Assembly (NCBI GenBank): GCA_040755975.1
Contig: JBFLZY010000007.1
Location: 3,041-67,040 of the forward strand
Reading direction: 5' to 3'
Source: Bacillota bacterium
GTDB taxonomy: Bacteria > Bacillota > Desulfotomaculia > Desulfotomaculales > Nap2-2B
Length of the DNA stretch: 64,000 nucleotides
Part shown: positions 1-64,000 of the stretch, one piece after another
Position numbering within the stretch: the stretch's first letter is position 1
Layout of the letters: each line of letters starts with the position of its first letter
Notes under the pieces: generated by a model
What the model saw: only the letters and a program-made list of their open reading frames with translations
The model's database searches: none
Told to the model about the DNA's origin: nothing
Translations under genes and position numbers: made by a program

Positions 1-192
1 TACTTCCAGAGGCACGCTGCCTTCGTTGACCACGGTTATTTCTCCACTGCTCTCTTCGCCTTCGGCCAAAGACAGCTCCACCTTGGCCGGCGTAAGTCCC
101 AGACTTACTTCCGCATAGGCCGTTGGGCTGAACAGCAGCCAGGAAAATAAACTTAGAAAAAAGAAAAGCGCTTTCCGTTCCAGGTTCTTCAA
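1..192 (-). CDS. Secreted protein of unknown function, N-terminal fragment (gene runs off the left window edge)
   Basis: Manual reverse translation gives a TTG start at 192-190, preceded by GGAGGG 6 nt upstream. The product starts (M)KNLERKALFFFLSLFSWLLFSPTAYA/EVSLGLTPAKVELSLAEGEESSGEITVVNEGSVPLEV, a classic signal peptide with an AYA cleavage site. The frame is open to position 1. It is absent from the ORF track because it is truncated. Confidence 0.35.
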   Translation of the reverse strand, partial: MKNLERKALFFFLSLFSWLLFSPTAYAEVSLGLTPAKVELSLAEGEESSGEITVVNEGSVPLEV

Positions 193-378
193 CGCCAGCC
201 CTCCGTCCCGCCACCCGTAACATCAGTTAGGCATTACCCGTTGCCCAAGCAAAAGAGATCGCTAAGATTTAAGGAAGCAAGCTGCAAAAGCTCCGACCTC
301 TGCCTGCAGGACTGTTGCCTCTTTGTTGCCCGGTTTGCCCCTTTGGCCGAATAGCAATCCCTGCGCCGGTTGCACGGA

Positions 379-876
379 CTAGTAGGCCACGGCCGTATAG
401 ACAATATCCGTGGTGTAGCTACCTAACGGGTCATCGAGGTCAATGGTGAACTGATAATCGAAGCTATAGTCTTTCCCTGTTCCTAAAGTCTTGGGTTCAT
501 TGGTGGCGATGGCTGTGTCCGCCAAGCTGAAGGCGGTCCACGTTCCCGTACCTGCCGGCGCCCAGCTCAAACGGCTAATAGGCAGGGTCAGACCTATAGA
601 AGTATCCGTCAAGTCCTGCGTCGCCATAACGCTCAAGTTGTAAGCCACATTGGACTTGACGTTGACCACCACGGGACTGGCGCTGGTAACTGTGGAACCC
701 GGTACCCCTTCGAGCAATATGCTGGCGGTGTTGACGCTTACCACAATATTGGGGTTCACCTTGCCCAGGACAGTGACGCCACCTGTTGCTGCTCCGGCCT
801 CGCTGTCCTGGAAGAGGAGCAGGATCATACCCGCCACAAGGATTACGGAGGCGCCCAACAACCACCACTTCTTCAT
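379..876 (-). CDS. Secreted or cell-surface beta-rich protein of unknown function
   Basis: Track ORF 379..981. The likely true start is ATG at 876 (MKKWWLLGASVILVAGMILLL, signal/anchor), with RBS GGAGGTGGA at 881-889. The rest is Thr/Ser/Val-rich and looks like beta-strand. It is co-oriented with the truncated secreted protein downstream. Confidence 0.6.
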   Translation of the reverse strand: MKKWWLLGASVILVAGMILLLFQDSEAGAATGGVTVLGKVNPNIVVSVNTASILLEGVPGSTVTSASPVVVNVKSNVAYNLSVMATQDLTDTSIGLTLPISRLSWAPAGTGTWTAFSLADTAIATNEPKTLGTGKDYSFDYQFTIDLDDPLGSYTTDIVYTAVAY

Positions 877-1123
877 ACCATCCACCTCCTTTCCCCACCA
901 GGTCCAATTTAACGCCTGTAATTTAGTTATTGTCCTCAAGATTTTTTCACAAACGTCTCTTTCAATACAGGATATCCGCATCGCCCTCTTCCTGCCGGCT
1001 TGGCCGGGCCGTTATTTGTCCACCAGATAACCACTAACTTCCTGTTCATCGCCTAAAATCTGCCAGCTTTTTCCATTGCATCCCTCCCTCTGGTTTGTTA
1101 TACTTACTCTAAATCCGGTTAGA

Positions 1124-1384
1124 TTATATAAGAAAAGGAAAGACGGCATCAGGCGGCGTCGTCCGGCCGGGTCTCGCTTGCTCTCCGGCCGATGGCGCTT
1201 GCAATGGAGGCCTTATCCGTCTTCCTTTATAGAGGCTGTACTCATACTGGTAGATTGTCTGGCTGACCGCGCTGTGGGTCACGCCGGCCCGCTTTGCTAT
1301 ATCGCTGACTTTGGCGCCAGGGCGGACCATTTCGGCGCGGACCTCCCTGGTGGTCATACCTTGTGTCATGGGGGAACTGTTCAC
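1124..1384 (-). CDS. Small helix-turn-helix DNA-binding protein
   Basis: Track ORF 1124..1459. The likely start is GTG at 1384, preceded by AAAGGAGGA. HTH-like segment: TTREVRAEMVRPGAKVSDIAKRAGVTHSAVSQTIYQ. It is divergent from the XRE gene. Confidence 0.5.
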   Translation of the reverse strand: MNSSPMTQGMTTREVRAEMVRPGAKVSDIAKRAGVTHSAVSQTIYQYEYSLYKGRRIRPPLQAPSAGEQARPGRTTPPDAVFPFLI

Positions 1385-1505
1385 GCAGCCTTCCTCCTTT
1401 GGGGGGGTGGTACTGGCGGCGTGGGGGCGCCGCCAGTACCGATACCTATTACCTTCCACTCTGGAAGGTAATAGGCGAGGATCTGTCTTTGGTTATAGGT
1501 ATATT

Positions 1506-1528
1506 ATAATAGAACTTAGTTCTATTAT
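1506..1528. promoter_or_regulatory. Candidate operator: perfect 10-bp inverted repeat in the divergent promoter region
   Basis: ATAATAGAAC (1506-1515), tta, GTTCTATTAT (1519-1528). It overlaps TATAAT-like hexamers on both strands and lies between the two divergently transcribed HTH genes. Confidence 0.5.
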
Positions 1529-1560
1529 CAAAAGTTTTTTAGTACTGTGGGGTAAGTTTT

Positions 1561-2085
1561 TTGTGTGTAGGGGAAAGAATATTAGAGCTACGAAAAGCCT
1601 TAAAACTTAATCAGGAAGAATTTGGGAAAGCCTTGGGCGTATCCCAACGTCATATTTCCCAAATAGAAAACAACGCCAGAAATCCGTCAGAGCAACTGTT
1701 AAAACATATTTGCTTGAGATTTTTTGTTAATGAAAACTGGCTCCTGACCGGCCAGGGGGAAATGTTCACTCCGCCCGACGAAGCCGTCAAAGACCTGCTA
1801 AAAACCCTGACGGCCCGCCACGGGGAGCGGGCCGTCGTAAACGCCTTGCATAATATAATGAAAGAAAACGGTCTGGCCGTGGCCGCCGGCCGCCCGGCCC
1901 CCCGGGCCGACACCGGCGACCCCGAACTGGACCGCATGATCGACACCCTTTACCTGCTCTGGTCGGGCGCCGATGAGCGCCTTAAAAACTGGATCTCCGT
2001 CCAGTTTGACATTGCCTACCCAAAAAGCGTAATTGCGGAGGCTGAAAAAAAACAAAAAGAGAGCCAACAACTCTCCGCCGGTTGA
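1561..2085 (+). CDS. XRE-family (Cro/CI-type HTH) transcriptional regulator
   Basis: N-terminus GERILELRKALKLNQEEFGKALGVSQRHISQIENNARNPSEQLL is a canonical HTH_3/XRE motif. TTG start at 1561. Confidence 0.85.
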   Translation: MCVGERILELRKALKLNQEEFGKALGVSQRHISQIENNARNPSEQLLKHICLRFFVNENWLLTGQGEMFTPPDEAVKDLLKTLTARHGERAVVNALHNIMKENGLAVAAGRPAPRADTGDPELDRMIDTLYLLWSGADERLKNWISVQFDIAYPKSVIAEAEKKQKESQQLSAG

Positions 2086-2513
2086 TCTTATTTCCGTTTT
2101 CATTCAAATGTCCATAACAAGCCTTTTCTGTCGCAAATAAAATGATATACCTCCAGGCCCCGTCAAAGCCTTCATATAACCGCCTTTTCCCTTTTAATCC
2201 CAGGTTTTACCACGTCCTTTTACTTTACATTTCGGATGAGAAAACACTGCCCTTTAACTTTAAGGCAGTACCAAACTTATTAGTTAGGAACGTTTTCTAT
2301 TTCGTACGGATTAATTTTTCCGGGAATTAGAGCCACTGTGGAACCTCCTCGCGAACATTATTAGGAGGAGAATCTCACAAAGGGAGGGGCCTATTCCTTC
2401 TTTTCAAAGAACAATTTTCGTTACTTATTTTCCAGGAGTAAAGCCCCATCTCTGGTTGTTAATGGAATACTCGGGTATTAACCGAACATCAATGTAAGCT
2501 AAGTGAAGGTTCC

Positions 2514-2541
2514 TAAAAAAGATGTAATCCTTACATTACAT
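2514..2541 (-). terminator. Weak rho-independent terminator downstream of topB
   Basis: On the minus strand: ATGTAAT-gtaagg-ATTACAT followed by CTTTTTT. The stem is AT-rich, so confidence is modest. Confidence 0.4.
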
Positions 2542-2568
2542 GTGAACTCTGTATCTTCTGTGGTAAAT

Positions 2569-4662
2569 TTAATCCCGGTGGAAGCTGAAAATGACCTTTC
2601 CCTCTTCGTTCAGGGCCAGGGCGGCGTTAAAGGTTTTGCCGGCCCGCGAGCGAAAGCCCTTGATCACTCCCGTGCGGCCTTTTTTGAGCAGGTTTTTGGC
2701 CTGGGCGGGGCTGATCTTTTTCCCGGCGATTTCTTTCCAGATGACAAACCGGCAGCCCTCTTTCCAGCCCGTACAGCCGTACCCCTTGGGGAATTCCCGG
2801 ACGTCCTTCGCGCACAAAGGACATTGACCCAAAATTTCCTGCGCCGGGGGTTCATTGCTCCCGGCGCCGGCCGCCGCTTCCTGGGTTTTGACCAGCGAAA
2901 CGATCTGCCTGGTGAAATCTTTAATTGCCTCCAGCCATTGCTCCGGCTTTTGCTCCCCGGCTTCGATTTCCAAAAGACCCTGCTCCCAACGGGCGGTCAG
3001 CTCCGGGGACTTGACCTCTTCCGGAACCAGGTCGATCAAGGCTTCCCCCTTGGCGGTGGGGAAAAGCGTCTTTTTCTGGCGCTTTACGTAGCCGACCTGA
3101 ATTAAGCGTTCAATGATTGCCGCCCGGGTGGAAGGGGTGCCGATTCCGCCCGCGGCTTTCAGGATATCCTGCATCTCCTTATCTTCAACAAACTTCCCCG
3201 CTTTTTCCATGGCGGCCAGCAGGGTTGCTTCGGTGTAGCGGGGCGGGGGTTTGGTCTGCTTCTCCAAAGCGTCGATTGCTTCTAAAAAGACCCGCTCTCC
3301 CTCGGCCAGGGGCGGCAGGATTTGTTCTTCCTCGTCTTTTTTCTCGCTGGGGAAATATACTTTTTTCCACCCCTGTTGCAATTCCACTTTTCCCCGGGAA
3401 AGAAAGGTTTCCCGGCCGGCGGCGGTAATCACCCGGGTCACGTTATACCTGGCGTCGGGGTAAAAAATGGCCAGCAGGCGCCGGGCGACCAGGTCGTAAA
3501 CGATTTGCTCCGGCCGGCTTAAATTGGCCGGTTGGGGTTTTGTTTCGGTAACGATAATGGCGTGGTGGTCGGTCACCCGGGCGTCGTCCACGTAGCGCCT
3601 GGACAAGCGGGGCAGGCGCCCGGGAATCAGCGGCTGGTATTCGGCGACTGCGGCCAGCGCCGCCATCCTTTGGGGGATGGTTTTCGCCAGAAGAACGGAC
3701 AGGTGGCGGCTTTCCGTGCGCGGGTAGGTAATTAACTTGTGCTTTTCGTAAAGGGCCTGGGCCGCCCGCAGGGTCTGTTCGGCGGTAAGCCCGTGCTTCT
3801 GGTTGGCTTCCTTTTGGAGGTCGTTGAGATTAAATAACAGCGGCGGGGGCTCTTTGACTTCCTTTTCTTCCACCGCGGAAACGACGGATTCCCGGTTGTT
3901 CCGGCAGGTCGCGACCATCTCCGCGGCCGCCTTCGCGCTTGGTAACCGGTCCGTTTTGTCCGCAAACCACTTGCCCCGGTAAGTTTCCCCGGTGCTCTTC
4001 CGGAAGGTCGCCCAGACCTCCCAGTATTTGGCCGCCTGGAAGTTCCGGATTTCCCTTTCCCGGGCCACAATCAGGGCCAGGGTGGGGGTCTGCACCCGGC
4101 CCACGCTCAACAGTTCCTTATGCCGGCAGGTGAAGGCGCGCGTAGCGTTGATGCCGACCAGCCAGTCGGCCTGGGCGCGCGCCGCGGCGGCTACCGCCAG
4201 GTTGTCCAGCTCGCGGTTTTCCCGCAAATTTTCGAAGGCCGACCGGATGGCCGCCGGCGTCGTTTCCCTAAGCCACAGGCGTTTGACTTCCCTGGCGCAG
4301 CCGGCCTGGGCGTAAATCCGGCGGAAGATGTTCTCTCCCTCGCGGCCGGCGTCGCAGGCGTTGACGATCAGGCCCACCTGGGGGGAAAGGAGCAGGTTTT
4401 TTAGAACCTGGAACTGCCGGGCGGTTTCCGGGATCACCTTGAGTATAAATTCCCCGGGAATAAAGGGCAGGGTATTCAGCGACCACTTTTTCAGGGCGGG
4501 GTTGTAGTCCTCCGGTTCGGCAAGTTCAACCAGATGGCCGATGGCCCAGGAGACAATAAACTGCTCGTTTTCCAGGTATCCTTCCCTGGTTTTAAACCGG
4601 CCCAGGACCTTGGCGATGTCCCGGCCGACCGATGGTTTTTCCGTGATAACCAACGTTTTCAT
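2569..4662 (-). CDS. topB: DNA topoisomerase III (type IA)
   Basis: 697 aa. Toprim N-terminus MKTLVITEKPSVGRDIAKVLG, active-site region ITYPRTESRHL, and a C-terminal Cys-rich zinc-ribbon region CPLCAKDV...GCTGWKEGCRF. Confidence 0.93.
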   Translation of the reverse strand: MKTLVITEKPSVGRDIAKVLGRFKTREGYLENEQFIVSWAIGHLVELAEPEDYNPALKKWSLNTLPFIPGEFILKVIPETARQFQVLKNLLLSPQVGLIVNACDAGREGENIFRRIYAQAGCAREVKRLWLRETTPAAIRSAFENLRENRELDNLAVAAAARAQADWLVGINATRAFTCRHKELLSVGRVQTPTLALIVAREREIRNFQAAKYWEVWATFRKSTGETYRGKWFADKTDRLPSAKAAAEMVATCRNNRESVVSAVEEKEVKEPPPLLFNLNDLQKEANQKHGLTAEQTLRAAQALYEKHKLITYPRTESRHLSVLLAKTIPQRMAALAAVAEYQPLIPGRLPRLSRRYVDDARVTDHHAIIVTETKPQPANLSRPEQIVYDLVARRLLAIFYPDARYNVTRVITAAGRETFLSRGKVELQQGWKKVYFPSEKKDEEEQILPPLAEGERVFLEAIDALEKQTKPPPRYTEATLLAAMEKAGKFVEDKEMQDILKAAGGIGTPSTRAAIIERLIQVGYVKRQKKTLFPTAKGEALIDLVPEEVKSPELTARWEQGLLEIEAGEQKPEQWLEAIKDFTRQIVSLVKTQEAAAGAGSNEPPAQEILGQCPLCAKDVREFPKGYGCTGWKEGCRFVIWKEIAGKKISPAQAKNLLKKGRTGVIKGFRSRAGKTFNAALALNEEGKVIFSFHRD

Positions 4663-4671
4663 CGTTGTTCC

Positions 4672-5112
4672 TCAGCGTTTGTCCGTACTGCCGAAGCCTC
4701 CGTGTCCCTTGGCGCGCAGTTCGCCGGTTTCGATGAAAACCGCCTCGTACACCGGTTTGACGCAAACCTGGGCGATGGCTTTGTCTTTGCTGATTTTTTT
4801 GGGTTCGTTCCCGAAATTAAAAAGTTTTACTTTAATTTCGTCTGTGTAGTCGCTGTCCAGGGTCCCCCAGTAAGCGACCACGTCGTGTTTAAAGGCGTAG
4901 CCGCTGCGCGGCCTGATTTGCAGCTCGTAACCTTTGGGCAGTTCTACGGCCAGGCCGGTGCCTAAAATGACGCTGCCGCGGGGTGCGATGACGGCTTCCT
5001 CCAGGGGGTACACGTCGTAGCAGGCGCTTTCCGCGGTTGCTTTCACGGGTATTTTCGCGTCCGGGTGGAGTTTTTTTATTTTTACGGCAATCTCGGGCGC
5101 TTTGGCGGGCAA
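4672..5112 (-). CDS. dut: dUTP diphosphatase (trimeric dUTPase)
   Basis: All five dUTPase motifs are visible: ACYDVY, RPRSGYA, GTLDSDYTDEI, AIAQV, GHGGFGSTD. Confidence 0.93.
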   Translation of the reverse strand: MPAKAPEIAVKIKKLHPDAKIPVKATAESACYDVYPLEEAVIAPRGSVILGTGLAVELPKGYELQIRPRSGYAFKHDVVAYWGTLDSDYTDEIKVKLFNFGNEPKKISKDKAIAQVCVKPVYEAVFIETGELRAKGHGGFGSTDKR

Positions 5113-5143
5113 AACTGTTCTTCTCCTTTCTTTCTGCCGGCTT

Positions 5144-5821
5144 CTACCAATTTCCGGTCCGTTCCTGCTGGTACGTTACGGAAGCGTAGGCGGCGGCGGG
5201 GAAGCCGGTGTCGTATTCGATGTCGTCGAAAACGACGGGGATCCTTTTCCTGAATTCCAGCAGGGTCGGGATGGCGATCTGCCTGATCTGGGGGTGGGCC
5301 CTTTGGTTTCCCCGGAGCTTGAAGAAGTGCCGCCACTCGCGGAGGTTGTACGTGACCACGATTTCGCTTTTTAAATCGGCGGGCAGCACCCCCCTGGCCT
5401 GTTCCGGCCTGGCCCCCCGCGCCAGGAGCGCCAGATAGGCGCGGGCGGCGCCAACAACGGCCTCCTTCCAGATTTCGTAAGCCTCGCTTCCTTCCGGGAA
5501 ATAATAAGGCCGGATAAAAACCATTTTATTTTGATAATTGCAGTACCGGGTGCTTTCCTGGGAGTAGCTGGCAATCCGGTGCCGGACGATCTCGTGGGTG
5601 ATGCCCCGGTTGGTGATATAGATGACGGTGATTTTTTCGTGCTCAATGACGCTCTCGTGCCCCCGGTCGATTAAATTCCGGACGAACCGGGAGGCGGAGT
5701 TTTCATTAATCAATCTTTCCGATTTGTAACAAATCCTCCCGTAGCGTTCAATCCTTTTTAAAATACCTTCGTTTATTTCGTCCTGAATGATTACCTGCGG
5801 ATCGATAACGGCAATCTCCAC
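5144..5821 (-). CDS. thyX: FAD-dependent thymidylate synthase ThyX
   Basis: ThyX signature RHRIASYSQESTRY (RHRxxSxxxxSxR); 225 aa. Confidence 0.93.
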   Translation of the reverse strand: MEIAVIDPQVIIQDEINEGILKRIERYGRICYKSERLINENSASRFVRNLIDRGHESVIEHEKITVIYITNRGITHEIVRHRIASYSQESTRYCNYQNKMVFIRPYYFPEGSEAYEIWKEAVVGAARAYLALLARGARPEQARGVLPADLKSEIVVTYNLREWRHFFKLRGNQRAHPQIRQIAIPTLLEFRKRIPVVFDDIEYDTGFPAAAYASVTYQQERTGNW

Positions 5822-5944
5822 CCGAACTCCTCCCCAATTTTCCCCCGACGCGTATTGTTGTTAACATTATATTGGACAGGGGGGTGGTTGGACAAGACTA
5901 ATTTATGGTATACTTGAGGAAATACAATTTCCGGAGTGAGTATA

Positions 5945-7195
5945 ATGTACCAGAAGACCGCCGGTTTTTACAAAATGGACGCCGCGAAAGTCGGCCGGGG
6001 GTGGCATGAAATGGGCCCCATTCGCCCGCCCAGCGAGGGCCGGGATGCTTCCCTTTTGTTGCGGGTGACCAGAAACTGCCCCTGGAACCGCTGCGAGTTT
6101 TGCCCGACGTATAAGAACGAGCGTTACAGCGTGCGCACCGTGGAGGAAGTAAAGGCGGATCTGGAGTTGGTGCAGGGCCTGGCCGAAGAGCTGCGCAGCG
6201 CATCCTGGCGCCTGGGGTTTGCCGGAGCGGTCGGCGAAGAAATCGTTCTGGCCGTGATTAATTCCAACCCCGAAATCTACAGCCGCCAGCACAACGACGC
6301 AAGGCTGGTCCGCAGTCGCCTGAACAGCCTGGCGAACGTGGCCAACTGGCTGGCCACCGGCGCCAAAACCGTTTTTCTGCAGGACGGAAACTCTCCGCAA
6401 ATCCGCACCGCAGACCTGGTTGCCGTTTTAAATTATATCCGGGAGATGTTTCCTGCCGTAGAACGGATCACCTCTTACGCGCGTTCGAAAACCATTGCCC
6501 GGAAGTCGTTCGAAGAGATTCTGCAGTTACGTCAGGCGGGCCTGTCCCGGCTGCATATCGGCCTGGAATCGGGATGCGACGAGGTGCTGGCGGCGGTAAA
6601 AAAGGGGGTGACGGCGGAGGAGCACGTCATGGCCGGCAAAAAAACGAAGGAAGCGGGGATTACTTTGAGCGAATATTTAATGCCCGGCCTCGGCGGGAAA
6701 AAATGGTCGGAAAAGCACGCCCTCGACTCGGCCCGGGTCTTAAGCGAAATCGACCCCGATTTTATCCGGTTGCGGACGCTCATCCCCCGCCGCCGCACCC
6801 CGCTGTACGAGCGCATGCTGGCCGGCGAATTTGAACCCCTGGCGGAAGACGAGGTTGTGGAAGAAATTGGTTTATTTGTGGAAAATCTTGATTGCCACGC
6901 CTATCTGGTCAGCGATCAGATGTCCAACCTATTGTGGGAGGTAGAGGGCCTGCTGCCGGAGGACAAGCCGAAAATCCTGGCGACCATCCGGAATTATTTG
7001 CAAATGCCTCTGATCGCCAGGCTAAAGGTGCAGCTGGAGCGCCGCCTGTCCTCGTACCTGGCTGTTTACGGGCGGCTGGAGGAAAAAGTTGCGGCGAAAG
7101 TGGAGCTGGCCGCGGCGGCCGTGCAAAAAGAAGCGCCCGACGCGCCCGGGAAAGTCAGGGATGCGCTGGAAGCCCTCAAGCAGGCCTTCATCTGA
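5945..7195 (+). CDS. Radical SAM domain protein (function unknown)
   Basis: CxxxCxxC motif in VTRNCPWNRCEFCPTYK. Track ORF starts at 5936 (GTG); ATG at 5945 has better spacing from GGAG. Confidence 0.8.
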   Translation: MYQKTAGFYKMDAAKVGRGWHEMGPIRPPSEGRDASLLLRVTRNCPWNRCEFCPTYKNERYSVRTVEEVKADLELVQGLAEELRSASWRLGFAGAVGEEIVLAVINSNPEIYSRQHNDARLVRSRLNSLANVANWLATGAKTVFLQDGNSPQIRTADLVAVLNYIREMFPAVERITSYARSKTIARKSFEEILQLRQAGLSRLHIGLESGCDEVLAAVKKGVTAEEHVMAGKKTKEAGITLSEYLMPGLGGKKWSEKHALDSARVLSEIDPDFIRLRTLIPRRRTPLYERMLAGEFEPLAEDEVVEEIGLFVENLDCHAYLVSDQMSNLLWEVEGLLPEDKPKILATIRNYLQMPLIARLKVQLERRLSSYLAVYGRLEEKVAAKVELAAAAVQKEAPDAPGKVRDALEALKQAFI

Positions 7196-7286
7196 TGGTC
7201 TGCAGCCGCTCCTGGATAATTCCTCCGGTAATTGATCAATGCGCCGGGAGCTCATCTGGTTTCAGCCCGCTTCAGCAGGGAAAGGT

Positions 7287-7496
7287 TCAGCGCTCTTCTT
7301 TTTCGATTGCCTCTTCCCCGGCCTGAACCAGCTTTTTTACCATGTTTCCGCCGATTTTCCCGGCTTCCCGGACCGTCAATTCGTCGCCGGGGTTGGCCAG
7401 GTCATCGTCCAGGCCCAATTCTCTGGCGGTTTTCCATTTCAGCCTGTCCATGGCATCTTTTTCGCGGATTCTGGCGGTTGGCTTTTTCTTGGCCAT
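7287..7496 (-). CDS. Alpha/beta-type small acid-soluble spore protein (SASP)
   Basis: 69 aa. RLKWKTARELGL...LTVREAGKIGGNMVKKLVQAGEE matches the conserved SASP DNA-binding pattern. RBS GGGGTGAT. Confidence 0.85.
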   Translation of the reverse strand: MAKKKPTARIREKDAMDRLKWKTARELGLDDDLANPGDELTVREAGKIGGNMVKKLVQAGEEAIEKEER

Positions 7497-7574
7497 CGCA
7501 AATCACCCCGCTTTCAGCATGTCCCCCGGCCGGTTGCTTTAATCATAGAAAGATAAGGCAAGAAGTGAAAAAAA

Positions 7575-7606
7575 ATCTCTGTGCTCTCCGTGTCTCTCTG
7601 GTTAAT
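7575..7606 (-). repeat. CACAGAG-type dispersed intergenic repeat, copy a
   Basis: The minus strand reads ATTAACCAGAGAGACACGGAGAGCACAGAGAT, followed by a T-run. It lies just downstream of the GH18 gene stop. Confidence 0.5.
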
Positions 7607-7632
7607 TTACGGGTCTCGGGACCATCCCGGAA

Positions 7633-8622
7633 TTATCTCGGGGCAAACGCTGGGTGCTCGAAGTACCAGCTTTTTTCTAAAAGATCCCATATTTTTGGGT
7701 CTTCCAGGCCCAAACGCCAGACTCCGATTCCCGGCAGGCGTTTTTTGACGATCAGGTTCAGCTTTACCTGAAAACTTTTCGCATCTTCAAACCAGACAAT
7801 GTGCCGGACGCCGTTTTCGACGTATGTGTAGGTCGATTCCTGGGCCTGCTCGTCGTAACGGATCTGAGCGCCGAAGCGCTGCGCCCGGGCGATTGCCTCG
7901 GCGTAGGACAGCGTTTCCGGCACCCTGGCGCCGGGCGCCCAGTCGTACCCGTAAACAGGCAGTCCCCAGAAAATTTTCTCCCGGGGAATGGCCGTCAGGG
8001 CGTAGTTCATCACCTGTTCTACGAAGCCGAGGGAAGCGATTGGACCCGGTTCGGCAAAGTGTTCGTCGTAGGCGAGAACGTACATTTGATCGCTGACCTC
8101 GGCCAGGTCGGGGTAGCTGAAGGCCCCCGAAAAAGGGTGGCGCGGGTTATCTTCCAGCTCGGCGGGAACGGAGATGGTGACTAGAAAATCCAGCGGTTTG
8201 AGGGCCTGGAATAACTCCGTCTGGAAACGGGTTAAAAAAGGCCGGTCTTCGGGGGGAACGAACTCAAAATCGATGTTTACCCCCGCAAATCCCCGCCGCA
8301 AAAGCATCTCGCGGATGCTGGCGACCAGGGTGCGCCGCAAGTTTTCATCGGTCAGCAACCGGTGAATGAGCGGTCCGAAGCGGGGGCTGGAGTAATTGTG
8401 GACGATGGCCAGCACCGGCAATTTAAACCGCCGGACGAGGATCAGCGCCTCTTCGTCGGACTGGTCCTCCAGGGTTCCCTGACCGGTTACGCCGAACCAA
8501 AAAGGAATGAGGAAAGTGATTTTCTTTCCGTGCGCCTCCAGGGATTCTAAAGCCTGAGGGTCGGGTGTGTAGTACCAGTTGTTGCAAAAGGGTAAAGCCA
8601 GCGGATGAAGAAAACCGGGCAT
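7633..8622 (-). CDS. Glycoside hydrolase family 18, spore-cortex/YaaH-type (no LysM seen)
   Basis: GH18 catalytic motif GVNIDFEF. Track ORF 7633..8658; the likely start is ATG at 8622 with GGAGGT 7 nt upstream. Confidence 0.75.
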   Translation of the reverse strand: MPGFLHPLALPFCNNWYYTPDPQALESLEAHGKKITFLIPFWFGVTGQGTLEDQSDEEALILVRRFKLPVLAIVHNYSSPRFGPLIHRLLTDENLRRTLVASIREMLLRRGFAGVNIDFEFVPPEDRPFLTRFQTELFQALKPLDFLVTISVPAELEDNPRHPFSGAFSYPDLAEVSDQMYVLAYDEHFAEPGPIASLGFVEQVMNYALTAIPREKIFWGLPVYGYDWAPGARVPETLSYAEAIARAQRFGAQIRYDEQAQESTYTYVENGVRHIVWFEDAKSFQVKLNLIVKKRLPGIGVWRLGLEDPKIWDLLEKSWYFEHPAFAPR

Positions 8623-8784
8623 AACTGAAACCTCCAATCTTATGGTTATAATATGCATAAATGGATTTTCATGTCATCAAGGGAAAGCGAAATCTGCCTT
8701 TTAAGGCAATTTTTTGTTGATCTGTTGTTTTAATGCGTTATAATAAAGGGGAGTTGCGGTGAGGTCTTATAAAGAGGTGGGATT

Positions 8785-9264
8785 ATGTCCGGCAAATTAA
8801 GTCCGAGTGCGCAGAAGGTGCAGGATGTTTTAAGGTCTTTAGGCTCTCCGCGGCAGGTGCGGGAATTCCTGCAGACCACCCGCACCGCCGCCGAGGCGGC
8901 CCAGGCCATTGGCTGCCGGGTTGAGCAGATTGCCAAATCCCTCGTTTTTCGAGGGAAGTACACAAAAAGGCCTGTTTTGGTAATTGCCAGCGGGGTAAAC
9001 CGCGCGAACGAAAAAAAGTTGGCGGAGTTGATTGCGGAGCCTCTGGAGAAGGCGGACGCCGGTTTTGTCCGGGAGCAAACCGGTTTTGTCATCGGCGGCG
9101 TTCCCCCGGTGGGTCACCTTGCACAACTGACCACTTTTATTGACGAAGATTTGCTTCAGTATGAAGAAATCTGGGCCGCCGCCGGCAACCCGAACGCCGT
9201 TTTTCCGCTTGCGCCAGCCGAACTCGTCAAAATGACCGGCGGCCGCGTCGTCGCTATTAAGTAA
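8785..9264 (+). CDS. YbaK/ProX-type aminoacyl-tRNA trans-editing domain protein
   Basis: 159 aa. ...AKSLVFRGKYTKRPVLVIASGVNRANEKKL...GFVIGGVPPVGH... matches the YbaK/EbsC fold pattern. Confidence 0.75.
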   Translation: MSGKLSPSAQKVQDVLRSLGSPRQVREFLQTTRTAAEAAQAIGCRVEQIAKSLVFRGKYTKRPVLVIASGVNRANEKKLAELIAEPLEKADAGFVREQTGFVIGGVPPVGHLAQLTTFIDEDLLQYEEIWAAAGNPNAVFPLAPAELVKMTGGRVVAIK

Positions 9265-9475
9265 GGAAGGCACAAAGGCACAGAGGGACTAAGGCACAGA
9301 GGCAAAAAAGAACTGGATAGACGGGAAGAACGGGGAAATATCTGGACCTTTGTGCCTGGCAAACGAGGTTATGTCAAAACCCCGTCCCTGCGACACTCAC
9401 TTTGTGCCTTTGTGCCTGCTGCCTTTATGCCTGCTCTTGGCGGTCGTCGGTCGTCAGATGTCGGTCGTCGGAAGG
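9265..9475. repeat. Repeat-rich structured spacer: nested inverted GGCACA(A/G)AGG repeats plus a CGGTCGT tandem
   Basis: AAGGCACAAAGGCACA (9267-9282) is complementary to TTTGTGCCTTTGTGCCT (9401-9417). AGGCACAGAGG (9292-9302) is complementary to CCTTTGTGCCT (9347-9357). CGGTCGTCGGTCGTCAGATGTCGGTCGTCGG lies at about 9440-9470. Confidence 0.6.
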
Positions 9476-9509
9476 TAATGTATATTTTCTGGAGGAGGTT
9501 TTCAAAACA

Positions 9510-10211
9510 GTGAAATTTATCATTGATCCCATGGTTTTTGACGTTTTGCCTACCGTTTGCTTTGGTGTGGTGGTGGCGAAAGGGGTCGACAACCACGGGA
9601 AAACGGAGGAAATTAATGCTTTGCTCCGCGAGGCCGTGGCGGGAGTGCGGGAGAAATATGCGGGAGTGAACCTGAAGGAGCATCCTGCCTTCGCCTGTTA
9701 CCGGGAAGCTTTTAAAAAGCTGGGGTTCAACCCCAATAAGTTTTTAAGCTCGGTAGAGGCCCTGGTTTCCCGGGTCGTCAAAGGAGGAGAACTGCCGGAA
9801 ATCAACGATGTGGTGAACCTGGCCAATGCGGTGTCGCTGAAGTATACCCTGCCCATGGGCGCTCACGACCTCGATTCTATGGCGGGAGACATCATGGTTC
9901 GTTTTTCGAAGGAGGGAGAGCAGTTTATCCCCTTTGGCCGGACCGAACCCGAAACCGTCCCGGCGGGCGAACTGGTCTACGCCGACGAAATGCAAATCAG
10001 GACCCGGCGCTGGATTTGGAGACAGAATGAGCGGGGAAAGGTTACTGCGGAATCAAAGAATATTTTCTTTCCCATCGACGGTTTCTCCGATTGCAACCTG
10101 GATTCTGTTTTGCGGGCCCAAAAAGAACTGGCCGGTTATCTGGAAAGGTTCTGGGGGGTTCGGCCGGAACAGTTTTTCCTGGATAAAAGCAATTATTGTG
10201 CAGAATGGTAG
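9510..10211 (+). CDS. B3/B4 tRNA-binding domain protein (PheT B3/4-like)
   Basis: Track ORF 9402..10211. The likely start is GTG at 9510 (VKFIIDPMVFDVLPTVCFGVVVAKGVDNHG), downstream of GGAGGAGG. Confidence 0.65.
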   Translation: MKFIIDPMVFDVLPTVCFGVVVAKGVDNHGKTEEINALLREAVAGVREKYAGVNLKEHPAFACYREAFKKLGFNPNKFLSSVEALVSRVVKGGELPEINDVVNLANAVSLKYTLPMGAHDLDSMAGDIMVRFSKEGEQFIPFGRTEPETVPAGELVYADEMQIRTRRWIWRQNERGKVTAESKNIFFPIDGFSDCNLDSVLRAQKELAGYLERFWGVRPEQFFLDKSNYCAEW

Positions 10212-10520
10212 GGGGACCTCCGTCGGTTCGCTGACCTCACCCCCACCAGATTCGAAGTTAGATGTTCGAGATTCGAGGTTCAAAGCTTGTGGAAATTGGC
10301 TTCGCCAATTTCTTTTCTTCGAATTTCAAACGCCCAGTCACCATGAACGGTCTCTTCCTTACGGCTTTCGAACTTTCCTTCGTTTTTTCCGGACCCGGAA
10401 AAGAAAATTCGCGCTAAAGAAGAAGAGCAGGGAACCAATGGCTGCTTTTTTTCGTCTATCTTTTTAGAGGGTAAAAAGTTTTCTCCCTGATTTTTATTTT
10501 TCCGGTGAGGTGTTGGGAGG

Positions 10521-13145
10521 TTGGTCCTGGTCAGGAAAAAAGCTTTTTTATGGGTCCTTGTTTTGATTTTCAGTGTATTGGCTTTTCCTTGCGGAGTTTT
10601 TGCGGCGCCGGAAGGAGCGGATTCCCCGGTGCAAATTACCGCCGAAATCGGCTGGGACGGGCAGGGGGTGCCGGGGCGGACCGCGCCGGCGGTGATCCAC
10701 TTGAAAAATACTACCGCGGAAGATTTGCGGGGGGTGGTGGAGGTGGTCAATTACTTTCGCTATGTTCCGCCCCCGCCGCCCGGAACGGTTCAGCCGGGTA
10801 CGGTTTCTTCCAGCCCGGCCCGGTATTACCCGGTGTCTTCCTTTGGGGAGCAGGTATCCCTGCCCGCCGGGGGAGAAAAAAAGGTGACCATTTGGTTTCC
10901 GCTGCAGGGGACGACCGATCACTTGATTGTCCGCTTTCGCACAGGAGAAAAGACGCTGGCCGGCGTGGAAGCAAAGCTGGCCATGACCAGTGCCGGGGTC
11001 AGCGGACCCCTGCCCATGGCGGTGGGTGTTTTCGGAGAGATCCCGCCGGCTCTGGAAAAGGTGCGGATCACCATGCCCGACGGAGTTCCCCGGGCGCCGC
11101 TCGTTTTGAAATTAACTCCGGAGCTTTTGCCGCCGTCGGGAGATCAGTTGGACGCTTTCGGCCTTATTCTGGTCACCGGCGAAGCCGCCCGCAATTTAAC
11201 GGCGGAGCAGCGCCGGGCGCTTTTGGACTGGGCCGAAGCGGGCGGGCATTTGCTGCTGGCGGGCGGGACGGGGGTAAATGACGCGCTCTCGATTTTGCCG
11301 GCGGGCACGGCGAAAATCGTCAGCCAGGGAATTGCCGGCAACGGCGACTGGCGGGCGATGGCCGGCTGGTTGGGTCAGGCGCCTCCGGCGGGAGCCGCGC
11401 CGATAGCCCGGCTGCAGGGCGGAGACCCCTTCGGACCGGAAGAAAACCCCCTGGGCCGGCAGGTTACAACCGGGGGCGGAAAAGTGACGGTGTTTGCTTT
11501 CGATCCCACCCGCCCTCCGTGGGACGCCGGCGAAGCGGGTTGGGCGCTTTGGGAAAGGCTGCTGCAGCCGGGAGAGCCGGGTTCTTATAAGTATAACATG
11601 GCGTACCGGGACCCCCTTTTGCCGTTTTACAGGCTGATGAACACGGTGAACAGCCTCCCTGCCGGCGCCTTCCCCGGCTGGGGAGCGGTGGGGCTTTTCC
11701 TCGGTATTTTTGTGCTGCTGGCCGTGCCGCTCACATACTGGATTTTTAAAAAGCGGCAGCACCCCGAATACACCTGGGTGGCGGTTCCCGCCCTGGCCCT
11801 GGCGTTCTCCGGCCTCGCTTACTTTTATATGCTCCAGGCGGGGAAAAACGTCGTCGTCAACGTGGTCCAGGCTGTGGAGGAGACGGAAAAGGGGACTGCC
11901 GGGGAAAAACCGTTGCTTACGGCAGTGGGCTTTTTTGCTCCGACCAGGCCGGTTTTTCACGCCGTGCTGGCCGACCCCGGCCTTCCCGTGCGGGTTCAGT
12001 TTTCCGGGGAACGTCCGCCGGAACTGCGCAAGCCCGACGAGGAACCTCCCTATTCAGTTGTCAAGGGTTCGGATTTAACGGTTACCTTCCGGGAAATGTC
12101 CCAGTACGGGATGCGCCAGTTAAGCTTTCGCCAGGACGCCGGGGAGGCTTTGGCCGGCCTGCGGGCCGACCTTAGAATCGAAGGCGGCCGGTTGGCCGGA
12201 AAAGTGCGCAACGATACCGCCCTTTATCTGGATCACGTGACCCTGCTCCTGGGCGACGACTACCGGGGCCTGGGCGACCTGGCCCCCGGGGAGGAAAAGG
12301 AAGTGGCCATGGAAATTCCGGCGCCGCCGGTCTACAATCCCCAGAACCCTTACGGTCCGCGCTACCTTCCGGCCTGGCCGATCTTTGTGTTCCCGGAGGG
12401 GAAAGAAGCCGCCCTGAAAGCGGCTGTGCGGCCAGGCGTGCCCGCGCCGCGGCCGGATTACGGACCGCCCCCCCGCCGGCTGACCGTCGATGAGCAAAGG
12501 CGGGCAAATCTTTTAGAGCAACTGTTTAACTCCTCCCGCTACGGCGGCCCGGGAATGGAGTTCCAAAGGGGCCGCCCGTTAACCCTGGTGGCTTTCAGCC
12601 GGGACCCCGTCAAAGCGGTAGAGATCAAAGATTTGCGCTCCCGCCCCCATTATTTAAGCATTGTCACGGTCAAGCCGGAACTGTCCCTGTCGCCGGGCAG
12701 CTTTACAATTCCGGCGGGACTGACTCTTCCGGAAATCATCGACGCGCAAATCCGGGGCATTTCCGGGCATAATAACCTGTTCGGCCTGCCGGGGGGAAAC
12801 ATCACCTTCGCCTTTCGTCCCGGCCTGCCACAAGGGGCGCGAGTAAAGGAATTCACAGTCGATCTTCAGTATTTCCCCAGCTCCGCGCCGCCGGGTCTGC
12901 CGAAAGGCGCCGTCGGACCGCCGGCTCCGTCTGCCGCCGACGTGGAATCCGGCGTGCTGGAGATTTACCATCCACCCAGCGGGCAATGGCGGGAACTTTC
13001 CGGGGCCAAAACCTTCCGCCTTTCCGGGGAATACGCGCTGCCCGGCGGGGAAGTGCGCCTGCGGGTGAACGGTTTTGAACCCTCCACGGGGAAAAGCTTC
13101 TATTTCCTGCCGCCGGCGGTGGCCTACCAGGGGGTGCGGGAATGA
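10521..13145 (+). CDS. Large signal-peptide membrane protein, auxiliary component of the ABC/MoxR operon (unknown function)
   Basis: 874 aa. Signal peptide ...LAFPCGVFAAPEG, two central TM helices (about aa 385-440), and a segment LILVTGEAARNLTAEQRRALLDWAEAGGHLLLAGG reminiscent of GldG/DUF4350-type ABC auxiliary domains. The stop overlaps the ABC ATPase start (ATGA). Confidence 0.7.
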   Translation: MVLVRKKAFLWVLVLIFSVLAFPCGVFAAPEGADSPVQITAEIGWDGQGVPGRTAPAVIHLKNTTAEDLRGVVEVVNYFRYVPPPPPGTVQPGTVSSSPARYYPVSSFGEQVSLPAGGEKKVTIWFPLQGTTDHLIVRFRTGEKTLAGVEAKLAMTSAGVSGPLPMAVGVFGEIPPALEKVRITMPDGVPRAPLVLKLTPELLPPSGDQLDAFGLILVTGEAARNLTAEQRRALLDWAEAGGHLLLAGGTGVNDALSILPAGTAKIVSQGIAGNGDWRAMAGWLGQAPPAGAAPIARLQGGDPFGPEENPLGRQVTTGGGKVTVFAFDPTRPPWDAGEAGWALWERLLQPGEPGSYKYNMAYRDPLLPFYRLMNTVNSLPAGAFPGWGAVGLFLGIFVLLAVPLTYWIFKKRQHPEYTWVAVPALALAFSGLAYFYMLQAGKNVVVNVVQAVEETEKGTAGEKPLLTAVGFFAPTRPVFHAVLADPGLPVRVQFSGERPPELRKPDEEPPYSVVKGSDLTVTFREMSQYGMRQLSFRQDAGEALAGLRADLRIEGGRLAGKVRNDTALYLDHVTLLLGDDYRGLGDLAPGEEKEVAMEIPAPPVYNPQNPYGPRYLPAWPIFVFPEGKEAALKAAVRPGVPAPRPDYGPPPRRLTVDEQRRANLLEQLFNSSRYGGPGMEFQRGRPLTLVAFSRDPVKAVEIKDLRSRPHYLSIVTVKPELSLSPGSFTIPAGLTLPEIIDAQIRGISGHNNLFGLPGGNITFAFRPGLPQGARVKEFTVDLQYFPSSAPPGLPKGAVGPPAPSAADVESGVLEIYHPPSGQWRELSGAKTFRLSGEYALPGGEVRLRVNGFEPSTGKSFYFLPPAVAYQGVRE

Positions 13146-14071
13146 TTAAAGTACGTTCCTTGAAGAAAACTTACGGCCGCGTGCAGGCCCTTAAGGGGCT
13201 GGACATGGACGTACCGGCCGGCGCCGTTTACGGATTTATCGGCCAGAACGGGGCGGGGAAGACCACTACCCTGCGCATCCTGGCCGGACTGCTCGTCCCC
13301 GACGGGGGCACCGCGGAAGTGGCCGGGCTGGAGATCGGCAGGCACCCCCGCGCCTTGCGGGAGGTGGTGGGCTACATGCCCGATTTTTTCGGCGTCTACG
13401 ACGATTTAAGGGTCGGGGAGTACCTCCTTTTTTACGCCGCCGCGTACGGGATCAGGGGGCCGCGGGCCTTTAAACTGCGCGACGATCTGCTGGAACTGGT
13501 GGAGCTGGGGGAGAAGCGGGAAGCCTTTGTGGATACCCTCTCCCGCGGCATGCAGCAGCGGCTCTGCCTGGCCCGGGCTTTAATCCACGATCCCCGGGTG
13601 CTCCTTTTGGATGAGCCGGCCAGCGGCCTGGACCCCCTGGCGCGGGTGGAAATGCGGGAAATTTTAAAGGAACTGAGCAAACTGGGCAAAACGATTTTAA
13701 TCAGCAGCCATATCTTGTCGGAACTGGCCGACCTGTGCACGCACATCGGCATGATCACCGAAGGGCGGCTGGTGCGCCAGGGACCGCTCGCCGAATTGCT
13801 CAACGGCACCCCGGTGCAGACCATCATTTTGCGCTGCCACGGCCCGGCGGAGGCGGCCGAAAAGCTGGTGGCGGGCTGGCCGGGGGTGGAGGTGCTCCGT
13901 TCCCTGTCCGGGCAGATTGAATTCCGCCTGGCGGGAGGATCGGCGCAGGCGGCGGAGTTGTTAAAGGAACTGGTTCTCCGGGGCGTTCCGGTAACCCATT
14001 TTGCGCAGGAAGAACAAAGTCTGGAAGATACCTTCGTTCAGCTTGCCAGGGAGGGTGGCTTGGATGACTGA
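13142..14071 (+). CDS. ABC transporter ATP-binding protein (ABC-2 / drug-exporter type)
   Basis: Walker A GQNGAGKTT, signature LSRGMQQRL, Walker B LLLLDEPASGLD. Confidence 0.92.
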   Translation: MIKVRSLKKTYGRVQALKGLDMDVPAGAVYGFIGQNGAGKTTTLRILAGLLVPDGGTAEVAGLEIGRHPRALREVVGYMPDFFGVYDDLRVGEYLLFYAAAYGIRGPRAFKLRDDLLELVELGEKREAFVDTLSRGMQQRLCLARALIHDPRVLLLDEPASGLDPLARVEMREILKELSKLGKTILISSHILSELADLCTHIGMITEGRLVRQGPLAELLNGTPVQTIILRCHGPAEAAEKLVAGWPGVEVLRSLSGQIEFRLAGGSAQAAELLKELVLRGVPVTHFAQEEQSLEDTFVQLAREGGLDD

Positions 14072-15206
14072 AGAAGTTCGGGAGGAACAGAAAGGACAGG
14101 AACAGGAAAAAGAGGCCGCGGGGCAAAGAAAGGAAGGCGGGGCGAAACAAAGGCCGCAGGAGAAAAGGTTCTTTCTCCGGGACTGCTGGGAAGGCTTACG
14201 GTGCGGCCTGGCCCCGATGCTGGGCAAGGAAATGCGGGGGCGGACCCGGGGCTGGCGCTCACCTGTTCTGTTGTCCGTTTACCTGGGGGTGCTGGGTACC
14301 TTCGTGCTGTTGTTTCTCTGGCTGAACCTGGAGCGCTTGAGCATGATCCGGCCGCAGGTGGGATTATCCCTGTATTCCCTTTTTATTTTCAGTTTAATCA
14401 TGCTGATCTCTTTTATCGCCCCGGCCGTCGCCGCCGGCGCCATCAGCGGGGAAAGGGAAAGACGGACGTACGATTTGCTGCTGGTCACCAAGGCTTCTAT
14501 CCCGGGCATCGTGCTGGGGAAATGGCTGGCTTCCGTGGTTTACTTAATGTTTCTGGCGGTGGCCGCCCTGCCCGTTTTTGCCGTGGTTTTTCTTTACGGC
14601 GGGGTCCCGCCGGCCATTTTGGGTCTGGCCTTTGTGGTCTGCCTGGCCGCGGGCCTGGGCTACGGCGCCATGGGCCTGGCCCTGTCCGCGCTGACCCAGC
14701 GCAGCCAGGCGGCAATGATCATTTCGCTGGTTCTCGTCTTTTTCTTCATCTTCGGGATCCCGGTAATTACCGGTATTATCATGGCTAGCAATCCGCCCGG
14801 GCCGTCGCCCCAACCTCTCGGGCAGCCCGGCGCGGCGATTGCCGGCCCTCCCTGGTACGTTTTTTTAAGCCCGCTCACCGCTTTTACATCCGTCTTGCCC
14901 GGCACGGGCGAGTATGACCGGAACTGGGGCATCCCCCTGATTTCGGAGCTGATGAATATGCTTTTGAACCGGATGGTGCAGCCGGAAATGGTGGCCTACG
15001 CTTATAAAATGGGTTACACCACTGGTTATGTATTTCCCGGCTACCCCGGCGGGGTCGCAGCAAAGCCGGCGGGGCTGGCCGCCTGGGCGCCGTGGGCGCG
15101 TTTCACCCTTTACCAGGGGATTCTGATCCCGGTTTGCCTGGCCGCGGCCATCCTGGCCGTCGCCCCGCGCAAACCCTGGCCGTTCCACCGGGCGGGGAAA
15201 AAATAA
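14064..15206 (+). CDS. ABC-2 type transporter permease
   Basis: Track ORF 14001..15206. The likely start is ATG at 14064, overlapping the ATPase stop by 8 nt. A charged N-terminus is followed by about 6 hydrophobic helices. Confidence 0.75.
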   Translation: MTEEVREEQKGQEQEKEAAGQRKEGGAKQRPQEKRFFLRDCWEGLRCGLAPMLGKEMRGRTRGWRSPVLLSVYLGVLGTFVLLFLWLNLERLSMIRPQVGLSLYSLFIFSLIMLISFIAPAVAAGAISGERERRTYDLLLVTKASIPGIVLGKWLASVVYLMFLAVAALPVFAVVFLYGGVPPAILGLAFVVCLAAGLGYGAMGLALSALTQRSQAAMIISLVLVFFFIFGIPVITGIIMASNPPGPSPQPLGQPGAAIAGPPWYVFLSPLTAFTSVLPGTGEYDRNWGIPLISELMNMLLNRMVQPEMVAYAYKMGYTTGYVFPGYPGGVAAKPAGLAAWAPWARFTLYQGILIPVCLAAAILAVAPRKPWPFHRAGKK

Positions 15207-15246
15207 TTAACCACGGAGAGCACAGAAAGAGGACACAGAGGAGGGA
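15206..15246 (+). repeat. CACAGAG-type dispersed intergenic repeat, copy c
   Basis: ATTAACCACGGAGAGCACAGAAAGAGGACACAGAGGAGG sits immediately after the permease stop. Its 3' end supplies the RBS of the next gene. Confidence 0.5.
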
Positions 15247-17033
15247 TGGATATGCTTCGCAGGAAGCGGCATGACTGGCCCGACCGCAGGCTGGGGGAGG
15301 CGCTGGCGCCCCTGGCGGCGCGGGTGCGGGGGCGCTACTGGTTCGAAACCGGACGCCTGATGATCACCTGGGGCCTGGCCGTTGCCGCCGGCGTCCTGGT
15401 TCTGCTCAGGCTGACCCCGCTTTACTCTTGCCTGTTCCTGGCCGGAATAGGCGGGGCGGCTGCCGCGGTGGTTGTTTTTGTTTGGCGAAGTCTGTCCATC
15501 CCTGACGCCTTGAAAGTAGTGCAAATCGCCGACGAGCTGGGTTTAAACGGCGAGGCGGTTACGGCGTACCGCCTTCTGGAAAAGAAAAGGCAGGATTCCT
15601 GGAGCAAGTTTGCCGTTGAGAAGGGGGTTAGCGCTTGCCGGAACCTGCCGGGCGAAAGGTTGGATCCGCTTTTCCCCTCCTGGCGCCCCTGGCGGGGGAT
15701 TGTTTTCCTGACCGGGATTCTGGTGGTCACGATCCTGCTGCCCGCTCCGCTGGCCCCTTACTGGGAGGCCCGGCGGGCGGAAAAGGAAGCCTTGGCCGCG
15801 GCCGCCCGCCGGGCCGGAGAAGTGGTTGCCCAACTCCAGCAGATGCCGCCGGAACAAAAAGAATTTCTTCCGGAAAAATTAAGCGAAGAACTTGATGCCC
15901 TTCCCCGGACCGTCGGCGGAGCCAGGGACCGCCGGGAGGCCGCCCGGAACTTAGAGCGGGCGGGCCAGGAAATTGAAGATGTACTGGCCTTTTTAGAGCC
16001 GGCAGAAAGGAGTTTCCGGCAACTGGCCGGCGCCTGGAAAAACAGCCGGGAACCTCTCTTCGAGGAACTGGCCGCCGCCCTGGAAAAAGGCGATGAGCAG
16101 GAAATCGCCCGGCTGGCCGGGAAGTTGACAGAGCTGGCCAATTCTTCGGAAGCCGCGAAAAACAGGCTGGCTTTGGAAATGTTCCAGGCCGGCGAGGGCG
16201 TTGGCGACCCGGTCTGGCGGGAGAACCTGCGCAAGCTGGCCAGATCGCTCTTATCTTCCGGCGGAAACGAAGAAGCAGGGGGGAGCGGGGAAAGGGGAAG
16301 CGAATCCCTGGCCCGGGATCTGGCCGGCCTGGCGCGGCAGGCCGGAGCCGCCGGACGGCTGACGCAGGCTTCCGCGGCCATGTTTAATCTGGCCGGCGGA
16401 AATAATGCGGCGGCCATCGCCCGGGCCGGAAGCGGAACGGGTGCCCAACCGACAACAAACGCCGGCGGAACGGGAGGATCCGGAGGAGCTGCGGGCGGGT
16501 CCTCCGGCGCGGGTTCGGCGGCGGGTTCTGCCCCGGGTACCGGTTCAGGTTCGGCCGGGAGCAGCGGGGCAGGGGGCTCCGCCGGAGCAGGCGGCGCTTC
16601 GTCGGACGCCGGAGCCGGCGAGGGTACCGGCGGGCGTGCCGGCAATTCCGGGGGAACCAAAGGCGGCTCCGGCAACGGGCCAGGTTCCGGCTCCGGAAAT
16701 GAAGGCAGCGGCGGCGGAGCGGGCACGGGCGCCGGCGGGCCGGGCGCCGGCGGGCAGGGCGCGGGAACTGCCGGCGGCGGCTACGATCGGATTTACGCCC
16801 CGCATTTGCTGGGTGGTTCGGGACAGGAAACCCGGGTCGGCGGTCAGATCCGGCCGGGTCAGGCCGGGACCGAAACCGACTTGCCAGATTCTCCGGTCGA
16901 ACTGGGAGCGGTTCGTCCTTACCGGGAGGTCCTGCCTCTTTATAAGGAAGAAGCAATCAACTCCCTTTCTTCCGCTCCTTTGCCGCCCGACCTGGAATCG
17001 CTGGTGTGGCAATACTTTACCTCATTGGAATAG
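15246..17033 (+). CDS. Membrane protein with coiled-coil and a long Gly/Ser/Ala low-complexity region (unknown function)
   Basis: 595 aa. There are 3 predicted TM helices in the first 180 aa, then an Ala/Glu/Arg-rich helical region, then about 130 aa of G/S/A repeats (nt ~16400-16800), then a conserved-looking C-terminus ...LPLYKEEAINSLSSAPLPPDLESLVWQYFTSLE. ATG at 15252 has the better RBS spacing. Confidence 0.7.
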   Translation: MDMLRRKRHDWPDRRLGEALAPLAARVRGRYWFETGRLMITWGLAVAAGVLVLLRLTPLYSCLFLAGIGGAAAAVVVFVWRSLSIPDALKVVQIADELGLNGEAVTAYRLLEKKRQDSWSKFAVEKGVSACRNLPGERLDPLFPSWRPWRGIVFLTGILVVTILLPAPLAPYWEARRAEKEALAAAARRAGEVVAQLQQMPPEQKEFLPEKLSEELDALPRTVGGARDRREAARNLERAGQEIEDVLAFLEPAERSFRQLAGAWKNSREPLFEELAAALEKGDEQEIARLAGKLTELANSSEAAKNRLALEMFQAGEGVGDPVWRENLRKLARSLLSSGGNEEAGGSGERGSESLARDLAGLARQAGAAGRLTQASAAMFNLAGGNNAAAIARAGSGTGAQPTTNAGGTGGSGGAAGGSSGAGSAAGSAPGTGSGSAGSSGAGGSAGAGGASSDAGAGEGTGGRAGNSGGTKGGSGNGPGSGSGNEGSGGGAGTGAGGPGAGGQGAGTAGGGYDRIYAPHLLGGSGQETRVGGQIRPGQAGTETDLPDSPVELGAVRPYREVLPLYKEEAINSLSSAPLPPDLESLVWQYFTSLE

Positions 17034-17072
17034 ACAGGGAATTTTTTCTCCTGAGCAGGAAGGAGTCCGCTT

Positions 17073-18143
17073 ATGCCTGATCACACTGGTTCGGTAGAAA
17101 ATCAGGAAGCCAAGGAAGTCCCGCCAGCCGGGGTCGCCGGGGAAAGCGACGCCCTGGAGGAAGACGTTCCGGGAATCCTGGAAGGGGTTAAAAACCGTTT
17201 AAAAGAAATGGAAAACGCCATCGCCGGGGTGATCGTCGGCCAGGAAGAGGTTGTTCACCAGGTTTTAACCGCCCTGCTGGCCGGCGGGCACGTGCTTCTG
17301 GAAGGAGTGCCCGGCCTGGGCAAAACGGCGCTGGTCCGCACCGTGGCGCGGGTGACGGGGTTGACTTTCCGGCGCATCCAGTTTACTCCCGACTTAATGC
17401 CGGCTGACATTACCGGCACCCAGATTTTTGACGAGAAAGGGGCCGACGGTCCTTTCCGCTTTTCCCCGGGGCCGGTTTTTGCCAACATCGTCCTGGGCGA
17501 CGAGATTAACCGGGCCACGCCCAAAACCCAAAGCGCCCTGCTGGAAGCCATGCAGGAGCGTACGGTGACGTCAGGTGGGTTAACTTATCCTTTGCCGGAG
17601 CCTTTCTTTGTGCTGGCCACCCAGAACCCCCTGGAGATGGAGGGAACTTACCCTTTGCCGGAAGCGCAACTGGACCGTTTCTTGTTTAAGATTAACGTTT
17701 CCTATCCCAGCGCCGGGGAGCTGCTGGCCATCGCCGACCGGACCACCGGCGCCGCCGAGCCCCAGGCGCCCTCCCTGCTGGCGCCGGGGGAGTTGCGCGG
17801 CTGGCTGAAGCTGGTCCGCCGGGTGGTGGTTGTGGAGGACGTCATCGATTACGCGGTTCGCCTGGTGCTGGCCACCCAACCCGACAACCCCCGGGCCCCG
17901 GAAAGGGTCCGGCGTTTTGTACGCTACGGTTCCAGTCCGCGGGGCCTGCAGGCCCTGGTTCTGGGCGCACGGGCCGAAGCTCTCCGGGAAGGGCGCCCGC
18001 AGGCCGGGTACGCCGACGTCCGCCGGGTTGCCCCGGCGGCCCTCCGGCACCGCCTGATTTTAAGTTACGAAGCGGCGGCGGAAGGAATCGGGGCCGACGA
18101 GTTGGTGGCGGAAATCCTGGAAACTGTGCCGGTTCACCAATAA
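17073..18143 (+). CDS. MoxR-family AAA+ ATPase
   Basis: Walker A EGVPGLGKT; Walker B/sensor region IVLGDEINRATPKTQSALLEAMQE; ATQNPLEMEGTYPLPEAQLDRF is typical of MoxR. Confidence 0.92.
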   Translation: MPDHTGSVENQEAKEVPPAGVAGESDALEEDVPGILEGVKNRLKEMENAIAGVIVGQEEVVHQVLTALLAGGHVLLEGVPGLGKTALVRTVARVTGLTFRRIQFTPDLMPADITGTQIFDEKGADGPFRFSPGPVFANIVLGDEINRATPKTQSALLEAMQERTVTSGGLTYPLPEPFFVLATQNPLEMEGTYPLPEAQLDRFLFKINVSYPSAGELLAIADRTTGAAEPQAPSLLAPGELRGWLKLVRRVVVVEDVIDYAVRLVLATQPDNPRAPERVRRFVRYGSSPRGLQALVLGARAEALREGRPQAGYADVRRVAPAALRHRLILSYEAAAEGIGADELVAEILETVPVHQ

Positions 18144-18165
18144 CTTTCAGGGTGGGAAATTTATT

Positions 18166-19179
18166 TTGTTTGCCCATTTCGACGCCGATACCTTAAGACG
18201 CCTTGAGGGCTACCGGTTAATCCGGCAAACCCCTGTTTATGGCCGCCCCGGGGGCGTCCGGCGTTCTTTGCAGAAGGGCGGGGCGGTGGAGTTCGCCGAT
18301 TATCGCGAGTACGCCCCCGGCGATGAACTGCGGCGGGTGGACTGGAAAGCCTACGCCCGGCTTGGGCGGCTTTACGTGAAGGAATTTCTGGACGAGCGGC
18401 AGCAAACCACGCTTTTTCTTCTCGACGTCAGCGCCTCTATGGACTGGGGCGGTCCGCCGGCCCACAAGGGGAGATATGCCTTGCAGATTGCCGCCGGGCT
18501 GGGTACGTGCGCGCTGGCCGGAAGCGACCGGCTGGCGATCGTTTTCGCCGGCGGGGAAGGAAAATTGAAAGAAAAAGCGGAAATAGATAAGCATGAGGAA
18601 AAAGAAACTTTTGCCCGGGCAAATTTGCCGGACAGACAAGGACCTTCCTTGAGGGAAGCGACTGGCGAAGGGGGGACGGGCTGGCGGATATCTCCCGAAT
18701 TCAAGAGCCGGACAGCCCTGCCTGGTTTCTGGGATTTTCTTCGGTCGGCAAATTTTGGCGGCAGTGCCGGACTGGCGAGTAGTTTACATAATGCTATCAC
18801 ACTGGTCCGGGGAGCCAAAAGTGTTTATGTTTTTTCCGACCTTTACGATTTGCCCGACGTGCAGGAAATGTTCCGCCTGGCAGCCGGCCGGGGCATGGCG
18901 GTAACCCTCCTCCACATTTTGTCCCCGCAGGAAAGGGCGCCGGAAGGAGAGGGGGAGTACCTGCTGATCGATCCAGAAAGCGGCGCCAGGATTGAAATCA
19001 CCTTGAACCCGGCAGCGTACCTTGCTTATACACGGCGGCTGGAAATGTTTTTCCGCGAGCTGGACAGCTTCTGCCGCCGTTGGGGAGGAAAACGGGTCCT
19101 GCTGGACAGCGGTGAGGCGGTGACGGACACCCTGTTCAAAACCCTGCCCCGGGCGGGAGTACTGCAGCCAAGAGGGTAA
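18166..19179 (+). CDS. DUF58 domain protein (MoxR partner)
   Basis: Signature FADYREYAPGDELRRVDWKAYARLGRLYVKEF, followed by a degenerate VWA-like LFLLDVSASM. Confidence 0.85.
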   Translation: MFAHFDADTLRRLEGYRLIRQTPVYGRPGGVRRSLQKGGAVEFADYREYAPGDELRRVDWKAYARLGRLYVKEFLDERQQTTLFLLDVSASMDWGGPPAHKGRYALQIAAGLGTCALAGSDRLAIVFAGGEGKLKEKAEIDKHEEKETFARANLPDRQGPSLREATGEGGTGWRISPEFKSRTALPGFWDFLRSANFGGSAGLASSLHNAITLVRGAKSVYVFSDLYDLPDVQEMFRLAAGRGMAVTLLHILSPQERAPEGEGEYLLIDPESGARIEITLNPAAYLAYTRRLEMFFRELDSFCRRWGGKRVLLDSGEAVTDTLFKTLPRAGVLQPRG

Positions 19180-19311
19180 AATTGCGGGAGGACCACAGCG
19201 AAAAAGCCCACCTGAAGATTACTGAAACCGGTCACTTTGCCCGGAGCATGGCTTGTCCTTGCAGGAATACATATCCCTAATCCCTAACCCCTATTTTCTA
19301 AGGAGCTGGTT

Positions 19312-19536
19312 TTGGTGGTAAATCTGCTTCAGTTATTGTTCGCCCACCCGTTGGGCTGGTTTGTGCTGGCCGTGTACGCGGCGGTAGTTTTGCTGATGTG
19401 GTACATCATCTGGCGGGACCGCTTCCGGCGCGTCATCGGCACCTGGACAGCCGTCGAATGGACGTTGGTTGCGTTAATCTTATGTGTTTTTTGCCCTTTT
19501 GTTTATAATTACTATCGCGAAAAAGGGTTTTTATAG
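19312..19536 (+). CDS. Small two-TM membrane protein
   Basis: 74 aa with two hydrophobic helices. AAGGAG at 19300-19305. The start codon is uncertain (TTG 19312 or GTG 19315). Confidence 0.45.
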   Translation: MVVNLLQLLFAHPLGWFVLAVYAAVVLLMWYIIWRDRFRRVIGTWTAVEWTLVALILCVFCPFVYNYYREKGFL

Positions 19537-19715
19537 CAGGACCCCAAAAAACTTCTTCCTGATCAAGACAGAACATCGCCTTTTTGCCGACGAAAAAGGG
19601 AACTTTCCACGGATATCAAATTCTATAGGAATTTTTTTGTTATGCCTTCCAAATATGGAATGATAAGATACCCCCGGCATGGGGGCTTAAAATATTGCTT
19701 CATATGCCCATCTTT

Positions 19716-19754
19716 TAATTCTCTGCGATCTCTGTGTCCTCTGTGGTTGAATTT
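19716..19754 (-). repeat. CACAGAG-type dispersed intergenic repeat, copy d
   Basis: The minus strand reads TTCAACCACAGAGGACACAGAGATCGCAGAGAATTAA. It is inverted relative to copy c. Confidence 0.5.
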
Positions 19755-19806
19755 AGAAAGGGCCAAGCACATCAGCAGGCCGGTTAGAAAATAGAGGCGA
19801 TGTTTT

Positions 19807-21666
19807 ATGCATTTCTTTTCTCCCCAGACCCTCTGGCTGGCTTTGACCGTCCCGGCCATCCTGGCCTTGTACATCTTGCGTCCCCGGCATAAGCAAAAGA
19901 CTGTTCCCAGCACCCTTTTGTGGCGGCAGGCTGTTGCCCCGCAGGAGGCCACCCGTCCGTGGCAGCGCCTGAAAACCCAGCCCTTGCTCTGGCTGCAGTT
20001 GCTGGCCGCCGCCCTGCTTACCTTGGGTGCCGCCGCCCCCGTCTGGTATTTAAAGGAGCCTTCCCCCAGTACAATTGTCCTTTTAGACGCTTCAGCCAGC
20101 ATGCAGGCCGTTGATGGGCAAGAAACCCGCTTTTCCCGGGCGGTTTCGGAAGTCGAAGCGCTCGCCCGGGGATTAGAGAAGGGGGCCCGGCTGACCGTAA
20201 TTGCTTTTGACCGGCAGCCGCGCGTAATTGTCAAGGACAGCAACGACTACGCGGAAATCAAACGGGCCCTGGCGGAATTAAAACCTTCCCCGTTCAGCGC
20301 CGATCTCCGTCCGGCCCTTTCCCTGGCCGGGGCGCTGGCCGGGGAACAAAATCAGCCGCGCCTGCTGGTTTTTAGCGACGGCGGGTTAACCTGGCCGGCG
20401 GCAGAGGAAAAAAACGGCCTGGAGTTAAGGCTGGTCGGCTCCCGCCAGGCCGCCAACGTGGCCATTGCCTCCTTAAATCTCCGCCCGGCAGGAACGGGCC
20501 AGGCCGCGCTGGCCATGCTGGTGAACCGCGGCGCCGTCCCGGCTTCCGGAAAGGTTCACTTAAGCGCGGGCGACCGGCCGCGGGAAGCGAAAACATTTCA
20601 GCTGAAGCCGGGGGAGGCGGTTTCCTTTTTATGGTCCGATTTGCCGGGGGGCGTACCGGTGGCGGCAGAGTTGCAGGTTGACGATCCAGGAATGGATCAT
20701 TTCCCTTTGGATAATCAGGCCTGGGCCGTGCCCCAGGAAAAGCAGAAGAGAAAGGTCCTGCTGGTTACGGACGGGAATATCTTTCTGGAAAAGGTATTCA
20801 ACATTTTTCCCTGCCTCGACGTTTACAAAGTCACTTGTGAGCGCTATCCTGACCTGTTGACCGGCAGCTTTGGTTACGACCTCACCGTCCTGGACGGGGT
20901 GGCCAAACCGCTGCCGCCGGCGGGGGCCGTGCTTCTGCTCAACCCTCCGGCAGGGGAAAACATCCGCGGTTTGACGGCGGGAGAAGAATTCAAGCCCGGT
21001 GAACTGGTCCCGGAAGCAGGGAGTCCTTTGGTTGAATACGTGGATCTTTCCCAGGTGCACGTGGCCAGGGCGAATTCCCTGGAGCTGAAAAGCAACTGGC
21101 ACAAAGACGTCACGGCCGACGGAAAGGTTATCCTGGCGCACGGGGCGGCGCCGGAGGGGAGGACGGCGGTGCTTGGCTTCGGGTTGGGCGCTTCCGATCT
21201 TGCCCTGCGGCCCGCCTTTCCGGTTTTAATGCAGAACGTCCTTTCCTGGCTTCTGCCGCCCGACCTGGACGTCGCCGGCCAGGCCGCCCTGGGGGAGGAG
21301 ATAAAAATAAACGCGTGGGCGCGGGCGCAAAAGATTACCGTGGAAAATCCCGACGGGTCCGTACTTTCGCTTGCGCCCCCTTTTCCGCCCGCTCCCTGGG
21401 TGCCGGAAAAACCCGGCCTCTACCGGTTGACCCAGTACGTGCAGGCAGACGGACAAAGAATTTCAAGGGTGTCCCGCCTGGTCGCGGTCAACGGCTACAA
21501 CGAGCGGGAGTCGGACATCGTCTTAAAAGACCTGTCGTCCGCCGAAAAAGGGGGCGTCACACAATCTGTTCCGGAGCCGCGGCCCCTGCCGCTCGCTGGG
21601 GGACTGACCCTGCTTGCCCTGGTTGTGGTCCTGGTGGAATGGGGGGTGGCCAGCCGTGGGCATTAG
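19807..21666 (+). CDS. BatA-type (N-terminal double-TM) VWA domain membrane protein
   Basis: N-terminus FFSPQTLWLALTVPAILALYILRPRHK...LLWRQ is the aerotolerance-regulator N-terminal type. VWA MIDAS motif LLDASASM. C-terminal TM anchor. Confidence 0.85.
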   Translation: MHFFSPQTLWLALTVPAILALYILRPRHKQKTVPSTLLWRQAVAPQEATRPWQRLKTQPLLWLQLLAAALLTLGAAAPVWYLKEPSPSTIVLLDASASMQAVDGQETRFSRAVSEVEALARGLEKGARLTVIAFDRQPRVIVKDSNDYAEIKRALAELKPSPFSADLRPALSLAGALAGEQNQPRLLVFSDGGLTWPAAEEKNGLELRLVGSRQAANVAIASLNLRPAGTGQAALAMLVNRGAVPASGKVHLSAGDRPREAKTFQLKPGEAVSFLWSDLPGGVPVAAELQVDDPGMDHFPLDNQAWAVPQEKQKRKVLLVTDGNIFLEKVFNIFPCLDVYKVTCERYPDLLTGSFGYDLTVLDGVAKPLPPAGAVLLLNPPAGENIRGLTAGEEFKPGELVPEAGSPLVEYVDLSQVHVARANSLELKSNWHKDVTADGKVILAHGAAPEGRTAVLGFGLGASDLALRPAFPVLMQNVLSWLLPPDLDVAGQAALGEEIKINAWARAQKITVENPDGSVLSLAPPFPPAPWVPEKPGLYRLTQYVQADGQRISRVSRLVAVNGYNERESDIVLKDLSSAEKGGVTQSVPEPRPLPLAGGLTLLALVVVLVEWGVASRGH

Positions 21667-24600
21667 CTTCAGCAACCCCTGGTGGTGGCTGCTGATCCCG
21701 CCGGTCCTCCTGGCCGCCTGGTACCTGCGCCTGCCCTGGCTGAAGATGGCCCGCCGGCTCGGCGGTCCCCCCTGGCGCAAAGAAATCAGGCGTCTGGCCG
21801 TGCGCATTTGCCTTTTTCTTTTGCTGGGAGCCGCGCTGGCCGGTACGCACCTGGTGGCCGTGATTCAACGGCAGGCGGTTGTGTTTGCCCTGGACGCCTC
21901 CGCCAGCGTAGGCGCGGCGAAAGGCCAAGGGGAAGATTGGATTCGGGCGGCGCTGGCGAAAAAGCCTCCGGACGGGCTGGCCGGAGTCATTTCTTTTGGT
22001 GAAAGGGCGCTGGTGGAGGAGCCGCCCGAGCAGGCTCCTTCCTTTGTCCGGACGGGTACCGAACCGGGCGGCGGCGCCAGCAGAATAGGGGAGGCGCTGA
22101 ACCTGGCACAGGCCTTGCTGCCCGCAGAAGCCAGAAAAAGGGTGGTTTTGCTTTCGGACGGGCGCGATACCCAGGGGGAAGCGGTGACCGCGGCCCGGCA
22201 GCTCCACGCGCAGGGGGTGCGGGTGGACGTGGTCAAGCTGGGGGAAAAGGCCGGACCGGATCTCCGCCTGGAAAGCGTCAAACTTCCGCCGCGGGCCCGG
22301 GTGGGGGAAACATTTTCTTTAGAGGTTGTCGCCTTTGCCGGGAGCGAGGGGGCGGGAACCCTTTTTCTGGAACGGGACGGAAAACTCCTTGCCGCTGCCC
22401 CGGTTAATTTCCAGGCGGGCGAAAACCGCTACAGTGTTCCGGTCGAGGCGGGGAGCGGCGGCCTGCACAGTTACCGGGCTTACCTGGTGGCCGGGGACGG
22501 GCAAAAGGACGCCTTCGCCGCCAATAACGAGGCCGGAGCGGCCCAGGAGGTCACCGGTCCGCCGCGCGTCCTGGTGGTTGCTTCCCGGCCGGCGGAAGCA
22601 GAAGCGCTGGTGCGCTCGTTAAAGGCAACCGGAGAAATCGAAATTGACCTGGTTGACCCCGGACAGGTGCCGCGGGGGCTCCCCGCCTGGGCGCGGTATC
22701 AGGCGGTCTTTCTGGTCGACGTGCCGGCGTACAGCCTGGGGGAAAAAGCCATGGCCGAAATCGAGGCTTACGTCCGCGACGGCGGCGGTGGGCTGGTCAT
22801 GACCGGCGGGCCGGATTCCTTCGGTCCGGGCGGGTATACCGGGACGCCCGTGGAGAGGGCTTTGCCGGTAAAAATGGATATTTCCGGACGGGGCGAGCTT
22901 CCCTCCCTGGGCCTGGTGCTGGTCATCGATAAATCCGGGAGTATGGCCGAATATGCCGGCGGGGCGGATAAAATCAACCTGGCCAAGGAGGCCGCCGCCC
23001 GCAGCGTGACTGTCCTCACCGACCGGGACCAGGTTGGCGTAATTGCCTTTGATACGCTTCCCTGGTGGGTGGTTCCCCTGGGCCCCGCTCAAGATAAGGA
23101 AAGCATCCGGAAGGAAATCGGGCGTATTTACGCCGATGGCGGGACGGAAATTTACCCGTCGCTGGCCGCCGCCTACGCGGCGCTAAAGCAGGCGCCTACC
23201 CAGGTCAAACATATTATTTTGTTGACGGACGGTATTTCGGCAAGCGGCGGCCCCTACCAAAAACTTCTGGAAGAGATGCGGGGCGCCGGAATTACCCTGA
23301 CCTGCGTGGCGGTTGGCGAAGGGGCCGACACCGGAATGCTCCGGGCCCTGGCTGAACTGGGTCGGGGGCGTTATTACGCCACCGCCGAGGCCGGCAGCAT
23401 CCCCTCGATTTTTACTAAAGAAACGGTAATGGCCACCCGCAGCTTCGCCGTTAACGAAAGATTTGTTCCGGGGGTTGCCGCCCCCAGCGTGTTGCTACAG
23501 GGAATCCGGAAGGCGCCGGCCCTGGATGGGTACGTGGCGGCCTCGCCCAAAGACAGGGCCGAGGTGGCGCTGGTTTCCCACCGGGGCGATCCCGTGCTGG
23601 CCGCCTGGCAGTACGGGCTGGGCCGGGCGGTGGCCTGGACTCCTGACGCCGCCGGGCGCTGGAGTGCCGCCTGGGCGGCCGGTCAGCTCTTTCCCCGGCT
23701 GTGGGGAAACGTCCTCTCCTGGATTTTGCCGGCGGTAAATACCGGCTCCGTCCAGGTCGCCACCACAGTTGAAGAAAGCGGGGACGTCCGGATCGTGGTC
23801 GACGACCCGGCGCACTGGCAACAGGTGGGCAACTATTCCCTGCGGATTACCGGGCCTGCTGGAGAGACGAAGGACGTTGCGCTGACTCCCGCCGGCCCGG
23901 GGCGCTACACCGCCCGGATCACGGCACCGGGAACCGGCGCCAGCCTGATCAGCGTGATGTCGTCCGGCGATGCCGGGCAGGTCCTGATCGGACGAAGCGC
24001 GCTGGTGATCCCTTATCCTGCGGAATACAAGGAAACGGGCGCCGACCTCGCCCGCCTGGAAGAAATTGCCCGGGCCGGAGGCGGCGAGGTGCTCGTCTAT
24101 CCCGAACAGGCCTTTGCCCCCAACCTGCGCCCGGTGCGGGCGAGCAGGGATCTTACCGGCCTGCTCTTAATCCTGGCCGGCCTTTGCTGGCTGCTGGACG
24201 TGGCCGGGCGGCGCTTGAGTTTCGGGACCGAAGAGCGGGAAGCTCTAAAAAGGTCCTGGGCTCAGGTTCGCGCGCACCTGGCTTTCCGGCAGGCAAGGGC
24301 GCGCCGGGAAGCCGATCCTTCCCCCTCCTGGGCCGGGCAGACCCTGGCCAGGGTGGAGAATCTGCGGATCCAAAAAAGGGGCCGGGGAGGTGCGGCTTCC
24401 GGCGGCTTAGCCGGAGCAGCCGGTTCCGGGCCGGTCAAAGCAGCCGGACCCGCTCCGGCCGAAGGCACTGGAAAAGGTACGGGAACATTCCCGGCGGTCC
24501 GGGAAGAGGCAGGCAAAAAAGATCTCTTTTCCGATCCCGGCAGCCGCGAGCCGGTTTCCCCGGAAAACAGACTTCCGGGGCGCCCGGATGGCAAAGCCGG

Positions 24601-24685
24601 GGAAGATACCGCAGCCACGCTCCTGGCTGCTAAAAGGCGGCGGAAAGAAGAGCAGGGCTCAGGGAAGAAGAATCAGGTAAAATAG
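21656..24685 (+). CDS. Giant BatA-type membrane protein with two VWA domains flanking a class-I glutamine-amidotransferase-like domain
   Basis: Track ORF 21614..24685. The likely start is GTG at 21656, overlapping the upstream stop by 11 nt. Elements: FSNPWWWLLIPPVLLAAWYLR double-TM; VWA1 FALDASAS; GATase1-like block RVLVVAS...YVRDGGGGLVMTGGPDSFG; VWA2 VLVIDKSGSM; late TM helix; disordered G/A/P/K tail. Confidence 0.85.
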   Translation: MGISFSNPWWWLLIPPVLLAAWYLRLPWLKMARRLGGPPWRKEIRRLAVRICLFLLLGAALAGTHLVAVIQRQAVVFALDASASVGAAKGQGEDWIRAALAKKPPDGLAGVISFGERALVEEPPEQAPSFVRTGTEPGGGASRIGEALNLAQALLPAEARKRVVLLSDGRDTQGEAVTAARQLHAQGVRVDVVKLGEKAGPDLRLESVKLPPRARVGETFSLEVVAFAGSEGAGTLFLERDGKLLAAAPVNFQAGENRYSVPVEAGSGGLHSYRAYLVAGDGQKDAFAANNEAGAAQEVTGPPRVLVVASRPAEAEALVRSLKATGEIEIDLVDPGQVPRGLPAWARYQAVFLVDVPAYSLGEKAMAEIEAYVRDGGGGLVMTGGPDSFGPGGYTGTPVERALPVKMDISGRGELPSLGLVLVIDKSGSMAEYAGGADKINLAKEAAARSVTVLTDRDQVGVIAFDTLPWWVVPLGPAQDKESIRKEIGRIYADGGTEIYPSLAAAYAALKQAPTQVKHIILLTDGISASGGPYQKLLEEMRGAGITLTCVAVGEGADTGMLRALAELGRGRYYATAEAGSIPSIFTKETVMATRSFAVNERFVPGVAAPSVLLQGIRKAPALDGYVAASPKDRAEVALVSHRGDPVLAAWQYGLGRAVAWTPDAAGRWSAAWAAGQLFPRLWGNVLSWILPAVNTGSVQVATTVEESGDVRIVVDDPAHWQQVGNYSLRITGPAGETKDVALTPAGPGRYTARITAPGTGASLISVMSSGDAGQVLIGRSALVIPYPAEYKETGADLARLEEIARAGGGEVLVYPEQAFAPNLRPVRASRDLTGLLLILAGLCWLLDVAGRRLSFGTEEREALKRSWAQVRAHLAFRQARARREADPSPSWAGQTLARVENLRIQKRGRGGAASGGLAGAAGSGPVKAAGPAPAEGTGKGTGTFPAVREEAGKKDLFSDPGSREPVSPENRLPGRPDGKAGEDTAATLLAAKRRRKEEQGSGKKNQVK

Positions 24686-24692
24686 ATTCCAT

Positions 24693-24722
24693 TTGCACAT
24701 TCTGTACAGAATGTGCTATCAT
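24693..24722 (+). promoter_or_regulatory. Candidate sigma-A promoter with an embedded perfect 22-bp palindromic operator upstream of the TA pair
   Basis: TTGCAC (24693-98), 18 nt, TATCAT (24717-22). The palindrome GCACATTCTGT/ACAGAATGTGC occupies 24695-24716. Confidence 0.5.
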
Positions 24723-24733
24723 GAAGGTAAGAG

Positions 24734-25162
24734 GTGATGCTGATGCTGGAAGAATTGAAGTTTACCGAAGCTCGCGGCGACTTCTCAACCCTGTACAGCA
24801 GAGTCTTCAACCACTACCGGCCGGTAATCATCAGGCGCAGGCAGGCGGAAGAAGTCCTGGTCCTGCGGGCCGATCTCCAGAAGCTGCTCCTGGAAAAGTA
24901 CAGGCTCAAACCGGAGGTCATCAGGGAAGAGGACGGATCTGTCACCCTGGCCCTGGATGAGCTTGAGCTTTACGCCAACGGCCGGACGGTGGAAGAGGCC
25001 GCGCAGGAACTGGTCCAGGACTTGAAGTTCTATGCCCAGGACTATCTTGAACGCTCCCAGCTTTTCATCAACGCTCCTAACCGGCGGGCGCACTTCCCGT
25101 ACATCCTGCGCGTACTGCTCTGCGGCAGCGACGAAGAAATTCGGAGCCTGCTGGAGATTTGA
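24734..25162 (+). CDS. Type II antitoxin, Phd/YefM-like N-terminal domain with a HicB-like C-terminal segment
   Basis: LKFTEARGDFSTLYSRVFNHYRPVIIRRRQAEEVLVLRADL resembles the Phd/YefM pattern. ELYANGRTVEEAAQELVQDLKFYAQDY resembles HicB-type antitoxins. The true start is probably ATG at 24737 or 24743. The stop overlaps the start of the downstream gene. Confidence 0.55.
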   Translation: MMLMLEELKFTEARGDFSTLYSRVFNHYRPVIIRRRQAEEVLVLRADLQKLLLEKYRLKPEVIREEDGSVTLALDELELYANGRTVEEAAQELVQDLKFYAQDYLERSQLFINAPNRRAHFPYILRVLLCGSDEEIRSLLEI

Positions 25163-25389
25163 AAATGCCTCCTAAATTTGGGGACTTGAAGCGAGACTGC
25201 GAAAAGAACGGTTGGGTGCTGATCCGGAGCACCGACCACTGGTACTATGAAAAGGCCCTGGACGACGGTACCGTGCTCCGGACGAAGGTGAGCCGTGCGG
25301 TACACAAAGAAATTCCGAAGCAGTTGTGGCAGAGGATTCTCAAAAAGCAGCTGAAGATAACTGAAAAAGAGTTTTGGGGGTCTCTTTAA
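25159..25389 (+). CDS. HicA/YcfA-like mRNA-interferase toxin
   Basis: About 75 aa. NGWVLIRSTDHWYYEK...HKEIPKQLWQRILKKQLKITEKEF fits the HicA pattern (GF.xxR..GSH ... H.xxL..GTL..IL). The likely start is ATG at 25165. Confidence 0.55.
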   Translation: MKMPPKFGDLKRDCEKNGWVLIRSTDHWYYEKALDDGTVLRTKVSRAVHKEIPKQLWQRILKKQLKITEKEFWGSL

Positions 25390-25420
25390 TGCCAAAAGAT
25401 TCCCAGCTTTTAAATCCTAC

Positions 25421-26530
25421 TCAATGTTGCCGGACTTTTTCTTGTTCCCGTTCCCAGCGGGCCAGGCGCCGGAAAGTTTCGATCTTTTCCGTCCGGCCCA
25501 GGCGGCTTTCCGTCAGGGCCTTTTGGAGAAAAGCTATTGATTGATCGTACAGGGTGCGGTCTACGGGGTAGGGGTGGCCGTCTTTGCCGCCGTGAGCGTA
25601 GCTATAGCGGGCGGGGTCGCGGTAGCTGGGCGGGGTGCCGTAGACCAGTTCGGAGAGCAGGCTCAAAGCGCGCAACGCCTTGGGGCCGATTCCTTCGGTG
25701 GCCAAAAGGGCCCGGAAATTTTCCGGCTGGCGGGCGTAACTTTTTAAAAGTACGCTCCCGATTTTCCGGGGATTAAGGTCGGAAAGCGCCAGCCGGTGCC
25801 GCGCAGGCAGCTGGAGGACGGCTTTTCCCTGCAACCGGTTTAATTCCTTAACAATTTTTTCCGGCTGTTCGCGGGAAAGCTCCGTGACCACCTTTCTGGC
25901 CGGATCGCTTTCCAAGGCCACCAGGTTGAGAGCCTCCCCGCGGTGATCGCAGCAGACCGCCTTGTGGGGCTCGCAAACAAAATCCCCAAGGGTGGTGCTT
26001 AACCAGTGGTAGCGGCGCGCCCATCCGTTCTGCTCGTTCATTCCCTGCTGGACCACCGCCCACTGGCCGTGGTTATTGAAGATAAAAGTATGGTGGTAAA
26101 TCTGGTAACCGTCCTGGACGGCGCTGTTGTCTACCTTGGCCGCCATCCGGCTGGCAAAGACCAGCTCCCCGGGATCCCCGGCCAGGGGGTAGCGCTCCGC
26201 AATTAACTGGATTTCGTGCGGCGTTTGCTGGCTGGTTTTGCCTTTTCCGCCGGCGGCGAACAGGCCCAGCCGGCCGGCCCGGTCGCGCAGGGCTTCTTTG
26301 AGCGCGCCGCAGACGGTCGTCGTCAGGCCGGAGGAATGCCAGTCAAACCCTAAAACGCACCCAAAGGCCTGAAACCAGAAGGGATCGGATACCCTGGCAA
26401 GCACCCCTTCGGTTCCCGCGTCGGCAATCATCACTTCCAGAAAAGCCCTGGTCATTTTGACCATCTGCTCAAATAACCAGGGGGGGCACTTCCCCCCGTG
26501 CAGGGGTAAATTGGCAATCCCGGTGCGCAT
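25421..26530 (-). CDS. DUF763 family protein (unknown function)
   Basis: 369 aa. The N-terminus ANLPLHGGKCPPWLFEQMVKM...SDPFWFQAFGCVLGFDWHSSGLTTT matches my memory of the DUF763 family. No search was run. Confidence 0.55.
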   Translation of the reverse strand: MRTGIANLPLHGGKCPPWLFEQMVKMTRAFLEVMIADAGTEGVLARVSDPFWFQAFGCVLGFDWHSSGLTTTVCGALKEALRDRAGRLGLFAAGGKGKTSQQTPHEIQLIAERYPLAGDPGELVFASRMAAKVDNSAVQDGYQIYHHTFIFNNHGQWAVVQQGMNEQNGWARRYHWLSTTLGDFVCEPHKAVCCDHRGEALNLVALESDPARKVVTELSREQPEKIVKELNRLQGKAVLQLPARHRLALSDLNPRKIGSVLLKSYARQPENFRALLATEGIGPKALRALSLLSELVYGTPPSYRDPARYSYAHGGKDGHPYPVDRTLYDQSIAFLQKALTESRLGRTEKIETFRRLARWEREQEKVRQH

Positions 26531-26728
26531 CTTACTCTCCCTGTCGTCTTTAAACCCTTTAAAGTCTGTTTGAGACTGAATATCAGTAAGCAGATCAATT
26601 ATATCACTAACAGAACCAGATCAATAGATATTTTCCAAAGATATATAGGGAAAAACAACAAAAAAATAATGGGTTGTCCAATTTATTAGGTAAAGCTTGA
26701 AATATCTATAGTAATTGGTTTTCTTTTT

Positions 26729-26737
26729 TGCTATAAT
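26729..26737 (+). promoter_or_regulatory. Extended -10 promoter element upstream of nfeD
   Basis: TGcTATAAT lies in an AT-rich spacer about 50 nt upstream of the ATG at 26787. No convincing -35 element. Confidence 0.35.
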
Positions 26738-26786
26738 GGAGATAGGAAGCGATTATTGTTCATTAAACTTCTGAAGAGGTTGCTAC

Positions 26787-28124
26787 ATGAAAAAATTTAA
26801 GTACGTAACTCTTTTTTTCATACTTTTTTTCATCATTGCTACAGGGGTTCTTGTTTTGGGCCCTACTGGAGTTAACTGTTCTTCTTTGCCTGAAGAGGAA
26901 GTAGTAATTCTTACCGTCGACGGGCCTATCGTGCCGGTAGTGGCCAGTTATCTTGGGCGGGGAATTAACCTTGCGGAACAGGAGAAAGCGGCCGCCTGCG
27001 TTATTTGCCTGAATACGCCCGGCGGACTGTACAAGTCCACCCAGGAAATTGTCGGCCGGATTTTAAACGCCCGGGTGCCGGTGGTTGTTTACGTTTCTCC
27101 GCAGGGGGGCTGGGCCGGCTCGGCGGGCACTTTTATCACCGTCGCCAGCCACTACGCAGCGATGGCGCCCGGCAGCAGGATCGGGGCGGCCCACCCCGTT
27201 TCGATTGGTCCCGGTACGGATGAGAAAACGAACGTTCCCGGCGAAAAAATTACCGAGGACGCCGCCGCCTGGATTCGCTCCTTAGCTCAACTCCGCGGTA
27301 GAAATGCGGAAGCCGCGGAGCTGGCCGTACGGGAAAGCAAGTCTTATTCCGACCAGGAAGCGTTGGCGAAAAAACTTATTGATGCCCGGGCGCGGGATCT
27401 AAATGAACTCCTGGAAAAGCTGCAAGGCAAAGAAATTGTCTTGCAGGATGGCCGGAAAGTCGTTCTCAACACGCAAAATGCTCCCCACCGCCGGTTGGAT
27501 ATGAATTTGCGGGAAAAAATCTTGGCTGCTTTGAGCAATCCGGAGGTAGCCTACCTGCTCTTTACTTTAGGGATGATCGGGATTATTGCGGAAATCTATC
27601 ACCCCGGCGCGATTTTCCCCGGCGTCCTCGGCGGGCTTTGTTTTTTGCTCGGACTTTACGGTTTGGGCAACCTGGACGCTTACTGGGGAGGCATTTTGCT
27701 CCTTATCCTGGCTTTCGGCCTGTTTATTGCCGAAACCTTTGTGGTCAGCCACGGCCTGCTGGGAACGGGCGGCCTGGTTGCCTTTGTGCTGGGTTCCCTT
27801 CTCCTTTTTACGGGCAGCGGGCCGGGCATGCAGATCAGTCCCTGGTTAATCGCTCTTTTGGCTGTTCTGTTTGCAGCGTTGCTTGCCTTGCTGGTTTTTG
27901 TAATTGTCCGCGGCCAGACGCGAAGAGTAATTACCGGGCAGGAAGGATTAATCGGTCAGCCGGCGGTGGCGCGCACCCCTTTAAATCCGAAAGGAACCGT
28001 TTTTTGCGCCGGAAGTTTATGGAGCGCCATTTCGGAAGAAGGGCAGGTGGGGGAAGGGGAGGAAGTGGTGATCACGGGAGTTGAAGGTTTAAAATTGCGG
28101 GTTAAAAAGAAAAAAGAGGGGTAA
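26787..28124 (+). CDS. NfeD-family membrane-bound ClpP-class serine protease
   Basis: 445 aa. The N-terminal ClpP-like domain (LNTPGGL, GWAGSAGTFI) is followed by multiple TM helices and a C-terminal NfeD OB-fold (GTVFCAGSLWSAISEE...VVITGVEGLKLRV). Confidence 0.85.
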   Translation: MKKFKYVTLFFILFFIIATGVLVLGPTGVNCSSLPEEEVVILTVDGPIVPVVASYLGRGINLAEQEKAAACVICLNTPGGLYKSTQEIVGRILNARVPVVVYVSPQGGWAGSAGTFITVASHYAAMAPGSRIGAAHPVSIGPGTDEKTNVPGEKITEDAAAWIRSLAQLRGRNAEAAELAVRESKSYSDQEALAKKLIDARARDLNELLEKLQGKEIVLQDGRKVVLNTQNAPHRRLDMNLREKILAALSNPEVAYLLFTLGMIGIIAEIYHPGAIFPGVLGGLCFLLGLYGLGNLDAYWGGILLLILAFGLFIAETFVVSHGLLGTGGLVAFVLGSLLLFTGSGPGMQISPWLIALLAVLFAALLALLVFVIVRGQTRRVITGQEGLIGQPAVARTPLNPKGTVFCAGSLWSAISEEGQVGEGEEVVITGVEGLKLRVKKKKEG

Positions 28125-28319
28125 TTTAGGAAAAAGAGGGCATCAGGGAAGGGAGGCGCCAGGTCGTTGGGGCACGAGCACTTTTTGTTTGAAGACCTTA
28201 AATAACAATAATTACCAAGTCACCGGGGTAAAAGGAGCAGGGTGAAATAAGGCGCAAGTTCGTGGCGACGGGAGCCTGGCCGTTAAAAAGCAATTGATTT
28301 AAAAAGGAGGCTATCTAAC

Positions 28320-29102
28320 TTGGGATTTTTTACCTTATCAATTCTTGTGTTGATTATTATAATCTTAATTTCTTCCTCGATCCGCATTGTTCAGGAGTAC
28401 GAGCGCGGCGTGATCTTTCGCCTGGGCCGCGTTGTCGGAGCCCGCGGGCCGGGGTTGATTTTGCTCATTCCGATCATTGAACGTATGCAAAAAGTTGACT
28501 TGCGGGTCATTACAATGGACGTTCCGGCCCAGGAAACGATCACCAATGACAACGTGACCATCAAGGTAAACGCCATCGTTTATTTCCAGGTAATCAACCC
28601 CGTCCAGGCGGTTGTGAACGTGCTGGATTACATCCGGGCCACGTCCCAGCTTTCGCAAACTACCTTGCGCAGTATTGTGGGCCAGTCCCAGCTGGATGAG
28701 ATCCTGGCCAAGCGGGAAGAAATCAACCAGCGCCTGCAAAAAGCCATTGACGAAGGCACAGAGCCCTGGGGAATTAAAGTAAGCCTGGTGGAAATTCGGG
28801 ATCTGGAATTGCCGTCCTCCATGCAGCGGGCCATGGCTGCTCAGGCGGAAGCCGAGCGGGAACGGCGGGCGAAGATCATCCACGCCGATGGCGAGTACCA
28901 GGCTGCTGAGAGACTGGCGGAAGCAGCCAGGATCATTACCCAGGTCCCCGCTGCGCTGCAGCTGCGCTACCTGCAGACGATCCGGGAAATTACCACGGAT
29001 AAAGCAAGCACCATTATCTTTCCGCTGCCCATGGATCTGATTATGCCGCTGTTAAAAATGGCGCAAAAGGAGGACCGGCCGAAAACGCCCGGGGAAGGGT
29101 AA
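28320..29102 (+). CDS. SPFH/band-7 (stomatin-like) protein
   Basis: An N-terminal TM helix is followed by [17 protein letters not shown]... and the ...[19 protein letters not shown] stomatin signature. Confidence 0.9.
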
Positions 29103-29148
29103 CCTGGCGGGTGCGTAAAAAAATCTCAGCCGGAAAGTAATTTTTAAC

Positions 29149-29177
29149 TTGATCATCTCCCAAATTTATGTTATAAG
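29149..29177 (+). promoter_or_regulatory. Sigma-A type promoter of cbiM
   Basis: TTGATC (29149-54), 17 nt, TATAAG (29172-77), with an upstream TG (extended -10). Confidence 0.5.
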
Positions 29178-29183
29178 ATATTT

Positions 29184-29325
29184 ATAGTAAGGGCGGTATC
29201 TTGGAGGTACCCGTAAAAAGTATTTTTCTAAAGTACCCGGAAAAGGTTGCTGTGGAAGGGTTGCTGGCGGAATTGACCATGGAGGTCTTGCTCCGGCAAG
29301 AGCGGGGCGCTTCATGGTTTTTTTA
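29184..29325 (+). promoter_or_regulatory. Structured 5' leader with an intrinsic terminator upstream of cbiM (candidate riboswitch/attenuator, class not recognised)
   Basis: AGGGCGGTATC..GGTACC[loop]GTACC-CGGAAAAGG, then terminator ACCATGGAGG...CTTCATGGT (29276-29318) plus a T7 run. It is homologous to the leader at 32226-32365. Confidence 0.45.
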
Positions 29326-29361
29326 TTTTCTTGCCAAAAAAATTTAGGAGGTGTTTTTTCA

Positions 29362-30000
29362 ATGCATATTCCCGATGGGTTTCTTACCCCGGGAGTTTGG
29401 GCCGGGGCGAGTGTATTAAGCGCCGGGGCACTGGCCGGGGCGGTGGCAAAAACCAGAGAAACCCTCCAGGACAGGCAGGTGCCAACCCTGGGGGTGGCGG
29501 CGGCGTTTATCTTTGCCGCGCAGATGATTAATTTTCCGGTCGCCGGCGGAACTTCCGGCCACCTTTTGGGCGGCGCCCTCGCGGCGATTTTGTTGGGACC
29601 GTGGAACGCCTTTTTGGTGATGACGACAGTCCTGGTCATCCAGTGTCTTTTCTTTTCTGACGGGGGATTGACGGCTTTGGGCGCCAATGTGTTGAATATG
29701 GCGGTGATCGCTCCCTGGGTGGCTTACGTTATGGCCAGGTTGTTTAAAGGAGCGGAGGGAAACAAAGCCATCCGGTCGACGGCCATTTTTTTCGCTTCCT
29801 GGTCTTCCGTAATGGCGGCGGCGCTGGCCTGCGCTGTCGAGATTGTTTTGTCCGGAAGCGTGCCCTGGCAGGTGGCCCTGCCCGCCATGGCCGGCTGGCA
29901 CGCTTTAATCGGCATTGGCGAAGGATTGATTACAACGGTGGTAGTGGCTTTTGTCAGACAGCACTGGTCCCTGCCGCAGGGGGTGAGTTTTGGTGAATAA
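29362..30000 (+). CDS. cbiM: ECF-type cobalt/nickel transporter substrate-capture component CbiM/NikM
   Basis: The N-terminus MHIPDGFL is the hallmark of CbiM. Track ORF 29314..30000; ATG at 29362 follows AGGAGGTG. Confidence 0.9.
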   Translation: MHIPDGFLTPGVWAGASVLSAGALAGAVAKTRETLQDRQVPTLGVAAAFIFAAQMINFPVAGGTSGHLLGGALAAILLGPWNAFLVMTTVLVIQCLFFSDGGLTALGANVLNMAVIAPWVAYVMARLFKGAEGNKAIRSTAIFFASWSSVMAAALACAVEIVLSGSVPWQVALPAMAGWHALIGIGEGLITTVVVAFVRQHWSLPQGVSFGE

Positions 30001-30319
30001 AAAACGCCTAGTGGTGGGTCTTTTGATTGCCTTGGCAATTGCGGCGCTTTTATCGCCGTTTGCTTCTCCCAACCCCGATGGTTTGGAAAAGGTGGCCGAA
30101 GACAAAGGGTTTTTACACCTGGCGGAAGGGGTGGAATTGATTAAAACGTGGATGCCGGACTATGTTTTCCCCGGCATCGCCAGCGAACCTTTGGCTACCT
30201 CCCTGGCCGGCTTAACCGGAACCCTGCTGGTTTTTGGATTTGCTTATTCCTTTGGCGTGATTCTGGCCAGGCGGAGAAAAGCGCCGGTTTCCGGGCAGGC
30301 CGGGCAGAAAACTAAATAA
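29990..30319 (+). CDS. PDGLE-domain membrane protein (CbiN/NikN-like accessory component)
   Basis: Contains SPNPDGLEKVAED flanked by two TM helices. It overlaps the cbiM stop. Confidence 0.7.
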   Translation: MVNKKRLVVGLLIALAIAALLSPFASPNPDGLEKVAEDKGFLHLAEGVELIKTWMPDYVFPGIASEPLATSLAGLTGTLLVFGFAYSFGVILARRRKAPVSGQAGQKTK

Positions 30320-30354
30320 AGTGTCTGATCCAAGAATTCAATAGCTAAAAAATT

Positions 30355-30398
30355 TATCGCCTTTTAGGCTGGCAGGCGGTAAATTTTTTTGTTTTTTT
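30355..30398 (+). terminator. Rho-independent terminator after the cbiM-PDGLE pair
   Basis: TATCGCC (30355-61) pairs with GGCGGTA (30375-81), followed by AATTTTTTTGTTTTTTT. Confidence 0.5.
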
Positions 30399-30469
30399 GT
30401 CGATAAAAAATTTTGTAAGGAAATATCCCTGGCTGGAGAATTAACCCCTGAATAATGAGGAGTGGTCTG

Positions 30470-32107
30470 ATGAAAATCCGCGGGAAAATACTTGCAGGAT
30501 ACTTGATCGTGCTCGTTGTCTTTGCTGTTGCCACTGGCGTACAGGTTTACCAGATGCGCCAGGCCAAGACCAATTACGAGCGAATTATCCAGCGGGAGGT
30601 TTTTAAGGCCGCAGAAGCCCAAAAGTTCCTGTTGCTTTTTGAAAGGTTACCCATTATTTTTCAGAGTTACCTGCTGACGGGCAACGAAAGCGAATTTAAA
30701 GATTACAGCAACCGGAGCGCAGAGGCGGTGCTGCAACTGCAAAAATTAAAGGATCTTGGCGATTCCGACCAAGAGAAGGAACTGATCAAAGAGATCCAGC
30801 ACAAGTTTGAAGATTACCGCACGGTGGCCGGCTTTTTAACGACCCTGAAAAACCAGGCCATCGGTTTCGAGACCGAGTTGAAAACTGTGCCTGAGGGTGA
30901 CATGAAAAGAAGAATGGAACTGCTCGGGCAAATTGATACATTTCAAAAGGAAATCTCCTCCTACCTTTCCGAAAAACATGGGGTGATTGAGGCGGCCATT
31001 AAGGCGGGCCAGGATTTTGTAAATGCACAGGAGAATGCTCTCCAAACCGCCGTCGAAAATAACCGCAACCTGGTTAAAAATATCGAAATGTTGAATTATA
31101 TAGCCGTTTGTGTAGCATTCATTTTAGGCATAATCATCGCCTTTTATATGGGAAACCTGGTGGCGAAGCCACTACAGATGGTGGAAAAGGGCGTCTCCCG
31201 GATTGCGGGGGGCGATCTGGCGGTGGCCGATATAAAGAGCGCTTCCCGGGACGAAGTTGGCTCGCTGGCACTTTCTTTTAACCAGATGAAGGGGAGCCTG
31301 CGGGAAATCGTCCAGAAGGTGGCCGAGGGGGCGCGTTCGGTTTTTCACGCCGCCAGCCAGCTGTCCGAAAGCGCCCAGCAAACTACCCAGGGAGCTACCG
31401 CCACAGCTTCGGCGATATCGGAAATTGCCGCCGCCGTTGAAGACGGGGCAAGCAACGCCGGGCAGGTGGCGCAGGCTGCCGAAAAAGCAGCCGGCCTGGC
31501 CGGGGAGGGGAACGTAAAAGTGGAGAGATTAATTGCCCAGATGGGCAGCATCGAAGCAGCGGCCAACCAGGTAGCCAGGGCCATTACCGAACTTGGCGAA
31601 ACTTCCCAGGAAATTACCCAAATTGTCGAGATGATTACCAATATAGCCGAGCAGACGAATCTTTTGGCCCTTAATGCCGCCATCGAAGCTGCCAGGGCGG
31701 GCGAGCAGGGCCGCGGCTTTGCCGTGGTGGCCGAAGAGGTAAGAAAATTGGCCGAACAATCGGGCGACGCCGCGAAAGATATCTACCAGTTGGTTCAACG
31801 AATCCAGGAAAAAGCTTCCGGAGCCGTTTCCAGCATGGAGGAAAGCACCCAGCAGGTTCATGCCGGCAGTTTTATCGTCAAAGAGGTGGGGGAACTTTTT
31901 ACGGACATCATTCAAACGGTCCGGGAGTTAAGCACCCAGATCCAGGAAGTAGCGGCAACCGCCCAGCAAATAGCCAGCGGCGTGGAAAACGTGGCCGGGA
32001 CCGCCGAAGAACAAACGGCGGCCATGGAAGAGGTATCCGCCTCCGCGGAAAGCCTGCAAAGACTGGCCGCCGAACTGGAGGAGGTTGCCGCCAGGTTTAA
32101 ACTTTAA
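30470..32107 (+). CDS. Methyl-accepting chemotaxis protein
   Basis: The order is TM helix, periplasmic helical sensor, second TM helix, HAMP, then the highly conserved signalling domain ([38 protein letters not shown]). Track ORF starts at 30455; ATG at 30470 is 7 nt after GAGGAG. Confidence 0.9.
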
Positions 32108-32190
32108 ATTTAAGGCAGTCCGGAGAAAAAGGCGCATAGCGTAAAATTGTTTTGCCAGCGGTACGGGGGAAAATATTTTTCGGCGAGATC

Positions 32191-32219
32191 TTGCTTTTTA
32201 GCTAAAATACTTATATAAT
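32191..32219 (+). promoter_or_regulatory. Sigma-A type promoter of cbiQ-cbiO
   Basis: TTGCTT (32191-96), 17 nt, TATAAT (32214-19). Confidence 0.55.
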
Positions 32220-32225
32220 TTTACT

Positions 32226-32365
32226 GACTTTAATTAAATTATGCCTAAACCCGGGCGGCGATCAAGGAATCACGGAGATTCCACGGGAAGGATTTGAGCT
32301 AAGGTCATGGAGGCCTGTTTACCTTCATTACGATTATGGGGCAGGTCCTATGGCTTTTTTGTTTT
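32226..32365 (+). promoter_or_regulatory. Structured 5' leader with an intrinsic terminator upstream of cbiQ (paralogue of the cbiM leader)
   Basis: CCGGGCGGCGATC..GGAATC[acgga]GATTCC-ACGGGAAGG, then GTCATGGAGGCCTG (32304-17) pairing with CAGGTCCTATGGC (32342-54), plus TTTTTTGTTTT. Confidence 0.45.
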
Positions 32366-32381
32366 GGCCAGTTAAGGGAGG

Positions 32382-33194
32382 GTGGGTTCTTTGGATCGCT
32401 TTTTCGCACCCGCGGGTTTTCCGGGTTCAGCATTACACCGTCTGGACCCCCGGGTTAAAACGGTGAGCATCTTAGGTTTTGTCGCCCTCGTTTCAACGCT
32501 ATCTGCGTGGCCGGCGCTGCTCCTGGCAGCTTTGTTTCCGATCGTTCTGGGCGCAATGGCCGGGTTGAGCCCCCTTTACTTCGGGCGGCGGGTGTTATGG
32601 ATTTTACCTTTTGCGGGCGCGCTGGCCGCCGTTCTTCCTTTCGCCGTCCGGGGAGAAATCCTGGCCGGGTTTAAGGTGGGGACGTTAGTTGTAGTCCTTA
32701 GCAAAGAAGGATTGGGTCAGGCCATGGTCCTGGTTTTGCGCGCGCTGGCCGCCGTTTTGGCCTTAAATTTGCTCACCGCCACAACCGGTCTGCGCGGTTT
32801 GCTGAGGGCTTTTCGGGAGTTGCACGTTCCCTTGATTTTCGTGCAGTTAATCGAATTTACCGTCCGCTACATATTTGTGCTCACCGACGAAATCCAGCGC
32901 ATGAGCCTGGCCCGCCGGGCGCGGGCCTTCCGGGCAGGAAAAAGCCTGCTGCATAAAAGGACCTTCCTTACCGTGGGGCAATTGTTAGGAGTGCTTTTTC
33001 TACGCTCGGCGGAACGAGGGGAGCGGATCTATTTTGCCATGCTCTCCAGAGGGCTTGGCAACCCGCCCGGGCGAAACGAGAGGAGGTTGCCGCCCACCCG
33101 CGATTTAGGCTGGGGTGCCTGGATCATTAGCTTTGCCCTGGCGTTGCGTTTGTTAGAACCGGGAGGTATATTATGGCAAACATTATTGAAGTAG
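32382..33194 (+). CDS. cbiQ: ECF transporter transmembrane (T) component CbiQ
   Basis: Polytopic membrane protein with a conserved ...ARRARAF... region. The start is GTG at 32382, or more likely TTG at 32391 (9 nt after GGAGG). Confidence 0.85.
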   Translation: MGSLDRFFAPAGFPGSALHRLDPRVKTVSILGFVALVSTLSAWPALLLAALFPIVLGAMAGLSPLYFGRRVLWILPFAGALAAVLPFAVRGEILAGFKVGTLVVVLSKEGLGQAMVLVLRALAAVLALNLLTATTGLRGLLRAFRELHVPLIFVQLIEFTVRYIFVLTDEIQRMSLARRARAFRAGKSLLHKRTFLTVGQLLGVLFLRSAERGERIYFAMLSRGLGNPPGRNERRLPPTRDLGWGAWIISFALALRLLEPGGILWQTLLK

Positions 33195-34012
33195 AAGATC
33201 TGCATTTTCGTTACCGGGACGGAACGGAGGCCCTCAGGGGCCTTTCTTTATCGATCCAAAAGGGTTCGCGGGTGGCCATTTTAGGGCCTAACGGCGCCGG
33301 CAAATCCACTTTGTTGCTCCATTTCAACGGAATTTACCTGCCCGAACGCGGGAAAGTGCGCATCCTGGGAAGAGAAGTAACGGCCAAAACGGAAAAGTGG
33401 GTGAAAAGTAAAGTGGGCCTGGTTTTCCAGGACCCCGACGACCAGGTATTCTCTTCGTCCGTTTGGGAGGACGTGTCCTTTGGCCCTTTGAACATGAATT
33501 TGCCGCCCGCGGAAGTTGCGGCCAGGGTAGAAAAAGCACTGCAGGCCGTGCAAATGGAAGAGTATAAAAATAAAGCTCCTTATCATTTAAGTTACGGACA
33601 GAAGAAAAGGGTGGCCATCGCCGGCGTGCTGGCTATGGAGCCGGAAATTATTGTGCTCGACGAGCCGATGGGTTATCTGGACCCACAGGGCAAGGAAAAT
33701 CTTCTGGGTATTTTAAACTATTTGCACCAGCGGGAGATTACCATCGTCGTGGCCACTCACGATGTAGATCTGGTTGCCGAGTGGGCCGATAGGGTGATTG
33801 TAATCAAAAATGGCCGTACCCTGGCGGAAGGGGACCCCTCTCTGCTTGCTGATGAGGATCTGGTCGGGGCGGCCCACTTACGCTTCCCGGTGGTGGTGGA
33901 AATTTTCCGCCGCCTTCCGGAATTAAACTTGCCCCGGTTGCCAAAAACGATTGCCGAAGCAGTCGAAATAATCAAAACCATTAAGCAAAACGGCGTCTCT
34001 GTATTTAAATAG
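33173..34012 (+). CDS. cbiO: ECF transporter ATPase CbiO
   Basis: Walker A GPNGAGKST, signature LSYGQKKRV, Walker B IIVLDEP. It overlaps the cbiQ end. Confidence 0.92.
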   Translation: MANIIEVEDLHFRYRDGTEALRGLSLSIQKGSRVAILGPNGAGKSTLLLHFNGIYLPERGKVRILGREVTAKTEKWVKSKVGLVFQDPDDQVFSSSVWEDVSFGPLNMNLPPAEVAARVEKALQAVQMEEYKNKAPYHLSYGQKKRVAIAGVLAMEPEIIVLDEPMGYLDPQGKENLLGILNYLHQREITIVVATHDVDLVAEWADRVIVIKNGRTLAEGDPSLLADEDLVGAAHLRFPVVVEIFRRLPELNLPRLPKTIAEAVEIIKTIKQNGVSVFK

Positions 34013-34110
34013 CTGGTTAAAAAATAACTAAATATTAAATCTCAAATGTTGTTTTTTTCGGGCAGGAGTGTTATACTCTGATCGATAGTTTAGCCAAACA
34101 ACCAGTCAAA

Positions 34111-34441
34111 GTGTCTGGTTACCAAGGAGTTGCTCATGGGAACGTACGTTTCCACCATAAGGAACTGAAAAACCACCGGCTTACCGTCCGTTTTGCCAGG
34201 AGCGACATATGCGAAGGGCCGGTAACGAGACACGGCGCAGGTGAGGTAAGCGAACCGGCAGTGCGAAACGCGCAGATACCACTAAGCAAAAATGCTAACA
34301 ATAATCGCTGGTTAGACCGGCATAGCTAAAAAACTAACGTTTCATGCGCATTTTGCAGCGCGTGCCTGGTTCGCTCCGAACCAAGCAGCTGTCTCGTCGG
34401 CCCCAAGCATCGGAGCGACGGCAAACGGACGGCAAGCCGGG
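34111..34441 (+). ncRNA. Large structured intergenic element, copy R1 (candidate novel RNA or repeat)
   Basis: A 456-nt gap with no credible ORF. Long-range helices: CCGGCTTACCGTCCGTTTTGCC (34176-97) with GGCAAACGGACGGCAAGCCGG (34420-40); GTGTCTGGTTACC (34111-23) with GGTAACGAGACAC (34220-32). The core at 34250-34374 is closed by GCGAACCGGCA/TGCCTGGTTCGC and is about 85% identical (by eye) to 44409-44532. Confidence 0.5.
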
Positions 34442-34468
34442 ATCTATTTTCGAGGGAGGAAGACCAGC

Positions 34469-35425
34469 TTGCTGCCTGTTCACCATATCTCTTTGCCGAC
34501 CCCTTATCCGGTCGGGCCAGTCAACGTGTACCTGATTTTATCCCAGCCGTACACTTTGGTGGATGCCGGGCCGGACACCAGCGAAGCGCGGGCAATGTTA
34601 AAAGATGCGCTGGCGGAGCGGGGCTTGTCGCTTACCGAACTGAAAAGGGTGGTTTTAACTCATTCCCATGCCGATCACAGCGGCCTTGCCGGGTGGTTGC
34701 ACGAAGTGTCCGGTGCGCAGGTGTTCGTTCACCCCATTGAGCTGAACAGGCTGATCAGGCCGCAGAATTTCTTTGCCGAAAGGCTCGCTTTTTTATACGA
34801 AACGGGTTCTCCCCAGGCGATCGTTGAGCAAATGATCAAGGCGCGGAATAAATTACCAATGCCCAGCATCCCGGAGGGTTGCGCGGTTGAGCTCAACGGC
34901 GGGGAAGAACTGCTTTTCGCGGACGGTTTTTTACAGGTTTACCACCTGCCGGGCCATGCGCCGGGGCACCTCTGCCTTTACGATCCCGGGGAAGACAACT
35001 TTTTTTCGGGCGATTTTCTCTTGCCCCACATTACCCCCAACCCGCTGGTGGAATTCGAGCCAGACTGCCCCGGCAAGCGCATGCATACCTTAAGTATTTA
35101 CCTGGAGGGTCTAAACAAGGTAAATGCTCTGGAAATAAAAAGCGTGTGGCCGGGTCACGGGGAAGTTTTTACCGATCACCGGAAATTGATCGCCAGTTAT
35201 TACGCGCATCACGAAAACCGGTTGCAGCACCTCCTGGCGATGCTCCGAAAACATGGCGAACTGACCGTTTTTAAGCTTAGCCGCCTGGTTTATCCGGGTC
35301 TGAACGGTTTTGATATTTTTCTTGGCCTGTCGGAAATCCAGGCCCACCTGGATGTTCTGGAAGAGCGCGGGTTAATTATTGCGCGCGAGCAGGAAAAGGT
35401 GTTTTATTACCGTGCGTTGGCTTAA
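34469..35425 (+). CDS. MBL-fold metallo-hydrolase
   Basis: HxHxDH motif in LTHSHADHSG. TTG start after GAGGGAGGA. Confidence 0.85.
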   Translation: MLPVHHISLPTPYPVGPVNVYLILSQPYTLVDAGPDTSEARAMLKDALAERGLSLTELKRVVLTHSHADHSGLAGWLHEVSGAQVFVHPIELNRLIRPQNFFAERLAFLYETGSPQAIVEQMIKARNKLPMPSIPEGCAVELNGGEELLFADGFLQVYHLPGHAPGHLCLYDPGEDNFFSGDFLLPHITPNPLVEFEPDCPGKRMHTLSIYLEGLNKVNALEIKSVWPGHGEVFTDHRKLIASYYAHHENRLQHLLAMLRKHGELTVFKLSRLVYPGLNGFDIFLGLSEIQAHLDVLEERGLIIAREQEKVFYYRALA

Positions 35426-36842
35426 AAAAACAGGCGCTAAAATATTAATTTTTTGGGCTGTTCTCCTGGCGAAGGCAACCTTCTGGCTGAGCCGGCTCCT
35501 GGCCGGGGGAAAAGGTTCTTCCCTGCCGGGAATGCTGGCTTTAAAAGTCTATCCGGGTGTGCTCGCCGCCCTGGCCGGTCAGGTCCGGCGGGGCATTATT
35601 GTGGTAACGGGAACAAACGGCAAAACCACTACCAATAATATGCTTGCCCGGATCGCCGCCGGGGCGGGGTACACCGTGGTGGCGAACCGGGAAGGGGCAA
35701 ATTTAATTACCGGCGTTACCACTGCTTTTGTTATGAACGCTACCATAGCCGGCAGGATCAATTGCGATTACGCCTGCCTGGAAATAGACGAGGCTTCTTT
35801 TCCCGTCGTCTGTGCGCAGGTCCGGCCGGATGTGGTGGTCGTGACCAATTTTTTCAGGGACCAGCTGGACCGCTACGGAGAACTGGATAATACCATTCGC
35901 TACATCCGGGGCGCCCTGGAAAAATTGCCGGGCGTAAAGCTGGTGCTCAACGCCGACGACCCGCTGGTTGCCCAATTGCAAACAGCAAGCGGGGGGGAAA
36001 GGGCAATTTTTTACGGCCTGGGCGAAAATGCCGGCCGGCAGGGAAAGGAGGCCCGAGGGGTAAAAGAAGCCCGCTATTGCCCTTTATGCGGCCACCCTTT
36101 GCATTACGAATATTACCAGTATGGTCAACTGGGTAAATACGGTTGTTTTCAATGCGGTTTCGCCCGCCCGAAACCGGGCGTCGAGGCCGTCCAGATCCAA
36201 ACCCAGAGCATTAATTCCTGCCTGGTTCTTTCCCCGGCCGATCAGGCGCCCATGGTTTTACCCGTCTCCGGTCTGTATAACCTGTATAACGCTCTGGCTG
36301 CGCTTGCCGCGGGGCTTTTGATCGGGATCGAGGCGCGGGAAATTACCGGCTTATTACAGAGCTACACTCCGGCCACGGGCCGCATGGAGCGCTACAATTA
36401 CCTCGGGAAATCGATCTTGCTCAATTTAGTCAAAAATCCCGCCGGTTTTAACGAAAGTCTGAAGGTTTTCCTTCGGCCGCGGGGCCGGGTGGACGTTCTG
36501 ATTGCCATTAACGATAACGCTGCCGACGGACGCGACATTTCCTGGCTCTGGGATGTAGATTTTGAAGTGTTTCAGAATCACCACCGGCAGATCAATTTTT
36601 TTATTTGTTCGGGCACCCGGGCCGAGGAAATGGGGGTGCGCTTGAAGTACGCCGGCGTGCCGACGGAAAAAATTATTGTGGAACCCCATCTGGAAGCGGC
36701 CGTCGACCGCATATTGTGCGCTCCCGGGCCCCAGGCGTATCTTTTGGCTACCTACACAGCCCTCTGGCCGGTGGAAAGGTGCTTATCCAGGCGGTGTAAA
36801 AAGGAGCAGACCCATGCTGCACATATGTCATCTGTATCCTGA
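35412..36842 (+). CDS. murT: Lipid II isoglutaminyl synthase, Mur-ligase-like subunit MurT
   Basis: Mur ligase P-loop TGTNGKTTT, zinc ribbon CPLCGHPL...CFQCGF, and a DUF1727-type C-terminus. Track ORF 35379..; GTG at 35412 is proposed as the start. Confidence 0.85.
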   Translation: MRWLKKTGAKILIFWAVLLAKATFWLSRLLAGGKGSSLPGMLALKVYPGVLAALAGQVRRGIIVVTGTNGKTTTNNMLARIAAGAGYTVVANREGANLITGVTTAFVMNATIAGRINCDYACLEIDEASFPVVCAQVRPDVVVVTNFFRDQLDRYGELDNTIRYIRGALEKLPGVKLVLNADDPLVAQLQTASGGERAIFYGLGENAGRQGKEARGVKEARYCPLCGHPLHYEYYQYGQLGKYGCFQCGFARPKPGVEAVQIQTQSINSCLVLSPADQAPMVLPVSGLYNLYNALAALAAGLLIGIEAREITGLLQSYTPATGRMERYNYLGKSILLNLVKNPAGFNESLKVFLRPRGRVDVLIAINDNAADGRDISWLWDVDFEVFQNHHRQINFFICSGTRAEEMGVRLKYAGVPTEKIIVEPHLEAAVDRILCAPGPQAYLLATYTALWPVERCLSRRCKKEQTHAAHMSSVS

Positions 36843-37542
36843 TCTGTTAAATCTTTATGGGGACAGGGGAAACGTGCTGGCCTTTGCGGCCCGCTGCCGC
36901 TGGCGGGGGATTCCCGTAACCATCCACCGCGTCCACCAGGGGGAACAGGTAAATCTTGCCAGGATGGATTTTCTTTTTTTAGGCGGTGGCTCCGATCGCG
37001 AGCAAAATTTAATGACGAAGGATTTAAGCAAACGGATCGCTGCTTTGCGGGAGGCCATCGAAGACGGTCTGGTGGTTTTGGCCATCTGCGGCGGCTACCA
37101 GTTGCTTGGCCACTACTACCGGACGCGGGAAGGGCAAATCATCCCCGGCCTGGGCTTGCTGGACTTTTATACCGAAGCCGGCCCGCGCCGCCTGATTGGT
37201 AATATCGCCGTCGAGTTGACGCTGAACGGAAAGGTCTTTAAAGTTACCGGTTTTGAAAATCACGCGGGGAGAACCTATCTGGGGAAAGCGGCTCCTCTTG
37301 GCCGGGTGCTGGCCGGTTACGGCAACAACGGCGAGGACGGCCTGGAAGGGGCGCGGTATAAAAACGTTTTTTGCTCTTACCTCCATGGCCCGCTCCTGCC
37401 CAAGAACCCGCCCTTAACCGATTACCTGATCGCGACGGCCCTCAAAAGGCGGGGGTTGCCTTTTCTTTTAGATCCCCTGGACGATCGCCTGGAGGAGGCG
37501 GCCAATCAAGTAATGTTGCGCCGTTTGGGGGTGGGTCCCTAA
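36814..37542 (+). CDS. gatD: Lipid II isoglutaminyl synthase, glutaminase subunit GatD (CobQ-type GATase)
   Basis: MLHICHLYPDLLNLYGDRGN..., catalytic ICGGYQLLG. ATG at 36814 follows AAAGGAG and overlaps the murT end by 29 nt. Confidence 0.85.
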   Translation: MLHICHLYPDLLNLYGDRGNVLAFAARCRWRGIPVTIHRVHQGEQVNLARMDFLFLGGGSDREQNLMTKDLSKRIAALREAIEDGLVVLAICGGYQLLGHYYRTREGQIIPGLGLLDFYTEAGPRRLIGNIAVELTLNGKVFKVTGFENHAGRTYLGKAAPLGRVLAGYGNNGEDGLEGARYKNVFCSYLHGPLLPKNPPLTDYLIATALKRRGLPFLLDPLDDRLEEAANQVMLRRLGVGP

Positions 37543-37634
37543 ATATTTTTCTCCCGAATCCGGCAAATTATATAAATATAACAAGTACCCGGCGCAAAGA
37601 CTAACCATTTTGCAAAATCGCGGGATCGGGATAA

Positions 37635-38312
37635 ATGTTTGAGCTTGTTTACCGCACGGTATTGATTTATTTTATCGTCCTGGTAATTGTCCGTCTGATG
37701 GGCAAAAGGGAAATCGGGCAGCTTTCCCCTTTTGATTTTGTCGTGGCCATTATCATCGCCGAACTGGCGGCCATTCCCATGGAAGCTGCGGGCATCCCTT
37801 TGTGGAAGGCCATCCTCCCCATGGTCACCCTGGCTGTTCTGGAAGTTTTCTTGAGCTACCTGGCCCTGCACAGTCCGTTTTTGCGGAAAGTTCTGGACGG
37901 ACAGCCCCAGGTGGTCATCAGAAACGGGCATATTTTGAAGAAGGAACTGCGCAAAGCCCGGTATAACTTAAACGATCTCCTCGCGCAATTGCGGGAAAAG
38001 GGGATCGTAAACGTTTGCGACGTGGAGTTCGGCATCCTTGAAACATCAGGGAAGCTAAGCATAATTCCAAAATCACAAAAAAGGCCGGTTACCCCCGGAG
38101 ATCTTGGTCTGACAACCGGTTACGAAGGTTTGCCCACCGTTCTGATTATGGACGGGATGATTGTCAGGGAAAATTTACGGTTTTTGGGCCTGGACCAAAA
38201 ATGGCTCCACGAACGCCTGGCTGAACTCAATTTACAGCCCAGGGATGTATTCCTGGCTGTTTTAGGTACGGATGGGAAATTATTTATCAATACACAGGAA
38301 GAAAGATTATAG
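37635..38312 (+). CDS. DUF421 (YetF-like) membrane protein
   Basis: LIYFIVLVIVRLMGKREIGQLSPFDFVVAIIIAE is the typical DUF421 N-terminus. Confidence 0.8.
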   Translation: MFELVYRTVLIYFIVLVIVRLMGKREIGQLSPFDFVVAIIIAELAAIPMEAAGIPLWKAILPMVTLAVLEVFLSYLALHSPFLRKVLDGQPQVVIRNGHILKKELRKARYNLNDLLAQLREKGIVNVCDVEFGILETSGKLSIIPKSQKRPVTPGDLGLTTGYEGLPTVLIMDGMIVRENLRFLGLDQKWLHERLAELNLQPRDVFLAVLGTDGKLFINTQEERL

Positions 38313-38381
38313 AAAAAGGATTTTCTTCATTTTGGTAGAATGTAAAGCCGCAGAAGCTGAAACCGGCTCAGTTACGACCGG

Positions 38382-38409
38382 AAAAAAAGATCATGCTGAA
38401 GCATGATTC
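38382..38409 (-). terminator. Orphan minus-strand terminator-like hairpin
   Basis: The minus strand reads GAATCATGC-ttca-GCATGATC followed by TTTTTTT. No annotated minus-strand gene lies upstream of it. Confidence 0.3.
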
Positions 38410-38509
38410 AGTTTACGGGTAGCGAAGCCCGCGGGCGCAGGTTTGATTATTTTTCAGCGATTTTCCTGCACCCTCCGGAACTGATTTTAGAAGGCAAGGT
38501 GATCCTGGT

Positions 38510-39178
38510 TTGTTCCAGATGGGACGGCGTCAGCAGTTGATTGTGCTGGCGGTTGTCGCCGTGGTTCTTTTTGGCGCCGGGTACAAATACGCGCGCTGGA
38601 ACGCCCAAAATGCGGAAAAGCCCGTGGTGGAAAGATTTGAACCGGCGGAAGCGGCGAATAAAACTGTTCAGGAAATTATCGTTCACGTCAGCGGGGCCGT
38701 GGAAAAACCGGGTATATACCGCCTGCCCCGGGGCTCCCGGATCAACGATGCCGTAAACCTGGCCGGGGTCTTGCCGGAGGCGGACCTGCATGCTTTAAAC
38801 CTGGCTGCCCCGCTGAACGATGGGCAGAAGGTACCGGTTCCGTTCCGGCAGGGTGTGTTGGCCGGCGAAAAGACCGGGGACGGAAGCGATCCGGGCGGCA
38901 AAGCGCCGGGTTCGTCTGCCGCCGGCGCGAGTTTTCGGACCGGCGGGCAGGGGGGCAAAGGCAATTCCCCGGGATTGTCCGCGGGCGGGTTGATTAACAT
39001 CAATACGGCCGGCAAGGCGGAACTTGAATCCCTTCCCGGGATAGGTCCGGCGCTTGCGGAAAGAATTATCCAGTACCGCGAAGAGCACGGGTATTTTATG
39101 TCGATAGAAGACATCAAGAATGTCTCCGGAATAGGGGAAAAGCGTTATGAGCAGTTAAAGGATAAAATTACCATTTAG
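38510..39178 (+). CDS. comEA: Competence protein ComEA (SLBB plus helix-hairpin-helix DNA receptor)
   Basis: An N-terminal anchor, then the C-terminal ININTAGKAELESLPGIGPALAERIIQYREEHGYFMSIEDIKNVSGIG HhH motif. Confidence 0.9.
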   Translation: MFQMGRRQQLIVLAVVAVVLFGAGYKYARWNAQNAEKPVVERFEPAEAANKTVQEIIVHVSGAVEKPGIYRLPRGSRINDAVNLAGVLPEADLHALNLAAPLNDGQKVPVPFRQGVLAGEKTGDGSDPGGKAPGSSAAGASFRTGGQGGKGNSPGLSAGGLININTAGKAELESLPGIGPALAERIIQYREEHGYFMSIEDIKNVSGIGEKRYEQLKDKITI

Positions 39179-39194
39179 AGCCTGGAGGTGGCCA

Positions 39195-41666
39195 ATGAAC
39201 CCCAGGCCGCTGGTTGTCCTCACCTGTTTTTTTATTGCCGGTATTTTGCTGGCTTCACCGCTGCCCGCAACTCCGCGAGCGGCAATCCTTGCCTGCGGGT
39301 TCCTTCTTTTCGTTGCCCTGGTCGGGTATGCAAGGAACTGGCGAAATAACCGCTGGGTTATCGGCCTGCTGTTGCTGGCTGCCGGTTTTACCCTGGCGCG
39401 CCTGGCCTCTTTGCAAATTGACCCCGCGTTATTTAAATATTGCGGCCACCGGGTAACGGCGGAAGGTGTTGTGGCCCGCGAAGCAGACGTTCGCCCGGAA
39501 GTGGTTTCTTACCACCTGGATGTGCGGTACATGTCTGCGGGCAAAGAAAAATACCCGCTTAGGGCGCGGGTGCTGGTAAAGGTGCCTGCCCCGTGTCCGG
39601 TGTACAGCTACGGCGACTTTGTAAGGGTCCACGGTCTCCTGGCAAGGCCGGATGAACCGGGCAACCCAGGCGCGTTTAACTACCGGGCGTACCTGGAAAG
39701 GCGCGGCATCGGGGCGGTTTTAGATGTTGAAAACAGCCAGGGTATAACCAGGTTGGGGGTGGAAGGCAACCCCTTAATCCGCCGGCTATTGCTTTTTAAG
39801 GAAAAATTGCTGACCGTCAGCAGGCAGACCCTCCCGCCCGCCAAGGCGGCCCTGGTCAACGGCGTTGTTTTTGGGACCCAGGGAGAAATTCCCCGGGAGC
39901 TGTGGCAGGTCTTCAGCGAAACCGGAATAGTGCACATTTTAAGTGTTTCGGGTATGCACGTGGGCCTCGTGCTGGCGGGTATTCTGTTTCTTTTCAAGAT
40001 CTTGCGGGCGCCGCAACGGTGGCTGGCGCCTTTAGCCAGCATCGTCCTGGTGCTTTACGCAGTGATTTGCGGGCTGGGACCGGCGGTTACACGGGCCACC
40101 TTCATGGGCCTTTTATTTCTCTGGGCCCACCACCTGGGGCGCGATCAGGACTGGCCGACCACCTTATCCGTAGCTGCTCTGTTGAGTCTGCTTTTGAACC
40201 CCCTCGCTCTTTACGATATCGGATTTCAGCTTTCGTTTGCCGCCACCTGGGGGATCCTTTATTTCGGACCGGTTCTGAATAAATTGCTGGGGCGCTTTCT
40301 TTCCCGGCCCGACTGGTTAAGGGCGGTTGTCTGGGTTTCGCTGGGCGCCCAGCTGGCCACCCTTCCCCTGGTGGCCTGGTATTATAACCTCGTTTCACCG
40401 GTGTCGCTGCTGGCCAATATCGTCGCCGCCCCGCTAACCGGCCTGATCATGGCTCTGGGTTTTGCAGCAGGCCTGGCCGGGGCCGCTTGGGTTCCCCTGG
40501 CCGGGTTTATTAATGCCAGCACTTCTTTTGCGCTGGATATTTTCATCGCCCTGATTACCCTTTTGCGCACTTTGCCCGGTGCGGTGCTTTACGTTCCCAC
40601 GCCGTCGCCTCTGGCTGTTCTGGCCTGGTACCCTTTGCTCGGTCTGGCGGTAGTCCTGTTCGAAGAAAAGAATTGGGCGGCAGTAAAAAAATTTGTCTTC
40701 CCGAGGCGCCGGATAATAGCGGTGGCTGCTGCGGGAGTTATTTTCCTCGCGGCGGCCTGGACCATCGGTTACCCGGATAAAAAAGAACTGGTTCTTCATC
40801 TCATCGACGTGGGTCAGGGAGACAGCATTTTAATCCAGACGCCGGCGGGCAAAAACATTCTGGTCGATGCCGGCGGGTGGAGCGGTGAATTTGAGTCCGG
40901 CGAGGGCGCCGGCGACCGGGTGGTGGTTCCTTACCTGCGCAGGCTGGGCGTAAGGCGCCTGGATGTGTTCGTCATCACCCATCCCCACGAAGATCACGCC
41001 GGCGGCGCAAAGGCGGTGGCAAAGGCATTTCCCGTCGAACTGGTCCTTCTCTCGCCCTTCGGGTTCAGCGAACCAATCACGGGCAGGAATCAGCGCTTTT
41101 TCTCAGAACCGCTCGACCGGGGCGCAGAGCTTCCCCCGCCCTACCGGCAACTTATGGCCTATTTAATCAACAAGCAAATCCCCGTGCGTACGGTCTGTGC
41201 CGGGGACGAAATAAAATGCGACCCCGACCTGGAAATACGTGTCCTGGCTCCGCCTTTTCCGCCTTTAAAAGGCAACCGTTCCGATGAAAATAACGCTTCC
41301 GTTGTTTTGTGGGTGCGTTACGGCGGGCAAACTTTTCTTTTGACCGGAGATATCGAAGTAGAGGCTCAGGAATGGCTTATCCGCTCCGGCTGCGACTTCC
41401 GGGCCGATGTTCTCAAAGTGCCGCACCACGGCAGCCGTTTTTCTTCGCCCGCTTTCCTGGAAAACGTCCAGCCTGCGCTGGCTCTGATTTCCGTTGGTAG
41501 ACATAACCGTTTTAACCTGCCCGCGAATGAAACGCTGGAACGTTTGAAAAAGCAGGGCGCAGTTGTTTACCGTACCGATCAACACGGTGCCGTCATTTTG
41601 TCTGCAGACGGGAAAAACCTGCGGGTGAAAACCAGGCGCGGTTTAAAATACAGGCCCGCAGCCTAG
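39195..41666 (+). CDS. comEC: DNA internalisation competence protein ComEC/Rec2
   Basis: 823 aa, polytopic, with the competence domain and a C-terminal MBL domain (FVITHPHEDHAGG). Confidence 0.9.
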   Translation: MNPRPLVVLTCFFIAGILLASPLPATPRAAILACGFLLFVALVGYARNWRNNRWVIGLLLLAAGFTLARLASLQIDPALFKYCGHRVTAEGVVAREADVRPEVVSYHLDVRYMSAGKEKYPLRARVLVKVPAPCPVYSYGDFVRVHGLLARPDEPGNPGAFNYRAYLERRGIGAVLDVENSQGITRLGVEGNPLIRRLLLFKEKLLTVSRQTLPPAKAALVNGVVFGTQGEIPRELWQVFSETGIVHILSVSGMHVGLVLAGILFLFKILRAPQRWLAPLASIVLVLYAVICGLGPAVTRATFMGLLFLWAHHLGRDQDWPTTLSVAALLSLLLNPLALYDIGFQLSFAATWGILYFGPVLNKLLGRFLSRPDWLRAVVWVSLGAQLATLPLVAWYYNLVSPVSLLANIVAAPLTGLIMALGFAAGLAGAAWVPLAGFINASTSFALDIFIALITLLRTLPGAVLYVPTPSPLAVLAWYPLLGLAVVLFEEKNWAAVKKFVFPRRRIIAVAAAGVIFLAAAWTIGYPDKKELVLHLIDVGQGDSILIQTPAGKNILVDAGGWSGEFESGEGAGDRVVVPYLRRLGVRRLDVFVITHPHEDHAGGAKAVAKAFPVELVLLSPFGFSEPITGRNQRFFSEPLDRGAELPPPYRQLMAYLINKQIPVRTVCAGDEIKCDPDLEIRVLAPPFPPLKGNRSDENNASVVLWVRYGGQTFLLTGDIEVEAQEWLIRSGCDFRADVLKVPHHGSRFSSPAFLENVQPALALISVGRHNRFNLPANETLERLKKQGAVVYRTDQHGAVILSADGKNLRVKTRRGLKYRPAA

Positions 41667-41675
41667 AAAAGGGCC

Positions 41676-42164
41676 TCATTGAAGTGGATTTTCGGGCGCA
41701 GGGGCAGCTTCCAGATAAATTATGGTGCGCTGGCCGACCACAACCAGCTTTACTTTCAGCGTGTATTTTACGCCGTCCAGTTCCACCTGACGCAGATCAA
41801 TTACCCGGGGAATCAGGAGGTGGTTAAGGGCGCTGATCTCCTGGCCCAAAACCGGTTGCAGCCACTCCCGCACCTTGTTTTCCACGAACAACTGGACTTT
41901 TTTCTGGTCGTAGCCGCTGGCCTGTTTGCCGGCGGCCAGCGATACATGCACGTCCAGGGCGCTGATCACCTGCTTTTGCCGGCTTTTGAGGTTTTCCTTG
42001 ACCTGCTCCAGTTCCTTTTCCTTTACCGCCAATTCCTCGCGCAATGTTCCGTTGACCAGGGAAAGATGATCCACTTGTTTTCCGACCAGGGAATTTACTC
42101 CCGCCCCGCCTACCAACAGGCCGATCAAAAAAGTTGCCGCCAGTTGCTTGAGGTGTGCGTTCAT
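41676..42164 (-). CDS. Sporulation membrane protein YtrI-like
   Basis: An N-terminal TM helix and a coiled coil. The ATG at 42164 overlaps the ytrH stop as ATGA. Track ORF extends to 42179. Confidence 0.55.
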   Translation of the reverse strand: MNAHLKQLAATFLIGLLVGGAGVNSLVGKQVDHLSLVNGTLREELAVKEKELEQVKENLKSRQKQVISALDVHVSLAAGKQASGYDQKKVQLFVENKVREWLQPVLGQEISALNHLLIPRVIDLRQVELDGVKYTLKVKLVVVGQRTIIYLEAAPAPENPLQ

Positions 42165-42487
42165 TCCTTTCCCCCGCAAAGCGCCAGGAGCAGTTGATAG
42201 CCGACTTGCGTACCAGCCAGCGCGCTGAAAATGTATAATAATTGTTTGATTACCGCCCGCACCTCGCCCTGAAAGAGGCCCGATTCAAAAACCTCAAAAG
42301 TGGAAAAAGTACCCCCGATAGCCGCCGCAATGGCCCAAATTTTCATATCCCGGGCCAGTTTGAGGATAATCGCTGCCGGAGGCACCCGCACCAGAACGGC
42401 AGCCAGGGAGCCAACCAGGGTGGCTCCGAGCATAATCCCCAGAGCGGTAAAAAAGATCAGGATTACCTTTTGGTAAAAGGTTTCCAA
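42161..42487 (-). CDS. Sporulation membrane protein YtrH
   Basis: 108 aa. ...KIWAIAAAIGGTFSTFEVFESGLFQGE... matches the YtrH family pattern from memory. Confidence 0.65.
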   Translation of the reverse strand: METFYQKVILIFFTALGIMLGATLVGSLAAVLVRVPPAAIILKLARDMKIWAIAAAIGGTFSTFEVFESGLFQGEVRAVIKQLLYIFSALAGTQVGYQLLLALCGGKE

Positions 42488-42718
42488 AGAAAGGCTCCTT
42501 TCGGGACAAGTTTCTTTTTAATGCATATTTAATTCTCTTGTTGAATATGACAAATTTGGTAATCATGGGGGGTAAATACCAGGGAAGCTATGGTCCGGGT
42601 AAATTTTTTATTTCCCTTCTGCAGGATTTGGCTTAGAAATGCTGAATTAAGTAAAATATCAAAGGTGATGCGGGGGTAATTCGCCAGGAGTAACTCTTCA
42701 GAAGGGAGGAATCTTACG

Positions 42719-43561
42719 ATCAGGACAATTGATTGCGCCATTGTTACCGAAGCAGTTGCCAGGTTGTGCCAGGAGGCAAATTTCCAGCTGGGCCCGGATG
42801 TTCTGGCTGCCCTGGAAAGAGGTTTAAAAGAAGAAACTTCTCCCGCAGGCAAGGACATCCTCCGCCAGCTCATCGAAAACGCCCGGATTGCCCGCGAAAA
42901 CTCCGTGCCCATGTGTCAGGATACCGGCTTTACCGTCGTCTTTTTGGAACTCGGGCAATACGTGCATATAACTGGTGGCGATCTTTACGCGGCGATTAAT
43001 GAAGGGATAAGAAAAGGCTACCAGGAAGGGTATTTGCGCAAATCGATTTTGGGTCACCCCTTTGAGCGAAAGAATACGGGTGATAACACTCCGGCGGTAA
43101 TCCACTGCCGCGTAGTGCCCGGTGATCGGCTGAAAATTACCGTCGCACCTAAGGGTGGCGGCAGCGAAAATATGAGCGGCTTGAAAATGCTCAAACCCGC
43201 CGAAGGAGTGGCGGGCGTGAAAAAATTCGTTATCGAGCAGGTGTCGATGGCCGGCTCTAACCCCTGCCCTCCCGTGATCGTCGGGGTGGGCATCGGGGGA
43301 ACTTTTGAAAAGGCGGCCCTTCTGGCGAAAGAAGCGCTGCTGCGGCCCGTAGGTCAAAAAAGCACCTTGCCGGACATAGCCCAATTAGAAGAAGAGTTGT
43401 TCACCGAAATAAATAAGCTGGGGATCGGGCCCCAGGGGCTGGGCGGCCGGGTTACCGCCCTGGCCGTACACATTGAAGTGTATGCAGTACACATGGCCAG
43501 TTTGCCTGTGGCGGTGAACATTAACTGCCACGCCGCCAGGCATAAGTCCATCATCCTTTAA
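42719..43561 (+). CDS. Class I (Fe-S) fumarate hydratase, alpha subunit (N-terminal domain)
   Basis: Conserved GKDILRQLIENARIA...PMCQDTG. The track starts at TTG 42764, but the conserved N-terminus (x)RTIDCAIVTEAVARLCQEANF extends upstream in frame to ATC 42719, 8 nt after GGGAGGA. Confidence 0.88.
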   Translation: MRTIDCAIVTEAVARLCQEANFQLGPDVLAALERGLKEETSPAGKDILRQLIENARIARENSVPMCQDTGFTVVFLELGQYVHITGGDLYAAINEGIRKGYQEGYLRKSILGHPFERKNTGDNTPAVIHCRVVPGDRLKITVAPKGGGSENMSGLKMLKPAEGVAGVKKFVIEQVSMAGSNPCPPVIVGVGIGGTFEKAALLAKEALLRPVGQKSTLPDIAQLEEELFTEINKLGIGPQGLGGRVTALAVHIEVYAVHMASLPVAVNINCHAARHKSIIL

Positions 43562-43574
43562 AGAAGGTGAAGGA

Positions 43575-44132
43575 ATGTCCGCGGAGGTTATCAAGATATC
43601 TCCCCCGTTAAGCGATGAGGATGTTGAGCGGTTAAAGATCGGTCAGCAAATTTTGATTAGCGGAAAAATCTATACCGGCCGTGATGCCGCGCATAAGAGA
43701 ATGGTCGAGTTGCTTGACCAGGGCAAAGAGCTGCCGGTGAATTTAAAAGGCCAGATCATTTATTACGTGGGCCCTACCCCCGCCAGGCCGGGCCAGGTCA
43801 TTGGTTCCGCCGGGCCCACGACCAGCGGGCGGATGGATGCTTATACCCCCCGGCTGCTCGCCGCCGGCTTAAAAGGGCTGATCGGCAAAGGCATGCGTTC
43901 GGAGGAAGTGAAAGAGGCCATGAAAAAATATAAGGCGGTTTACCTGGCCGCGGTCGGCGGAGCGGGGGCGTTAATTGCCAGGAGAATTAAGCAGGCGCGG
44001 GTGGTGGCTTATCCCGAACTCGGCGCCGAAGCCGTTTATGAGCTGGTAGTGGAAGATTTCCCGGCGATCGTGGTTAACGACGTATGGGGCGGCGACCTCT
44101 ATATAGAAGGCAGGAAGAAGTACGCGATTTAG
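43575..44132 (+). CDS. Class I fumarate hydratase, beta subunit (C-terminal domain)
   Basis: LSGKIYTGRDAAHKRM...IYYVGPTPARPG...GPTTSGRMD are typical FumA C-terminal / tartrate dehydratase beta patterns. Confidence 0.9.
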   Translation: MSAEVIKISPPLSDEDVERLKIGQQILISGKIYTGRDAAHKRMVELLDQGKELPVNLKGQIIYYVGPTPARPGQVIGSAGPTTSGRMDAYTPRLLAAGLKGLIGKGMRSEEVKEAMKKYKAVYLAAVGGAGALIARRIKQARVVAYPELGAEAVYELVVEDFPAIVVNDVWGGDLYIEGRKKYAI

Positions 44133-44156
44133 TTTTTTGCTTTCCGTGAAACTAGA

Positions 44157-44594
44157 GGGCTGGAATTTGTCCGGGTGAGCGATCCGGCACTCAGCTTAAA
44201 TTAGCTTGTTGATTGGAGTCCAATCTAAAACCGGCATGGAAAGCATAGAATAACATCACGGAAAAGCTGAGTGCCGGGCTAAAGGGCCAGTAACCAGACA
44301 CCCGGCACTCACCGGCAATCAAGTTGCTTCGATGCTAACCAGGGCCACTTGGAACAGCAGACTCAACCAAAACACAGACTACCAGTGAGTGCCGGGCAGC
44401 TGCGGCATGCGAACCGGCAGCGCGAAAAGCGCAGATACCACTAAGCAAAAGTGCTAACGGTAATAGCGTTGGACCCCGGTAAAGCTAAAAAACTAACGTT
44501 TCGCGCGCATTTTGCAGCGTTGCCTGGTTCGCTCCGCGGCAAGCCGATGTCTGGTCGACCCGGAGCAGCGGAGCGAGCCGGATAATTCCAGCCC
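44157..44594 (+). ncRNA. Large structured intergenic element, copy R2 (candidate novel RNA or repeat)
   Basis: Closing helix GGGCTGGAATTTGTCCGG (44157-74) with CCGGATAATTCCAGCCC (44578-94). Two perfect 12-bp hairpins: 44184-95/44266-77 and 44301-12/44385-96. The conserved core is at 44409-44532. See findings. Confidence 0.55.
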
Positions 44595-44668
44595 GATGGG
44601 AAATGATGGAAGACGCTATTTTCAGGGGAGCTTAAGGTTTTCTAATCTTTGCAAAGGAGTCAGATGCG

Positions 44669-45070
44669 ATGGCCACCGATTTTTCTTTTCAAATAAGCAA
44701 AGAAATATCCGGAAGGATTCGCGAGATCAGCGGGCAAAACCCGCATCTCTGCATGCAGTGCGGCACTTGCAGCGCAAGCTGCACCGGCATAGGGAAGATG
44801 GATTTTCTCCCCAGGCAGGTCATCCGCAAGATTCAGCTGGGGGACCCCGGCGTTTTGCAGTGCCGCTCCATCTGGGTCTGCACCGCCTGTCTGACCTGCA
44901 CCGCCCGCTGCCCCCGGGGCATTGACATCGCCCGCTTAATGGAGGCCCTGCGCACAATTAATCTGCGCAAAGGAAACGAAATTTTGGTGTTGGAAAAAAT
45001 CCCTCTGGATTTAATCAAAGAAATTCCGCAGATGGCCTTGACCAGCGGATTTCGCAAACTAAGCTCCTGA
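44669..45070 (+). CDS. HdrC-like 4Fe-4S dicluster protein
   Basis: Two ferredoxin-type motifs: CMQCGTCSASC and CTACLTCTARCP. Confidence 0.75.
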   Translation: MATDFSFQISKEISGRIREISGQNPHLCMQCGTCSASCTGIGKMDFLPRQVIRKIQLGDPGVLQCRSIWVCTACLTCTARCPRGIDIARLMEALRTINLRKGNEILVLEKIPLDLIKEIPQMALTSGFRKLSS

Positions 45071-45083
45071 AGGGGGGAAAAAG

Positions 45084-45953
45084 ATGCGGATACCGTATTT
45101 TCCGGGGTGCACGTTGTACGCCAGGGCCAGGGGTCTGGATAATTCAACCCGGGCCGCGCTGGCCGCGCTGGGCATCGAGCTTGCCGAACTGCCCCAGTGG
45201 ACCTGCTGCGGCACGGTTTTTCCGCTGGCGCAGGACAACTACATCGGCATGGTGGCGGCGGCCCGCATCCTGGCCAACGCCGCCAAAGCGGGGGACGGCC
45301 GGCTGGTAACAGTATGCTCCTTTTGCTACCATGTCTTGAAACGGGTCAATTACGCCGTCAAGAACAATCAGGAAGCAAAAGAGAAGTTAAATAATTATTT
45401 AGAAGCTAATTACGCAGGGGAAACCAGAATTATTCATCCTTTAGAATTAATCAGGGACGAGGTTGGGTTGGCAAGTTTGCAAAGCAAAGCTGGCGGAAAA
45501 CTCAGAGGCTTAAAAGCCGCCTGCTACTACGGCTGCATGCTGGTCAGACCGGCAGCGGAACTGGCCTTCGGCGACCCGGATGATCCCACCATCATGGAGG
45601 AAATGGTTGGTGCGCTGGGTGGTGAGCCGGTAGATTTTTCCTGGAAAACGAAATGCTGCGGTTCCTACCAGTTGCTGAACGCTTCTGATCTGGTTGTGGA
45701 AAGAGTCAGGGATATCCTTTCCGCCGCCGCGGCCAGGGGTGCGCAGGCAATTGTCACCAGCTGTCCGCTTTGCCAGTTTAATCTGGATTGGGTGCAGGAA
45801 AAATTCGCTCCGAAAACGAATGGTTTTTCGAAAATCCCGGTGTTGTATTTCACCCAACTGCTGGGGGCGGCTTTAGAGTTGCCTGCCGACAACCTTGGCC
45901 TCGATCAGCACTACGTGGACCCGCGCCCCTTGTTGTCGGGTGGCTGTTCATAA
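45084..45953 (+). CDS. HdrB-like protein with two CCG domains
   Basis: Two CXnCCGXmCxxC patterns: FPGC...WTCCG...CSFC and YYGC...KCCGS...CPLC. Confidence 0.8.
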   Translation: MRIPYFPGCTLYARARGLDNSTRAALAALGIELAELPQWTCCGTVFPLAQDNYIGMVAAARILANAAKAGDGRLVTVCSFCYHVLKRVNYAVKNNQEAKEKLNNYLEANYAGETRIIHPLELIRDEVGLASLQSKAGGKLRGLKAACYYGCMLVRPAAELAFGDPDDPTIMEEMVGALGGEPVDFSWKTKCCGSYQLLNASDLVVERVRDILSAAAARGAQAIVTSCPLCQFNLDWVQEKFAPKTNGFSKIPVLYFTQLLGAALELPADNLGLDQHYVDPRPLLSGGCS

Positions 45954-45995
45954 ATATTTATTCAGGATCCAAATTGCCCTGAAGGAGGGAAGATT

Positions 45996-46679
45996 ATGGC
46001 GGAAGAAAAGGAAATGGTCAACATATACATTATGGGCAAACATTATCAAGTTCCCTACGGCCTGACGATCATGAAAGCCACGGAATACGCCGGCTACCGT
46101 TTTATCCGCGGCTGCGGCTGCCGGGGCGGTTTTTGCGGAGCCTGCGGCACGGTTTACCGGAAGCCCGGCGATTTCCGGTTGAAGGTAGGGCTGGCCTGCC
46201 AGACAGTAGTTGAAGACGGCATGTACCTCACGCAGATCCCCTTTTACCCCGCCAATAAGGCGACCTATGACCTGGAAGAACTTACCCCCACACTGGGAAC
46301 CCTGCTGCAGCACTATCCGGAAACCACGCGTTGCCTCGGCTGCAACGCCTGCACCAGGATTTGTCCGCAGGAACTGGAGGTCATGCATTATATTGCCGCC
46401 GCCCAGCGCGGGGATATTGAGAAGCTGGCCAACATGTCCTTCGATTGCATTATGTGCGGACTGTGCGCTTCCCGGTGTCCGGCGGAAATCGTCCAGTACA
46501 ACGTGGCCATTCTGGGGCGCCGGCTTTACGGGCGGCACATTGCGCCGCGCGCCGGGCATCTGGCCAAACGCGTGGAAGAAATTAAGGCGGGGAAATTCGA
46601 TGCAGAGATTAACCGGCTGATGCAAGTGAACAAGGCCGAGCTGCAAAAATTATACGATGCCCGCGATATTGAGCCTTAA
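45996..46679 (+). CDS. Succinate dehydrogenase/fumarate reductase-type iron-sulfur subunit
   Basis: 2Fe-2S-like CGCRGGFCGACG, plus CLGCNACTRICP and CIMCGLCASRCP. Confidence 0.8.
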   Translation: MAEEKEMVNIYIMGKHYQVPYGLTIMKATEYAGYRFIRGCGCRGGFCGACGTVYRKPGDFRLKVGLACQTVVEDGMYLTQIPFYPANKATYDLEELTPTLGTLLQHYPETTRCLGCNACTRICPQELEVMHYIAAAQRGDIEKLANMSFDCIMCGLCASRCPAEIVQYNVAILGRRLYGRHIAPRAGHLAKRVEEIKAGKFDAEINRLMQVNKAELQKLYDARDIEP

Positions 46680-46700
46680 TAGATTAAGGGAGGTGGAAAA

Positions 46701-48299
46701 ATGTATACGCAAGATATGCGGGAAGCCATTAAAATAGTAGAAAAAACCAGGGATAGGCGTTTAAAGGAAACCTTTCCCCGTTTAAAACCGGAAGAAAAAG
46801 ACCAGCTTTTGCGTTCCTTTCATCCGGACTACATGCCCGGCACCATGCGGCCGGTGAAAGTCGGGCCGAATAAAGGGGATAAAATGCCCCACGAGCACGT
46901 CGATCTCCTGGAGAGCCGGAGCACGCTGGATCCGGATACCTTTTCCCTGGAAAAGATCGCTTTCGATGTAGACGTGCTGGTCATCGGCGGGGGCGGGGCC
47001 GGCACCTCGGCGGCCCTGCTGGCTCAGGAAGCAGGGGCCGACGTGCTGCTGGCCACGAAATTGCGCCACGGCGACGCCAACACCATGATGGCCGAAGGGG
47101 GAATCCAGGCGGCCGACAAGGAAAACGACTCGCCGGCCATTCATTACCTGGACGTAATGGGGGGCGGAGGCTTTCATAACATTCCGGAACTGGTCGCCGC
47201 CCTGGTCAAAGACGCCCCGATCTGCATCCAGTGGCTGGAGAGCCTGGGCTGCATGTTCAGCAAGTTCCCCGACGGGACGATGAATACCATCCACGGCGGG
47301 GGGACCTCCCGCAAGCGGATGCACTTCGCCCACGATTATTCCGGGGCGGAGATCATGCGCACGCTCCGGGACGAAGCAAGGAACAGGGGGATCAGAGTCA
47401 TCGAATTTTCCCCCGCAGTGGAATTAATTCTGGACGAGCACGGCCAGTGTGCCGGAGCAGTGCTGTATAATTTGGAAACGGAGCAACACCTGGTGGTGCG
47501 GGCCAAGACGGTGATTATCGCCACCGGGGGTTCCGGCCGCCTGCACATTGCCGGTTCGCCCACCACGAACCATTACGGAGCTACCGCGGACGGGCTGGTC
47601 ATGGCCTACCGGGCGGGGGCGAAACTGATTTTCCTGGACGCCACCCAGTTTCACCCCACGGGCGTGGCTTTTCCGGAACAGATCGTCGGTCAGCTGGTGA
47701 CCGAAAAGGTGCGCGGCCTGGGCGCCCAACTGGTCAACATCGAAGGCGAACAGTTTATTTATCCGCTGGAAACCAGGGATGCGGTTTCCTCGGCCATTAT
47801 CCGGGAATGTCGGGAACGCCAGAAGGGCATTACCACGCCCAGCGGCATGTGCGGCGTATGGCTGGACTCCCCGATGATCGAAATAATTCACGGCAAGGGG
47901 ACGATCGAAAAGGAGTTGCCGGCCATGTTCCGCCAGTACAGGCGCTTTGACATTAACATGGCGGAGCAGCCCATTCTGGTTTATCCGACCCTGCACTATC
48001 AAAACGGCGGTATTTTAATTAACGACCGCGCCGAGACGGGCATCCCCAACCTTTACGTGGCCGGCGAAGCCTCCGGTGGGGTGCACGGCCGTAACCGCCT
48101 GATGGGCAATTCCCTTCTGGATATTATCGTGTTTGGGCGGCGCGCCGGGAAAAATGCGGCCGAGAGGGCAAAAAGCGTTAAACTGGGCAGATTAACTTTA
48201 GACCACGTCAAGCGTTTCCACGAAGAACTGAACAAAGAAGGCCTCGGTCAAAAAGTGGCGCCCATTTTATTGCCCGATTACCGCGGCAAAATCAGTTAA
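46701..48299 (+). CDS. Succinate dehydrogenase/fumarate reductase-type flavoprotein subunit
   Basis: FAD fold VLVIGGGGAGTSAA; HPTG; C-terminal LYVAGEASGGVHGRNRLMGNSL. There is an ~85-aa N-terminal extension. Confidence 0.85.
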   Translation: MYTQDMREAIKIVEKTRDRRLKETFPRLKPEEKDQLLRSFHPDYMPGTMRPVKVGPNKGDKMPHEHVDLLESRSTLDPDTFSLEKIAFDVDVLVIGGGGAGTSAALLAQEAGADVLLATKLRHGDANTMMAEGGIQAADKENDSPAIHYLDVMGGGGFHNIPELVAALVKDAPICIQWLESLGCMFSKFPDGTMNTIHGGGTSRKRMHFAHDYSGAEIMRTLRDEARNRGIRVIEFSPAVELILDEHGQCAGAVLYNLETEQHLVVRAKTVIIATGGSGRLHIAGSPTTNHYGATADGLVMAYRAGAKLIFLDATQFHPTGVAFPEQIVGQLVTEKVRGLGAQLVNIEGEQFIYPLETRDAVSSAIIRECRERQKGITTPSGMCGVWLDSPMIEIIHGKGTIEKELPAMFRQYRRFDINMAEQPILVYPTLHYQNGGILINDRAETGIPNLYVAGEASGGVHGRNRLMGNSLLDIIVFGRRAGKNAAERAKSVKLGRLTLDHVKRFHEELNKEGLGQKVAPILLPDYRGKIS

Positions 48300-48361
48300 A
48301 ACGGGGACAAAGGCATGCAAAAAAGAAACCAGGAATCAAAGCAAGGGTGGTGAAGGTTCAA

Positions 48362-49528
48362 ATGAAGCTGTTTGAATATATGGGCAAGGAACTATTTGCG
48401 CAGTACGGGATTAAAGTGCCCCGGGGAAAGATGGTGACCACGCCCGCAGAGGCGGCGCAGGCGGCCGCTGAAATCGGCGCCCCGGTAGTCATTAAAGCCC
48501 AGATTTTAGCCGGCAAGCGCGGCAAAGGCGGGGGGATCAGGTTTGCCTCCCGCGCGGAGGAAGCGGCCGATTTGACTGCTTCCGTTCTGGGAATGGTCGT
48601 CCAGGGGCACAAGGTGGAAATGGTGCTGGTCGAGGAACAGTTGCAGATAGATCAAGAATTGTACGCCGCCATTACCATTGACGGCTCCGCGAAAAAACCC
48701 GTTTTGATTGCCTCCGCTCAGGGCGGAATGGACATCGAAGAGGTTCCTGAAGATTTAATCGTGAAGATCGCCATTGATCCTTATCTGGGTGTCCAGCCCT
48801 ACCTCGCCCGGGAAATTACCCGGCGGCTGGGCATGAGCGGCCCCCTGGCTAAAGAAATGCAGCGTCTTTTACCACTTTTATATAGAATCTTTAGAGAGAA
48901 GGACGCCGAACTGGTCGAAATCAACCCGCTGGTGGTAAGCATTGGGCAGCTCATCGCCGCCGACGCGAAAGTAACCATCGACGACGAGGCGCTTTACCGG
49001 CAAAAGGATCTACCGCGCGCGGAAGAGCGCACGCCGGTCGAGAAAATGGCCCACGAAATCGGACTTTCTTATGTGCAACTGGAAGGCGATATTGCGGTGA
49101 TGGCCAACGGAGCAGGGATCACCATGGGAACTTTAGATATAATTCAACATTACGGAGGCGCCCCGGCCAATTTTTTAGACGCCGGGGGAGGCACCGGCAT
49201 GGAAGCGACCGCCAAGGCGCTGGAGATCCTTTTGGCAACCAACCCGAAAGTTATTTTGATCAACATATTTGGCGGCATTACCCGGTGCGACGATGTGGCC
49301 AACGCCCTGGCGAAGGTGAAAAAGGAAAAGGGAATTTCCGTACCCGTGGTCATCCGGCTGGTAGGCACAAATGAGGAAGAAGGGGTGCGCATATTAAAAG
49401 AAAACGGTTTTGAGGTGCACCGGAGAATGGAAGAGGCAGCAGCCAAGGCCGTGGAGTTGGCCAGAAGGACACAGGGGCACAAAAGAGAAGGGATAATATC
49501 AGTTGCAACAACCGCCAAAAGACTATGA
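48362..49528 (+). CDS. sucC: Succinyl-CoA synthetase beta subunit
   Basis: [22 protein letters not shown] is an ATP-grasp N-terminus; ...[10 protein letters not shown].... Track start is GTG at 48347. Confidence 0.93.
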
Positions 49529-49544
49529 CAGGGAGTTGTTTACC

Positions 49545-50411
49545 ATGGCCATAATTATTGATGAAAATACCCACGTTCTGGTGCAGGGCATCACCGGGAA
49601 CCAGGGTCTTTTTCACACCAGGCAGATGCTCGCCTACGGGACCAAAATCGTTGCCGGCGTGTCTCCGGGCAAGGGCGGTCAAGAGGCGGCAGGCGTGCCC
49701 GTTTACGACAGCGTGAACGCGGCCTTAGAAGAGCACCGCGTGGACGCTTCGGTGCTTTTTATCCCCGCTGCTTTTGCCAAAGACGCCGCCTTTGAGGCCA
49801 TTGACGCCGGCATCAAGGTGCTGGTGATCATTACCGAACACATACCCGTGCACGATGAACTGGAAATCATCGCCCTGGCCCGCCAGCGCGGCACCGTCGT
49901 GATCGGACCGAACACTTTCGGAATTGTTTCGGCAGGCAGGTGCAAAATCGGCATCCCCCCAAATCAATTTTTTGTTCCCGGACACGTGGGCGTGGTCGCC
50001 CGCAGCGGCACTTTAACCTACGAAATAGTGGCCAACCTGACGGCAAACGGCCTTGGCCAGTCCACGGTGGTAGGCCTGGGCGGGGACAGGGTGGTCGGGC
50101 TCTCTTTTGTCGATGTGCTGGAAAAATTCGAAAAGGATCCGGAAACCAGAGCGGTAGTGCTGGTCGGCGAGATTGGCGGAAACGCCGAAGAAGACGCCGC
50201 GCGCTTCATCCGCGAAATGAAAAAGCCGGTGGTCGCCTATATTGCCGGTAAGAGCGCGCCCCCCGGCAAACGCATGGGCCACGCGGGCGCCATAATTGAA
50301 AGGGGCAAAGGCACCTTCGAAGCCAAGGTGCAGGCCCTGACCGAGGCCGGCGCCGCAGTAGCCGCGCTGCCTTTTGAAGTGCCGGGCTTAATTAAAAAAG
50401 CTCTTCCGTAA
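49545..50411 (+). CDS. sucD: Succinyl-CoA synthetase alpha subunit
   Basis: [11 protein letters not shown]; catalytic His region RMGHAGAII. Track start is 49503; ATG at 49545 follows GGGAG. Confidence 0.93.
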
Positions 50412-50420
50412 AAAAGTTTA

Positions 50421-50612
50421 TGCGAACGCCAGGAGGGAAGATAATTTTCTTATTTGCGAGTGGAGCATGGCACCAATAAGGATGAGTGCCGGGTCAGAAG
50501 CGAGCCGTAGTGCGCCTCTTAAGCGCAAGCCGGGTGAGCGGGTGACCCGGCACTCTCTGATTGCCTTTTCCCTTCTCATCACGGATAATCAAGAAAAAGA
50601 ATTATCTTTTCA
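50421..50612 (+). ncRNA. Structured intergenic element, copy R4 (related to R2)
   Basis: TGCGAACGCCAGG at the 5' end. Closing helix AAGATAATT (50438-46) with AATTATCTT (50600-08). Perfect 12-bp hairpin GAGTGCCGGGTC (50484-95) with GACCCGGCACTC (50544-55). The hairpin encloses AGCGAGCCG and CCGGGTGAGCG motifs shared with R2. Confidence 0.45.
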
Positions 50613-50633
50613 TGAAGAGAGGAGGTATCCGGG

Positions 50634-52304
50634 ATGTTTGATCAAGGAAAGCTGGCTGAACTCCAAAAGCAAACTAAAGAGTACGAAGAAAAACTGGCCG
50701 CCCATACGAAAAAGCGTCCGGAAAGGCAGGATCGGTTTGTTACCGATGCGGGTATCGAGATTAAAACTCTTTATACGCCCGCAGATTTGAGCGATTTTGA
50801 TTACAAGCGCGACCTGGGCTTTCCGGGGGATTACCCCTTTATCCGGGGCGTTCAAAACAATATGTACCGCGGCCGGTTGTGGACCATGCGCCAGTACGCC
50901 GGCTTCGGCAGCGCGGAGGAAACCAATGAGCGTTTCCGCTATCTGCTGGAGCAGGGGCAAACGGGCTTGAGCGTAGCGTTTGATCTACCCACGCAAATTG
51001 GTTACAATTCCGACCATCCGCTGGCTAAAGGAGAAGTGGGCAAAGTTGGGGTGGCCATTGATTCTTTGCTGGATATGGAAACTTTATTTGCGGGCATTCC
51101 TCTCGATAAAGTGAGCACCTCCATGACCATCAACGCCCCGGCAGCTATATTGCTGGCGATGTACATTGTCCTGGCCGAAAAACAAGGGGTGCCGCAGGAA
51201 AAGTTAAACGGCACCATCCAGAACGATATTCTTAAAGAATACGTGGCCAGGGGCACTTATATCTTTCCGCCCGGCCCCTCCATGCGGTTAATCACGGATA
51301 TTTTTGCTTACTGCTCCAAAAACGTGCCCAACTGGAACACGATCAGCATCAGCGGCTACCACATCCGGGAAGCCGGCTCCACCGCCGTGCAGGAGGTGGC
51401 TTTTACGCTGGCCGACGGGATCGCCTACGTCCAGGCGGCCATCAACGCCGGGCTCGACGTGGACGAATTCGCCCCCCGGCTGTCTTTTTTCTTTAACGCC
51501 CACCTGAACTTTTTTGAAGAAATCGCCAAGTTCCGTGCCGCGCGCCGCCTGTGGGCAAAAATCATGAAGGAGCGGTTCGGTGCCAAAAATCCCCGTTCGC
51601 AGATGCTCCGTTTCCACACCCAGACGGCCGGGTGCACGTTGACGGCCCAGCAGCCCCAGGTGAATATCATGCGGGTGGCCTTCCAGGCTTTAAGCGCGGT
51701 TTTAGGCGGTACACAATCATTGCACACCAATTCCTGGGACGAAGCGCTGGCCTTGCCCAGTGAGCAATCCGTTTTGCTCGCCCTGCGCACCCAGCAGGTC
51801 ATCGGGTACGAGATAGGGGCGGCCGATACCGTCGATCCCTTGGGCGGCTCTTATTTTATCGAAAAACTGACCGGCGAAATTGAACAAAGGGCAACGGCCT
51901 ACATAGAAAAAATTGACGAGCTGGGCGGAGCCCCCGAAGCAATCGAGTACATGCAAAAAGAGATCCAGAACAGCGCCTACACTTACCAGAAGGAAATCGA
52001 AAGCGGAAAGAAAGTGGTCATCGGGGTTAACAAATTCCAGATGCCCGAGCAGCGCCCCGCAGGCCTGTTGAAGGTCGACCCCGCCGTGGCCGAGCGGCAA
52101 ATCGTCAAACTGAACAGGCTCAAGAGCGAAAGGGACAACACCCGGGTGGAAAAAATTCTGGCGGAGCTGCGGCGGGCCGCTGCTGCAGATGAAAATTTAA
52201 TGCCCCTTTTCATCGCGGCCGTCAGGGAATACGTCACCCTGGGGGAAATTTGCGACGTGCTGCGGGAAGTTTTTGGCGAATACAAACAAAACATCGTTTT
52301 TTAA
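50634..52304 (+). CDS. Methylmalonyl-CoA mutase, large (catalytic TIM-barrel) subunit
   Basis: 556 aa. [11 protein letters not shown]...[41 protein letters not shown] is a canonical mutase pattern. Confidence 0.95.
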
Positions 52305-52319
52305 AGCGGGAGGTGGCAA

Positions 52320-52736
52320 GTGATGAGTGGACAAAGCGAACGCCCGATCCGGGTGCTGGTGGCCAAACCCGGCCTCGACGGCCACGACCGGGGAGCCAAG
52401 GTAATCGCTCAGGCCCTGCGCGATGCGGGGATGGAAGTAATTTATACCGGGCTGCGGCAGACCCCCGAACAGATCGTGCAGGCCGCCCTGCAGGAAGACG
52501 TGCGGGTGGTCGCTTTAAGCAGCCTTTCGGGCGCCCATTTGCACCTTTTCCCGGCGGTGGTGGAAGGGCTGCGCCGGGAGGGGGCGACCGATATTTTGGT
52601 TCTGGGGGGAGGCATCATCCCCGACGAAGACATCCCGGTTTTAAAAGAGGCCGGCATTGCCGAAATTTTCGGCCCGGGGACGCTTACCGCGACGGTGATA
52701 GATTTTATCAAAGAAAAGGTGGCGCAAAGGAAATAG
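52320..52736 (+). CDS. Methylmalonyl-CoA mutase, B12-binding small subunit
   Basis: DxHxxG cobalamin-binding motif in [13 protein letters not shown]. The probable start is ATG at 52323. Confidence 0.95.
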
Positions 52737-52778
52737 GTTCGTTCATGCAGAATACCAAGTGAAAGCAGGTGAAATTTC

Positions 52779-53180
52779 ATGGTTAAAAAGATCGATCACA
52801 TCGGTATTGCCGTAAAAGACCTGGCGGCGGCAATCAAATTTTACGAAGAGATGCTCGGCTTGAAAGCAACCGGCACGGAAGTGGTGGAAGAGCAAAAGGT
52901 GCGGGTGGCCTTTTTGCCGACGGGGGACAGCGAGGTAGAGTTGCTGGAGTCCACTTCCCCGGACGGTCCGATTGCCAGATTCATTGAAAAAAACGGCGAG
53001 GGTATTCAGCACATTGCCTTTAGAGTAGACAACCTGGAAGAAAAGCTTGCGGAACTGAAGGGCAAGGGCGTCCGTTTGATTGATGAAAAGCCGCGCTACG
53101 GAGCAGGGGGAGCTAAAATTGCTTTTCTGCATCCCAAAGCCACCTACGGAACCTTGCTTGAACTTTGCGAACGGAAGTAA
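52779..53180 (+). CDS. mce: Methylmalonyl-CoA epimerase (VOC/glyoxalase family)
   Basis: [23 protein letters not shown]...[12 protein letters not shown]...IAFLHPK. Confidence 0.9.
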
Positions 53181-53270
53181 ATTTTAAAGGCAAAAGATAC
53201 AAAAGCGCAGGGACTGAAAATTATAGGTTTGCCGTGGAACATTGGAGCGACGGCAAACGAACGGCAAGCA
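53167..53270 (+). ncRNA. Degenerate structured element, copy R3
   Basis: It contains TGCGAACGGAAG...AAAAGCGCAG... and the hairpin GTTTGCCGT (53227-35) with ACGGCAAAC (53250-58). CATTGGAGCGACGGCAAACGAACGGCAAGC is nearly identical to the R1 3' end (34409-34438). Confidence 0.35.
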
Positions 53271-53295
53271 AAAACGTTGTGTTGAGGAGGTTGTT

Positions 53296-54831
53296 TTGTC
53301 CGTGGAGGATAAGCTGGCGCAACTCGCCCAATACCGGGATAAAATACTGGCCGGGGGCGGCCCGAAAAGGATCGAGAAACAGCACGAGGCCGGGAAAAAA
53401 ACGGCCAGGGAACGCATTGCGTTACTCTTTGACCCGGGCTCTTTCGTCGAAGTCAGCACTTTTGCCGGTAGCCCGGATCTCGAAAGCCTCCAGTACCCCG
53501 GCGAAGGAGTGGTCACCGGCTACGGCACCATTGACGGCCGCCCGGTTTACGTTTTTGCCCAGGACTTTACCGTGGCCGGCGGCTCTTTGGGAAAAATCCA
53601 CGCCGAAAAGATCTGTAAAGTGTTAGATCTGGCCATGAAGAACGGCGCGCCGGTAATCGGCCTGAACGACTCAGGCGGCGCCCGCATCCAGGAAGGCGTG
53701 GACGCCCTGGACGGCTACGGAAACATTTTCTTCCGGAACACCCTGGCTTCCGGGGTCATCCCGCAGATCTCGGTCATCATGGGTCCGTGCGCGGGCGGGG
53801 CGGTCTATTCTCCGGCCTTGACGGACTTCATTTTTATGGTCGATGGAATCAGCCAGATGTTTATCACCGGTCCGCAGGTGATCAAAGCCGTCACCGGCGA
53901 AGAGGTGAGCATGGAGGAATTGGGCGGGGCGTACACGCACAACCAGCGCAGCGGGGTGGCCCATTTTATCGCCAGGGACGAAGAGGAGTGCCTGGCCATG
54001 ATTAAAAAGCTCCTCTCGTACCTGCCCTCCAATTATCTCGAGAAGCCTCCTTTAGCCGCCCCCCGGGAGGCTCCCGGCGACCCGCGTGAACTGCGCAAGA
54101 TTGTGCCCCCGGAATCGTTTTTGTCCTACGACGTGAAGGACGTCATCCGGCTGGTAGTCGACGGCGGGGATTTCTTCGAAGTCCAGCCCCTTTATGCCGT
54201 TAACGCGGTGGTCGGTTTTGCCCGTTTCGCCGGGCAGGCCGTCGGGATTATCGCCAACCAGCCCAATTATTTAGCCGGTTGTCTGGATATCAACGCTTCC
54301 GATAAAATTGCCCGTTTCGTCCGCTCCTGTGATTGTTTTAATATTCCCCTGGTCACTTTTACCGACGTGCCCGGTTATCTCCCGGGAACGGAACAAGAAT
54401 ACGGGGGGATTATCCGCCACGGCGCCAAAATCCTCTACGCCTACTCCGAGGCGACTGTTCCCAAGGTGACCATTATTCTCCGGAAGGCTTACGGAGGCGC
54501 CTATATAGCCATGTGCGGCAGTTCCCTGCGGGCGGACGTTTCCTACGCCTGGCCCACCGCGGAAGTCGCCGTGATGGGGCCCGAAGGGGCGGTTAACATA
54601 ATCTACCGGAACGAAATTGCCAAAGCGGAAAACCCCGAGGAAACCCGGCAAAAGCTGATTGCGGAATACCGGGCCAAGTTTGCCAACCCTTACATTTCCT
54701 GTGCCCGGGGCTACGTGGACGACGTCATTGATCCCGCGGACACCAGGAAAAAGATAATTGAAGCCTTAAAAGCGCTGGCCGGGAAAAGGGAAACCAGGCC
54801 GGCCAAGAAGCACGGCAACTTTCCAGTATAG
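53296..54831 (+). CDS. Methylmalonyl-CoA carboxyltransferase 12S subunit (propionyl-CoA carboxylase beta family)
   Basis: Carboxyl-transferase patterns GKKTARERIALLFDPGSF, GGARIQEG, PKVTIILRKAYGGAYIAM. Track start is 53242; TTG at 53296 lies 5 nt after GAGGAGG. Confidence 0.9.
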   Translation: MSVEDKLAQLAQYRDKILAGGGPKRIEKQHEAGKKTARERIALLFDPGSFVEVSTFAGSPDLESLQYPGEGVVTGYGTIDGRPVYVFAQDFTVAGGSLGKIHAEKICKVLDLAMKNGAPVIGLNDSGGARIQEGVDALDGYGNIFFRNTLASGVIPQISVIMGPCAGGAVYSPALTDFIFMVDGISQMFITGPQVIKAVTGEEVSMEELGGAYTHNQRSGVAHFIARDEEECLAMIKKLLSYLPSNYLEKPPLAAPREAPGDPRELRKIVPPESFLSYDVKDVIRLVVDGGDFFEVQPLYAVNAVVGFARFAGQAVGIIANQPNYLAGCLDINASDKIARFVRSCDCFNIPLVTFTDVPGYLPGTEQEYGGIIRHGAKILYAYSEATVPKVTIILRKAYGGAYIAMCGSSLRADVSYAWPTAEVAVMGPEGAVNIIYRNEIAKAENPEETRQKLIAEYRAKFANPYISCARGYVDDVIDPADTRKKIIEALKALAGKRETRPAKKHGNFPV

Positions 54832-55863
<1,032 letters not shown>

Positions 55864-55901
55864 GAAGCCTGAATAAACAAGTTTTTAGGGAGGGGATAGA
55901 T

Positions 55902-57245
55902 ATGCCTGATACCAAACGACCCGTTAAAATAACCGACACCACTTTAAGAGACAGCCACCAATCGCTGCTGGCCACCCGTATGAAATTAGAGCATATGCTC
56001 CCCATTTTAGAAAAAATAGATAGGGTTGGCTATCATTCGCTGGAAGTTTGGGGAGGAGCAACTTTTGATTCCTGCATCCGCTTTTTAAACGAGGATCCGT
56101 GGGAAAGGCTGCGCACCATCAGAAAACACTGCAAAACTCCTCTCCAGATGCTTTTAAGGGGGCAGAACATCGTCGGCTACAAGAACTACCCGGATGACGT
56201 CCTCACCGAGTTTGTCAAGAAGACGGTTGCTAACGGGCTGGACATTTTCCGGATTTTTGACGCTTTAAACGACGTGCGGAACATGCAAAAGGCCATGGAA
56301 GTAGCGAAAAGGGAAGGCGCCCACGTCCAGGCCGTGGCCTGCTATACCATCAGCCCGGTGCATAACGTTGAGTATTACGTAAACCTGGCCAAAACACTGG
56401 AAGAGATGGGGGCGGATTCCATCTGCTTAAAAGATATGGCCGGCATCCTGGCGCCGAAGCCGGCGTACGAAATTATCAAAGCGTGGAAGGAGAACCTGAA
56501 AATACCCGTTCAGTTACACTGTCACTATACCAGCGGGATGGCCTCGATGTGCTACCTGCGGGCCGTTGACGCGGGCGTAGATATCATCGACTGCGCCATT
56601 TCTTCCATGGCCCTGCAGACTTCTCAGCCGGCCGTAGAGGCCATGGTGGGAGCCTTAAAGGACACGCCATACGACCCCGGTTTGGATCTCAAGCTGCTTT
56701 CCGAAATAGCTGACTACTTCACGGAGATTCGCAAGGAACATTATGCTGAATTTGACCTTTCCCCGAAAAGCGTTGATGTCAACGTGCTGATTTACCAGAT
56801 CCCTGGCGGCATGATGTCCAACTTCATGTCGCAACTGAAAGAACAGGGCGCCCTGGATAGGCTGCCGGAAGTTTTGGAAGAACTGCCGCGGACGCGGGCT
56901 GACCTCGGCTATCCGCCGTTGGTTACGCCCACCAGCCAGATCGTCGGCATCCAGGCCGTCTTTAACGTCCTGTTCGGGCGCTGGGCAATCAACAGCAACG
57001 AAATCACCAATTACGTGCGCGGTTACTACGGAAAGCCGCCAGCCCCAATAAACGAGGAAGCCAGAAAAATGATTATCGGCGATGAAGAACCGATCACCTG
57101 CCGGCCTGCGGACATGCTTCCCCCGGGTTTAGGAGAAGCCCGAAAGCTGGCGGAGCCTTACCTGGAGCAGGAAGAAGACGTGATTACCGTTGCCCTTTTC
57201 CCGGAAGTGGGGCTGGAGTTTCTCAAGAAGCGGAAGGCTGGCTAA
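55902..57245 (+). CDS. Transcarboxylase 5S subunit / oxaloacetate decarboxylase alpha-type carboxyltransferase (no biotinyl domain)
   Basis: VKITDTTLRDSHQSLLATRM is a pyruvate carboxyltransferase TIM barrel. The protein ends at 447 aa with no AMKM biotin motif. Confidence 0.9.
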   Translation: MPDTKRPVKITDTTLRDSHQSLLATRMKLEHMLPILEKIDRVGYHSLEVWGGATFDSCIRFLNEDPWERLRTIRKHCKTPLQMLLRGQNIVGYKNYPDDVLTEFVKKTVANGLDIFRIFDALNDVRNMQKAMEVAKREGAHVQAVACYTISPVHNVEYYVNLAKTLEEMGADSICLKDMAGILAPKPAYEIIKAWKENLKIPVQLHCHYTSGMASMCYLRAVDAGVDIIDCAISSMALQTSQPAVEAMVGALKDTPYDPGLDLKLLSEIADYFTEIRKEHYAEFDLSPKSVDVNVLIYQIPGGMMSNFMSQLKEQGALDRLPEVLEELPRTRADLGYPPLVTPTSQIVGIQAVFNVLFGRWAINSNEITNYVRGYYGKPPAPINEEARKMIIGDEEPITCRPADMLPPGLGEARKLAEPYLEQEEDVITVALFPEVGLEFLKKRKAG

Positions 57246-57337
57246 AATGACCCGGATGCTTCAATACCGCCTATGGGCTACTTTATCTTTGCGGTCATAA
57301 ACCTCATGTGCATACAAATATATAATAACATTATTCC

Positions 57338-57365
57338 GGGCTTCTCCAAAGAAGCCCGTTTTTTA
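57338..57365 (+). terminator. Strong rho-independent terminator closing the mmc operon
   Basis: GGGCTTCT-ccaa-AGAAGCCC followed by GTTTTTTA. Confidence 0.85.
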
Positions 57366-57523
57366 TGATCTACAGTTAACTAAAACTTAACATGCATTTA
57401 ACAATATAATAACAGGCAAATAACCTTTTTTTAACACGCCTTATTTAAAATCTAGGTAAACAACGCAGCTTACCAAGAGCTGCTTGAAATAAAATTCTAA
57501 AAAATAAAAAGGGGGATGAAGAC

Positions 57524-58450
57524 TTGTTTAAAAAGGTCAAATGGTTGCTAGTAGCAGGTTGTATTTTTGCCCTTCTTGCAACCATGCTGGCAGGCTGCGG
57601 GGGTCAGGGACAGCCCCAACCCAAGCAGGAGGCGCAAAAACCTGCCGAACAAAAAACAACCGGACTTTCCGGAAAGATTACCGCCGTCGGTTCTACGGCT
57701 CTTCTTCCGCTGGTTGAAGAGGCCGCTAAGCAATTCATGAGCAAGAACCCGCAGGTTCAGATTGGCGTGCAGGGCGGAGGAAGCGGCACGGGACTTTCCC
57801 AGGTGGCTTCCGGAGCGGCGGATATTGGCAATTCGGATATTTTTGCTGAAGAAAAAAGCGGTATTGACGCTGCGAAGCTGGTTGATACGAAAGTTTGCGT
57901 GGTAGGCATGGCGGCGGTTGTAAACCCGAATGTAACGTTAGACAACTTAACGAAAAAACAGCTAATCGATATTTTTACCGGGAAAATAACTAACTGGAAG
58001 GAAGTAGGCGGGCCGGATCTGAAAATAGTCCTGGTCAACCGCGCGAAAGGGTCCGGTACCCGGGCGACATTTAAAGCTTTTGTCTTAGACGGTGCCGAGG
58101 AAACCGCCGGGGCGATGGAAATCGATTCTTCCGGCCAGGTCAGGAAAACCGTTGCCGAAACCCCCGGCGCTATTTCCTACCTGGCTCTGTCGTACGCGGA
58201 CAACAGCGTAAAAGCGATTAAAATAGATGGTGTAGAACCGACCGAGGAAAATATCTGCAGCGGCAAATATCCCGTCTGGGCTTACGAGCATATGTACACC
58301 TTGGGTGAGCCTACGGGACTGAAGAAGGAATTTTTAAAGTACATGGTATCTGCAGAAGTACAAGATACCCTGGTACCCAAGCTAGGTTACATCCCGATTA
58401 CGAAAATGAAGGTAGAAAGGGACGCCAAGGGTAAAGTAACGCAAAAGTAA
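57524..58450 (+). CDS. pstS: Phosphate ABC transporter substrate-binding lipoprotein PstS
   Basis: Lipobox LLATMLAGCGG; ITAVGSTALLPL...GGGSGTG...VNRAKGSGTRATF. Confidence 0.9.
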   Translation: MFKKVKWLLVAGCIFALLATMLAGCGGQGQPQPKQEAQKPAEQKTTGLSGKITAVGSTALLPLVEEAAKQFMSKNPQVQIGVQGGGSGTGLSQVASGAADIGNSDIFAEEKSGIDAAKLVDTKVCVVGMAAVVNPNVTLDNLTKKQLIDIFTGKITNWKEVGGPDLKIVLVNRAKGSGTRATFKAFVLDGAEETAGAMEIDSSGQVRKTVAETPGAISYLALSYADNSVKAIKIDGVEPTEENICSGKYPVWAYEHMYTLGEPTGLKKEFLKYMVSAEVQDTLVPKLGYIPITKMKVERDAKGKVTQK

Positions 58451-58472
58451 ATAAATTAAGGTATAAAAAGCA

Positions 58473-58488
58473 AAGAGGCACAGAGGCG
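58473..58488 (+). repeat. CACAGAG-type dispersed repeat, short copy e
   Basis: AAAGAGGCACAGAGGCGG lies about 20 nt after the pstS stop. Confidence 0.4.
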
Positions 58489-58754
58489 GTCAGTAGGAAA
58501 AAGATAAATAGGGAAGGGTAGAAGCAGGTAATGTAGAAAAATACCGATTTCCAGAGGAGTTCCCCATGACGAACTTACGTTCACTCCATAATGAATGAAA
58601 ATAGGTGCGATCTTTGCTATACTACCGTCAAGCCAAACTGCCGCGAAAGGGTCGGTTTTCCACTGGGGCCTGGAAAGCCCGTTGAGGAGTTTGACCCTGA
58701 GCGCTGAGCGCCTTGTAGGCACCGTTAATTGTTGCTACCGGTAAGGTAAGCACG

Positions 58755-58781
58755 TAAGTTAAGTGCCAGGCACTTAACTTA
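58755..58781. repeat. Perfect 13+1+13 palindrome in the pstS-pstC spacer
   Basis: TAAGTTAAGTGCC-A-GGCACTTAACTTA. Confidence 0.6.
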
Positions 58782-58825
58782 ATGGCAGAAAGCTATTTTC
58801 AAGGGAGATAAATTACGGCTGAAGT

Positions 58826-58866
58826 GCCTGGTAATTAGAAAATCACCAGGCCACCTTTGTTTTTTA
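58826..58866 (+). terminator. Terminator/attenuator-like hairpin immediately upstream of the pstC RBS
   Basis: GCCTGGT (58826-32) pairs with ACCAGGC (58845-51), followed by CACCTTTGTTTTTT. Confidence 0.45.
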
Positions 58867-58886
58867 AGAAGGAGGGTGGATTGCAG

Positions 58887-59771
58887 ATGTCCAAATACAG
58901 CGAAAGGTTGGGCAGGTTGTTTTCTTTTCTGTGTGCCGGGTTGGTAATTGTTTTAACCGTTGCGATCATTTATTTTATCAGCACAAAAGGGTTGTCTACA
59001 TTTTTTGGCAACGGTGTCAGTATTAAAGAGTTTTTGTTTGGCACCCAATGGTGGCCGGACCGTCCTCCCGAACAGGGTGGTCCTGTAGTAGGGTCGTTTC
59101 CTTTTATTTTGGGTTCAATCATTGTTTCTCTTTTAGCCGTCTGTTTGAGTGCTCCTTTAAGTGTTATTGTGGCCGTTTTTATGGCGGAAATAGCTCCCGG
59201 CTGGGGACAGAGGCTGATCCAGCCGGCGATTGAATTGCTGGCCGGGATCCCCTCTGTCGTGTATGGCTACATCGGTTTAAGTGTGCTTGTTCCGTTTATT
59301 CGAAATGAGTTCGGGGGCCAGGGTTTCAGCATCATGGCCGGTTTTCTGGTACTTTCGGTAATGATTTTGCCCACCGTCATCAGCGTATCCACCGATAGCC
59401 TGCGCGCGCTGCCCGTCCAATGGAAGCACGCGGCTTTTGCTCTCGGCTCCACCCGCTGGCAGACTATCCGGATGGTTTTGATCCCGGCCGCCCGGTCGGG
59501 GATCATTACCGGTATTGTCCTGGGCCTGGCCCGGGCCTTCGGCGAAGCACTGGCGGTGCAAATGGTAATTGGCAACGTACGCAAAATACCTTCTTCCATC
59601 CTGGACCCGGTGATTACTTTAACCAGCGCCATTACCATGGACATGGGTTACACCATCATGGGTTCGTTATGGAACAACGCTCTCTGGTCAATGGCTTTGA
59701 TTTTGCTGCTGATGTCCTTTTTCTTCATCCTGATTATTCGCGCGGTAAGCCGAAGGGGGGCTATCCAGTGA
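58887..59771 (+). CDS. pstC: Phosphate ABC transporter permease PstC
   Basis: A polytopic permease with an EAA-type loop ...SLRALPVQWKHAAFALGSTRWQTIRMVLIPAARSGI. Track start is 58857. Confidence 0.9.
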   Translation: MSKYSERLGRLFSFLCAGLVIVLTVAIIYFISTKGLSTFFGNGVSIKEFLFGTQWWPDRPPEQGGPVVGSFPFILGSIIVSLLAVCLSAPLSVIVAVFMAEIAPGWGQRLIQPAIELLAGIPSVVYGYIGLSVLVPFIRNEFGGQGFSIMAGFLVLSVMILPTVISVSTDSLRALPVQWKHAAFALGSTRWQTIRMVLIPAARSGIITGIVLGLARAFGEALAVQMVIGNVRKIPSSILDPVITLTSAITMDMGYTIMGSLWNNALWSMALILLLMSFFFILIIRAVSRRGAIQ

Positions 59772-60652
59772 ACGCCCGTCTGGCTGACCGGCTGGCCACG
59801 ACAATGTTCTGGCTCGGCGCGGGAACCGTCTTGCTCATTTTAATTCTCATGCTGGTTTATATTTTACTGCACGGTTTTAAATCCATTGACTGGCATTTTT
59901 TAACTTCCCCACCGGAAACAATCAGGGCGGGGGGAGGAATTGGACCCCAGATTTTTAATTCATTTTACCTGCTCTTTTTAACCATGCTGATTGTTTCCCC
60001 CATCGGTCTGCTGGCCGGTATTTACCTGGCCGAATACGCGGGACGCAACAAAGTCACCGAAACAATTCGCCTCTGCATTGAAACATTGACCTCCTTGCCT
60101 TCAATTGTTGTCGGCCTGTTTGGCCTTTTGCTTTTCGTGAACAAAACAGGCTGGGGTTACTCTCTGATGGCCGGCGCCTTGGCCCTTTCGGTGATTAACC
60201 TTCCTTTGATGGTCCGCATTGCGGAGGAAGCGATCCGGAACGTATCCAACGAGTTGCGGGAGGCCAGCCTGGCGCTGGGCGCCACCCACTGGCAAACAAT
60301 CTGGCGGGTAGTTTTGCCTTCGGCACTTCCCGGCTTGATTACCGGGGGAATTATCGCTTCCGGCAGAGTTTTCGGCGAAGCGGCCGCGCTTTTGTATACA
60401 GCCGGCATGAGCAGCCCGAATTTAAATTTTCACAATTGGGATATCACCAGCCCGACCTCACCTTTAAATCCTTTCCGGCCGGCGGAAACGCTGGCGGTGC
60501 ATATCTGGAAAATAAATTCAGAAAGCTTGATCCCGGATGTCCGCCGGGTGGCTGACGGCGCATCGGCTGTTTTAGTACTTATTGTTTTGCTTTTTAACAT
60601 TTCCGCCCGCTGGTTTGGCCGGTATATATACCGGCGCTTGACGGCGAGCTAA
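59768..60652 (+). CDS. pstA: Phosphate ABC transporter permease PstA
   Basis: The GTG at 59768 overlaps the pstC stop. ...EASLALGATHWQTIWRVVLPSALPGLITG. Track ORF 59420.. is an upstream in-frame extension. Confidence 0.9.
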   Translation: MNARLADRLATTMFWLGAGTVLLILILMLVYILLHGFKSIDWHFLTSPPETIRAGGGIGPQIFNSFYLLFLTMLIVSPIGLLAGIYLAEYAGRNKVTETIRLCIETLTSLPSIVVGLFGLLLFVNKTGWGYSLMAGALALSVINLPLMVRIAEEAIRNVSNELREASLALGATHWQTIWRVVLPSALPGLITGGIIASGRVFGEAAALLYTAGMSSPNLNFHNWDITSPTSPLNPFRPAETLAVHIWKINSESLIPDVRRVADGASAVLVLIVLLFNISARWFGRYIYRRLTAS

Positions 60653-60776
60653 AATAATTTAACGATAACTTAATAAACAATTAAAGTTAACATAATCATT
60701 AGTTAACATAAGTATGATAATTTTTGCTTAAGGAATAAATAAAAGAAAAGGGAAATGAGAAAGAAGGTGAGCAAGG

Positions 60777-61079
60777 GTGGTGAAAGTAAAAAAACAGGGG
60801 AACATTCTGTTTGTTAAGGGGATCGTAATGAATCATCATTTTGAAAAGGTATTAAAGTCTGTGGAAGATGTTGCCAGAGAGAATAAGACGATCGTTATTG
60901 ATTTAGGCGAACTAGAGCTCATTGACGAATACGGCGCTGAACAGTTGTTTAAGATCAGCAATGAGTTACAAAGGTGCGGATACAGGATAGAGTTATTCAA
61001 CGCCCAGGAAAAAGTGCTCACCAGGTTGTTAAAGGCGGGGATCGTTCCGCATAAAAAAAGGCGGCAAAGAGCAGGATAG
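60777..61079 (+). CDS. STAS-domain protein (anti-sigma-factor-antagonist-like)
   Basis: 100 aa. ...IVIDLGELELIDEYGAEQLFKISNELQRCGYRIELFNAQEKVLTRL fits the STAS pattern. Confidence 0.55.
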   Translation: MVKVKKQGNILFVKGIVMNHHFEKVLKSVEDVARENKTIVIDLGELELIDEYGAEQLFKISNELQRCGYRIELFNAQEKVLTRLLKAGIVPHKKRRQRAG

Positions 61080-61111
61080 TTGTATATAAAAAACAAGGAG
61101 ATTAAATTTTT

Positions 61112-61789
61112 GTGATCGGTTATCGTGCCTGGGAAGCGGCCAAAAAAGTACTGGTTCTGGGTGACCCAATTTACAGTCTGGTGGATAGCAAAGGAATTAC
61201 TCACCAGTTTTGCAATGAACAGGCGATTTTGATTCTTGCCAACGACGGACTTTTTAAGGAAGCGGAGATTTTGAAAAAAAACCTTGAAACAGTTAACCGC
61301 GGGACCTGTTGGGCCGACCGGGGGTGGAAGTGTTTAGCGCATTACCTGGATCCCGATACTCAGAAAGGGCTTGGCCCCTGGCCGGATGCTGCCCAGGAAA
61401 GCAAAAGTTACTTTGCAAAGGCGCTTGCCTGCTGGCAGAAGGGCGAGCGAACGAATACGTTCTTTTATCTGGGTGCATTACTACATTTAATTCAGGATCT
61501 GTGCGTCCCATATCACGCCAGTGCTGTACCCTTTGCCGGACACCAGGATTTTGAAGGGTGGGCACGCAAAAATCGTTGTGTTTACCAGGTAAAGTCAGAC
61601 GGGATCTATGATCTCGCAAAAGAACCGGAACAATGGGTTTACAGCAACGCCCGGATTGCTAAGCAATTTTACCAACCGGACGGGATAAAAGATCAGGCAT
61701 TTCTCCATCATACAGTTGGGTTTCTTTTGCCTCTAGCGCAAAGGACCACCGCCGGATTTATAAGGCATTTCTTGACAAAACTGAATTAG
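61112..61789 (+). CDS. Zinc-dependent phospholipase C / P1-nuclease-fold family protein
   Basis: THQFCNEQA..., YLGALLHLIQDLCVPYHA, GHQDFEGW are His/Asp metal-ligand patterns like those of the Zn_dep_PLPC family. Confidence 0.5.
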   Translation: MIGYRAWEAAKKVLVLGDPIYSLVDSKGITHQFCNEQAILILANDGLFKEAEILKKNLETVNRGTCWADRGWKCLAHYLDPDTQKGLGPWPDAAQESKSYFAKALACWQKGERTNTFFYLGALLHLIQDLCVPYHASAVPFAGHQDFEGWARKNRCVYQVKSDGIYDLAKEPEQWVYSNARIAKQFYQPDGIKDQAFLHHTVGFLLPLAQRTTAGFIRHFLTKLN

Positions 61790-61821
61790 CCCACTACCTC
61801 CTTCTTTATATATACATCTTA

Positions 61822-61858
61822 AGGGTTGCCGGAGCAAAACCGTCAACCCTCTTTTTTA
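61822..61858 (+). terminator. Rho-independent terminator after the PLC-like gene
   Basis: AGGGTTG (61822-28) pairs with CAACCCT (61844-50), followed by CTTTTTT. Confidence 0.7.
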
Positions 61859-62013
61859 ACTCCTCCCCGGGAACGTGCTTCGCGCCTGTCTGGCGCGCTT
61901 AAACCGCCCATTTTTTCCTTTCGCCTGTCAATTTAGCTATTTAAGGGAGGAAGTAATGAAATTTGCAAAACGATCCAATAAAATAATACTTAAGGCATTT
62001 TGCAAAGAAGGTA

Positions 62014-62235
62014 TTGAAAAATATGGTCAAAATCGACAAAGAGAAGCTCAAACAAATTTCCAAAATGTGCATTCTGGAGGATGATAAAATCTGCGATAAC
62101 TGCTGTGAATGTTTTGTTTGTGATGTTGACCCGGGGAAAATATGCGATAATTGTGGAAAGTGCCTGGAATTGGCCGATTACAATGAGATATCAATGGAAG
62201 AAATTCTTTTAGAGGAAGATTTAGAAAGCCCGTAA
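62014..62235 (+). CDS. Small Cys-rich protein (putative metal-binding, unknown function)
   Basis: CILEDDKICDNCCECFVCDVDPGKICDNCGKC has 10 Cys in 32 aa and is followed by an acidic tail. The start is uncertain (TTG 62014 or ATG 62023). Confidence 0.4.
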   Translation: MKNMVKIDKEKLKQISKMCILEDDKICDNCCECFVCDVDPGKICDNCGKCLELADYNEISMEEILLEEDLESP

Positions 62236-62306
62236 GGAGAGTTTATTTTTATGGAATAGTTCTTATAATAGATATTATGTAAACTATTTTAAAAAGGGAG
62301 CTCTCC

Positions 62307-63467
62307 TCAAGAACTGTCTCCGGGAAGATTGTTCTTAAGCAACCCCTGGTAACTTTCTAATAACTTCAAAGCACAATTGCGCGCAGAAAGCCTCTCTGCA
62401 TTTAACCGGGCCTTCCCGGCAAATTTTTGCCTTAAAGCATCGTTTTTCAATAAAAACAAAATTTTTGCCACGAAATCTTTTTGATTTAATTCCGTCAGGA
62501 ACCCATCATCGCCATCCTGCACCATTTCGGTTACTCCGAAAGCCCTTACCGCCACCACGGGCAATCCTGCCGCCTTGGCCTCCGCAATAACCAGCCCCTG
62601 GGTTTCCGTAACCGAAGCAAAAACAAACAGATCAGCCCCCGCGTAGTATTTGGCCACCTCTTCTTTGGGTATCTTGCCGGTAAAAATAACTTTATCCTGG
62701 AGCCCCGCCGCAACAACGCGTTTCTTCAAGGCTTTTTCCTCCGGACCGCCGCCGACAAGGACCAGCCTTGACCCAGGAAACTCCCTGTTCACCTTTAAAT
62801 ATGCCTCAAGTAGAAACCCGATATTTTTTTCCTGCCCCAAACGGCCAACAAAGAGAAGAATTTTTTCTTCTGTCGGGATCTGGTAATAAGTTTTTAACCA
62901 GCTTCGGTCCCGAAACGAGAACTCCTCTACCTTTATTCCGGTAGGAATATTCGTTACCGGTACGCGAACCCCAATGTTTTTTAAATAATCCTGAATGATG
63001 GTCGTAGGGACAATCACGAGATCGCACCGGTTGCAAAAATTCCGGGCGATCATCCTGGTCACTTTTTTGGTGATATTTTTCGCAAAGGGAAAGTAATGGA
63101 CGTATTCTTCGTATAACGTATGAAAAGTAAAAACCAGGGGCAACTTAAAAAAACGTGCGTACCTTGCGCCCAGACTGCCCAGAATAAAGGGCGAATGAAC
63201 GTGAATAAGATCCGGTTGCCAGGTCCTCAAAATCCTTTTAACCCGTCTGTTAAAAGGAATGGCGAGAGTAAAATCCCTGTTTGTGGGGGCCGGCAAAGAA
63301 GGAAAACGAAAAACATTATTTTCCGGTTTGGGCTGGTTTGGGTAAGCTGGAGCAAAAATGCAAATCTTGTGGCCTAAAGCTTCCAACTCTTCCTTCGCCG
63401 TTTCTATAGAATGAACAACACCGCTTGTATAAGGGCGGTAGCTATCGGTAAAAATGGCTATTTTCAT
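62307..63467 (-). CDS. GT4-family glycosyltransferase (glycolipid synthase-like)
   Basis: MKIAIFTDSYRPYTSGVVHSI... N-terminus and a C-terminal E-x7-E-type region (FASVTETQGLVIAEAKAAGLPVV). Confidence 0.8.
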   Translation of the reverse strand: MKIAIFTDSYRPYTSGVVHSIETAKEELEALGHKICIFAPAYPNQPKPENNVFRFPSLPAPTNRDFTLAIPFNRRVKRILRTWQPDLIHVHSPFILGSLGARYARFFKLPLVFTFHTLYEEYVHYFPFAKNITKKVTRMIARNFCNRCDLVIVPTTIIQDYLKNIGVRVPVTNIPTGIKVEEFSFRDRSWLKTYYQIPTEEKILLFVGRLGQEKNIGFLLEAYLKVNREFPGSRLVLVGGGPEEKALKKRVVAAGLQDKVIFTGKIPKEEVAKYYAGADLFVFASVTETQGLVIAEAKAAGLPVVAVRAFGVTEMVQDGDDGFLTELNQKDFVAKILFLLKNDALRQKFAGKARLNAERLSARNCALKLLESYQGLLKNNLPGDSS

Positions 63468-63489
63468 CTTTTGCCTTCATCCTCTGTGC

Positions 63490-63978
63490 TTATCCGGGCC
63501 ATCGGTAAAGGGCAGTAAATATCCGCCACCCTTCCTTTGTTTTTTTCAAGGTAAATTCAGCTTTGCCCGTTTCGATTTGCCCGGTGATGGCATCGCTTAA
63601 GGCAAGTTCGACTTCCGCGCAAACAATGTCCTTTGCTTGCCTGTGCAGTTCGATCTTTTTAACGTGCGCCTGCCAGTACCAGTCGGTAGGTTCACTAATA
63701 AACGCCCATGAATCAGCGCATATTTTATCTAATAATGGTTTGGTGTAATAACGGGCCAAAATTTCTCTCAACTCATCTTTACTTTTTGCCCCCCACCAGG
63801 TGCTGTCCTCTACCCCGCCCTCAATAATCGCCAGGATTTCCTCCTGCTGTTTTTGGGATAAAGGATTTTGGGCGGGTTCTCCTTTTTGGCCGGCAAAAAA
63901 CAAAACCAGGAAAACGCCCGCTATCAAAAGGGCTGCAAAAATGCGCAGTATTTTTTTTCTTCTGGAGCACTTTCCCAT
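63490..63978 (-). CDS. Membrane-anchored protein of unknown function
   Basis: 162 aa with an N-terminal TM anchor ILRIFAALLIAGVFLVLFF. It is co-oriented with and 22 nt upstream of the GT4 gene. Confidence 0.5.
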   Translation of the reverse strand: MGKCSRRKKILRIFAALLIAGVFLVLFFAGQKGEPAQNPLSQKQQEEILAIIEGGVEDSTWWGAKSKDELREILARYYTKPLLDKICADSWAFISEPTDWYWQAHVKKIELHRQAKDIVCAEVELALSDAITGQIETGKAEFTLKKTKEGWRIFTALYRWPG

Positions 63979-64000
63979 TTTAATCTACCTCGCTTTTCTT

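What the first reader, a model, noticed from the sequence alone, without database searches (positions are those of the whole stretch)
10521..24685. Nine-gene, 14-kb operon fusing an ABC-2 exporter module to a MoxR / DUF58 / double-VWA (Bat-like) module
All genes are co-oriented, and several starts overlap the preceding stop: ATGA at 13142, an 8-nt overlap at 14064 and an 11-nt overlap at 21656. The order is: an 874-aa signal-peptide membrane protein, an ABC ATPase, an ABC-2 permease, a 595-aa TM/coiled-coil/low-complexity protein, a MoxR AAA+ ATPase, DUF58, a 74-aa two-TM protein, a 619-aa BatA-type VWA protein, and a ~1010-aa BatA-type protein with VWA, GATase1-like and VWA domains. MoxR-DUF58-VWA (Bat-type) clusters are widespread, but their biochemical function is essentially unknown. 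The tight coupling to an exporter and to two large unannotated envelope proteins suggests a dedicated envelope or surface-assembly machine rather than a loose neighbourhood.
Basis: partly seen in the sequence, partly recalled or inferred. Interest (0 to 1): 0.6.

Follow-up and report, generated by a model that had tools for sequence, protein, structure and literature searches.

The report
Conserved ABC-2 plus MoxR/VWA envelope cluster
This is a real gene cluster of unknown function, with eight core genes conserved across Bacillota (including gut Lachnospiraceae) and Chloroflexota, that joins a GldAFG-like ABC-2 transporter module to a Bat-like MoxR/DUF58/VWA membrane module and so gives a new experimental handle on what Bat-type systems do.

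Summary
Nine co-oriented ORFs lie at 10521-24685, with the stated 4-, 8- and 11-nt start/stop overlaps and the stated domains.

Eight of the nine genes form a conserved unit. The order g1 - ABC ATPase - ABC-2 permease - g4 - MoxR - DUF58 - g8 - g9 recurs in every sufficiently long related locus. These come from Desulfotomaculia, Moorellales-like MAGs, Cohnella, four Chloroflexota MAGs and Lachnospiraceae, where g8 and g9 are fused. The 74-aa ORF is seen only in one near-identical MAG and is not core.

The cluster is built from two modules, and each also occurs alone:
- g1-g2-g3, an ABC-2 transporter with a GldG/GIFT-like ectodomain accessory.
- g4-MoxR-DUF58-g8-g9, a Bat-like module.

The two modules are joined in at least three different gene orders. 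That argues for functional coupling rather than chance adjacency.

All ATPase motifs and all four VWA-type DxSxS MIDAS motifs (DUF58, g8, two in g9) are conserved. g1 and g4 have no solved structural relative.

Function is untested. The best inference is a two-ATPase machine that assembles or remodels a MIDAS-bearing ectodomain scaffold on the outer face of the membrane.

I found no paper on this fused cluster. The nearest precedent is the archaeal DUF4350-MoxR-vWA system predicted by Makarova et al. (2015). Verdict: new variant of a known kind, moderate interest.

The parts
10291..10313 (+). Terminator-like hairpin that closes the upstream, unrelated B3/4-domain gene. It marks the 5' boundary of the cluster. 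The roughly 200-nt untranslated leader or promoter region follows it.
   Evidence: 10-bp stem followed by a T-run; upstream genes are tRNA-editing and B3/4-domain genes; sequence.
10521..13145 (+). g1, 874 aa. ABC accessory protein with two ectodomains. Layout:
- signal/anchor helix;
- beta-sandwich (about residues 37-152);
- flavodoxin-like GldG/GIFT/DUF4350-type domain (about 167-348);
- TM hairpin (387-440);
- about 430 aa of beta-rich domains.
   Evidence: weak hits to DUF4350, DUF7408, ThuA and IFT52_GIFT in g1 and its orthologues. (TM segments). (AF2 model, pLDDT 81.8, pTM 0.80). (no solved homologue). (orthologues always sit next to the ABC pair).
13142..14071 (+). g2, 309 aa. ABC ATPase of the ABC-2/ABCA/DrrA/NosF type with the DrrA-like C-terminal domain.
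   Evidence: (DrrA subfamily 222 bits and GldA 198 bits, both below their cut-offs). (nearest solved relatives: ABCA7/4/1, NosF, Rv1218c). (Walker A, Walker B, signature and H-loop conserved in 18/18 sequences).
14064..15206 (+). g3, 380 aa. ABC-2 permease of the ABC2_membrane_2 family, which also contains NosY and GldF. It has an extracytoplasmic loop of about 100 aa before the last TM segment.
   Evidence: 80 bits. (TM segments). (conserved GE.ERRT..LLL.T motif). (no solved sequence relative).
15246..17033 (+). g4, 595 aa. Member of the MoxR module. Layout:
- basic N-terminus;
- TM hairpin;
- conserved AD.LGL segment;
- third TM segment;
- helical region of about 225 aa;
- disordered Gly/Ser/Ala linker of about 115 aa;
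- conserved C-terminal domain of about 80 aa (RPY.EVY..Y..EA....LPP.L..LV..YF).
   Evidence: alignment.. (AF2: residues 14-395 helical with pLDDT about 90, 397-513 disordered). (C-terminal domain: 99 clusters in 1.84 billion representative proteins, always at the C-terminus). (only sub-threshold DUF4175 hits in relatives). (g4-like gene next to MoxR in loci that lack the ABC trio).
17073..18143 (+). g5, 356 aa. MoxR-proper AAA+ ATPase, cytoplasmic.
   Evidence: AAA_3 211 bits, AAA_lid_2. (PDB 2r44, 254 bits). (Walker A, Walker B and sensor 1 conserved in 16/16). No TM segment.
18166..19179 (+). g6, 337 aa. DUF58 protein (VWA-like, with DxSxS), cytoplasmic. It carries a lineage-specific insert of about 55 aa.
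   Evidence: DUF58, 102 bits. (DxSxS conserved in 16/16). (no TM segment). (variable stretch at 18520-18700).
19180..19806 (+). Lower-GC spacer between g6 and g8. It contains the 74-aa two-TM ORF g7 (19312-19536) and 270 nt of non-coding DNA. It is not part of the conserved core and may hold an internal promoter.
   Evidence: g7 occurs only in L010. The spacer ranges from 22 to 729 nt in other loci and holds no shared ORF. No Rfam match.
19807..21666 (+). g8, 619 aa. Layout: BatA_N double-TM segment with a conserved basic cytoplasmic loop, then a predicted ectodomain made of VWA (MIDAS), beta-sandwich and a flavodoxin-like domain, then a C-terminal TM segment.
   Evidence: Topology is inferred from the positive-inside rule and by analogy to BB0173 (PMC5700661).
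21656..24685 (+). g9, 1009 aa. Paralogue of g8 with a second VWA inserted into the DUF4350/GATase1-like domain. It also has a C-terminal TM segment (833-851) and a low-complexity cytoplasmic tail of about 158 aa.
   Evidence: two VWA domains; DUF4350 N-terminal half before VWA2 and GATase1_like C-terminal half after it. (g8 2-375 aligns with g9 4-366, probability 99.2; g8 388-612 aligns with g9 596-849, probability 86). (BatB structure 3ibs, 4jdu, STM1381-like 2gk3). (both MIDAS motifs conserved in 11/11).

Best explanation
The region encodes one modular, two-ATPase cell-envelope system.

Module A (g1-g2-g3) is an ABC-2 transporter. Its permease belongs to the NosY/GldF family. Its partner g1 plays the role that GldG plays for GldAF. 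g1 is held in the membrane by a TM hairpin and presents a GIFT/DUF4350-type flavodoxin-like domain and several beta-sandwich domains on the outer face.

Module B (g4-g5-g6-g8-g9) is a Bat-like system. The MoxR hexamer and its VWA-like adaptor DUF58 stay in the cytoplasm. g8 and g9 place MIDAS-bearing VWA domains and GATase1-like domains outside the membrane. g4 contributes a long helical stalk, a flexible Gly/Ser linker and a small conserved terminal domain.

Proposed mechanism (inferred, not shown):
1. The related flavodoxin-like domains of g1, g8 and g9, a fold noted for oligomerisation, form a hetero-oligomeric ectodomain platform.
2. MoxR-DUF58 sets the assembly or affinity state of that platform from inside. 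It would do this through the conserved basic BatA_N loops and the g9 tail, in the manner of integrin-like inside-out control.
3. The ABC motor either delivers a lipid or polymer cargo to the platform, or drives conformational work in g1, as NosFY does for NosD.

The likely output is building or maintaining an extracytoplasmic structure in monoderm envelopes.

Shown here: gene content, conserved order, modularity, conserved catalytic and MIDAS motifs, and predicted folds.

Inferred: topology, physical contacts, cargo and physiological role.
For: - The eight-gene order is conserved in all sufficiently long loci from Desulfotomaculia, Moorellales-like MAGs, Cohnella, Chloroflexota and Lachnospiraceae, at 23-97 % protein identity.
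- ABC, MoxR and g9 identities group the loci in the same way, which indicates co-inheritance.
- Each module occurs alone. The trio is alone in L004 and L006. The MoxR module is alone in L027, L039 and L043, where 10 kb upstream was examined.
- The modules are joined in three different arrangements: the window type, L049 (trio downstream of g8) and L050.
- g4-like genes stay with MoxR where the ABC trio is absent.
- ATPase motifs and all four DxSxS motifs are invariant.
- The g1 model is confident and shows two ectodomain blocks around a TM hairpin.
- g1 relatives hit DUF4350, DUF7408, ThuA and IFT52_GIFT.
- g2 is closest to the ABCA family and NosF.
- Published support. The VWA of the BatA-type protein BB0173 is periplasmic (PMC5700661). 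Makarova et al. predicted that a GldG-like DUF4350 protein, MoxR and a vWA protein form a secretion or membrane-remodelling complex in archaea (PMC5898192). Mutants of the MoxR-DUF58 operon RL3499-RL3502 have morphology and envelope defects and grow poorly on complex medium (title cited in PMC5700661; Tn-seq in PMC5118466).
Against: - There are no expression, interaction or phenotype data for any member of this cluster type.
- Topologies rest on hydropathy, the positive-inside rule and one experimental homologue.
- The similarity between the flavodoxin-like domain of g1 and that of g9 is weak (hhalign probability 30).
- The 627-nt spacer, and the 4.8-kb insertion of opposite-strand genes in Desulfofundulus thermosubterraneus, show that co-transcription of the two halves is not required.
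- Many MoxR-DUF58-g8-g9 modules work without any ABC trio, so the coupling is facultative.
- No cargo or client gene is evident in the cluster.
Confidence: 0.55

Rival explanations
1. True-export variant. g2/g3 is a conventional type V (ABC-2) exporter that moves a lipid, lipid-linked glycan or other polymer across the membrane. g1 receives the cargo, and the VWA/GATase1-like ectodomains of g8 and g9 bind or anchor it through their MIDAS sites. MoxR-DUF58 only matures the scaffold.
For: - The NBD is closest to ABCA lipid exporters and to the DrrA and GldA subfamilies.
- ABC2_membrane_2 permease.
- GIFT and ThuA-type domains are associated with sugar-handling proteins (PMC5898192).
- The ectodomain beta-sandwiches resemble the accessory domains of glycosidases, but only generically.
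Against: - No glycosyltransferase, polymerase or lipid-synthesis gene is conserved in or beside the cluster.
- The Foldseek matches have TM-scores of 0.13 or less, so they carry no functional information.
Confidence: 0.3
2. Mechanotransmission variant. g2/g3 transports nothing. Its ATP cycle drives conformational changes in the g1 ectodomains, which in turn load, release or rearrange the VWA scaffold. This would resemble NosFY acting on NosD, or MacB, LolCDE and FtsEX acting on their periplasmic partners.
For: - NosF is among the closest solved bacterial NBD relatives over the full length (residues 2-299).
- The permease belongs to the NosY/GldF Pfam family.
- g1 is embedded through a conserved TM hairpin between two large ectodomains, a suitable lever.
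- No cargo-synthesis genes are present.
Against: - The analogy rests on family-level similarity only.
- g1 has no beta-helix like that of NosD.
- No structural or co-evolution evidence for a g1-g3 interface could be computed here.
Confidence: 0.25
3. Two independent systems, a drug or peptide ABC-2 efflux pump and a Bat-type stress module, that merely lie side by side.
For: - Both modules exist separately elsewhere.
- There is an internal 627-nt spacer.
- The cluster is split in L015.
Against: - Adjacency persists from about 25 % to 97 % protein identity across phyla.
- The modules have been brought together in at least three different gene orders.
- g3/g4 and g4/g5 are only 39 nt apart.
- A DUF4350/GldG-like protein is independently linked to MoxR-vWA systems in archaea (PMC5898192).
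Confidence: 0.08
4. A conflict or defence, or aerotolerance, system. Examples would be the MoxR-vWA-beta-propeller ternary systems, Pseudomonas Arc2 (PA4317-23), or the Bacteroides BatI aerotolerance operon.
For: - g5 also passes the bpMoxR Pfam threshold (44 bits).
- A MoxR/VWF cluster contributes to defence against interbacterial antagonism in P. aeruginosa (PMC8926400).
- The Bat operon was named for an aerotolerance phenotype.
Against: - There is no beta-propeller sensor, effector, kinase or FHA partner, and no BatC, BatD or BatE.
- PADLOC finds nothing beyond generic ABC-ATPase similarity.
- Carriers range from strict anaerobes to aerobic Paenibacillus and Cohnella.
- Leptospira bat mutants did not support an oxidative-stress role (PMC3557215, abstract).
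Confidence: 0.07

Closest known systems
Bat-type MoxR-DUF58-BatA/BatB clusters (Bacteroides BatI operon; Borrelia bb0170-0176; Leptospira bat genes; Rhizobium RL3499-RL3502)
   Same: - A MoxR-proper AAA+ ATPase is followed by DUF58.
- Membrane proteins follow with the BatA_N double-TM segment and MIDAS-bearing VWA domains.
- The VWA domains are predicted to lie outside the membrane.
   Different: - No TPR proteins (BatC, BatE) and no BatD.
- The VWA proteins are two to three times larger and carry beta-sandwich and GATase1-like/DUF4350-like domains.
- One of them has a VWA domain inserted into that domain.
- There is an added g4 stalk protein.
- Most distinctively, an ABC-2 transporter trio is attached.
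GldA-GldF-GldG gliding-associated ABC transporter of Bacteroidota (and GldG-like ABC_transp_aux systems generally)
   Same: An ABC ATPase and an ABC2_membrane_2 permease work with a large, membrane-anchored extracytoplasmic accessory protein that contains a GIFT-type flavodoxin-like domain. The substrate is unknown in both.
   Different: - g2 and g3 score far below the GldA and GldF equivalog cut-offs, and g1 does not match GldG or PF09822.
- The gene order differs: the accessory protein comes first.
- g1 has a central TM hairpin and a second ectodomain of about 430 aa.
- The hosts are monoderm bacteria without gliding or T9SS genes.
Archaeal arCOG01314 (DUF4350) - MoxR - vWA predicted secretion or membrane-remodelling system (Makarova, Galperin, Koonin 2015, PMC5898192)
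   Same: A GldG-like DUF4350 ectodomain protein is genomically linked to a COG0714 MoxR ATPase and a DUF58-type vWA protein, together with further membrane and extracellular proteins. No experimental function is known.
   Different: - The archaeal sets described have no ABC transporter and no BatA_N-type VWA proteins.
- They use Ig-like, S-layer-type membrane proteins instead.
- Here the DUF4350-like protein arrives together with its ABC partner.
NosDFY (ABC-2 complex that matures periplasmic nitrous oxide reductase)
   Same: A NosF-like NBD and a NosY-family permease are coupled to a large extracytoplasmic partner. It is a precedent for an ABC-2 system acting in the assembly of an extracytoplasmic complex rather than in bulk export.
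   Different: - g1 is unrelated to the beta-helix protein NosD.
- No nos genes, copper chaperone or N2OR are present.

Membership tests
Bat-type MoxR/DUF58/VWA cluster | MoxR-proper (AAA_3) ATPase with intact Walker A, Walker B and sensor 1 | tested here: met
   AAA_3, 211 bits; PDB 2r44, 254 bits; motifs conserved in 16/16.
Bat-type MoxR/DUF58/VWA cluster | DUF58 gene immediately downstream of MoxR | tested here: met
   (DUF58, 102 bits; cut-off 23.4); 22-nt gap.
Bat-type MoxR/DUF58/VWA cluster | BatA-type protein: BatA_N double-TM domain followed by a VWA domain with a DxSxS MIDAS motif | tested here: met
   g8: BatA 51 bits and VWA_2 60 bits. DxSxS conserved in 15/15. g9 is homologous to g8 over residues 4-366.
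Bat-type MoxR/DUF58/VWA cluster | BatC/BatE TPR proteins and BatD, as in the Bacteroides BatI operon | tested here: not met
   No TPR or BatD Pfam hit in any of the nine ORFs or in the orthologous loci.
Bat-type MoxR/DUF58/VWA cluster | Aerotolerance or envelope phenotype on mutation | not testable with these tools
   Needs genetics in a carrier organism.
GldA/GldF/GldG transporter | GldA equivalog (TIGR03522, cut-off 402.6 bits) | tested here: not met
   g2 scores 198 bits.
GldA/GldF/GldG transporter | GldF equivalog (TIGR03518, cut-off 288.5 bits) | tested here: not met
   g3 scores 34 bits.
GldA/GldF/GldG transporter | GldG / ABC_transp_aux accessory protein | tested here: not met
   g1 has no NCBIfam hit. 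Its only Pfam hit is sub-threshold DUF4350, 25.8 vs 30.4 bits. The Cohnella orthologue passes DUF7408 (36.1 vs 27 bits). Other orthologues give weak ThuA and IFT52_GIFT hits.
GldA/GldF/GldG transporter | Architecture: ABC-2 pair plus a membrane-anchored accessory protein with a flavodoxin-like ectodomain | tested here: met
   This is a works-like resemblance, not family membership.
ABC-2 (type V) transporter | ABC_tran NBD with a complete motif set, plus an ABC2_membrane-family permease encoded adjacently | tested here: met
   96 bits and 80 bits; motifs conserved in 18/18; 8-nt overlap between the genes.
Archaeal arCOG01314-MoxR-vWA system (PMC5898192) | DUF4350 protein with a signal peptide and membrane anchor, encoded next to MoxR and a DUF58-type vWA protein | tested here: inconclusive
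   The association is present. However, the g1 DUF4350 hit is below threshold, and g1 has a different layout, with a central TM hairpin and a second ectodomain.
Archaeal arCOG01314-MoxR-vWA system (PMC5898192) | Ig-like, S-layer-type membrane proteins (arCOG02884, PF07760) | tested here: not met
   No such Pfam hits in the cluster.
MoxR-vWA-beta-propeller ternary conflict systems / known defence systems | Beta-propeller sensor and effector partners; match to defence-system models | tested here: not met
   The bpMoxR hit (44 bits) is far weaker than AAA_3 (211 bits). There is no propeller or effector. PADLOC gives only generic ABC-ATPase hits.
DUF4175 (PF13779) membrane proteins | Match to PF13779 at or above 27.3 bits | tested here: inconclusive
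   g4 itself has no hit. Two g4-family relatives hit below threshold: P0160 at 22.1 bits and the 700-aa protein of L027 at 16.5 bits.

The most novel reading that the evidence does not exclude
The cluster encodes a previously unrecognised, self-contained envelope machine of monoderm bacteria, including abundant gut Lachnospiraceae. An ABC-2 motor acts through a GldG-like lever (g1), and a cytoplasmic MoxR-DUF58 remodeller acts alongside it. Together they operate an integrin-like scaffold of MIDAS-bearing ectodomains (g8, g9, g4). In effect this would be a new type of trans-membrane assembly or secretion apparatus. It would also reveal the long-sought biochemical role of Bat-type MoxR-VWA systems.
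Probability: 0.2. Interest if true: 0.8.

Novelty: new variant of a known kind. Interest (0 to 1): 0.55.

Why it matters
MoxR-DUF58-VWA (Bat-type) clusters are among the most widespread bacterial gene sets with no known biochemical function.

This variant ties such a module, repeatedly and in several gene orders, to an ABC-2 transporter with a GldG-like accessory protein. That narrows the hypotheses to work done at the outer face of the membrane. It also supplies concrete, testable partners: g1 with g8 and g9, and MoxR-DUF58 with the BatA_N loops.

The cluster is present in culturable Paenibacillus and Cohnella, in Desulfotomaculia, and in gut Lachnospiraceae such as Roseburia and Blautia. Genetic and structural tests are therefore feasible, and the result would bear on the envelope biology of dominant gut commensals.

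The work also defines two protein families with no Pfam model: the g4 family, and the g1 type with two ectodomains. Both could be deposited as new families.

Tried and rejected
1. Exact-sequence look-ups of window g2 and of P0009 found nothing on record.
A 10-sequence subset worked.
3. Foldseek of the g1 and g4 models against PDB gave only generic beta-sandwich or helical-bundle matches. No structural homologue could be named.
It returned generic MoxR loci at 46-59 % identity instead of true orthologues. It was still useful as a sample of ABC-less modules.
6. Profile-profile tests found no relationship between g1 and g8 or g4, and only a weak one between g1 and g9.
7. Rfam found no RNA element in 9000-26000. 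The consensus scan found no convincing internal promoter or terminator in the g6-g8 spacer.
8. The 74-aa ORF could not be validated. Coding and flanking non-coding DNA are equally conserved in the only other carrier.
9. The PADLOC defence scan was negative.
10. Literature searches for DUF7408, for DUF4350 with MoxR, for GldG with MoxR, and for the cluster in Lachnospiraceae found no description of this arrangement. The Vanderlinde 2011 paper itself is not held.
11. A sporulation-specific role was considered and set aside, because carriers include Chloroflexota.

Full report
**Observation**

The window carries nine co-oriented ORFs between 10521 and 24685.

| Junction | Spacing |
|---|---|
| g1/g2 | ATGA overlap, 4 nt |
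| g2/g3 | 8-nt overlap (ATG at 14064) |
| g3/g4 | 39-nt gap |
| g4/g5 | 39-nt gap |
| g5/g6 | 22-nt gap |
| g6/g7 | 132-nt gap |
| g7/g8 | 270-nt gap |
| g8/g9 | 11-nt overlap (GTG at 21656) |

Pfam and NCBIfam confirm the domain calls:
- g2 is an ABC ATPase of the DrrA/GldA type.
- g3 is an ABC2_membrane_2 permease.
- g5 is a MoxR-proper AAA+ ATPase (AAA_3, 211 bits).
- g6 is DUF58.
- g8 has BatA_N plus VWA.
- g9 has VWA, a DUF4350-like half-domain, a second VWA, and a GATase1_like half-domain.
- g1 gives only a sub-threshold DUF4350 hit.
- g4 matches no family.

The block has clean edges. Upstream lie an unrelated B3/4-domain gene and a terminator-like hairpin at 10291-10313. Downstream lie a PHD_like/HicA-like toxin-antitoxin pair with its own promoter-like site, and then a convergent DUF763 gene. 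A g4 homologue that is 100 % identical is annotated in a 'Bacillota bacterium' MAG, so the window comes from such a MAG.

**Conservation**

g1 homologues (43-90 % identity) occur in Desulfofundulus, Desulfoscipio and Moorellales-like MAGs. g4 homologues reach Paenibacillus, Cohnella and Chloroflexota.

Neighbourhood look-ups and a genome scan seeded with g4 gave 23 loci. A tblastn table over them shows the order g1-g2-g3-g4-g5-g6-g8-g9 in every locus long enough to show it. These loci are from:
- Desulfoscipio gibsoniae;
- Peptococcaceae BRH_c8a;
- Desulfofundulus, Desulfovirgula and Desulfallas;
- several Moorellales-like MAGs;
- Cohnella;
- four Chloroflexota MAGs;
- one contig binned as Sphingomonadaceae, whose proteins are 73-79 % identical to the Chloroflexota versions and which is probably mis-binned.

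ABC, MoxR and g9 identities partition the loci in the same way, as expected for a unit inherited together.

A more divergent version occurs in Lachnospiraceae. Its g1-like family has more than 100 clusters at 90 % identity, some with hundreds of member sequences, and includes Roseburia and Blautia MAGs. In these loci the order is g1-like, ABC ATPase, ABC-2 permease, g4-like, MoxR, DUF58, and then a single protein of 1486-1604 aa that fuses g8 and g9. HMMs built from the first set of orthologues recognise every gene.

The 74-aa ORF g7 is present only in the near-identical MAG L010. The g6-g8 spacer ranges from 22 to 729 nt elsewhere and holds no shared ORF. Between the window and L010, the non-coding part of the spacer is as conserved as g7 itself, so g7 cannot be validated.

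**Modularity**

A Planctomycetota MAG and another contig carry a distant g1 homologue with the ABC pair but no MoxR module.

A sample of 80 generic MoxR loci from metagenomes shows the reverse case. MoxR-DUF58-g8-like-g9-like recurs with no ABC trio within 10 kb upstream in L027, L039 and L043.

In those loci a g4-like protein sits next to MoxR. It shares these features with g4:
- a TM hairpin;
- the 'A(D/R)xL..L' segment;
- a third TM segment;
- a coiled coil;
- a low-complexity linker;
- the C-terminal ...Y..Y......P....L..(V/I)..YF domain.

g4 therefore belongs to the MoxR module.

The two modules are also joined in other orders:
- In L049 the g1-like gene, ABC ATPase and permease follow g8.
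- In L050 two ABC genes and a g1-like gene lie upstream with different spacing.

In Desulfofundulus thermosubterraneus, 4.8 kb of opposite-strand genes separate g4 from MoxR. The coupling is therefore recurrent but facultative, and it does not depend on a single transcript.

**Anatomy**

*g1.* The AF2 model has pLDDT 81.8 and pTM 0.80. It shows a signal/anchor helix, a beta-sandwich, a flavodoxin-like alpha/beta domain at about residues 167-348 (the DUF4350/GIFT region), a TM hairpin at 387-440, and then about 430 residues of beta-rich domains. Orthologues give weak hits to DUF4350, DUF7408, ThuA and IFT52_GIFT. This is the GldG/IFT52 'GIFT' superfamily, to which Makarova et al. also linked DUF4350 (PMC5898192). 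Foldseek against PDB finds only generic beta-sandwich matches.

*g4.* The model is helical with high confidence to residue 395, disordered from 397 to 513, and ends in a small domain. It has no PDB match. An exhaustive search with its C-terminal domain finds 99 clusters in 1.84 billion representative proteins, always at the C-terminus of proteins of 440-630 aa. It is therefore a small, coherent family. It has no Pfam model; two relatives hit DUF4175 below threshold.

*g8 and g9.* They are paralogues: g8 2-375 aligns with g9 4-366 (probability 99.2), and g8 388-612 aligns with g9 596-849 (probability 86). Combined with the Pfam half-domain hits, g9 reads as g8 with a second VWA inserted into the flavodoxin-like domain, plus a cytoplasmic tail of about 158 aa.

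*Topology.* Hydropathy and the positive-inside rule place the basic BatA_N loop in the cytoplasm and the VWA and GATase1-like parts outside. This agrees with the experimentally periplasmic VWA of the BatA-type protein BB0173 (PMC5700661). MoxR, DUF58 and the ABC ATPase have no TM segments.

*Motifs.* All catalytic motifs of both ATPases, and the DxSxS MIDAS motif of DUF58, g8 and both g9 VWA domains, are conserved in every orthologue.

*g2.* It is closest to ABCA lipid transporters and, over its full length, to NosF.

**Interpretation**

The best-supported reading is a single modular system that works at the outer face of the membrane and is powered by two cytoplasmic ATPases.

The steps that are shown are gene content, order, modularity, motif conservation and folds.

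The steps that are inferred are as follows:
- The related flavodoxin-like domains of g1, g8 and g9 associate. Makarova et al. noted that the oligomerising beta-galactosidase trimerisation domain is a relative of DUF4350.
- MoxR-DUF58 acts on the conserved cytoplasmic BatA_N loops and the g9 tail to set the state of the ectodomain scaffold.
- The ABC-2 pair either delivers a cargo to this scaffold or drives conformational work in g1, in the manner of NosFY acting on NosD.

I cannot choose between export and mechanotransmission. The absence of any conserved cargo-synthesis gene favours mechanotransmission slightly. The ABCA, DrrA and GldA affinities favour export slightly.

Chance adjacency is disfavoured by the cross-phylum conservation and the permuted junctions.

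A defence or aerotolerance role is not supported:
- There are no propeller, effector, BatC, BatD or BatE partners.
- PADLOC is negative.
- Carriers range from strict anaerobes to aerobes.
- Leptospira bat mutants gave no oxidative-stress phenotype (PMC3557215).

Envelope phenotypes of the Rhizobium MoxR-DUF58 operon fit an envelope role. The evidence is the paper title as cited in PMC5700661, and impaired growth on complex medium in PMC5118466.

**Comparison and novelty**

The parts are known kinds: a Bat-type MoxR/DUF58/VWA module and a GldAFG-like ABC-2 transporter with an accessory protein. Membership tests show that this cluster is neither the BatI operon (no BatC, BatD or BatE) nor GldAFG (equivalog cut-offs missed by a wide margin).

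The closest published concept is the archaeal DUF4350-MoxR-vWA 'novel secretion or membrane remodeling complex' (PMC5898192). That system lacks the ABC pair and the BatA_N-type proteins.

No paper in the searchable library describes the fused cluster. I therefore rate it a new variant of a known kind. Interest is moderate because:
- it is widespread, including in gut Lachnospiraceae;
- it is well delimited;
- it makes the long-open question of what Bat-type systems do more tractable.

No function has been demonstrated.

**Limits**

- All loci were analysed by sequence only.
- Several loci are from MAGs, whose binning may be wrong.
- Sampling of related loci was seeded with g1, g4 and MoxR, so it is not an unbiased census.

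Noticed in passing
window 24694-25389: A toxin-antitoxin pair lies directly after g9. It consists of a PHD_like antitoxin (24734-25162, 190 bits) and a HicA-like toxin (25165-25389, 22 bits, below threshold). A promoter-like site with a TG extension precedes it at 24694-24722.
   Followed up: partly
window 19180-19806: A lower-GC island (GC 0.47, against about 0.62 in the cluster) lies between DUF58 and g8. It holds a 74-aa two-TM ORF with a good RBS. From 19304 to 19806 the coding and non-coding parts are 94-99 % identical to MAG L010; the first ~120 nt (19180-19303) are divergent with indels. No counterpart was found in any other locus. It may be a lineage-specific insertion or an internal promoter region.
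   Followed up: partly
L015 10258-15090 (Desulfofundulus thermosubterraneus): About 4.8 kb of opposite-strand genes is inserted between g4 and MoxR, splitting the cluster into two transcription units. The inserted genes are BNR/sortilin-like, PIN, PD40 beta-propeller, TPR and FG-GAP repeat proteins.
   Followed up: partly
L020 (contig JBLNDL010000033.1, labelled Sphingomonadaceae MAG): The cluster proteins on this contig are 67-79 % identical to those of the Chloroflexota MAGs and only 46-61 % identical to the Bacillota versions. The contig is probably mis-binned, or else records a horizontal transfer.
   Followed up: partly
L003 1-3370 and L009 1702-5108: In Moorellales-like MAGs, g1 is directly preceded by an ECF sigma factor, a zf-HC2 anti-sigma factor and a second ABC ATPase/ABC-2 permease pair. 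This could be a regulatory link to envelope stress.
   Followed up: no
L047 11878-16392; L104 17679-22046; L105 11726-16186: In Lachnospiraceae, g8 and g9 are fused into one protein of 1486-1604 aa. This supports the view that the two act as one unit. The g1-like family there is abundant in gut metagenomes, with clusters of 400-1400 member sequences.
   Followed up: yes
window 22600-23720 (g9 residues about 316-690): The second VWA domain of g9 appears to be inserted inside the DUF4350/GATase1-like domain. The N-terminal half of that domain lies before the VWA and the C-terminal half lies after it. The arrangement recalls the integrin I-domain insertion.
   Followed up: partly
window 18520-18700 (g6 residues about 120-180): The DUF58 protein carries a charged insert of about 55 aa that is absent from most orthologues (297-305 aa). 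It is the least conserved stretch when compared with the sister MAG L010.
   Followed up: no
L027 7796-9895; P0160: Two g4-family relatives give sub-threshold DUF4175 hits (16.5 and 22.1 bits, against a cut-off of 27.3). The g4 family may be a distant branch of DUF4175.
   Followed up: partly

Follow-up and report, generated by a model that had tools for sequence, protein, structure and literature searches.

The window, by which we mean the whole 64-kb stretch of DNA that was analysed, contains an ABC-ATPase ORF that ends at position 34012 and, downstream of it, an ORF for a metallo-beta-lactamase-fold protein (MBL) that starts with a TTG at 34469 and is followed by murT and gatD. These ORF ends bear out the gap of 456 nt upstream of MBL-murT-gatD that had been described in an earlier reading of the letters alone (the sequence-only reading). 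It had also been claimed that a part of this gap, which we call R1, resembles a second place in the window, R2, at about 85% identity over 125 nt. The likeness is real and reaches further than that: in a BLASTN comparison, positions 34237-34418 (R1) and 44396-44576 (R2) are 83% identical over 184 nt. The strings that had been quoted as common to both copies are present at these positions alone, namely GCGCAGATACCACTAAGCAAAA at 34270 and 44429 and AGCTAAAAAACTAACGTTTC at 34324 and 44483, with 0 occurrences expected in shuffled sequences for each of them.

The minimum-energy fold of R1 is a rod (-128 kcal/mol, z = -6.9), in which an outer helix is formed by 34176-34197 and 34420-34440. R2 folds into a similar rod (-191 kcal/mol, z = -7.7) with a closing helix of 44158-44175 and 44578-44595, the sequence of which is unrelated to that of R1. 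Both folds thus agree with the earlier statement that the outer helix is about 20 bp long in each copy and different in sequence, and the motif GGAGCGAC, said to lie beside the outer helix of R1 on both strands, is found at 34199-34206 and 34412-34419. In summary, the initial observation is confirmed. The rod body of R1 is about 130 bp long and nested, with the outer helix, the GGAGCGA motifs, the inner shell and the apex as its parts; together with its surroundings it can be described as follows (R3 is a third rod, described below).

34049..34077, plus strand: putative promoter of the MBL-murT-gatD operon (TTGTTT, 17 nt, TGtTATACT), upstream of and outside the element
34126..34129, plus strand: target GGAG, core of the native Shine-Dalgarno of MBL, immediately 5' of the R1 unit
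34130..34458, plus strand: whole R1 unit, 329 nt, with boundaries taken from the comparison of filled and empty sites
34130..34175, plus strand: left end (LE) of R1, TTGCTCATG, hairpin hp1, then CCATAAGGAACTGAAAAACCA
34138..34153, plus strand: LE hairpin hp1, GGGAACG-TA-CGTTTCC
34176..34197, plus strand: outer helix, 5' strand (CCGGCTTACCGTCCGTTTTGCC), pairs with 34420-34440; sequence found in R1 only
34199..34206, plus strand: GGAGCGAC motif, 5' copy; the homology of R1, R2 and R3 starts here
34207..34261, plus strand: inner shell, 5' arm (ATATGCGAAGGGCCGGTAACGAGACAC...GCGAACCGGCAG), 83% identical to R3 and 66% to R2
34262..34362, plus strand: apex module, the 'core' of the sequence-only reading, common to R2 44421-44519; 82% identical to R2 and 55% to R3
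34363..34411, plus strand: inner shell, 3' arm (TGCCTGGTTCGCTCCG...TGTCTCGTCGGCCCCAAGCATC), from the three-rod alignment and the module identities
34412..34419, plus strand: GGAGCGAC motif, 3' copy; the homology of R1, R2 and R3 stops here
34420..34440, plus strand: outer helix, 3' strand (GGCAAACGGACGGCAAGCCGG), with a related fragment at 53240-53269
34444..34458, plus strand: right end (RE) of R1, CTATTTTCGAGGGAG, a replacement Shine-Dalgarno 10 nt 5' of the TTG at 34469

From 5' to 3', the 329 nt therefore consist of a left arm of 46 nt, the complete rod with its outer helix, and a right arm that ends in CTATTTTCGAGGGAG. The block at 34049-34077 consists of invariant columns in 5/5 orthologous upstream regions, empty alleles included, and was not flagged by a simple consensus promoter scan. 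If it is a promoter, as its sequence suggests, R1 would lie in the 5' UTR of the operon.

The MBL protein has its closest homologue (93% protein identity) in the MAG GCA_040755215.1, in which the gap between the ABC and MBL genes measures 128 bp. This locus (L001) and an independent Logan contig (L002) are empty alleles with the same reading, CCAAGGAG joined directly to GACGACCCAGCTTG, so that the sequence continues from AAGGAG into GACGAC without R1; in the window, 329 nt lie between CCAAGGAG and GAAGACCAGCTTG. In a wider alignment, the empty allele reads TCTGGTTACCAAGGAG followed by GACGACCCAGCTTGCTGCC, and the window reads TCTGGTTACCAAGGAG, the 329 nt and then GAAGACCAGCTTGCTGCC. Perfectly clean borders of this kind are seen in one filled/empty pair only. 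The R1 site is also empty in the more distant loci L003 (78%) and L022 (64%), which favours a gain in the lineage of the window, while in principle the empty allele could also have arisen by precise deletion. Related genomes hence have empty sites at the R1 locus, though without the palindrome that the sequence-only reading had taken to be part of such a site. R1 stands after the native Shine-Dalgarno GGAG and brings a new GGAG, the spacing of which from the TTG is almost that of the native one. The operon of the closest relative is intact without R1.

The empty R1 allele contains neither the outer palindrome nor LE nor RE, that is, the unit of presence and absence is the whole 329 nt. As the palindrome is missing along with the core, there was no pre-existing palindrome at the R1 locus. 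Thus, the mobile-element alternative considered in the sequence-only reading is supported in its general form, whereas the idea of a core dropped into a resident palindrome does not hold for this locus. Given the module exchange inside the hairpin described below, a nested origin elsewhere is possible. In another lineage, L005 (GCA_036822475.1), the same ABC-MBL gap is occupied by three other short units, the ends of which match those of R1. The R2 site is empty in L013 and L022; R3 lies upstream of an MCP gene in L021, and the window has no R3 at the orthologous place. The three unit sites of the window are all empty in L022. We were not able to find any LE or rod match in L022, a 20-kb syntenic contig of 64% identity, or in 21 kb of Pelotomaculum thermopropionicum, which indicates that the family is confined to a narrow clade.

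The ends of R1 recur in other units. The LE consensus is GGAG followed at the border by TTSCYCATG, a 7-bp hairpin (GGRAACG-TT-CGTTYCC) and CCATAA....GAAAA, or, as a short pattern, TTSCYCATGGRAACG..CGTTYCC.CCATAA; the RE consensus is CTATTTTC-N1-3-RGGAG and ends all catalogued units. The LE pattern occurs in 2 units of the window, R1 and E3 (0 expected by chance), and elsewhere in 2 units of L005 and in 7 metagenome contigs. An HMM of LE detected extra, weaker copies, so that pattern and HMM together recognise at least 14 units in the window as well as in MAGs and metagenomes. The catalogue comprises about 15 distinct units with lengths of 89-331 nt; R2 measures 498 nt including its inserts. 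At least 5 units are located within the 64-kb window, and none carries a transposase ORF. Apart from R1, the units of the window that are discussed here are the following.

44133..44630, plus strand: unit R2, between the fumarase-beta and an HdrC-like gene, LE truncated; outer helix 44158-44175/44578-44595, inserted hairpins hp1 44184-44277 and hp2 44302-44395, apex 44421-44519, RE 44616-44630 (a good match)
58560..58807, plus strand: unit E3, with the same LE and RE and a different interior, between pstS-like and pstC-like genes
9265..9497, plus strand: related unit with another type of left end, with arms of GGCACARA / TTTGTGCC octamer repeats

The RE of the unit at 9265-9497, TATTTTCTGGAGGAG, is found 12 nt before the GTG of a B3_4-domain gene, and the L022 orthologue of this site has a native AACGGGAGG Shine-Dalgarno where the window has the RE. 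The unit type with the other left end and the same RE is also seen at about 58466-58559.

Between LE and RE, the interiors consist of differing hairpins, that is, of a palindromic variable body. Tandem stacking is common, with junctions at which an RE is directly followed by an LE. Each unit examined is sense to its downstream ORF, and the RE usually ends 7-12 nt before the start of that gene. The 5' flank is GGAG in 11 of the 14 catalogued cases and GAAG, AGAG or TGAG in the others. GGAG flanks the units on both sides; since the 3' GGAG belongs to the RE, which is conserved over 15 nt, a 4-bp duplication would look the same as a target followed by an element end. By eye, about 7-8 of 15 positions match between LE (TTCCCCATGGAAACG) and the reverse complement of RE (CTCCCTTGAAAATAG). 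The two ends are hence not convincing terminal inverted repeats, and the long inverted repeats, i.e. the outer helices, differ from copy to copy. The genes downstream of the units encode ComA, threonine synthase, an FAD oxidase, an NTP-transferase/PGM, a PRC-barrel protein, MBL/MurT/GatD, an HdrC-like protein, a pstC-like permease and the B3_4-domain protein. As these genes are unrelated, a regulon-type leader is excluded. In L015, the in-frame ATG of a unit lengthens the ORF call by 37 codons.

Several other explanations were considered and rejected. A leader peptide (GGAG-N6-ATG with an ORF of 10-25 codons) does not agree with the frame shifts in E3 and L015 and with the missing ATG in unit b of L005; as the frame of the small ORF is not kept, the conservation is at the nucleotide level. 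In the case of a protein operator (a cre-like palindrome) at the LE hairpin hp1, the arm positions covary instead of being conserved. By inspection, the junction of GGAG with TTCCCC does not fit GTTRRRY, as would be needed for an integron attC or a crossover between G and TT. Finally, group I introns and small self-cleaving ribozymes disagree with a 5' flank that ends in G and not in U, and neither gave an Rfam match.

Further searches returned little. With a three-rod profile, nhmmer found no further rod copies. The 19-mer of the core, searched in 185,579 species genomes (the source genome was not among them), gave 3 matches in unrelated taxa; these are only 20-26 nt long, and about 4 are expected by chance. 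Neither the core 19-mer nor the LE pattern matched viral contigs, and BLASTN returned nothing for R1 and one family unit against plasmids or for R1 against phages. There is no transposase among the neighbouring genes of the units, no autonomous copy among these genes, and no tnpA or tnpB in about 200 kb of related sequence.

The rods themselves are mosaics. The R2 orthologue in GCA_040755215.1 (L009), the flanking protein of which is 95% identical, keeps the outer helix and the inner shell of R2 as well as both inserted hairpins, hp1 and hp2. Its apex, that is, the 'core', has been swapped at sharp borders for an unrelated hairpin of about 85 nt, and an extra third hairpin, hp3, is found on the 3' side (likewise in L011). 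The hairpins hp1, hp2 and hp3 of the R2 locus, which are not to be confused with the LE hairpin, have common stems (CCGGCACTCA/TGAGTGCCGG) and unrelated loops and occur at this locus only. R3 comes from the same MAG as L009 (L021:5574-5831), where it is flanked by a PDGLE-domain gene and by the terminator that precedes the MCP gene; its outer helix is a perfect 20 bp of, again, another sequence. The identity between the inner shells is 66-79% for R1 and R2 and 83-86% for R1 and R3, whereas for the apex it is 82% and 55%, respectively; the outer helices of R1, R2 and R3 are 26-48% identical in all comparisons and thus unrelated. These discordant module identities indicate that modules have been exchanged among copies.

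Derivatives of rods are seen as well. Unit 1 of L019 is a deletion derivative, in which LE runs directly into the 3' half of a shell of the R2 type, and positions 53226-53272 of the window look like what is left of the 3' outer helix of R1, with a single GGAGCGAC. It had been suggested that GGAGCGAC is a duplicated target. We see that its GGAGCGA is part of a block, GAGCGAGAGACTATGCGAAG, which is conserved in other family units, and a duplication is not demonstrable.

To what extent pairing is preserved was quantified in an alignment of the three rods. In total, 92.7% of the cells pair, and in 18 pairs both partners have changed. This level was reached by 0 of 500 shuffles, and slid controls lie at 31-40%. 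The outer helices contribute many of these double changes, and four are isolated compensatory changes in otherwise conserved helices (e.g. CGAGACA/TGTCTCG vs CCAGACA/TGTCTGG). The compensatory changes of the inner shell include this one and GCGAACC/GGTTCGC vs GCAAACC/GGTTTGC. In the LE hairpin hp1, which is found family-wide, 86.7% of the cells are paired, with GGG/CCC, GAG/CTC and GGA/TCC variants. Hairpin formation thus matters. The earlier claim that pairing is preserved despite changed sequence is borne out in three copies; that it singles out a selected RNA fold is not, for both strands fold equally well, the closest relative lacks the element, the downstream genes are unrelated and there is no match in Rfam. 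The minus strand of R1 has a folding energy of -131.7 kcal/mol, compared with -128 kcal/mol for the plus strand; over 17 units the two strands are similar in folding energy, with 110 G.U pairs in the sense (plus) and 140 in the antisense (minus) strand. As the signal is strand-symmetric, DNA-level inverted repeats fit at least as well as a selected RNA, and a single-stranded form, a cruciform or homogenisation by conversion would all fit. A change from A-U to G.U had been taken as a sign specific for RNA; the local helix differs between the two minimum-energy folds, and the change is not diagnostic. Using Rfam 15, we were not able to find any match in the whole window at gathering thresholds, and with the limit relaxed to E of 10, R1, R2 and another ten related loci gave matches at chance level only. 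Promoter-like or terminator-like sites were found neither in nor around R1 or R2.

Could R1 and R2 be a structured RNA that acts in cis and is selected in the mRNA, its spread by mobility being secondary? It might serve as a stabiliser in the 5' UTR or between cistrons, as an RNase III site at the outer helix of about 20 bp, or in translation control. All units are sense and lie within transcribed leaders or intercistronic gaps, R1 and R2 have no internal promoter or terminator, pairing was kept through the 18 both-side changes including the four isolated ones, and an outer helix of about 20 bp is found in 3/3 copies though their sequences are unrelated. Bacillota have mRNA stabilisers of comparable kinds, that is, a Shine-Dalgarno-like GGAG in the leader (the STAB-SD of cryIIIA) and strong 5' hairpins. 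RNA-level effects are possible, be it through a stabilising 5' structure, Shine-Dalgarno-like stabilisers or an RNase III site. However, the element is absent from the same operon of the nearest relative and the R2 orthologue has an unrelated hairpin in place of the apex, both of which argue against an indispensable RNA function; the unrelated downstream genes, the equal folding of the strands with no enrichment of G.U in the sense strand, and the lack of an Rfam family point in the same direction. Moreover, a sense orientation would be automatic if an insertion at a Shine-Dalgarno GGAG must rebuild it. We consider this explanation unlikely. That R1 is a small-RNA gene in its own right, with separate signals for transcription, such as a 6S-like or another rod-shaped regulatory RNA, we regard as extremely improbable: the rod-like fold and the second copy of the core would suit it, but R1 has no promoter or terminator of its own, would be situated inside the 5' UTR downstream of the conserved promoter-like block, matches no Rfam family (6S included) and is absent from the closest relative, and the core 19-mer is found in other species no more often than by chance.

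Two further possibilities concern the way in which the DNA could have moved. The core bounded by GGAGCGAC might be a small mobile element within the loop of pre-existing palindromes, with GGAGCGAC as its duplicated target. The homology between R1, R2 and R3 does begin and end exactly at GGAGCGA, with unrelated flanking helices; rod modules are swapped or inserted, as in the exchange of the apex and in the three hairpins of the R2 locus; and the fragment at 53226-53272 could be read as a short helix around one GGAGCGAC. On the other hand, in this fragment GGAGCGAC is still preceded by 5-6 nt from the inside of the rod (CATT) and most of the 5' helix strand is missing, so that it looks like a deletion derivative, and no empty unit made of an outer helix and one GGAGCGAC was found. 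Together with the empty R1 allele, which lacks palindrome, LE and RE alike, and with the GAGCGA..ATGCGAAG block that is conserved in family units without the core, this makes such an origin quite improbable. We find it similarly doubtful that the units are of the IS200/IS605 type (i.e. PATE-like), moving in single-stranded form through a Y1 HUH transposase, which would read the LE hairpin and cut after GGAG at both ends. This would account for an oriented insertion 3' of a fixed tetranucleotide that also forms the end of the element, no further duplication being clear, for the conserved hairpin with compensatory variants 8 nt inside the left end and for the lack of convincing terminal inverted repeats; tandem stacking is expected if RE recreates the target. 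However, a hairpin related to hp1 is conserved at the left end alone, the hairpins next to RE varying among units, no tnpA or tnpB was seen in the 200 kb of related sequence, and we know of no report of GGAG as a target of this family.

We think it likely that R1 is a copy of a lineage-specific, non-coding, hairpin-forming family of mosaic repeats that resemble MITEs. A unit would land directly after a GGAG, which is usually either the Shine-Dalgarno of a gene or the RE of a previous unit, and in a single orientation. As RE itself ends in GGAG, the downstream gene would keep a Shine-Dalgarno at the same spacing, which would make the insertion nearly neutral for expression and allow units to stack in tandem. 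Rod modules would be swapped among copies by recombination or gene conversion; such an exchange explains that R1 has an apex like R2, a shell like R3 and an outer helix of its own. That the units move and that R1 was gained and not lost we infer from these comparisons; its presence may have an effect on the mRNA. Small size, the lack of a transposase ORF, dispersed copies, stem-loops with z of about -7 and filled and empty sites are all typical of MITEs. On the other hand, the outer helices vary between copies, unlike ends that are recognised by a transposase, and the full co-orientation together with the four isolated compensatory changes would fit selection on the transcript as well. A bolder interpretation, to which we give a rather low probability, is that the family represents a so far undescribed class of mobile elements that home to translation-initiation regions (TTTYN1-3RGGAG) and rebuild them, the hypervariable rod with its swapped modules being a functional RNA part, such as an mRNA stabiliser or an RNase III entry site, or else a recombinase recognition module. 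Such elements would be able to colonise the 5' UTRs and intercistronic gaps of essential operons at no cost.

If confirmed, the repeats described here would be a clear example at the sequence level, beyond the MIRUs of mycobacteria, of DNA spreading as copies of a translation-start signal of its host, and they would explain the build-up of structured inserts of 100-500 nt inside the operons of a compact genome. They would also affect how 5' UTRs and gene starts are annotated in the clade. For the discovery of RNA motifs they are a warning, as compensatory changes that keep the pairing in two copies do not suffice to infer a functional RNA when the copies are palindromic repeats. Finally, the module swap between orthologous copies with flanking proteins of about 95% identity is a tractable case for the remodelling of palindromes.

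Literature searches returned no published account of a repeat of this kind, either in Desulfotomaculum or in Pelotomaculum. Like bacterial MITEs, ERIC, BOX, Correia/NEMIS and BIME, the units are small, non-coding and multicopy, have long stem-loops, show filled and empty sites in close relatives, and are intergenic and co-transcribed with genes. ERIC sequences have size variants that stem from internal insertions, and BOX and BIME are modular. The family differs from all these in that it lacks convincing terminal inverted repeats, has closing helices that differ per copy, keeps a strict single orientation and abuts a Shine-Dalgarno GGAG while ending in a new one; nor is there a known partner insertion sequence. 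With PATEs, which are derived from IS200/IS605, it has in common the subterminal hairpin at the left end and the lack of convincing inverted terminal repeats. Its oriented position beside a fixed tetranucleotide is compatible with an insertion of the PATE kind and equally so with a 4-bp duplication. Unlike PATEs, it has no matching hairpin at the right end, no tnpA/tnpB was seen, and its body is variable and modular.

Mycobacterial interspersed repetitive units (MIRUs) are described as inserting at start codons while hardly affecting expression (PMC12548453). Both MIRUs and the units studied here are short, often tandem, co-oriented with the genes of the operon and placed at translation-initiation signals. 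They belong to different taxa and have different sequences, and our units have bodies that are much larger palindromes. Furthermore, a MIRU has a small ORF that is coupled to the gene with a spacing of -4 nt, whereas here the Shine-Dalgarno is replaced instead: in most LEs, there is an ATG 6 nt after the target GGAG, but its ORF, unlike that of MIRUs, is not conserved in frame and ends after the first 30-80 nt of the unit, at a long distance from the next start. [quoted passage not shown] They share with our units the position immediately upstream of ORFs; however, they carry a promoter and head a co-regulated set of genes, whereas no promoter was detected in R1 and the genes are unrelated. 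Tandem stacking and modular rods, which are features of the family, have not been described for them. In summary, MITEs and the mosaic repeats (ERIC, BOX, Correia, BIME) are the closest kinds, followed by REP2 and the Borrelia IR, none of them being a relative in sequence and each sharing only some of its defining features with the family, and what is of most interest in the present family is the combination of an insertion that restores the Shine-Dalgarno with the swapping of modules.

At R1, the unit at 34130-34458 of the window upstream of the MBL gene, the motif GGAGCGAC stands on both sides of the rod, just beyond the inner end of the outer helix (34199-34206 and 34412-34419). By inspection, the two strands are compatible with antiparallel pairing, in which two tandem G.A/A.G steps would alternate with four Watson-Crick pairs, so that what appears to be an internal loop may in fact be a continuous non-canonical helix. 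An intergenic remnant elsewhere in the window (53226-53272, GGTTTGCCGTGGAACATTGGAGCGACGGCAAACGAACGGCAAGC) shares 93% identity over 30 nt with the 3' outer helix of R1 plus GGAGCGAC, and represents a derivative left by deletion or else a minimal hairpin. A further stretch, 5' of a gene start (19183-19305, GGGAG|GACCACAGCGAAAAAGCC...CCCTAATCCCTAACCCCTATTTTCTAAGGAG), has an end resembling RE, the conserved right end with its Shine-Dalgarno sequence, and is without the hairpin of the conserved left end (LE). It is a possible degenerate unit.

Two units are stacked between pstS-like and pstC-like genes in the window:
57524-58450, pstS-like binding-protein gene, 5' neighbour
58466-58807, the two stacked units
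58857-59771, pstC-like permease gene, 3' neighbour

The first unit opens with GCAAAGAGGCACAGAGGC and the second is the canonical unit E3; a terminator-like hairpin, GTGCCTGGTAATTAGAAAATCACCAGGCAC, followed by a T-run, lies 3' of E3 and 5' of the permease Shine-Dalgarno sequence.

Some units contain short direct repeats. In the window unit 9265-9497 the 5' arm consists of tandem GGCACARA octamers and the 3' arm of tandem TTTGTGCC octamers, and GTCGTCG repeats are also present. Several units carry a run of 7-8-nt direct repeats directly 5' of RE:
CCCTAAT/CCCTAAC
GACGACT
TGCCTCTG
TTCCYAA

The smallest unit seen (L012:1652-1740 of GCA_040753275.1, 89 nt) lies between a CCG-domain gene and an Fe-S gene in the same mmc-type cluster; it is absent from the window (45954-45995), from the R2 orthologue locus L009 and from L013, where the R2 site is empty. 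Directly 5' of a two-unit array, a 430-aa ORF (L017:5538-6830, minus strand) had no match in Pfam at E up to 0.01. In a metagenome contig (L015:77-1705), the LE ATG shares the reading frame of the threonine-synthase gene that lies downstream, across the entire unit, and ORF callers would append a spurious 37-codon extension to the N-terminus of the enzyme.

Three hairpins of about 95 nt are nested in R2 (window 44133-44630) and its orthologue in GCA_040755215.1:
44184-44277, window
44302-44395, window
L009:1836-1930, in the relative only, in place of AGCAGCG

Their 10-bp basal stems are identical (CCGGCACTCA/TGAGTGCCGG) and flanked by CCGG, and their interiors are unrelated. None was seen at loci other than R2 and its orthologue. 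By their appearance, these hairpins are small insertions that form a second layer.

What the first reader, a model, noticed from the sequence alone, without database searches (positions are those of the whole stretch)
44157..44594. About 440-nt multi-helix structured element inside the propionate (mmc) operon, between the fumarase and Hdr/Sdh genes
The 536-nt gap between the fumarase beta stop (44132) and the HdrC-like start (44669) has no credible ORF but is densely self-complementary. (1) An 17-18-bp closing helix, GGGCTGGAATTTGTCCGG (44157-74) with CCGGATAATTCCAGCCC (44578-94). (2) Directly inside it, both strands carry GAGCGA (44176-81 and 44571-76). Antiparallel, these would form G.A/A.G - GC/CG - G.A/A.G, a tandem-GA internal helix. 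(3) Two perfect 12-bp hairpins built from the same word: CCGGCACTCAGC/GCTGAGTGCCGG (44184-95/44266-77) and CCCGGCACTCAC/GTGAGTGCCGGG (44301-12/44385-96), each with a ~70-nt loop. (4) A 124-nt core (44409-44532) closed by GCGAACCGGCA/TGCCTGGTTCGC, with an inner helix GCGAAAAGCGCA/TGCGCATTTTGC. I could not match it to any RNA class I know; T-box, cobalamin, tmRNA, RNase P, 6S and group II domain V motifs were looked for by eye. It lies inside a long co-oriented operon, so it should be transcribed. It could be a processing or stability element, a regulatory RNA, or a non-autonomous mobile element.
Basis: seen in the sequence. Interest (0 to 1): 0.78.

Follow-up and report, generated by a model that had tools for sequence, protein, structure and literature searches.

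The report
Nested mobile hairpins in operon spacer
The 440-base "structured RNA" is real sequence, but it is a recent pile-up of selfish hairpin insertions rather than a conserved regulatory RNA. Two of its hairpins belong to a widespread family that also sits inside ribosomal RNA, RNase P RNA and riboswitches, and whose larger relatives encode a small GIY-YIG nuclease.

Summary
The fold is far more stable than shuffled sequence (z -5.3), but the opposite strand folds equally well (z -5.5). No Rfam family matches.

The element is not conserved at its locus. Five orthologous fumarase-beta/HdrC-like junctions (76-86% protein identity) have spacers of 6-45 nt. Only the closest sister genome carries the element, and there the inner core is swapped and a third hairpin is added. 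A second copy of the core lies 10 kb upstream (34130-34458), before unrelated genes, and is absent from the sister genome.

The two "same-word" hairpins belong to a large family with invariant ends, CCGGCACTCA...TGAGTGCCGG. A metagenome scan returned at least 120 contigs. Of 138 hairpins in the loci held, 52 lie inside 16S or 23S rRNA, RNase P RNA or cobalamin riboswitches. Versions of about 310 nt with the same ends encode an 85-109 aa GIY-YIG (UPF0213-like) nuclease.

With the hairpins removed, the remaining skeleton folds as one long irregular hairpin.

Best reading: a stack of hairpins inserted one inside another. It is probably co-transcribed with the operon and probably neutral, or at most an RNase processing or stability site. 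A dedicated riboswitch or regulatory RNA is unlikely.

The parts
44133..44668 (+). Expanded spacer (536 nt) between the fumarase beta stop (44132) and the HdrC-like Fer4 gene start (44669). It contains the whole composite.
   Evidence: ORFs and Pfam. Orthologous spacers are 6-45 nt in five more distant relatives.
44157..44174 (+). P1 5' arm, outer closing helix.
   Evidence: (I5).
44578..44594 (+). P1 3' arm.
   Evidence: (I5).
44177..44182 (+). GAGCGA word directly inside the P1 5' arm. It is a direct repeat of 44571-44576.
   Evidence: The same pair of words is present in copy B and in L004.
44571..44576 (+). GAGCGA word directly inside the P1 3' arm.
44184..44277 (.). H1: a 94-nt ORF-less hairpin element with ends CCGGCACTCA...TGAGTGCCGG. 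It forms a side branch on the 5' strand of the rod.
   Evidence: I3; family membership.
44284..44300 (+). P2 5' strand, GGGCCAGTAACCAGACA.
   Evidence: One compensatory pair relative to copy B (CCAGACA/TGTCTGG versus CGAGACA/TGTCTCG).
44548..44561 (+). P2 3' strand, TGTCTGGTCGACCC.
44302..44395 (.). H2: a 94-nt ORF-less hairpin element with the same ends, plus the extra C44301-G44396 pair. It is identical to the copy in sister locus L004.
   Evidence: I2.
44409..44532 (+). The 'core': helix P3 (44409-19 / 44521-32) capped by a roughly 100-nt tip (44420-44520). The tip is shared with copy B but replaced by an unrelated hairpin in L004.
44616..44630 (+). CTATTTTCAGGGGAG motif 3' of the element. 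It is preceded by GGAAGACG, so the stretch resembles a second copy of the fumarase-beta 3' end (GGAAGAAGTACGCGATTTAG, 44113-44132).
34130..34458 (+). Copy B: a 329-nt block present here and absent from the sister genome. It has its own outer helix (34176-93 / 34423-40), the two GGAGCGAC words, and P2, P3 and tip homologous to A (34237-34418). It has no H hairpins.
   Evidence: I5.
50483..50556 (.). Small related hairpin in the sucD / methylmalonyl-CoA mutase spacer. The H end-words appear in outward order around a GCGAGCCG...CCGGGTGAGCG hairpin.

Best explanation
The element is a lineage-specific stack of selfish hairpin insertions, one inside another, that has inflated a normally tiny intercistronic spacer.

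Shown:
(a) Relatives with 76-86% identical HdrC-like protein have 6-45 nt at this junction. Only the window genome and its closest sister carry the element.
(b) Between those two genomes whole modules differ. The tip of the core is swapped and a third hairpin is present only in the sister.
(c) The P2-P3-tip unit exists as a second copy before unrelated genes, with a completely different outer helix. That 329-nt block is missing from the sister genome.
(d) H1 and H2 are exact-end members of a widespread family of roughly 80-110-nt hairpins, YCCGGCACTCA...TGAGTGCCGGR. These sit inside 16S and 23S rRNA, RNase P RNA and cobalamin riboswitch genes.
(e) Elements of about 310 nt with the same ends encode a UPF0213-like GIY-YIG nuclease.
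(f) With H1 and H2 removed, the skeleton folds as one long irregular hairpin.

Inferred:
- The short hairpins are ORF-less derivatives mobilised in trans by the GIY-YIG nuclease, through cleavage and repair-copying at hairpin or cruciform DNA. New hairpins would land in or beside existing ones and build a branched rod.
- In the operon the composite is simply co-transcribed. Its RNA would fold into a long double-stranded rod that RNase III could cut or that could block exonucleases. Any effect on expression is a by-product, not a designed switch.
For: - Empty sites at locus A: L007 35 nt, L008 45 nt; L137 and L138 6 nt, L139 16 nt. L136 (89% identity) has 198 nt of unrelated filler.
- Sister L004 has a 605-nt spacer with the same P1, H1 and H2, a different core tip, and an extra hairpin H3.
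- Copy B is 83% identical over 184 nt. Its genes (MBL hydrolase, MurT, GatD) are unrelated to those after A. The sister L131 has the exact empty site...ACCAAGGAG|GACGACCCAGCTTG.
128 of 138 hairpins keep at least one further pair outside the 10-mer, C-G in 62% and T-A or T-G in 33%.
- 52 of 138 hairpins lie in rRNA (31), RNase P RNA (15) or cobalamin aptamers (6). Rfam confirmed the hosts.
- Some same-contig copies at different sites are clearly homologous: identity 0.73-0.97 against a background of 0.55 +/- 0.08.
- GIY-YIG ORFs sit inside elements with identical or compensated ends. Pfam PF01541 E-values are 6e-13 and 2e-16. The nearest solved structures are UPF0213 proteins 1zg2 and 1ywl.
- Both strands fold equally well. 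There is no Rfam match and no promoter-like or terminator-like site.
Against: - The mobilisation mechanism is not shown. No nuclease gene lies in the 64-kb window.
- Interior similarity between short hairpins and the ends of the long elements is only marginal: 0.62-0.65 against 0.57 +/- 0.04.
- No target-site duplication is evident for H1 or H2.
- For copy B, the absence in the sister genome could be a deletion between two GGAG repeats rather than an insertion here.
- A and B keep the same architecture, with one compensatory pair, a wholly replaced outer helix and the conserved GAGCGA words. That is also what a selected RNA structure would look like.
- H elements are enriched in genuine structured RNAs, so the host rod could itself be an RNA with a role.
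- Copy number in the source genome could not be counted. The genome is not in the genome collection, and my one scan of it returned only three chance hits.
Confidence: 0.7

Rival explanations
1. A functional cis-acting RNA: a processing, stability or translational-coupling module that the lineage has recruited. It would be transcribed within the operon, fold into the P1-P2-P3 rod, and be cut by RNase III or act as a 3'-exonuclease barrier. That would set different levels for the fumarase genes upstream and the HdrC-like/flavoprotein genes downstream.
For: - It lies inside a co-oriented gene run with no terminator-like site.
- It is retained in two genomes.
- Copies A and B share architecture despite a replaced outer helix, and have one compensatory pair.
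- The fold is very stable.
- Copy B and a related spacer at 58451-58856 also sit just before or within operons.
- Repeat hairpins acting as mRNA stabilisers are established for REP/BIME elements (my own knowledge).
Against: - It is absent from five orthologous operons that work with spacers of 6-45 nt.
- Copy B is absent from the sister genome.
- The core tip is swapped for unrelated sequence in the sister.
- There is no strand asymmetry in folding.
- Any such effect would be a side effect of insertion, not the reason the structure exists.
Confidence: 0.17
2. A novel riboswitch or other ligand- or protein-sensing regulatory RNA of the propionate (methylmalonyl-CoA) pathway.
For: - It is large and multi-helical, with no Rfam match.
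- The GAGCGA repeats could each pair with TCGCTC (44529-34), giving alternative structures (by eye).
- It is located in a metabolic operon.
Against: - It is not conserved upstream of orthologous genes.
- The second copy precedes unrelated cell-wall and competence genes.
- There is no expression platform: no terminator was found, and the HdrC-like gene's SD is about 60 nt beyond the element and unpaired with it in the MFE.
- Half of its length is made of hairpin elements that also occur in rRNA.
Confidence: 0.04
3. A single classical MITE: one non-autonomous transposon with constant terminal inverted repeats and target-site duplications.
For: - It has a long outer inverted repeat.
- There are two copies in 64 kb.
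- It shows presence/absence polymorphism.
- GGAG-type direct repeats flank copy B, and a fumarase-beta 3'-end-like repeat flanks A.
Against: - The outer helices of A and B share no sequence.
- The flanking repeats are imperfect and are SD-like sequences, so they may reflect recombination rather than transposition.
- Internal modules vary independently.
- There is no transposase, and no blastn match in phage or plasmid collections.
Confidence: 0.08

Closest known systems
Ribosomal RNA intervening sequences (IVS), e.g. helix 25 and helix 45 of 23S rRNA in Salmonella, Leptospira and Coxiella; 16S IVS in thermophilic clostridia
   Same: - They are short, extended stem-loops inserted at helix tips, variable between operons and species, sometimes carrying a small ORF, and regarded as selfish (PMC4990558, PMC2672173).
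- The hairpin family of H1 and H2 occupies the same rRNA sites: 23S helix 25 and helix 45, 16S helix 6 and helix 44.
   Different: - The copies in this window are in an mRNA spacer, not in rRNA.
- The family has invariant 10-11-nt ends across many hosts, and also occurs in RNase P RNA and cobalamin riboswitches.
- Its ORF-bearing form encodes a GIY-YIG nuclease rather than the S23p/IVP protein.
- Excision by RNase III was not tested.
Non-intron insertions encoding GIY-YIG proteins in rRNA genes of CPR bacteria (Tsurumaki et al. 2024, PMC11270868)
   Same: - GIY-YIG proteins are encoded by rRNA insertions that are neither group I nor group II introns.
- Most insertions lie at the top or base of stem-loops.
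- Close homologues of the nuclease found here include Patescibacteria proteins.
   Different: - That paper does not describe conserved inverted ends, ORF-less hairpin derivatives, or copies outside rRNA. [quoted passage not shown]
- The hosts here include Thermoanaerobacter-like and other Bacillota.
Rickettsia palindromic elements (RPE) and organelle palindromic repeats
   Same: They are roughly 100-150-nt selfish palindromes that insert into protein genes and structural RNA genes such as tmRNA, and are tolerated because they fold out of the way. This rests on my own knowledge; PMC1458961 and PMC2670323 were retrieved but I did not read them.
   Different: There is no sequence relationship. 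RPEs are not linked to a nuclease gene with the same ends, and no nested, hairpin-within-hairpin build-up has been reported for them to my knowledge.
Modular intergenic repeats (pneumococcal BOX, enterobacterial REP/BIME/REPIN, Neisseria Correia elements)
   Same: They are modular, hairpin-forming, located in spacers within operons and co-transcribed, and can alter mRNA stability or processing (my own knowledge).
   Different: Sequences, sizes and associated enzymes differ (RAYT for REP). Those families have constant module sequences within a genome, whereas here the ends are constant and the interiors diverge.
5S rRNA expansion segments in Peptococcaceae and Thermoanaerobacter (Stepanov & Fox 2021, PMC7812874)
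   Same: They are self-paired modules of 13-109 nt inserted into a structured RNA in the same bacterial groups. The authors suggest horizontal spread.
   Different: The host RNA is different. No conserved ends or nuclease link is reported. I did not test whether those segments carry the CCGGCACTCA ends.

Membership tests
CCGGCACTCA-ended hairpin family (defined here) | Exact inverted ends CCGGCACTCA ... TGAGTGCCGG | tested here: met
   H1 at 44184-93 / 44268-77 and H2 at 44302-11 / 44386-95.
CCGGCACTCA-ended hairpin family (defined here) | Total length about 80-110 nt, with the stem continuing inward | tested here: met
   Both are 94 nt; the family mode is 94-102 nt. Stems are 14 and 12 perfect pairs.
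CCGGCACTCA-ended hairpin family (defined here) | One further Y-R pair outside the 10-mer | tested here: met
   H1 has T44183 / G44278 (a wobble pair) and H2 has C44301 / G44396. The family shows this in 128 of 138 members.
CCGGCACTCA-ended hairpin family (defined here) | Presence/absence polymorphism between close genomes | tested here: met
   H3 is present in L004 and L006 and absent at the same point in the window, where 10 nt (CGGAGCAGCG) take its place.
GIY-YIG-encoding rRNA insertion element | Encodes a GIY-YIG nuclease between the inverted ends | tested here: not met
   H1 and H2 have no ORF, and tblastn finds no GIY-YIG gene anywhere in the window. The ORF-bearing relatives are in L083, L057, L068 and L040 with the same ends, and in L047 and L128 with compensated ends.
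rRNA intervening sequence (IVS) | Located in an rRNA helix and removed from the mature rRNA by RNase III | tested here: not met
   The window copies lie in an mRNA spacer, and Rfam finds no rRNA in the window. Excision cannot be tested with these tools.
Riboswitch / conserved cis-regulatory RNA | Conserved upstream of orthologous genes across species | tested here: not met
   It is absent from five orthologous junctions with spacers of 6-45 nt. The second copy precedes unrelated genes.
Riboswitch / conserved cis-regulatory RNA | Statistically supported covariation | tested here: inconclusive
   Only two independent copies are available. They give 54 consensus pairs, 1 compensatory and 3 one-sided changes, and the outer helix is wholly replaced. 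Palindromic DNA can produce the same pattern.
Riboswitch / conserved cis-regulatory RNA | Match to a curated RNA family | tested here: not met
   Rfam 15 gathering gave 0 hits; the E-value scan up to 10 gave only miRNA and snoRNA noise.
Classical MITE | Constant terminal inverted repeats among copies | tested here: not met
   P1 of A (GGGCTGGAATTTGTCCGG) and P1 of B (CCGGCTTACCGTCCGTTT) are unrelated. Constant ends are met only at the level of the H modules.
Classical MITE | Fixed-length target-site duplication | tested here: inconclusive
   B is flanked by AAGGAG and AGGGAG. A is flanked by two fumarase-beta 3'-end-like stretches. H1 and H2 show none.
Classical MITE | Many copies per genome | not testable with these tools
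   The source genome is not in genome contigs and only 64 kb is available.

The most novel reading that the evidence does not exclude
The CCGGCACTCA-ended hairpins are the non-autonomous form of a minimal mobile element of about 310 nt that I did not find described. Its only gene is a UPF0213-type GIY-YIG nuclease. The element would target hairpin or cruciform DNA rather than a specific sequence. That would explain many 'intervening sequences' and expansion hairpins in 16S and 23S rRNA, RNase P RNA and riboswitches of Bacillota and other bacteria. By inserting into one another, these hairpins would also build large branched structured spacers such as this one inside operons.
Probability: 0.35. 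Interest if true: 0.75.

Novelty: new variant of a known kind. Interest (0 to 1): 0.5.

Why it matters
For this operon the message is cautionary. A very stable 440-nt multi-helix fold inside a metabolic operon need not be a regulatory RNA, and comparing orthologous loci settles the question quickly.

The more useful product is the hairpin family itself. It has constant 10-11-nt ends and free-running interiors, and it occupies the classic IVS and expansion sites of rRNA, RNase P RNA and cobalamin riboswitches as well as mRNA spacers. It also has an ORF-bearing form that encodes a tiny GIY-YIG nuclease.

If the nuclease link is causal, several things follow:
- It gives a testable mechanism for how bacterial structured RNAs acquire expansion hairpins.
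- It assigns a function to some of the widespread UPF0213 proteins.
- It explains artefacts in 16S-based surveys and in covariance-model searches of thermophilic and syntrophic Bacillota.

Tried and rejected
- Rfam at gathering threshold on the whole window, and at E-value up to 10 on both copies, gave nothing usable.
- The genome-contig scan with the 19-mer CAGATACCACTAAGCAAAA from the core returned three unrelated chance hits.
- blastn of copy B against the phage and plasmid collections found no match.
- An exact look-up of the window's own HdrC-like protein was not on record.
- The sigma-70 promoter and intrinsic terminator scans found none in either spacer. By eye, TTGTTT-17-TATACT with a TG lies at 34049-34083 and is conserved in the sister; it falls below the scan's threshold.
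- I checked by eye for a sigma-54 promoter in TGGTTCGCTCCG. The spacing does not fit, so I rejected it.
- nhmmer and blastn of A and B against all 130 fetched loci found the host rod only at the same locus of the sister genome.
- The viral-contig scan for the hairpin pattern gave 0 hits.
- I tested whether short hairpins are internal-deletion derivatives of the same-contig GIY-YIG elements. The signal was only marginal.
- Literature searches for the 10-mer and for a mobile hairpin shared by rRNA, RNase P and riboswitches found no description.
- I considered tmRNA, 6S, SRP, T-box, retron ncRNA, integron attC and REP/RAYT by eye. None fits the sequence or the context.

Full report

Yes. The spacer between the fumarase beta stop (44132) and the Fer4/HdrC-like start (44669) is 536 nt and holds only 43-44 aa ORFs. 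All four described features are present.
- The outer helix pairs 44157-74 with 44578-94. It is 11 perfect pairs, then a one-base bulge, then 6 more pairs.
- The two GAGCGA words are at 44177-82 and 44571-76.
- Hairpin H1 is a perfect 14-bp stem at 44184-97 / 44264-77.
- Hairpin H2 is at 44301-12 / 44385-96.
- The core at 44409-44532 has its closing and inner helices as described.

The spacer folds at -207.5 kcal/mol against -171.4 +/- 6.8 for shuffles (z -5.29). The complementary strand does just as well (z -5.53). The self-complementarity is therefore symmetric, as in palindromic DNA, and not strand-specific.

**2. Not a known RNA.**

Rfam 15 gives no hit at gathering thresholds anywhere in the window. 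Scans of both copies with E-values up to 10 return only miRNA and snoRNA noise. No promoter-like or terminator-like site is found in either spacer.

**3. A second copy, in an unrelated context.**

Self-BLAST finds 34237-34418 to be 83% identical to 44396-44576. nhmmer finds no third copy in the window. I call this copy B.

Copy B lies between an ECF-transporter ATPase gene and an MBL-hydrolase/MurT/GatD/YetF/ComEA/ComEC run. Its outer helix (34176-93 / 34423-40) is entirely different in sequence from that of A but sits in the same position, just outside two GGAGCGAC words. B lacks H1 and H2. The alignment of A and B gives 54 consensus pairs, one of them compensatory.

**4. Orthologous loci.**

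Relatives were reached through homologues of the flanking proteins.

Locus A spacers:

| Locus | HdrC-like identity | Spacer | Content |
|---|---|---|---|
| L004 (sister MAG GCA_040755215.1) | 95% | 605 nt | the element, modified |
| L136 | 89% | 198 nt | unrelated AT-rich filler |
| L137 / L138 | 86% | 6 nt | empty |
| L139 | 80% | 16 nt | empty |
| L007 | 78% | 35 nt | empty |
| L008 | 76% | 45 nt | empty |

The element is therefore confined to the closest clade. Within that clade it changes by whole modules. L004 keeps P1, H1 and H2, but its core tip is replaced by an unrelated hairpin of similar size. It also has a third CCGGCACTCA hairpin (H3) just before the 3' GAGCGA word, where the window has only 10 nt.

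At locus B, the sister genome (L131, 93% identical MBL protein) has a 128-nt spacer with the exact empty site...ACCAAGGAG|GACGACCCAGCTTG. The window has 329 extra bases (34130-34458) flanked by AAGGAG and AGGGAG. Whether this is a gain here or a loss there cannot be decided.

**5. What H1 and H2 are.**

Re-scanning all loci held, with a wider gap of 40-120 nt, gave 138 hairpins. Their properties:
- The length mode is 94-102 nt.
- Interiors range from AT-rich to GC-rich.
- 128 of 138 have at least one more pair outside the 10-mer, C-G in 62% and T-A or T-G in 33%.
- 48% have 3 or more further pairs inward.

The flanks place many of them inside genes for structured RNAs. Rfam confirms bacterial LSU, SSU, RNase P class A and cobalamin aptamers as hosts. 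By BLAST of the flanks, 52 of 138 lie in rRNA (31), RNase P RNA (15) or cobalamin riboswitches (6). The sites are the classic variable or IVS positions: 16S helix 6 and helix 44, 23S helix 25 and helix 45, and RNase P P3 and P12.

Most of the rest are in spacers or inside other palindromic repeats. No further Rfam hosts turned up.

Some same-contig copies at different sites are clearly homologous. L123 has copies in 16S and 23S at identity 0.80. L127 has two RNase P sites at 0.79. L125 scores 0.97. The between-contig background is 0.55 +/- 0.08.

H1 and H2 meet every feature of this family.

**6. A nuclease link.**

Four contigs carry elements of about 310 nt with the same ends inside 23S rRNA. 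They fold as long hairpins and contain an 85-109 aa ORF. That ORF is a GIY-YIG catalytic domain (PF01541, E 6e-13 and 2e-16). Its nearest solved relatives are UPF0213 proteins 1zg2 and 1ywl.

tblastn finds the same ORF in L047 (16S helix 6) and L128 (23S). Their ends are compensated variants: CCCGCACTCA/TGAGTGCGGG and CCCGCCCTCA/TGAGGGCGGG.

Homologues include Thermoanaerobacter, Thermoanaerobacterium and Patescibacteria proteins.

GIY-YIG proteins in non-intron rRNA insertions have been noted in CPR bacteria (PMC11270868). I found no description of the conserved ends, of ORF-less derivatives, or of non-rRNA hosts.

The idea that the short hairpins derive from, and are mobilised by, the nuclease-bearing form is an inference. 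It rests on the identical ends, the shared sites and the co-occurrence. Interior similarity is only marginal, and the window has no such gene.

**7. Anatomy of the composite.**

With the H hairpins removed, A, the sister copy and B each fold as one long irregular hairpin, P1-P2-P3-tip. H1 and H2 are side branches on the 5' strand. H3 in the sister is a branch on the 3' strand.

The P3 helix begins CCGGCAGC and ends TTGCCTGG. This resembles degenerate family ends, and its tip is swappable, as in the family. This last point is a by-eye observation and remains a hypothesis.

The picture is hairpins inserted into or beside earlier hairpins.

**8. How it most likely works.**

Shown: it is a lineage-specific, modular, polymorphic set of hairpin repeats.

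Inferred: it spreads at the DNA level with a structure-directed GIY-YIG nuclease supplied in trans. It is co-transcribed with the surrounding genes. Its long duplex regions may be RNase III substrates or exonuclease barriers. The downstream SD (AAGGAG, 44654-59) lies outside the element.

My weights are:
- about 0.7 for a selfish composite with no designed function
- about 0.17 for an exapted processing or stability module
- 0.08 for a single classical MITE
- 0.04 for a riboswitch-like sensor

**9. Limits.**

- Only two independent copies of the host rod exist, so covariation is weak.
- The source genome could not be censused.
- Nothing here addresses RNA in vivo.
- Several details remain unexplained: the conserved GAGCGA words, the circularly permuted arrangement at 50483-50556 and in L092, and the recurring CTATTTTCNRGGGAG and 'S' motifs.

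Noticed in passing
window 19291-19305, 34444-34458, 44616-44630, 58793-58807: The motif CTATTTTCNRGGGAG occurs four times, all on the + strand (0.11 expected by chance). The three exact matches each sit at the 3' end of a long spacer at or just before an SD; the one-mismatch match at 19291 lies early in a 628-nt spacer, ahead of a possible short ORF. It is also present in L133 (twice) and L136. A near-identical sequence lies inside the fumarase-beta 3' end at the empty site in L137 (CGCTATTTTAAAGGAG). It may be a shared spacer module or a recombination hot spot.
   Followed up: partly
window 34126-34172 and 58553-58600; L133 about 2815-2870 and about 2925-2975: A conserved 45-nt 'S' segment: GGAG-TTsCyC-ATG..GAACgTwCGTTc..CTCC-ATAA. 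It could be an SD-sequestering hairpin or a 10-14-codon mini-ORF (MGTYVSTIRN*, MTNLRSLHNE*). It forms the 5' end of the copy-B block, and it also occurs in the spacer between a PstS-like binding-protein gene and the ABC permease genes.
   Followed up: partly
window 50483-50556: In the sucD / methylmalonyl-CoA mutase spacer there is a 13-bp hairpin made of the family end-words in outward order (TGAGTGCCGGGTCA...TGACCCGGCACTC). It encloses GCGAGCCG...CCGGGTGAGCG. These are the same words that flank P1 of the main element, but circularly permuted. L092 (725-840) shows the same arrangement around an H2-like hairpin. This is unexplained.
   Followed up: partly
window 9268-9417 (also 58479-58492; L133 2680-2720): Inverted and tandem copies of GGCACAAAGGCACAGAGG lie in the spacer after a tRNA-editing-domain gene. 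This appears to be another repeat family shared with relative L133.
   Followed up: no
L083 5550-5857, L057 2698-3007, L068 2562-2872, L040 1212-1520, L047 about 489-788, L128 about 1204-1516: Elements of about 310 nt inside 23S or 16S rRNA genes have ends CCGGCACTCA (or compensated variants) and a single 85-109 aa GIY-YIG (UPF0213-like) ORF preceded by its own SD. These may be among the smallest nuclease-bearing mobile elements.
   Followed up: partly
L017, L026, L027, L046, L051, L053, L060, L082, L086, L126; L014, L015, L034, L043, L032, L059, L093; L025, L054, L065, L077, L125: In several metagenomes the hairpin sits within larger multi-copy repeats that have constant flanks. Examples are CCACAGATGGACACAGAC|H|GCnGATGAACACAGATGG, GATTGCCGCGTCC|H|GTCCTCGCAATGAC and GGTCGCCCC|H|GGAGGGGGCTCCTACAG. 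Composite repeats built around the hairpin are therefore common.
   Followed up: no
L061 8380-8569 and 9496-9785: There are two cobalamin riboswitches on one contig. One is normal length (190 nt). The other is expanded to 290 nt by a family hairpin at 9564-9659. This is a natural filled/empty pair for testing whether the insert affects aptamer function.
   Followed up: no
window 34049-34083: By eye, TTGTTT-17 nt-TATACT with an upstream TG, conserved in the sister genome (L131). It is a likely promoter for the MBL/MurT/GatD genes, which would put copy B in a 5' leader. It falls below the scan's threshold.
   Followed up: partly
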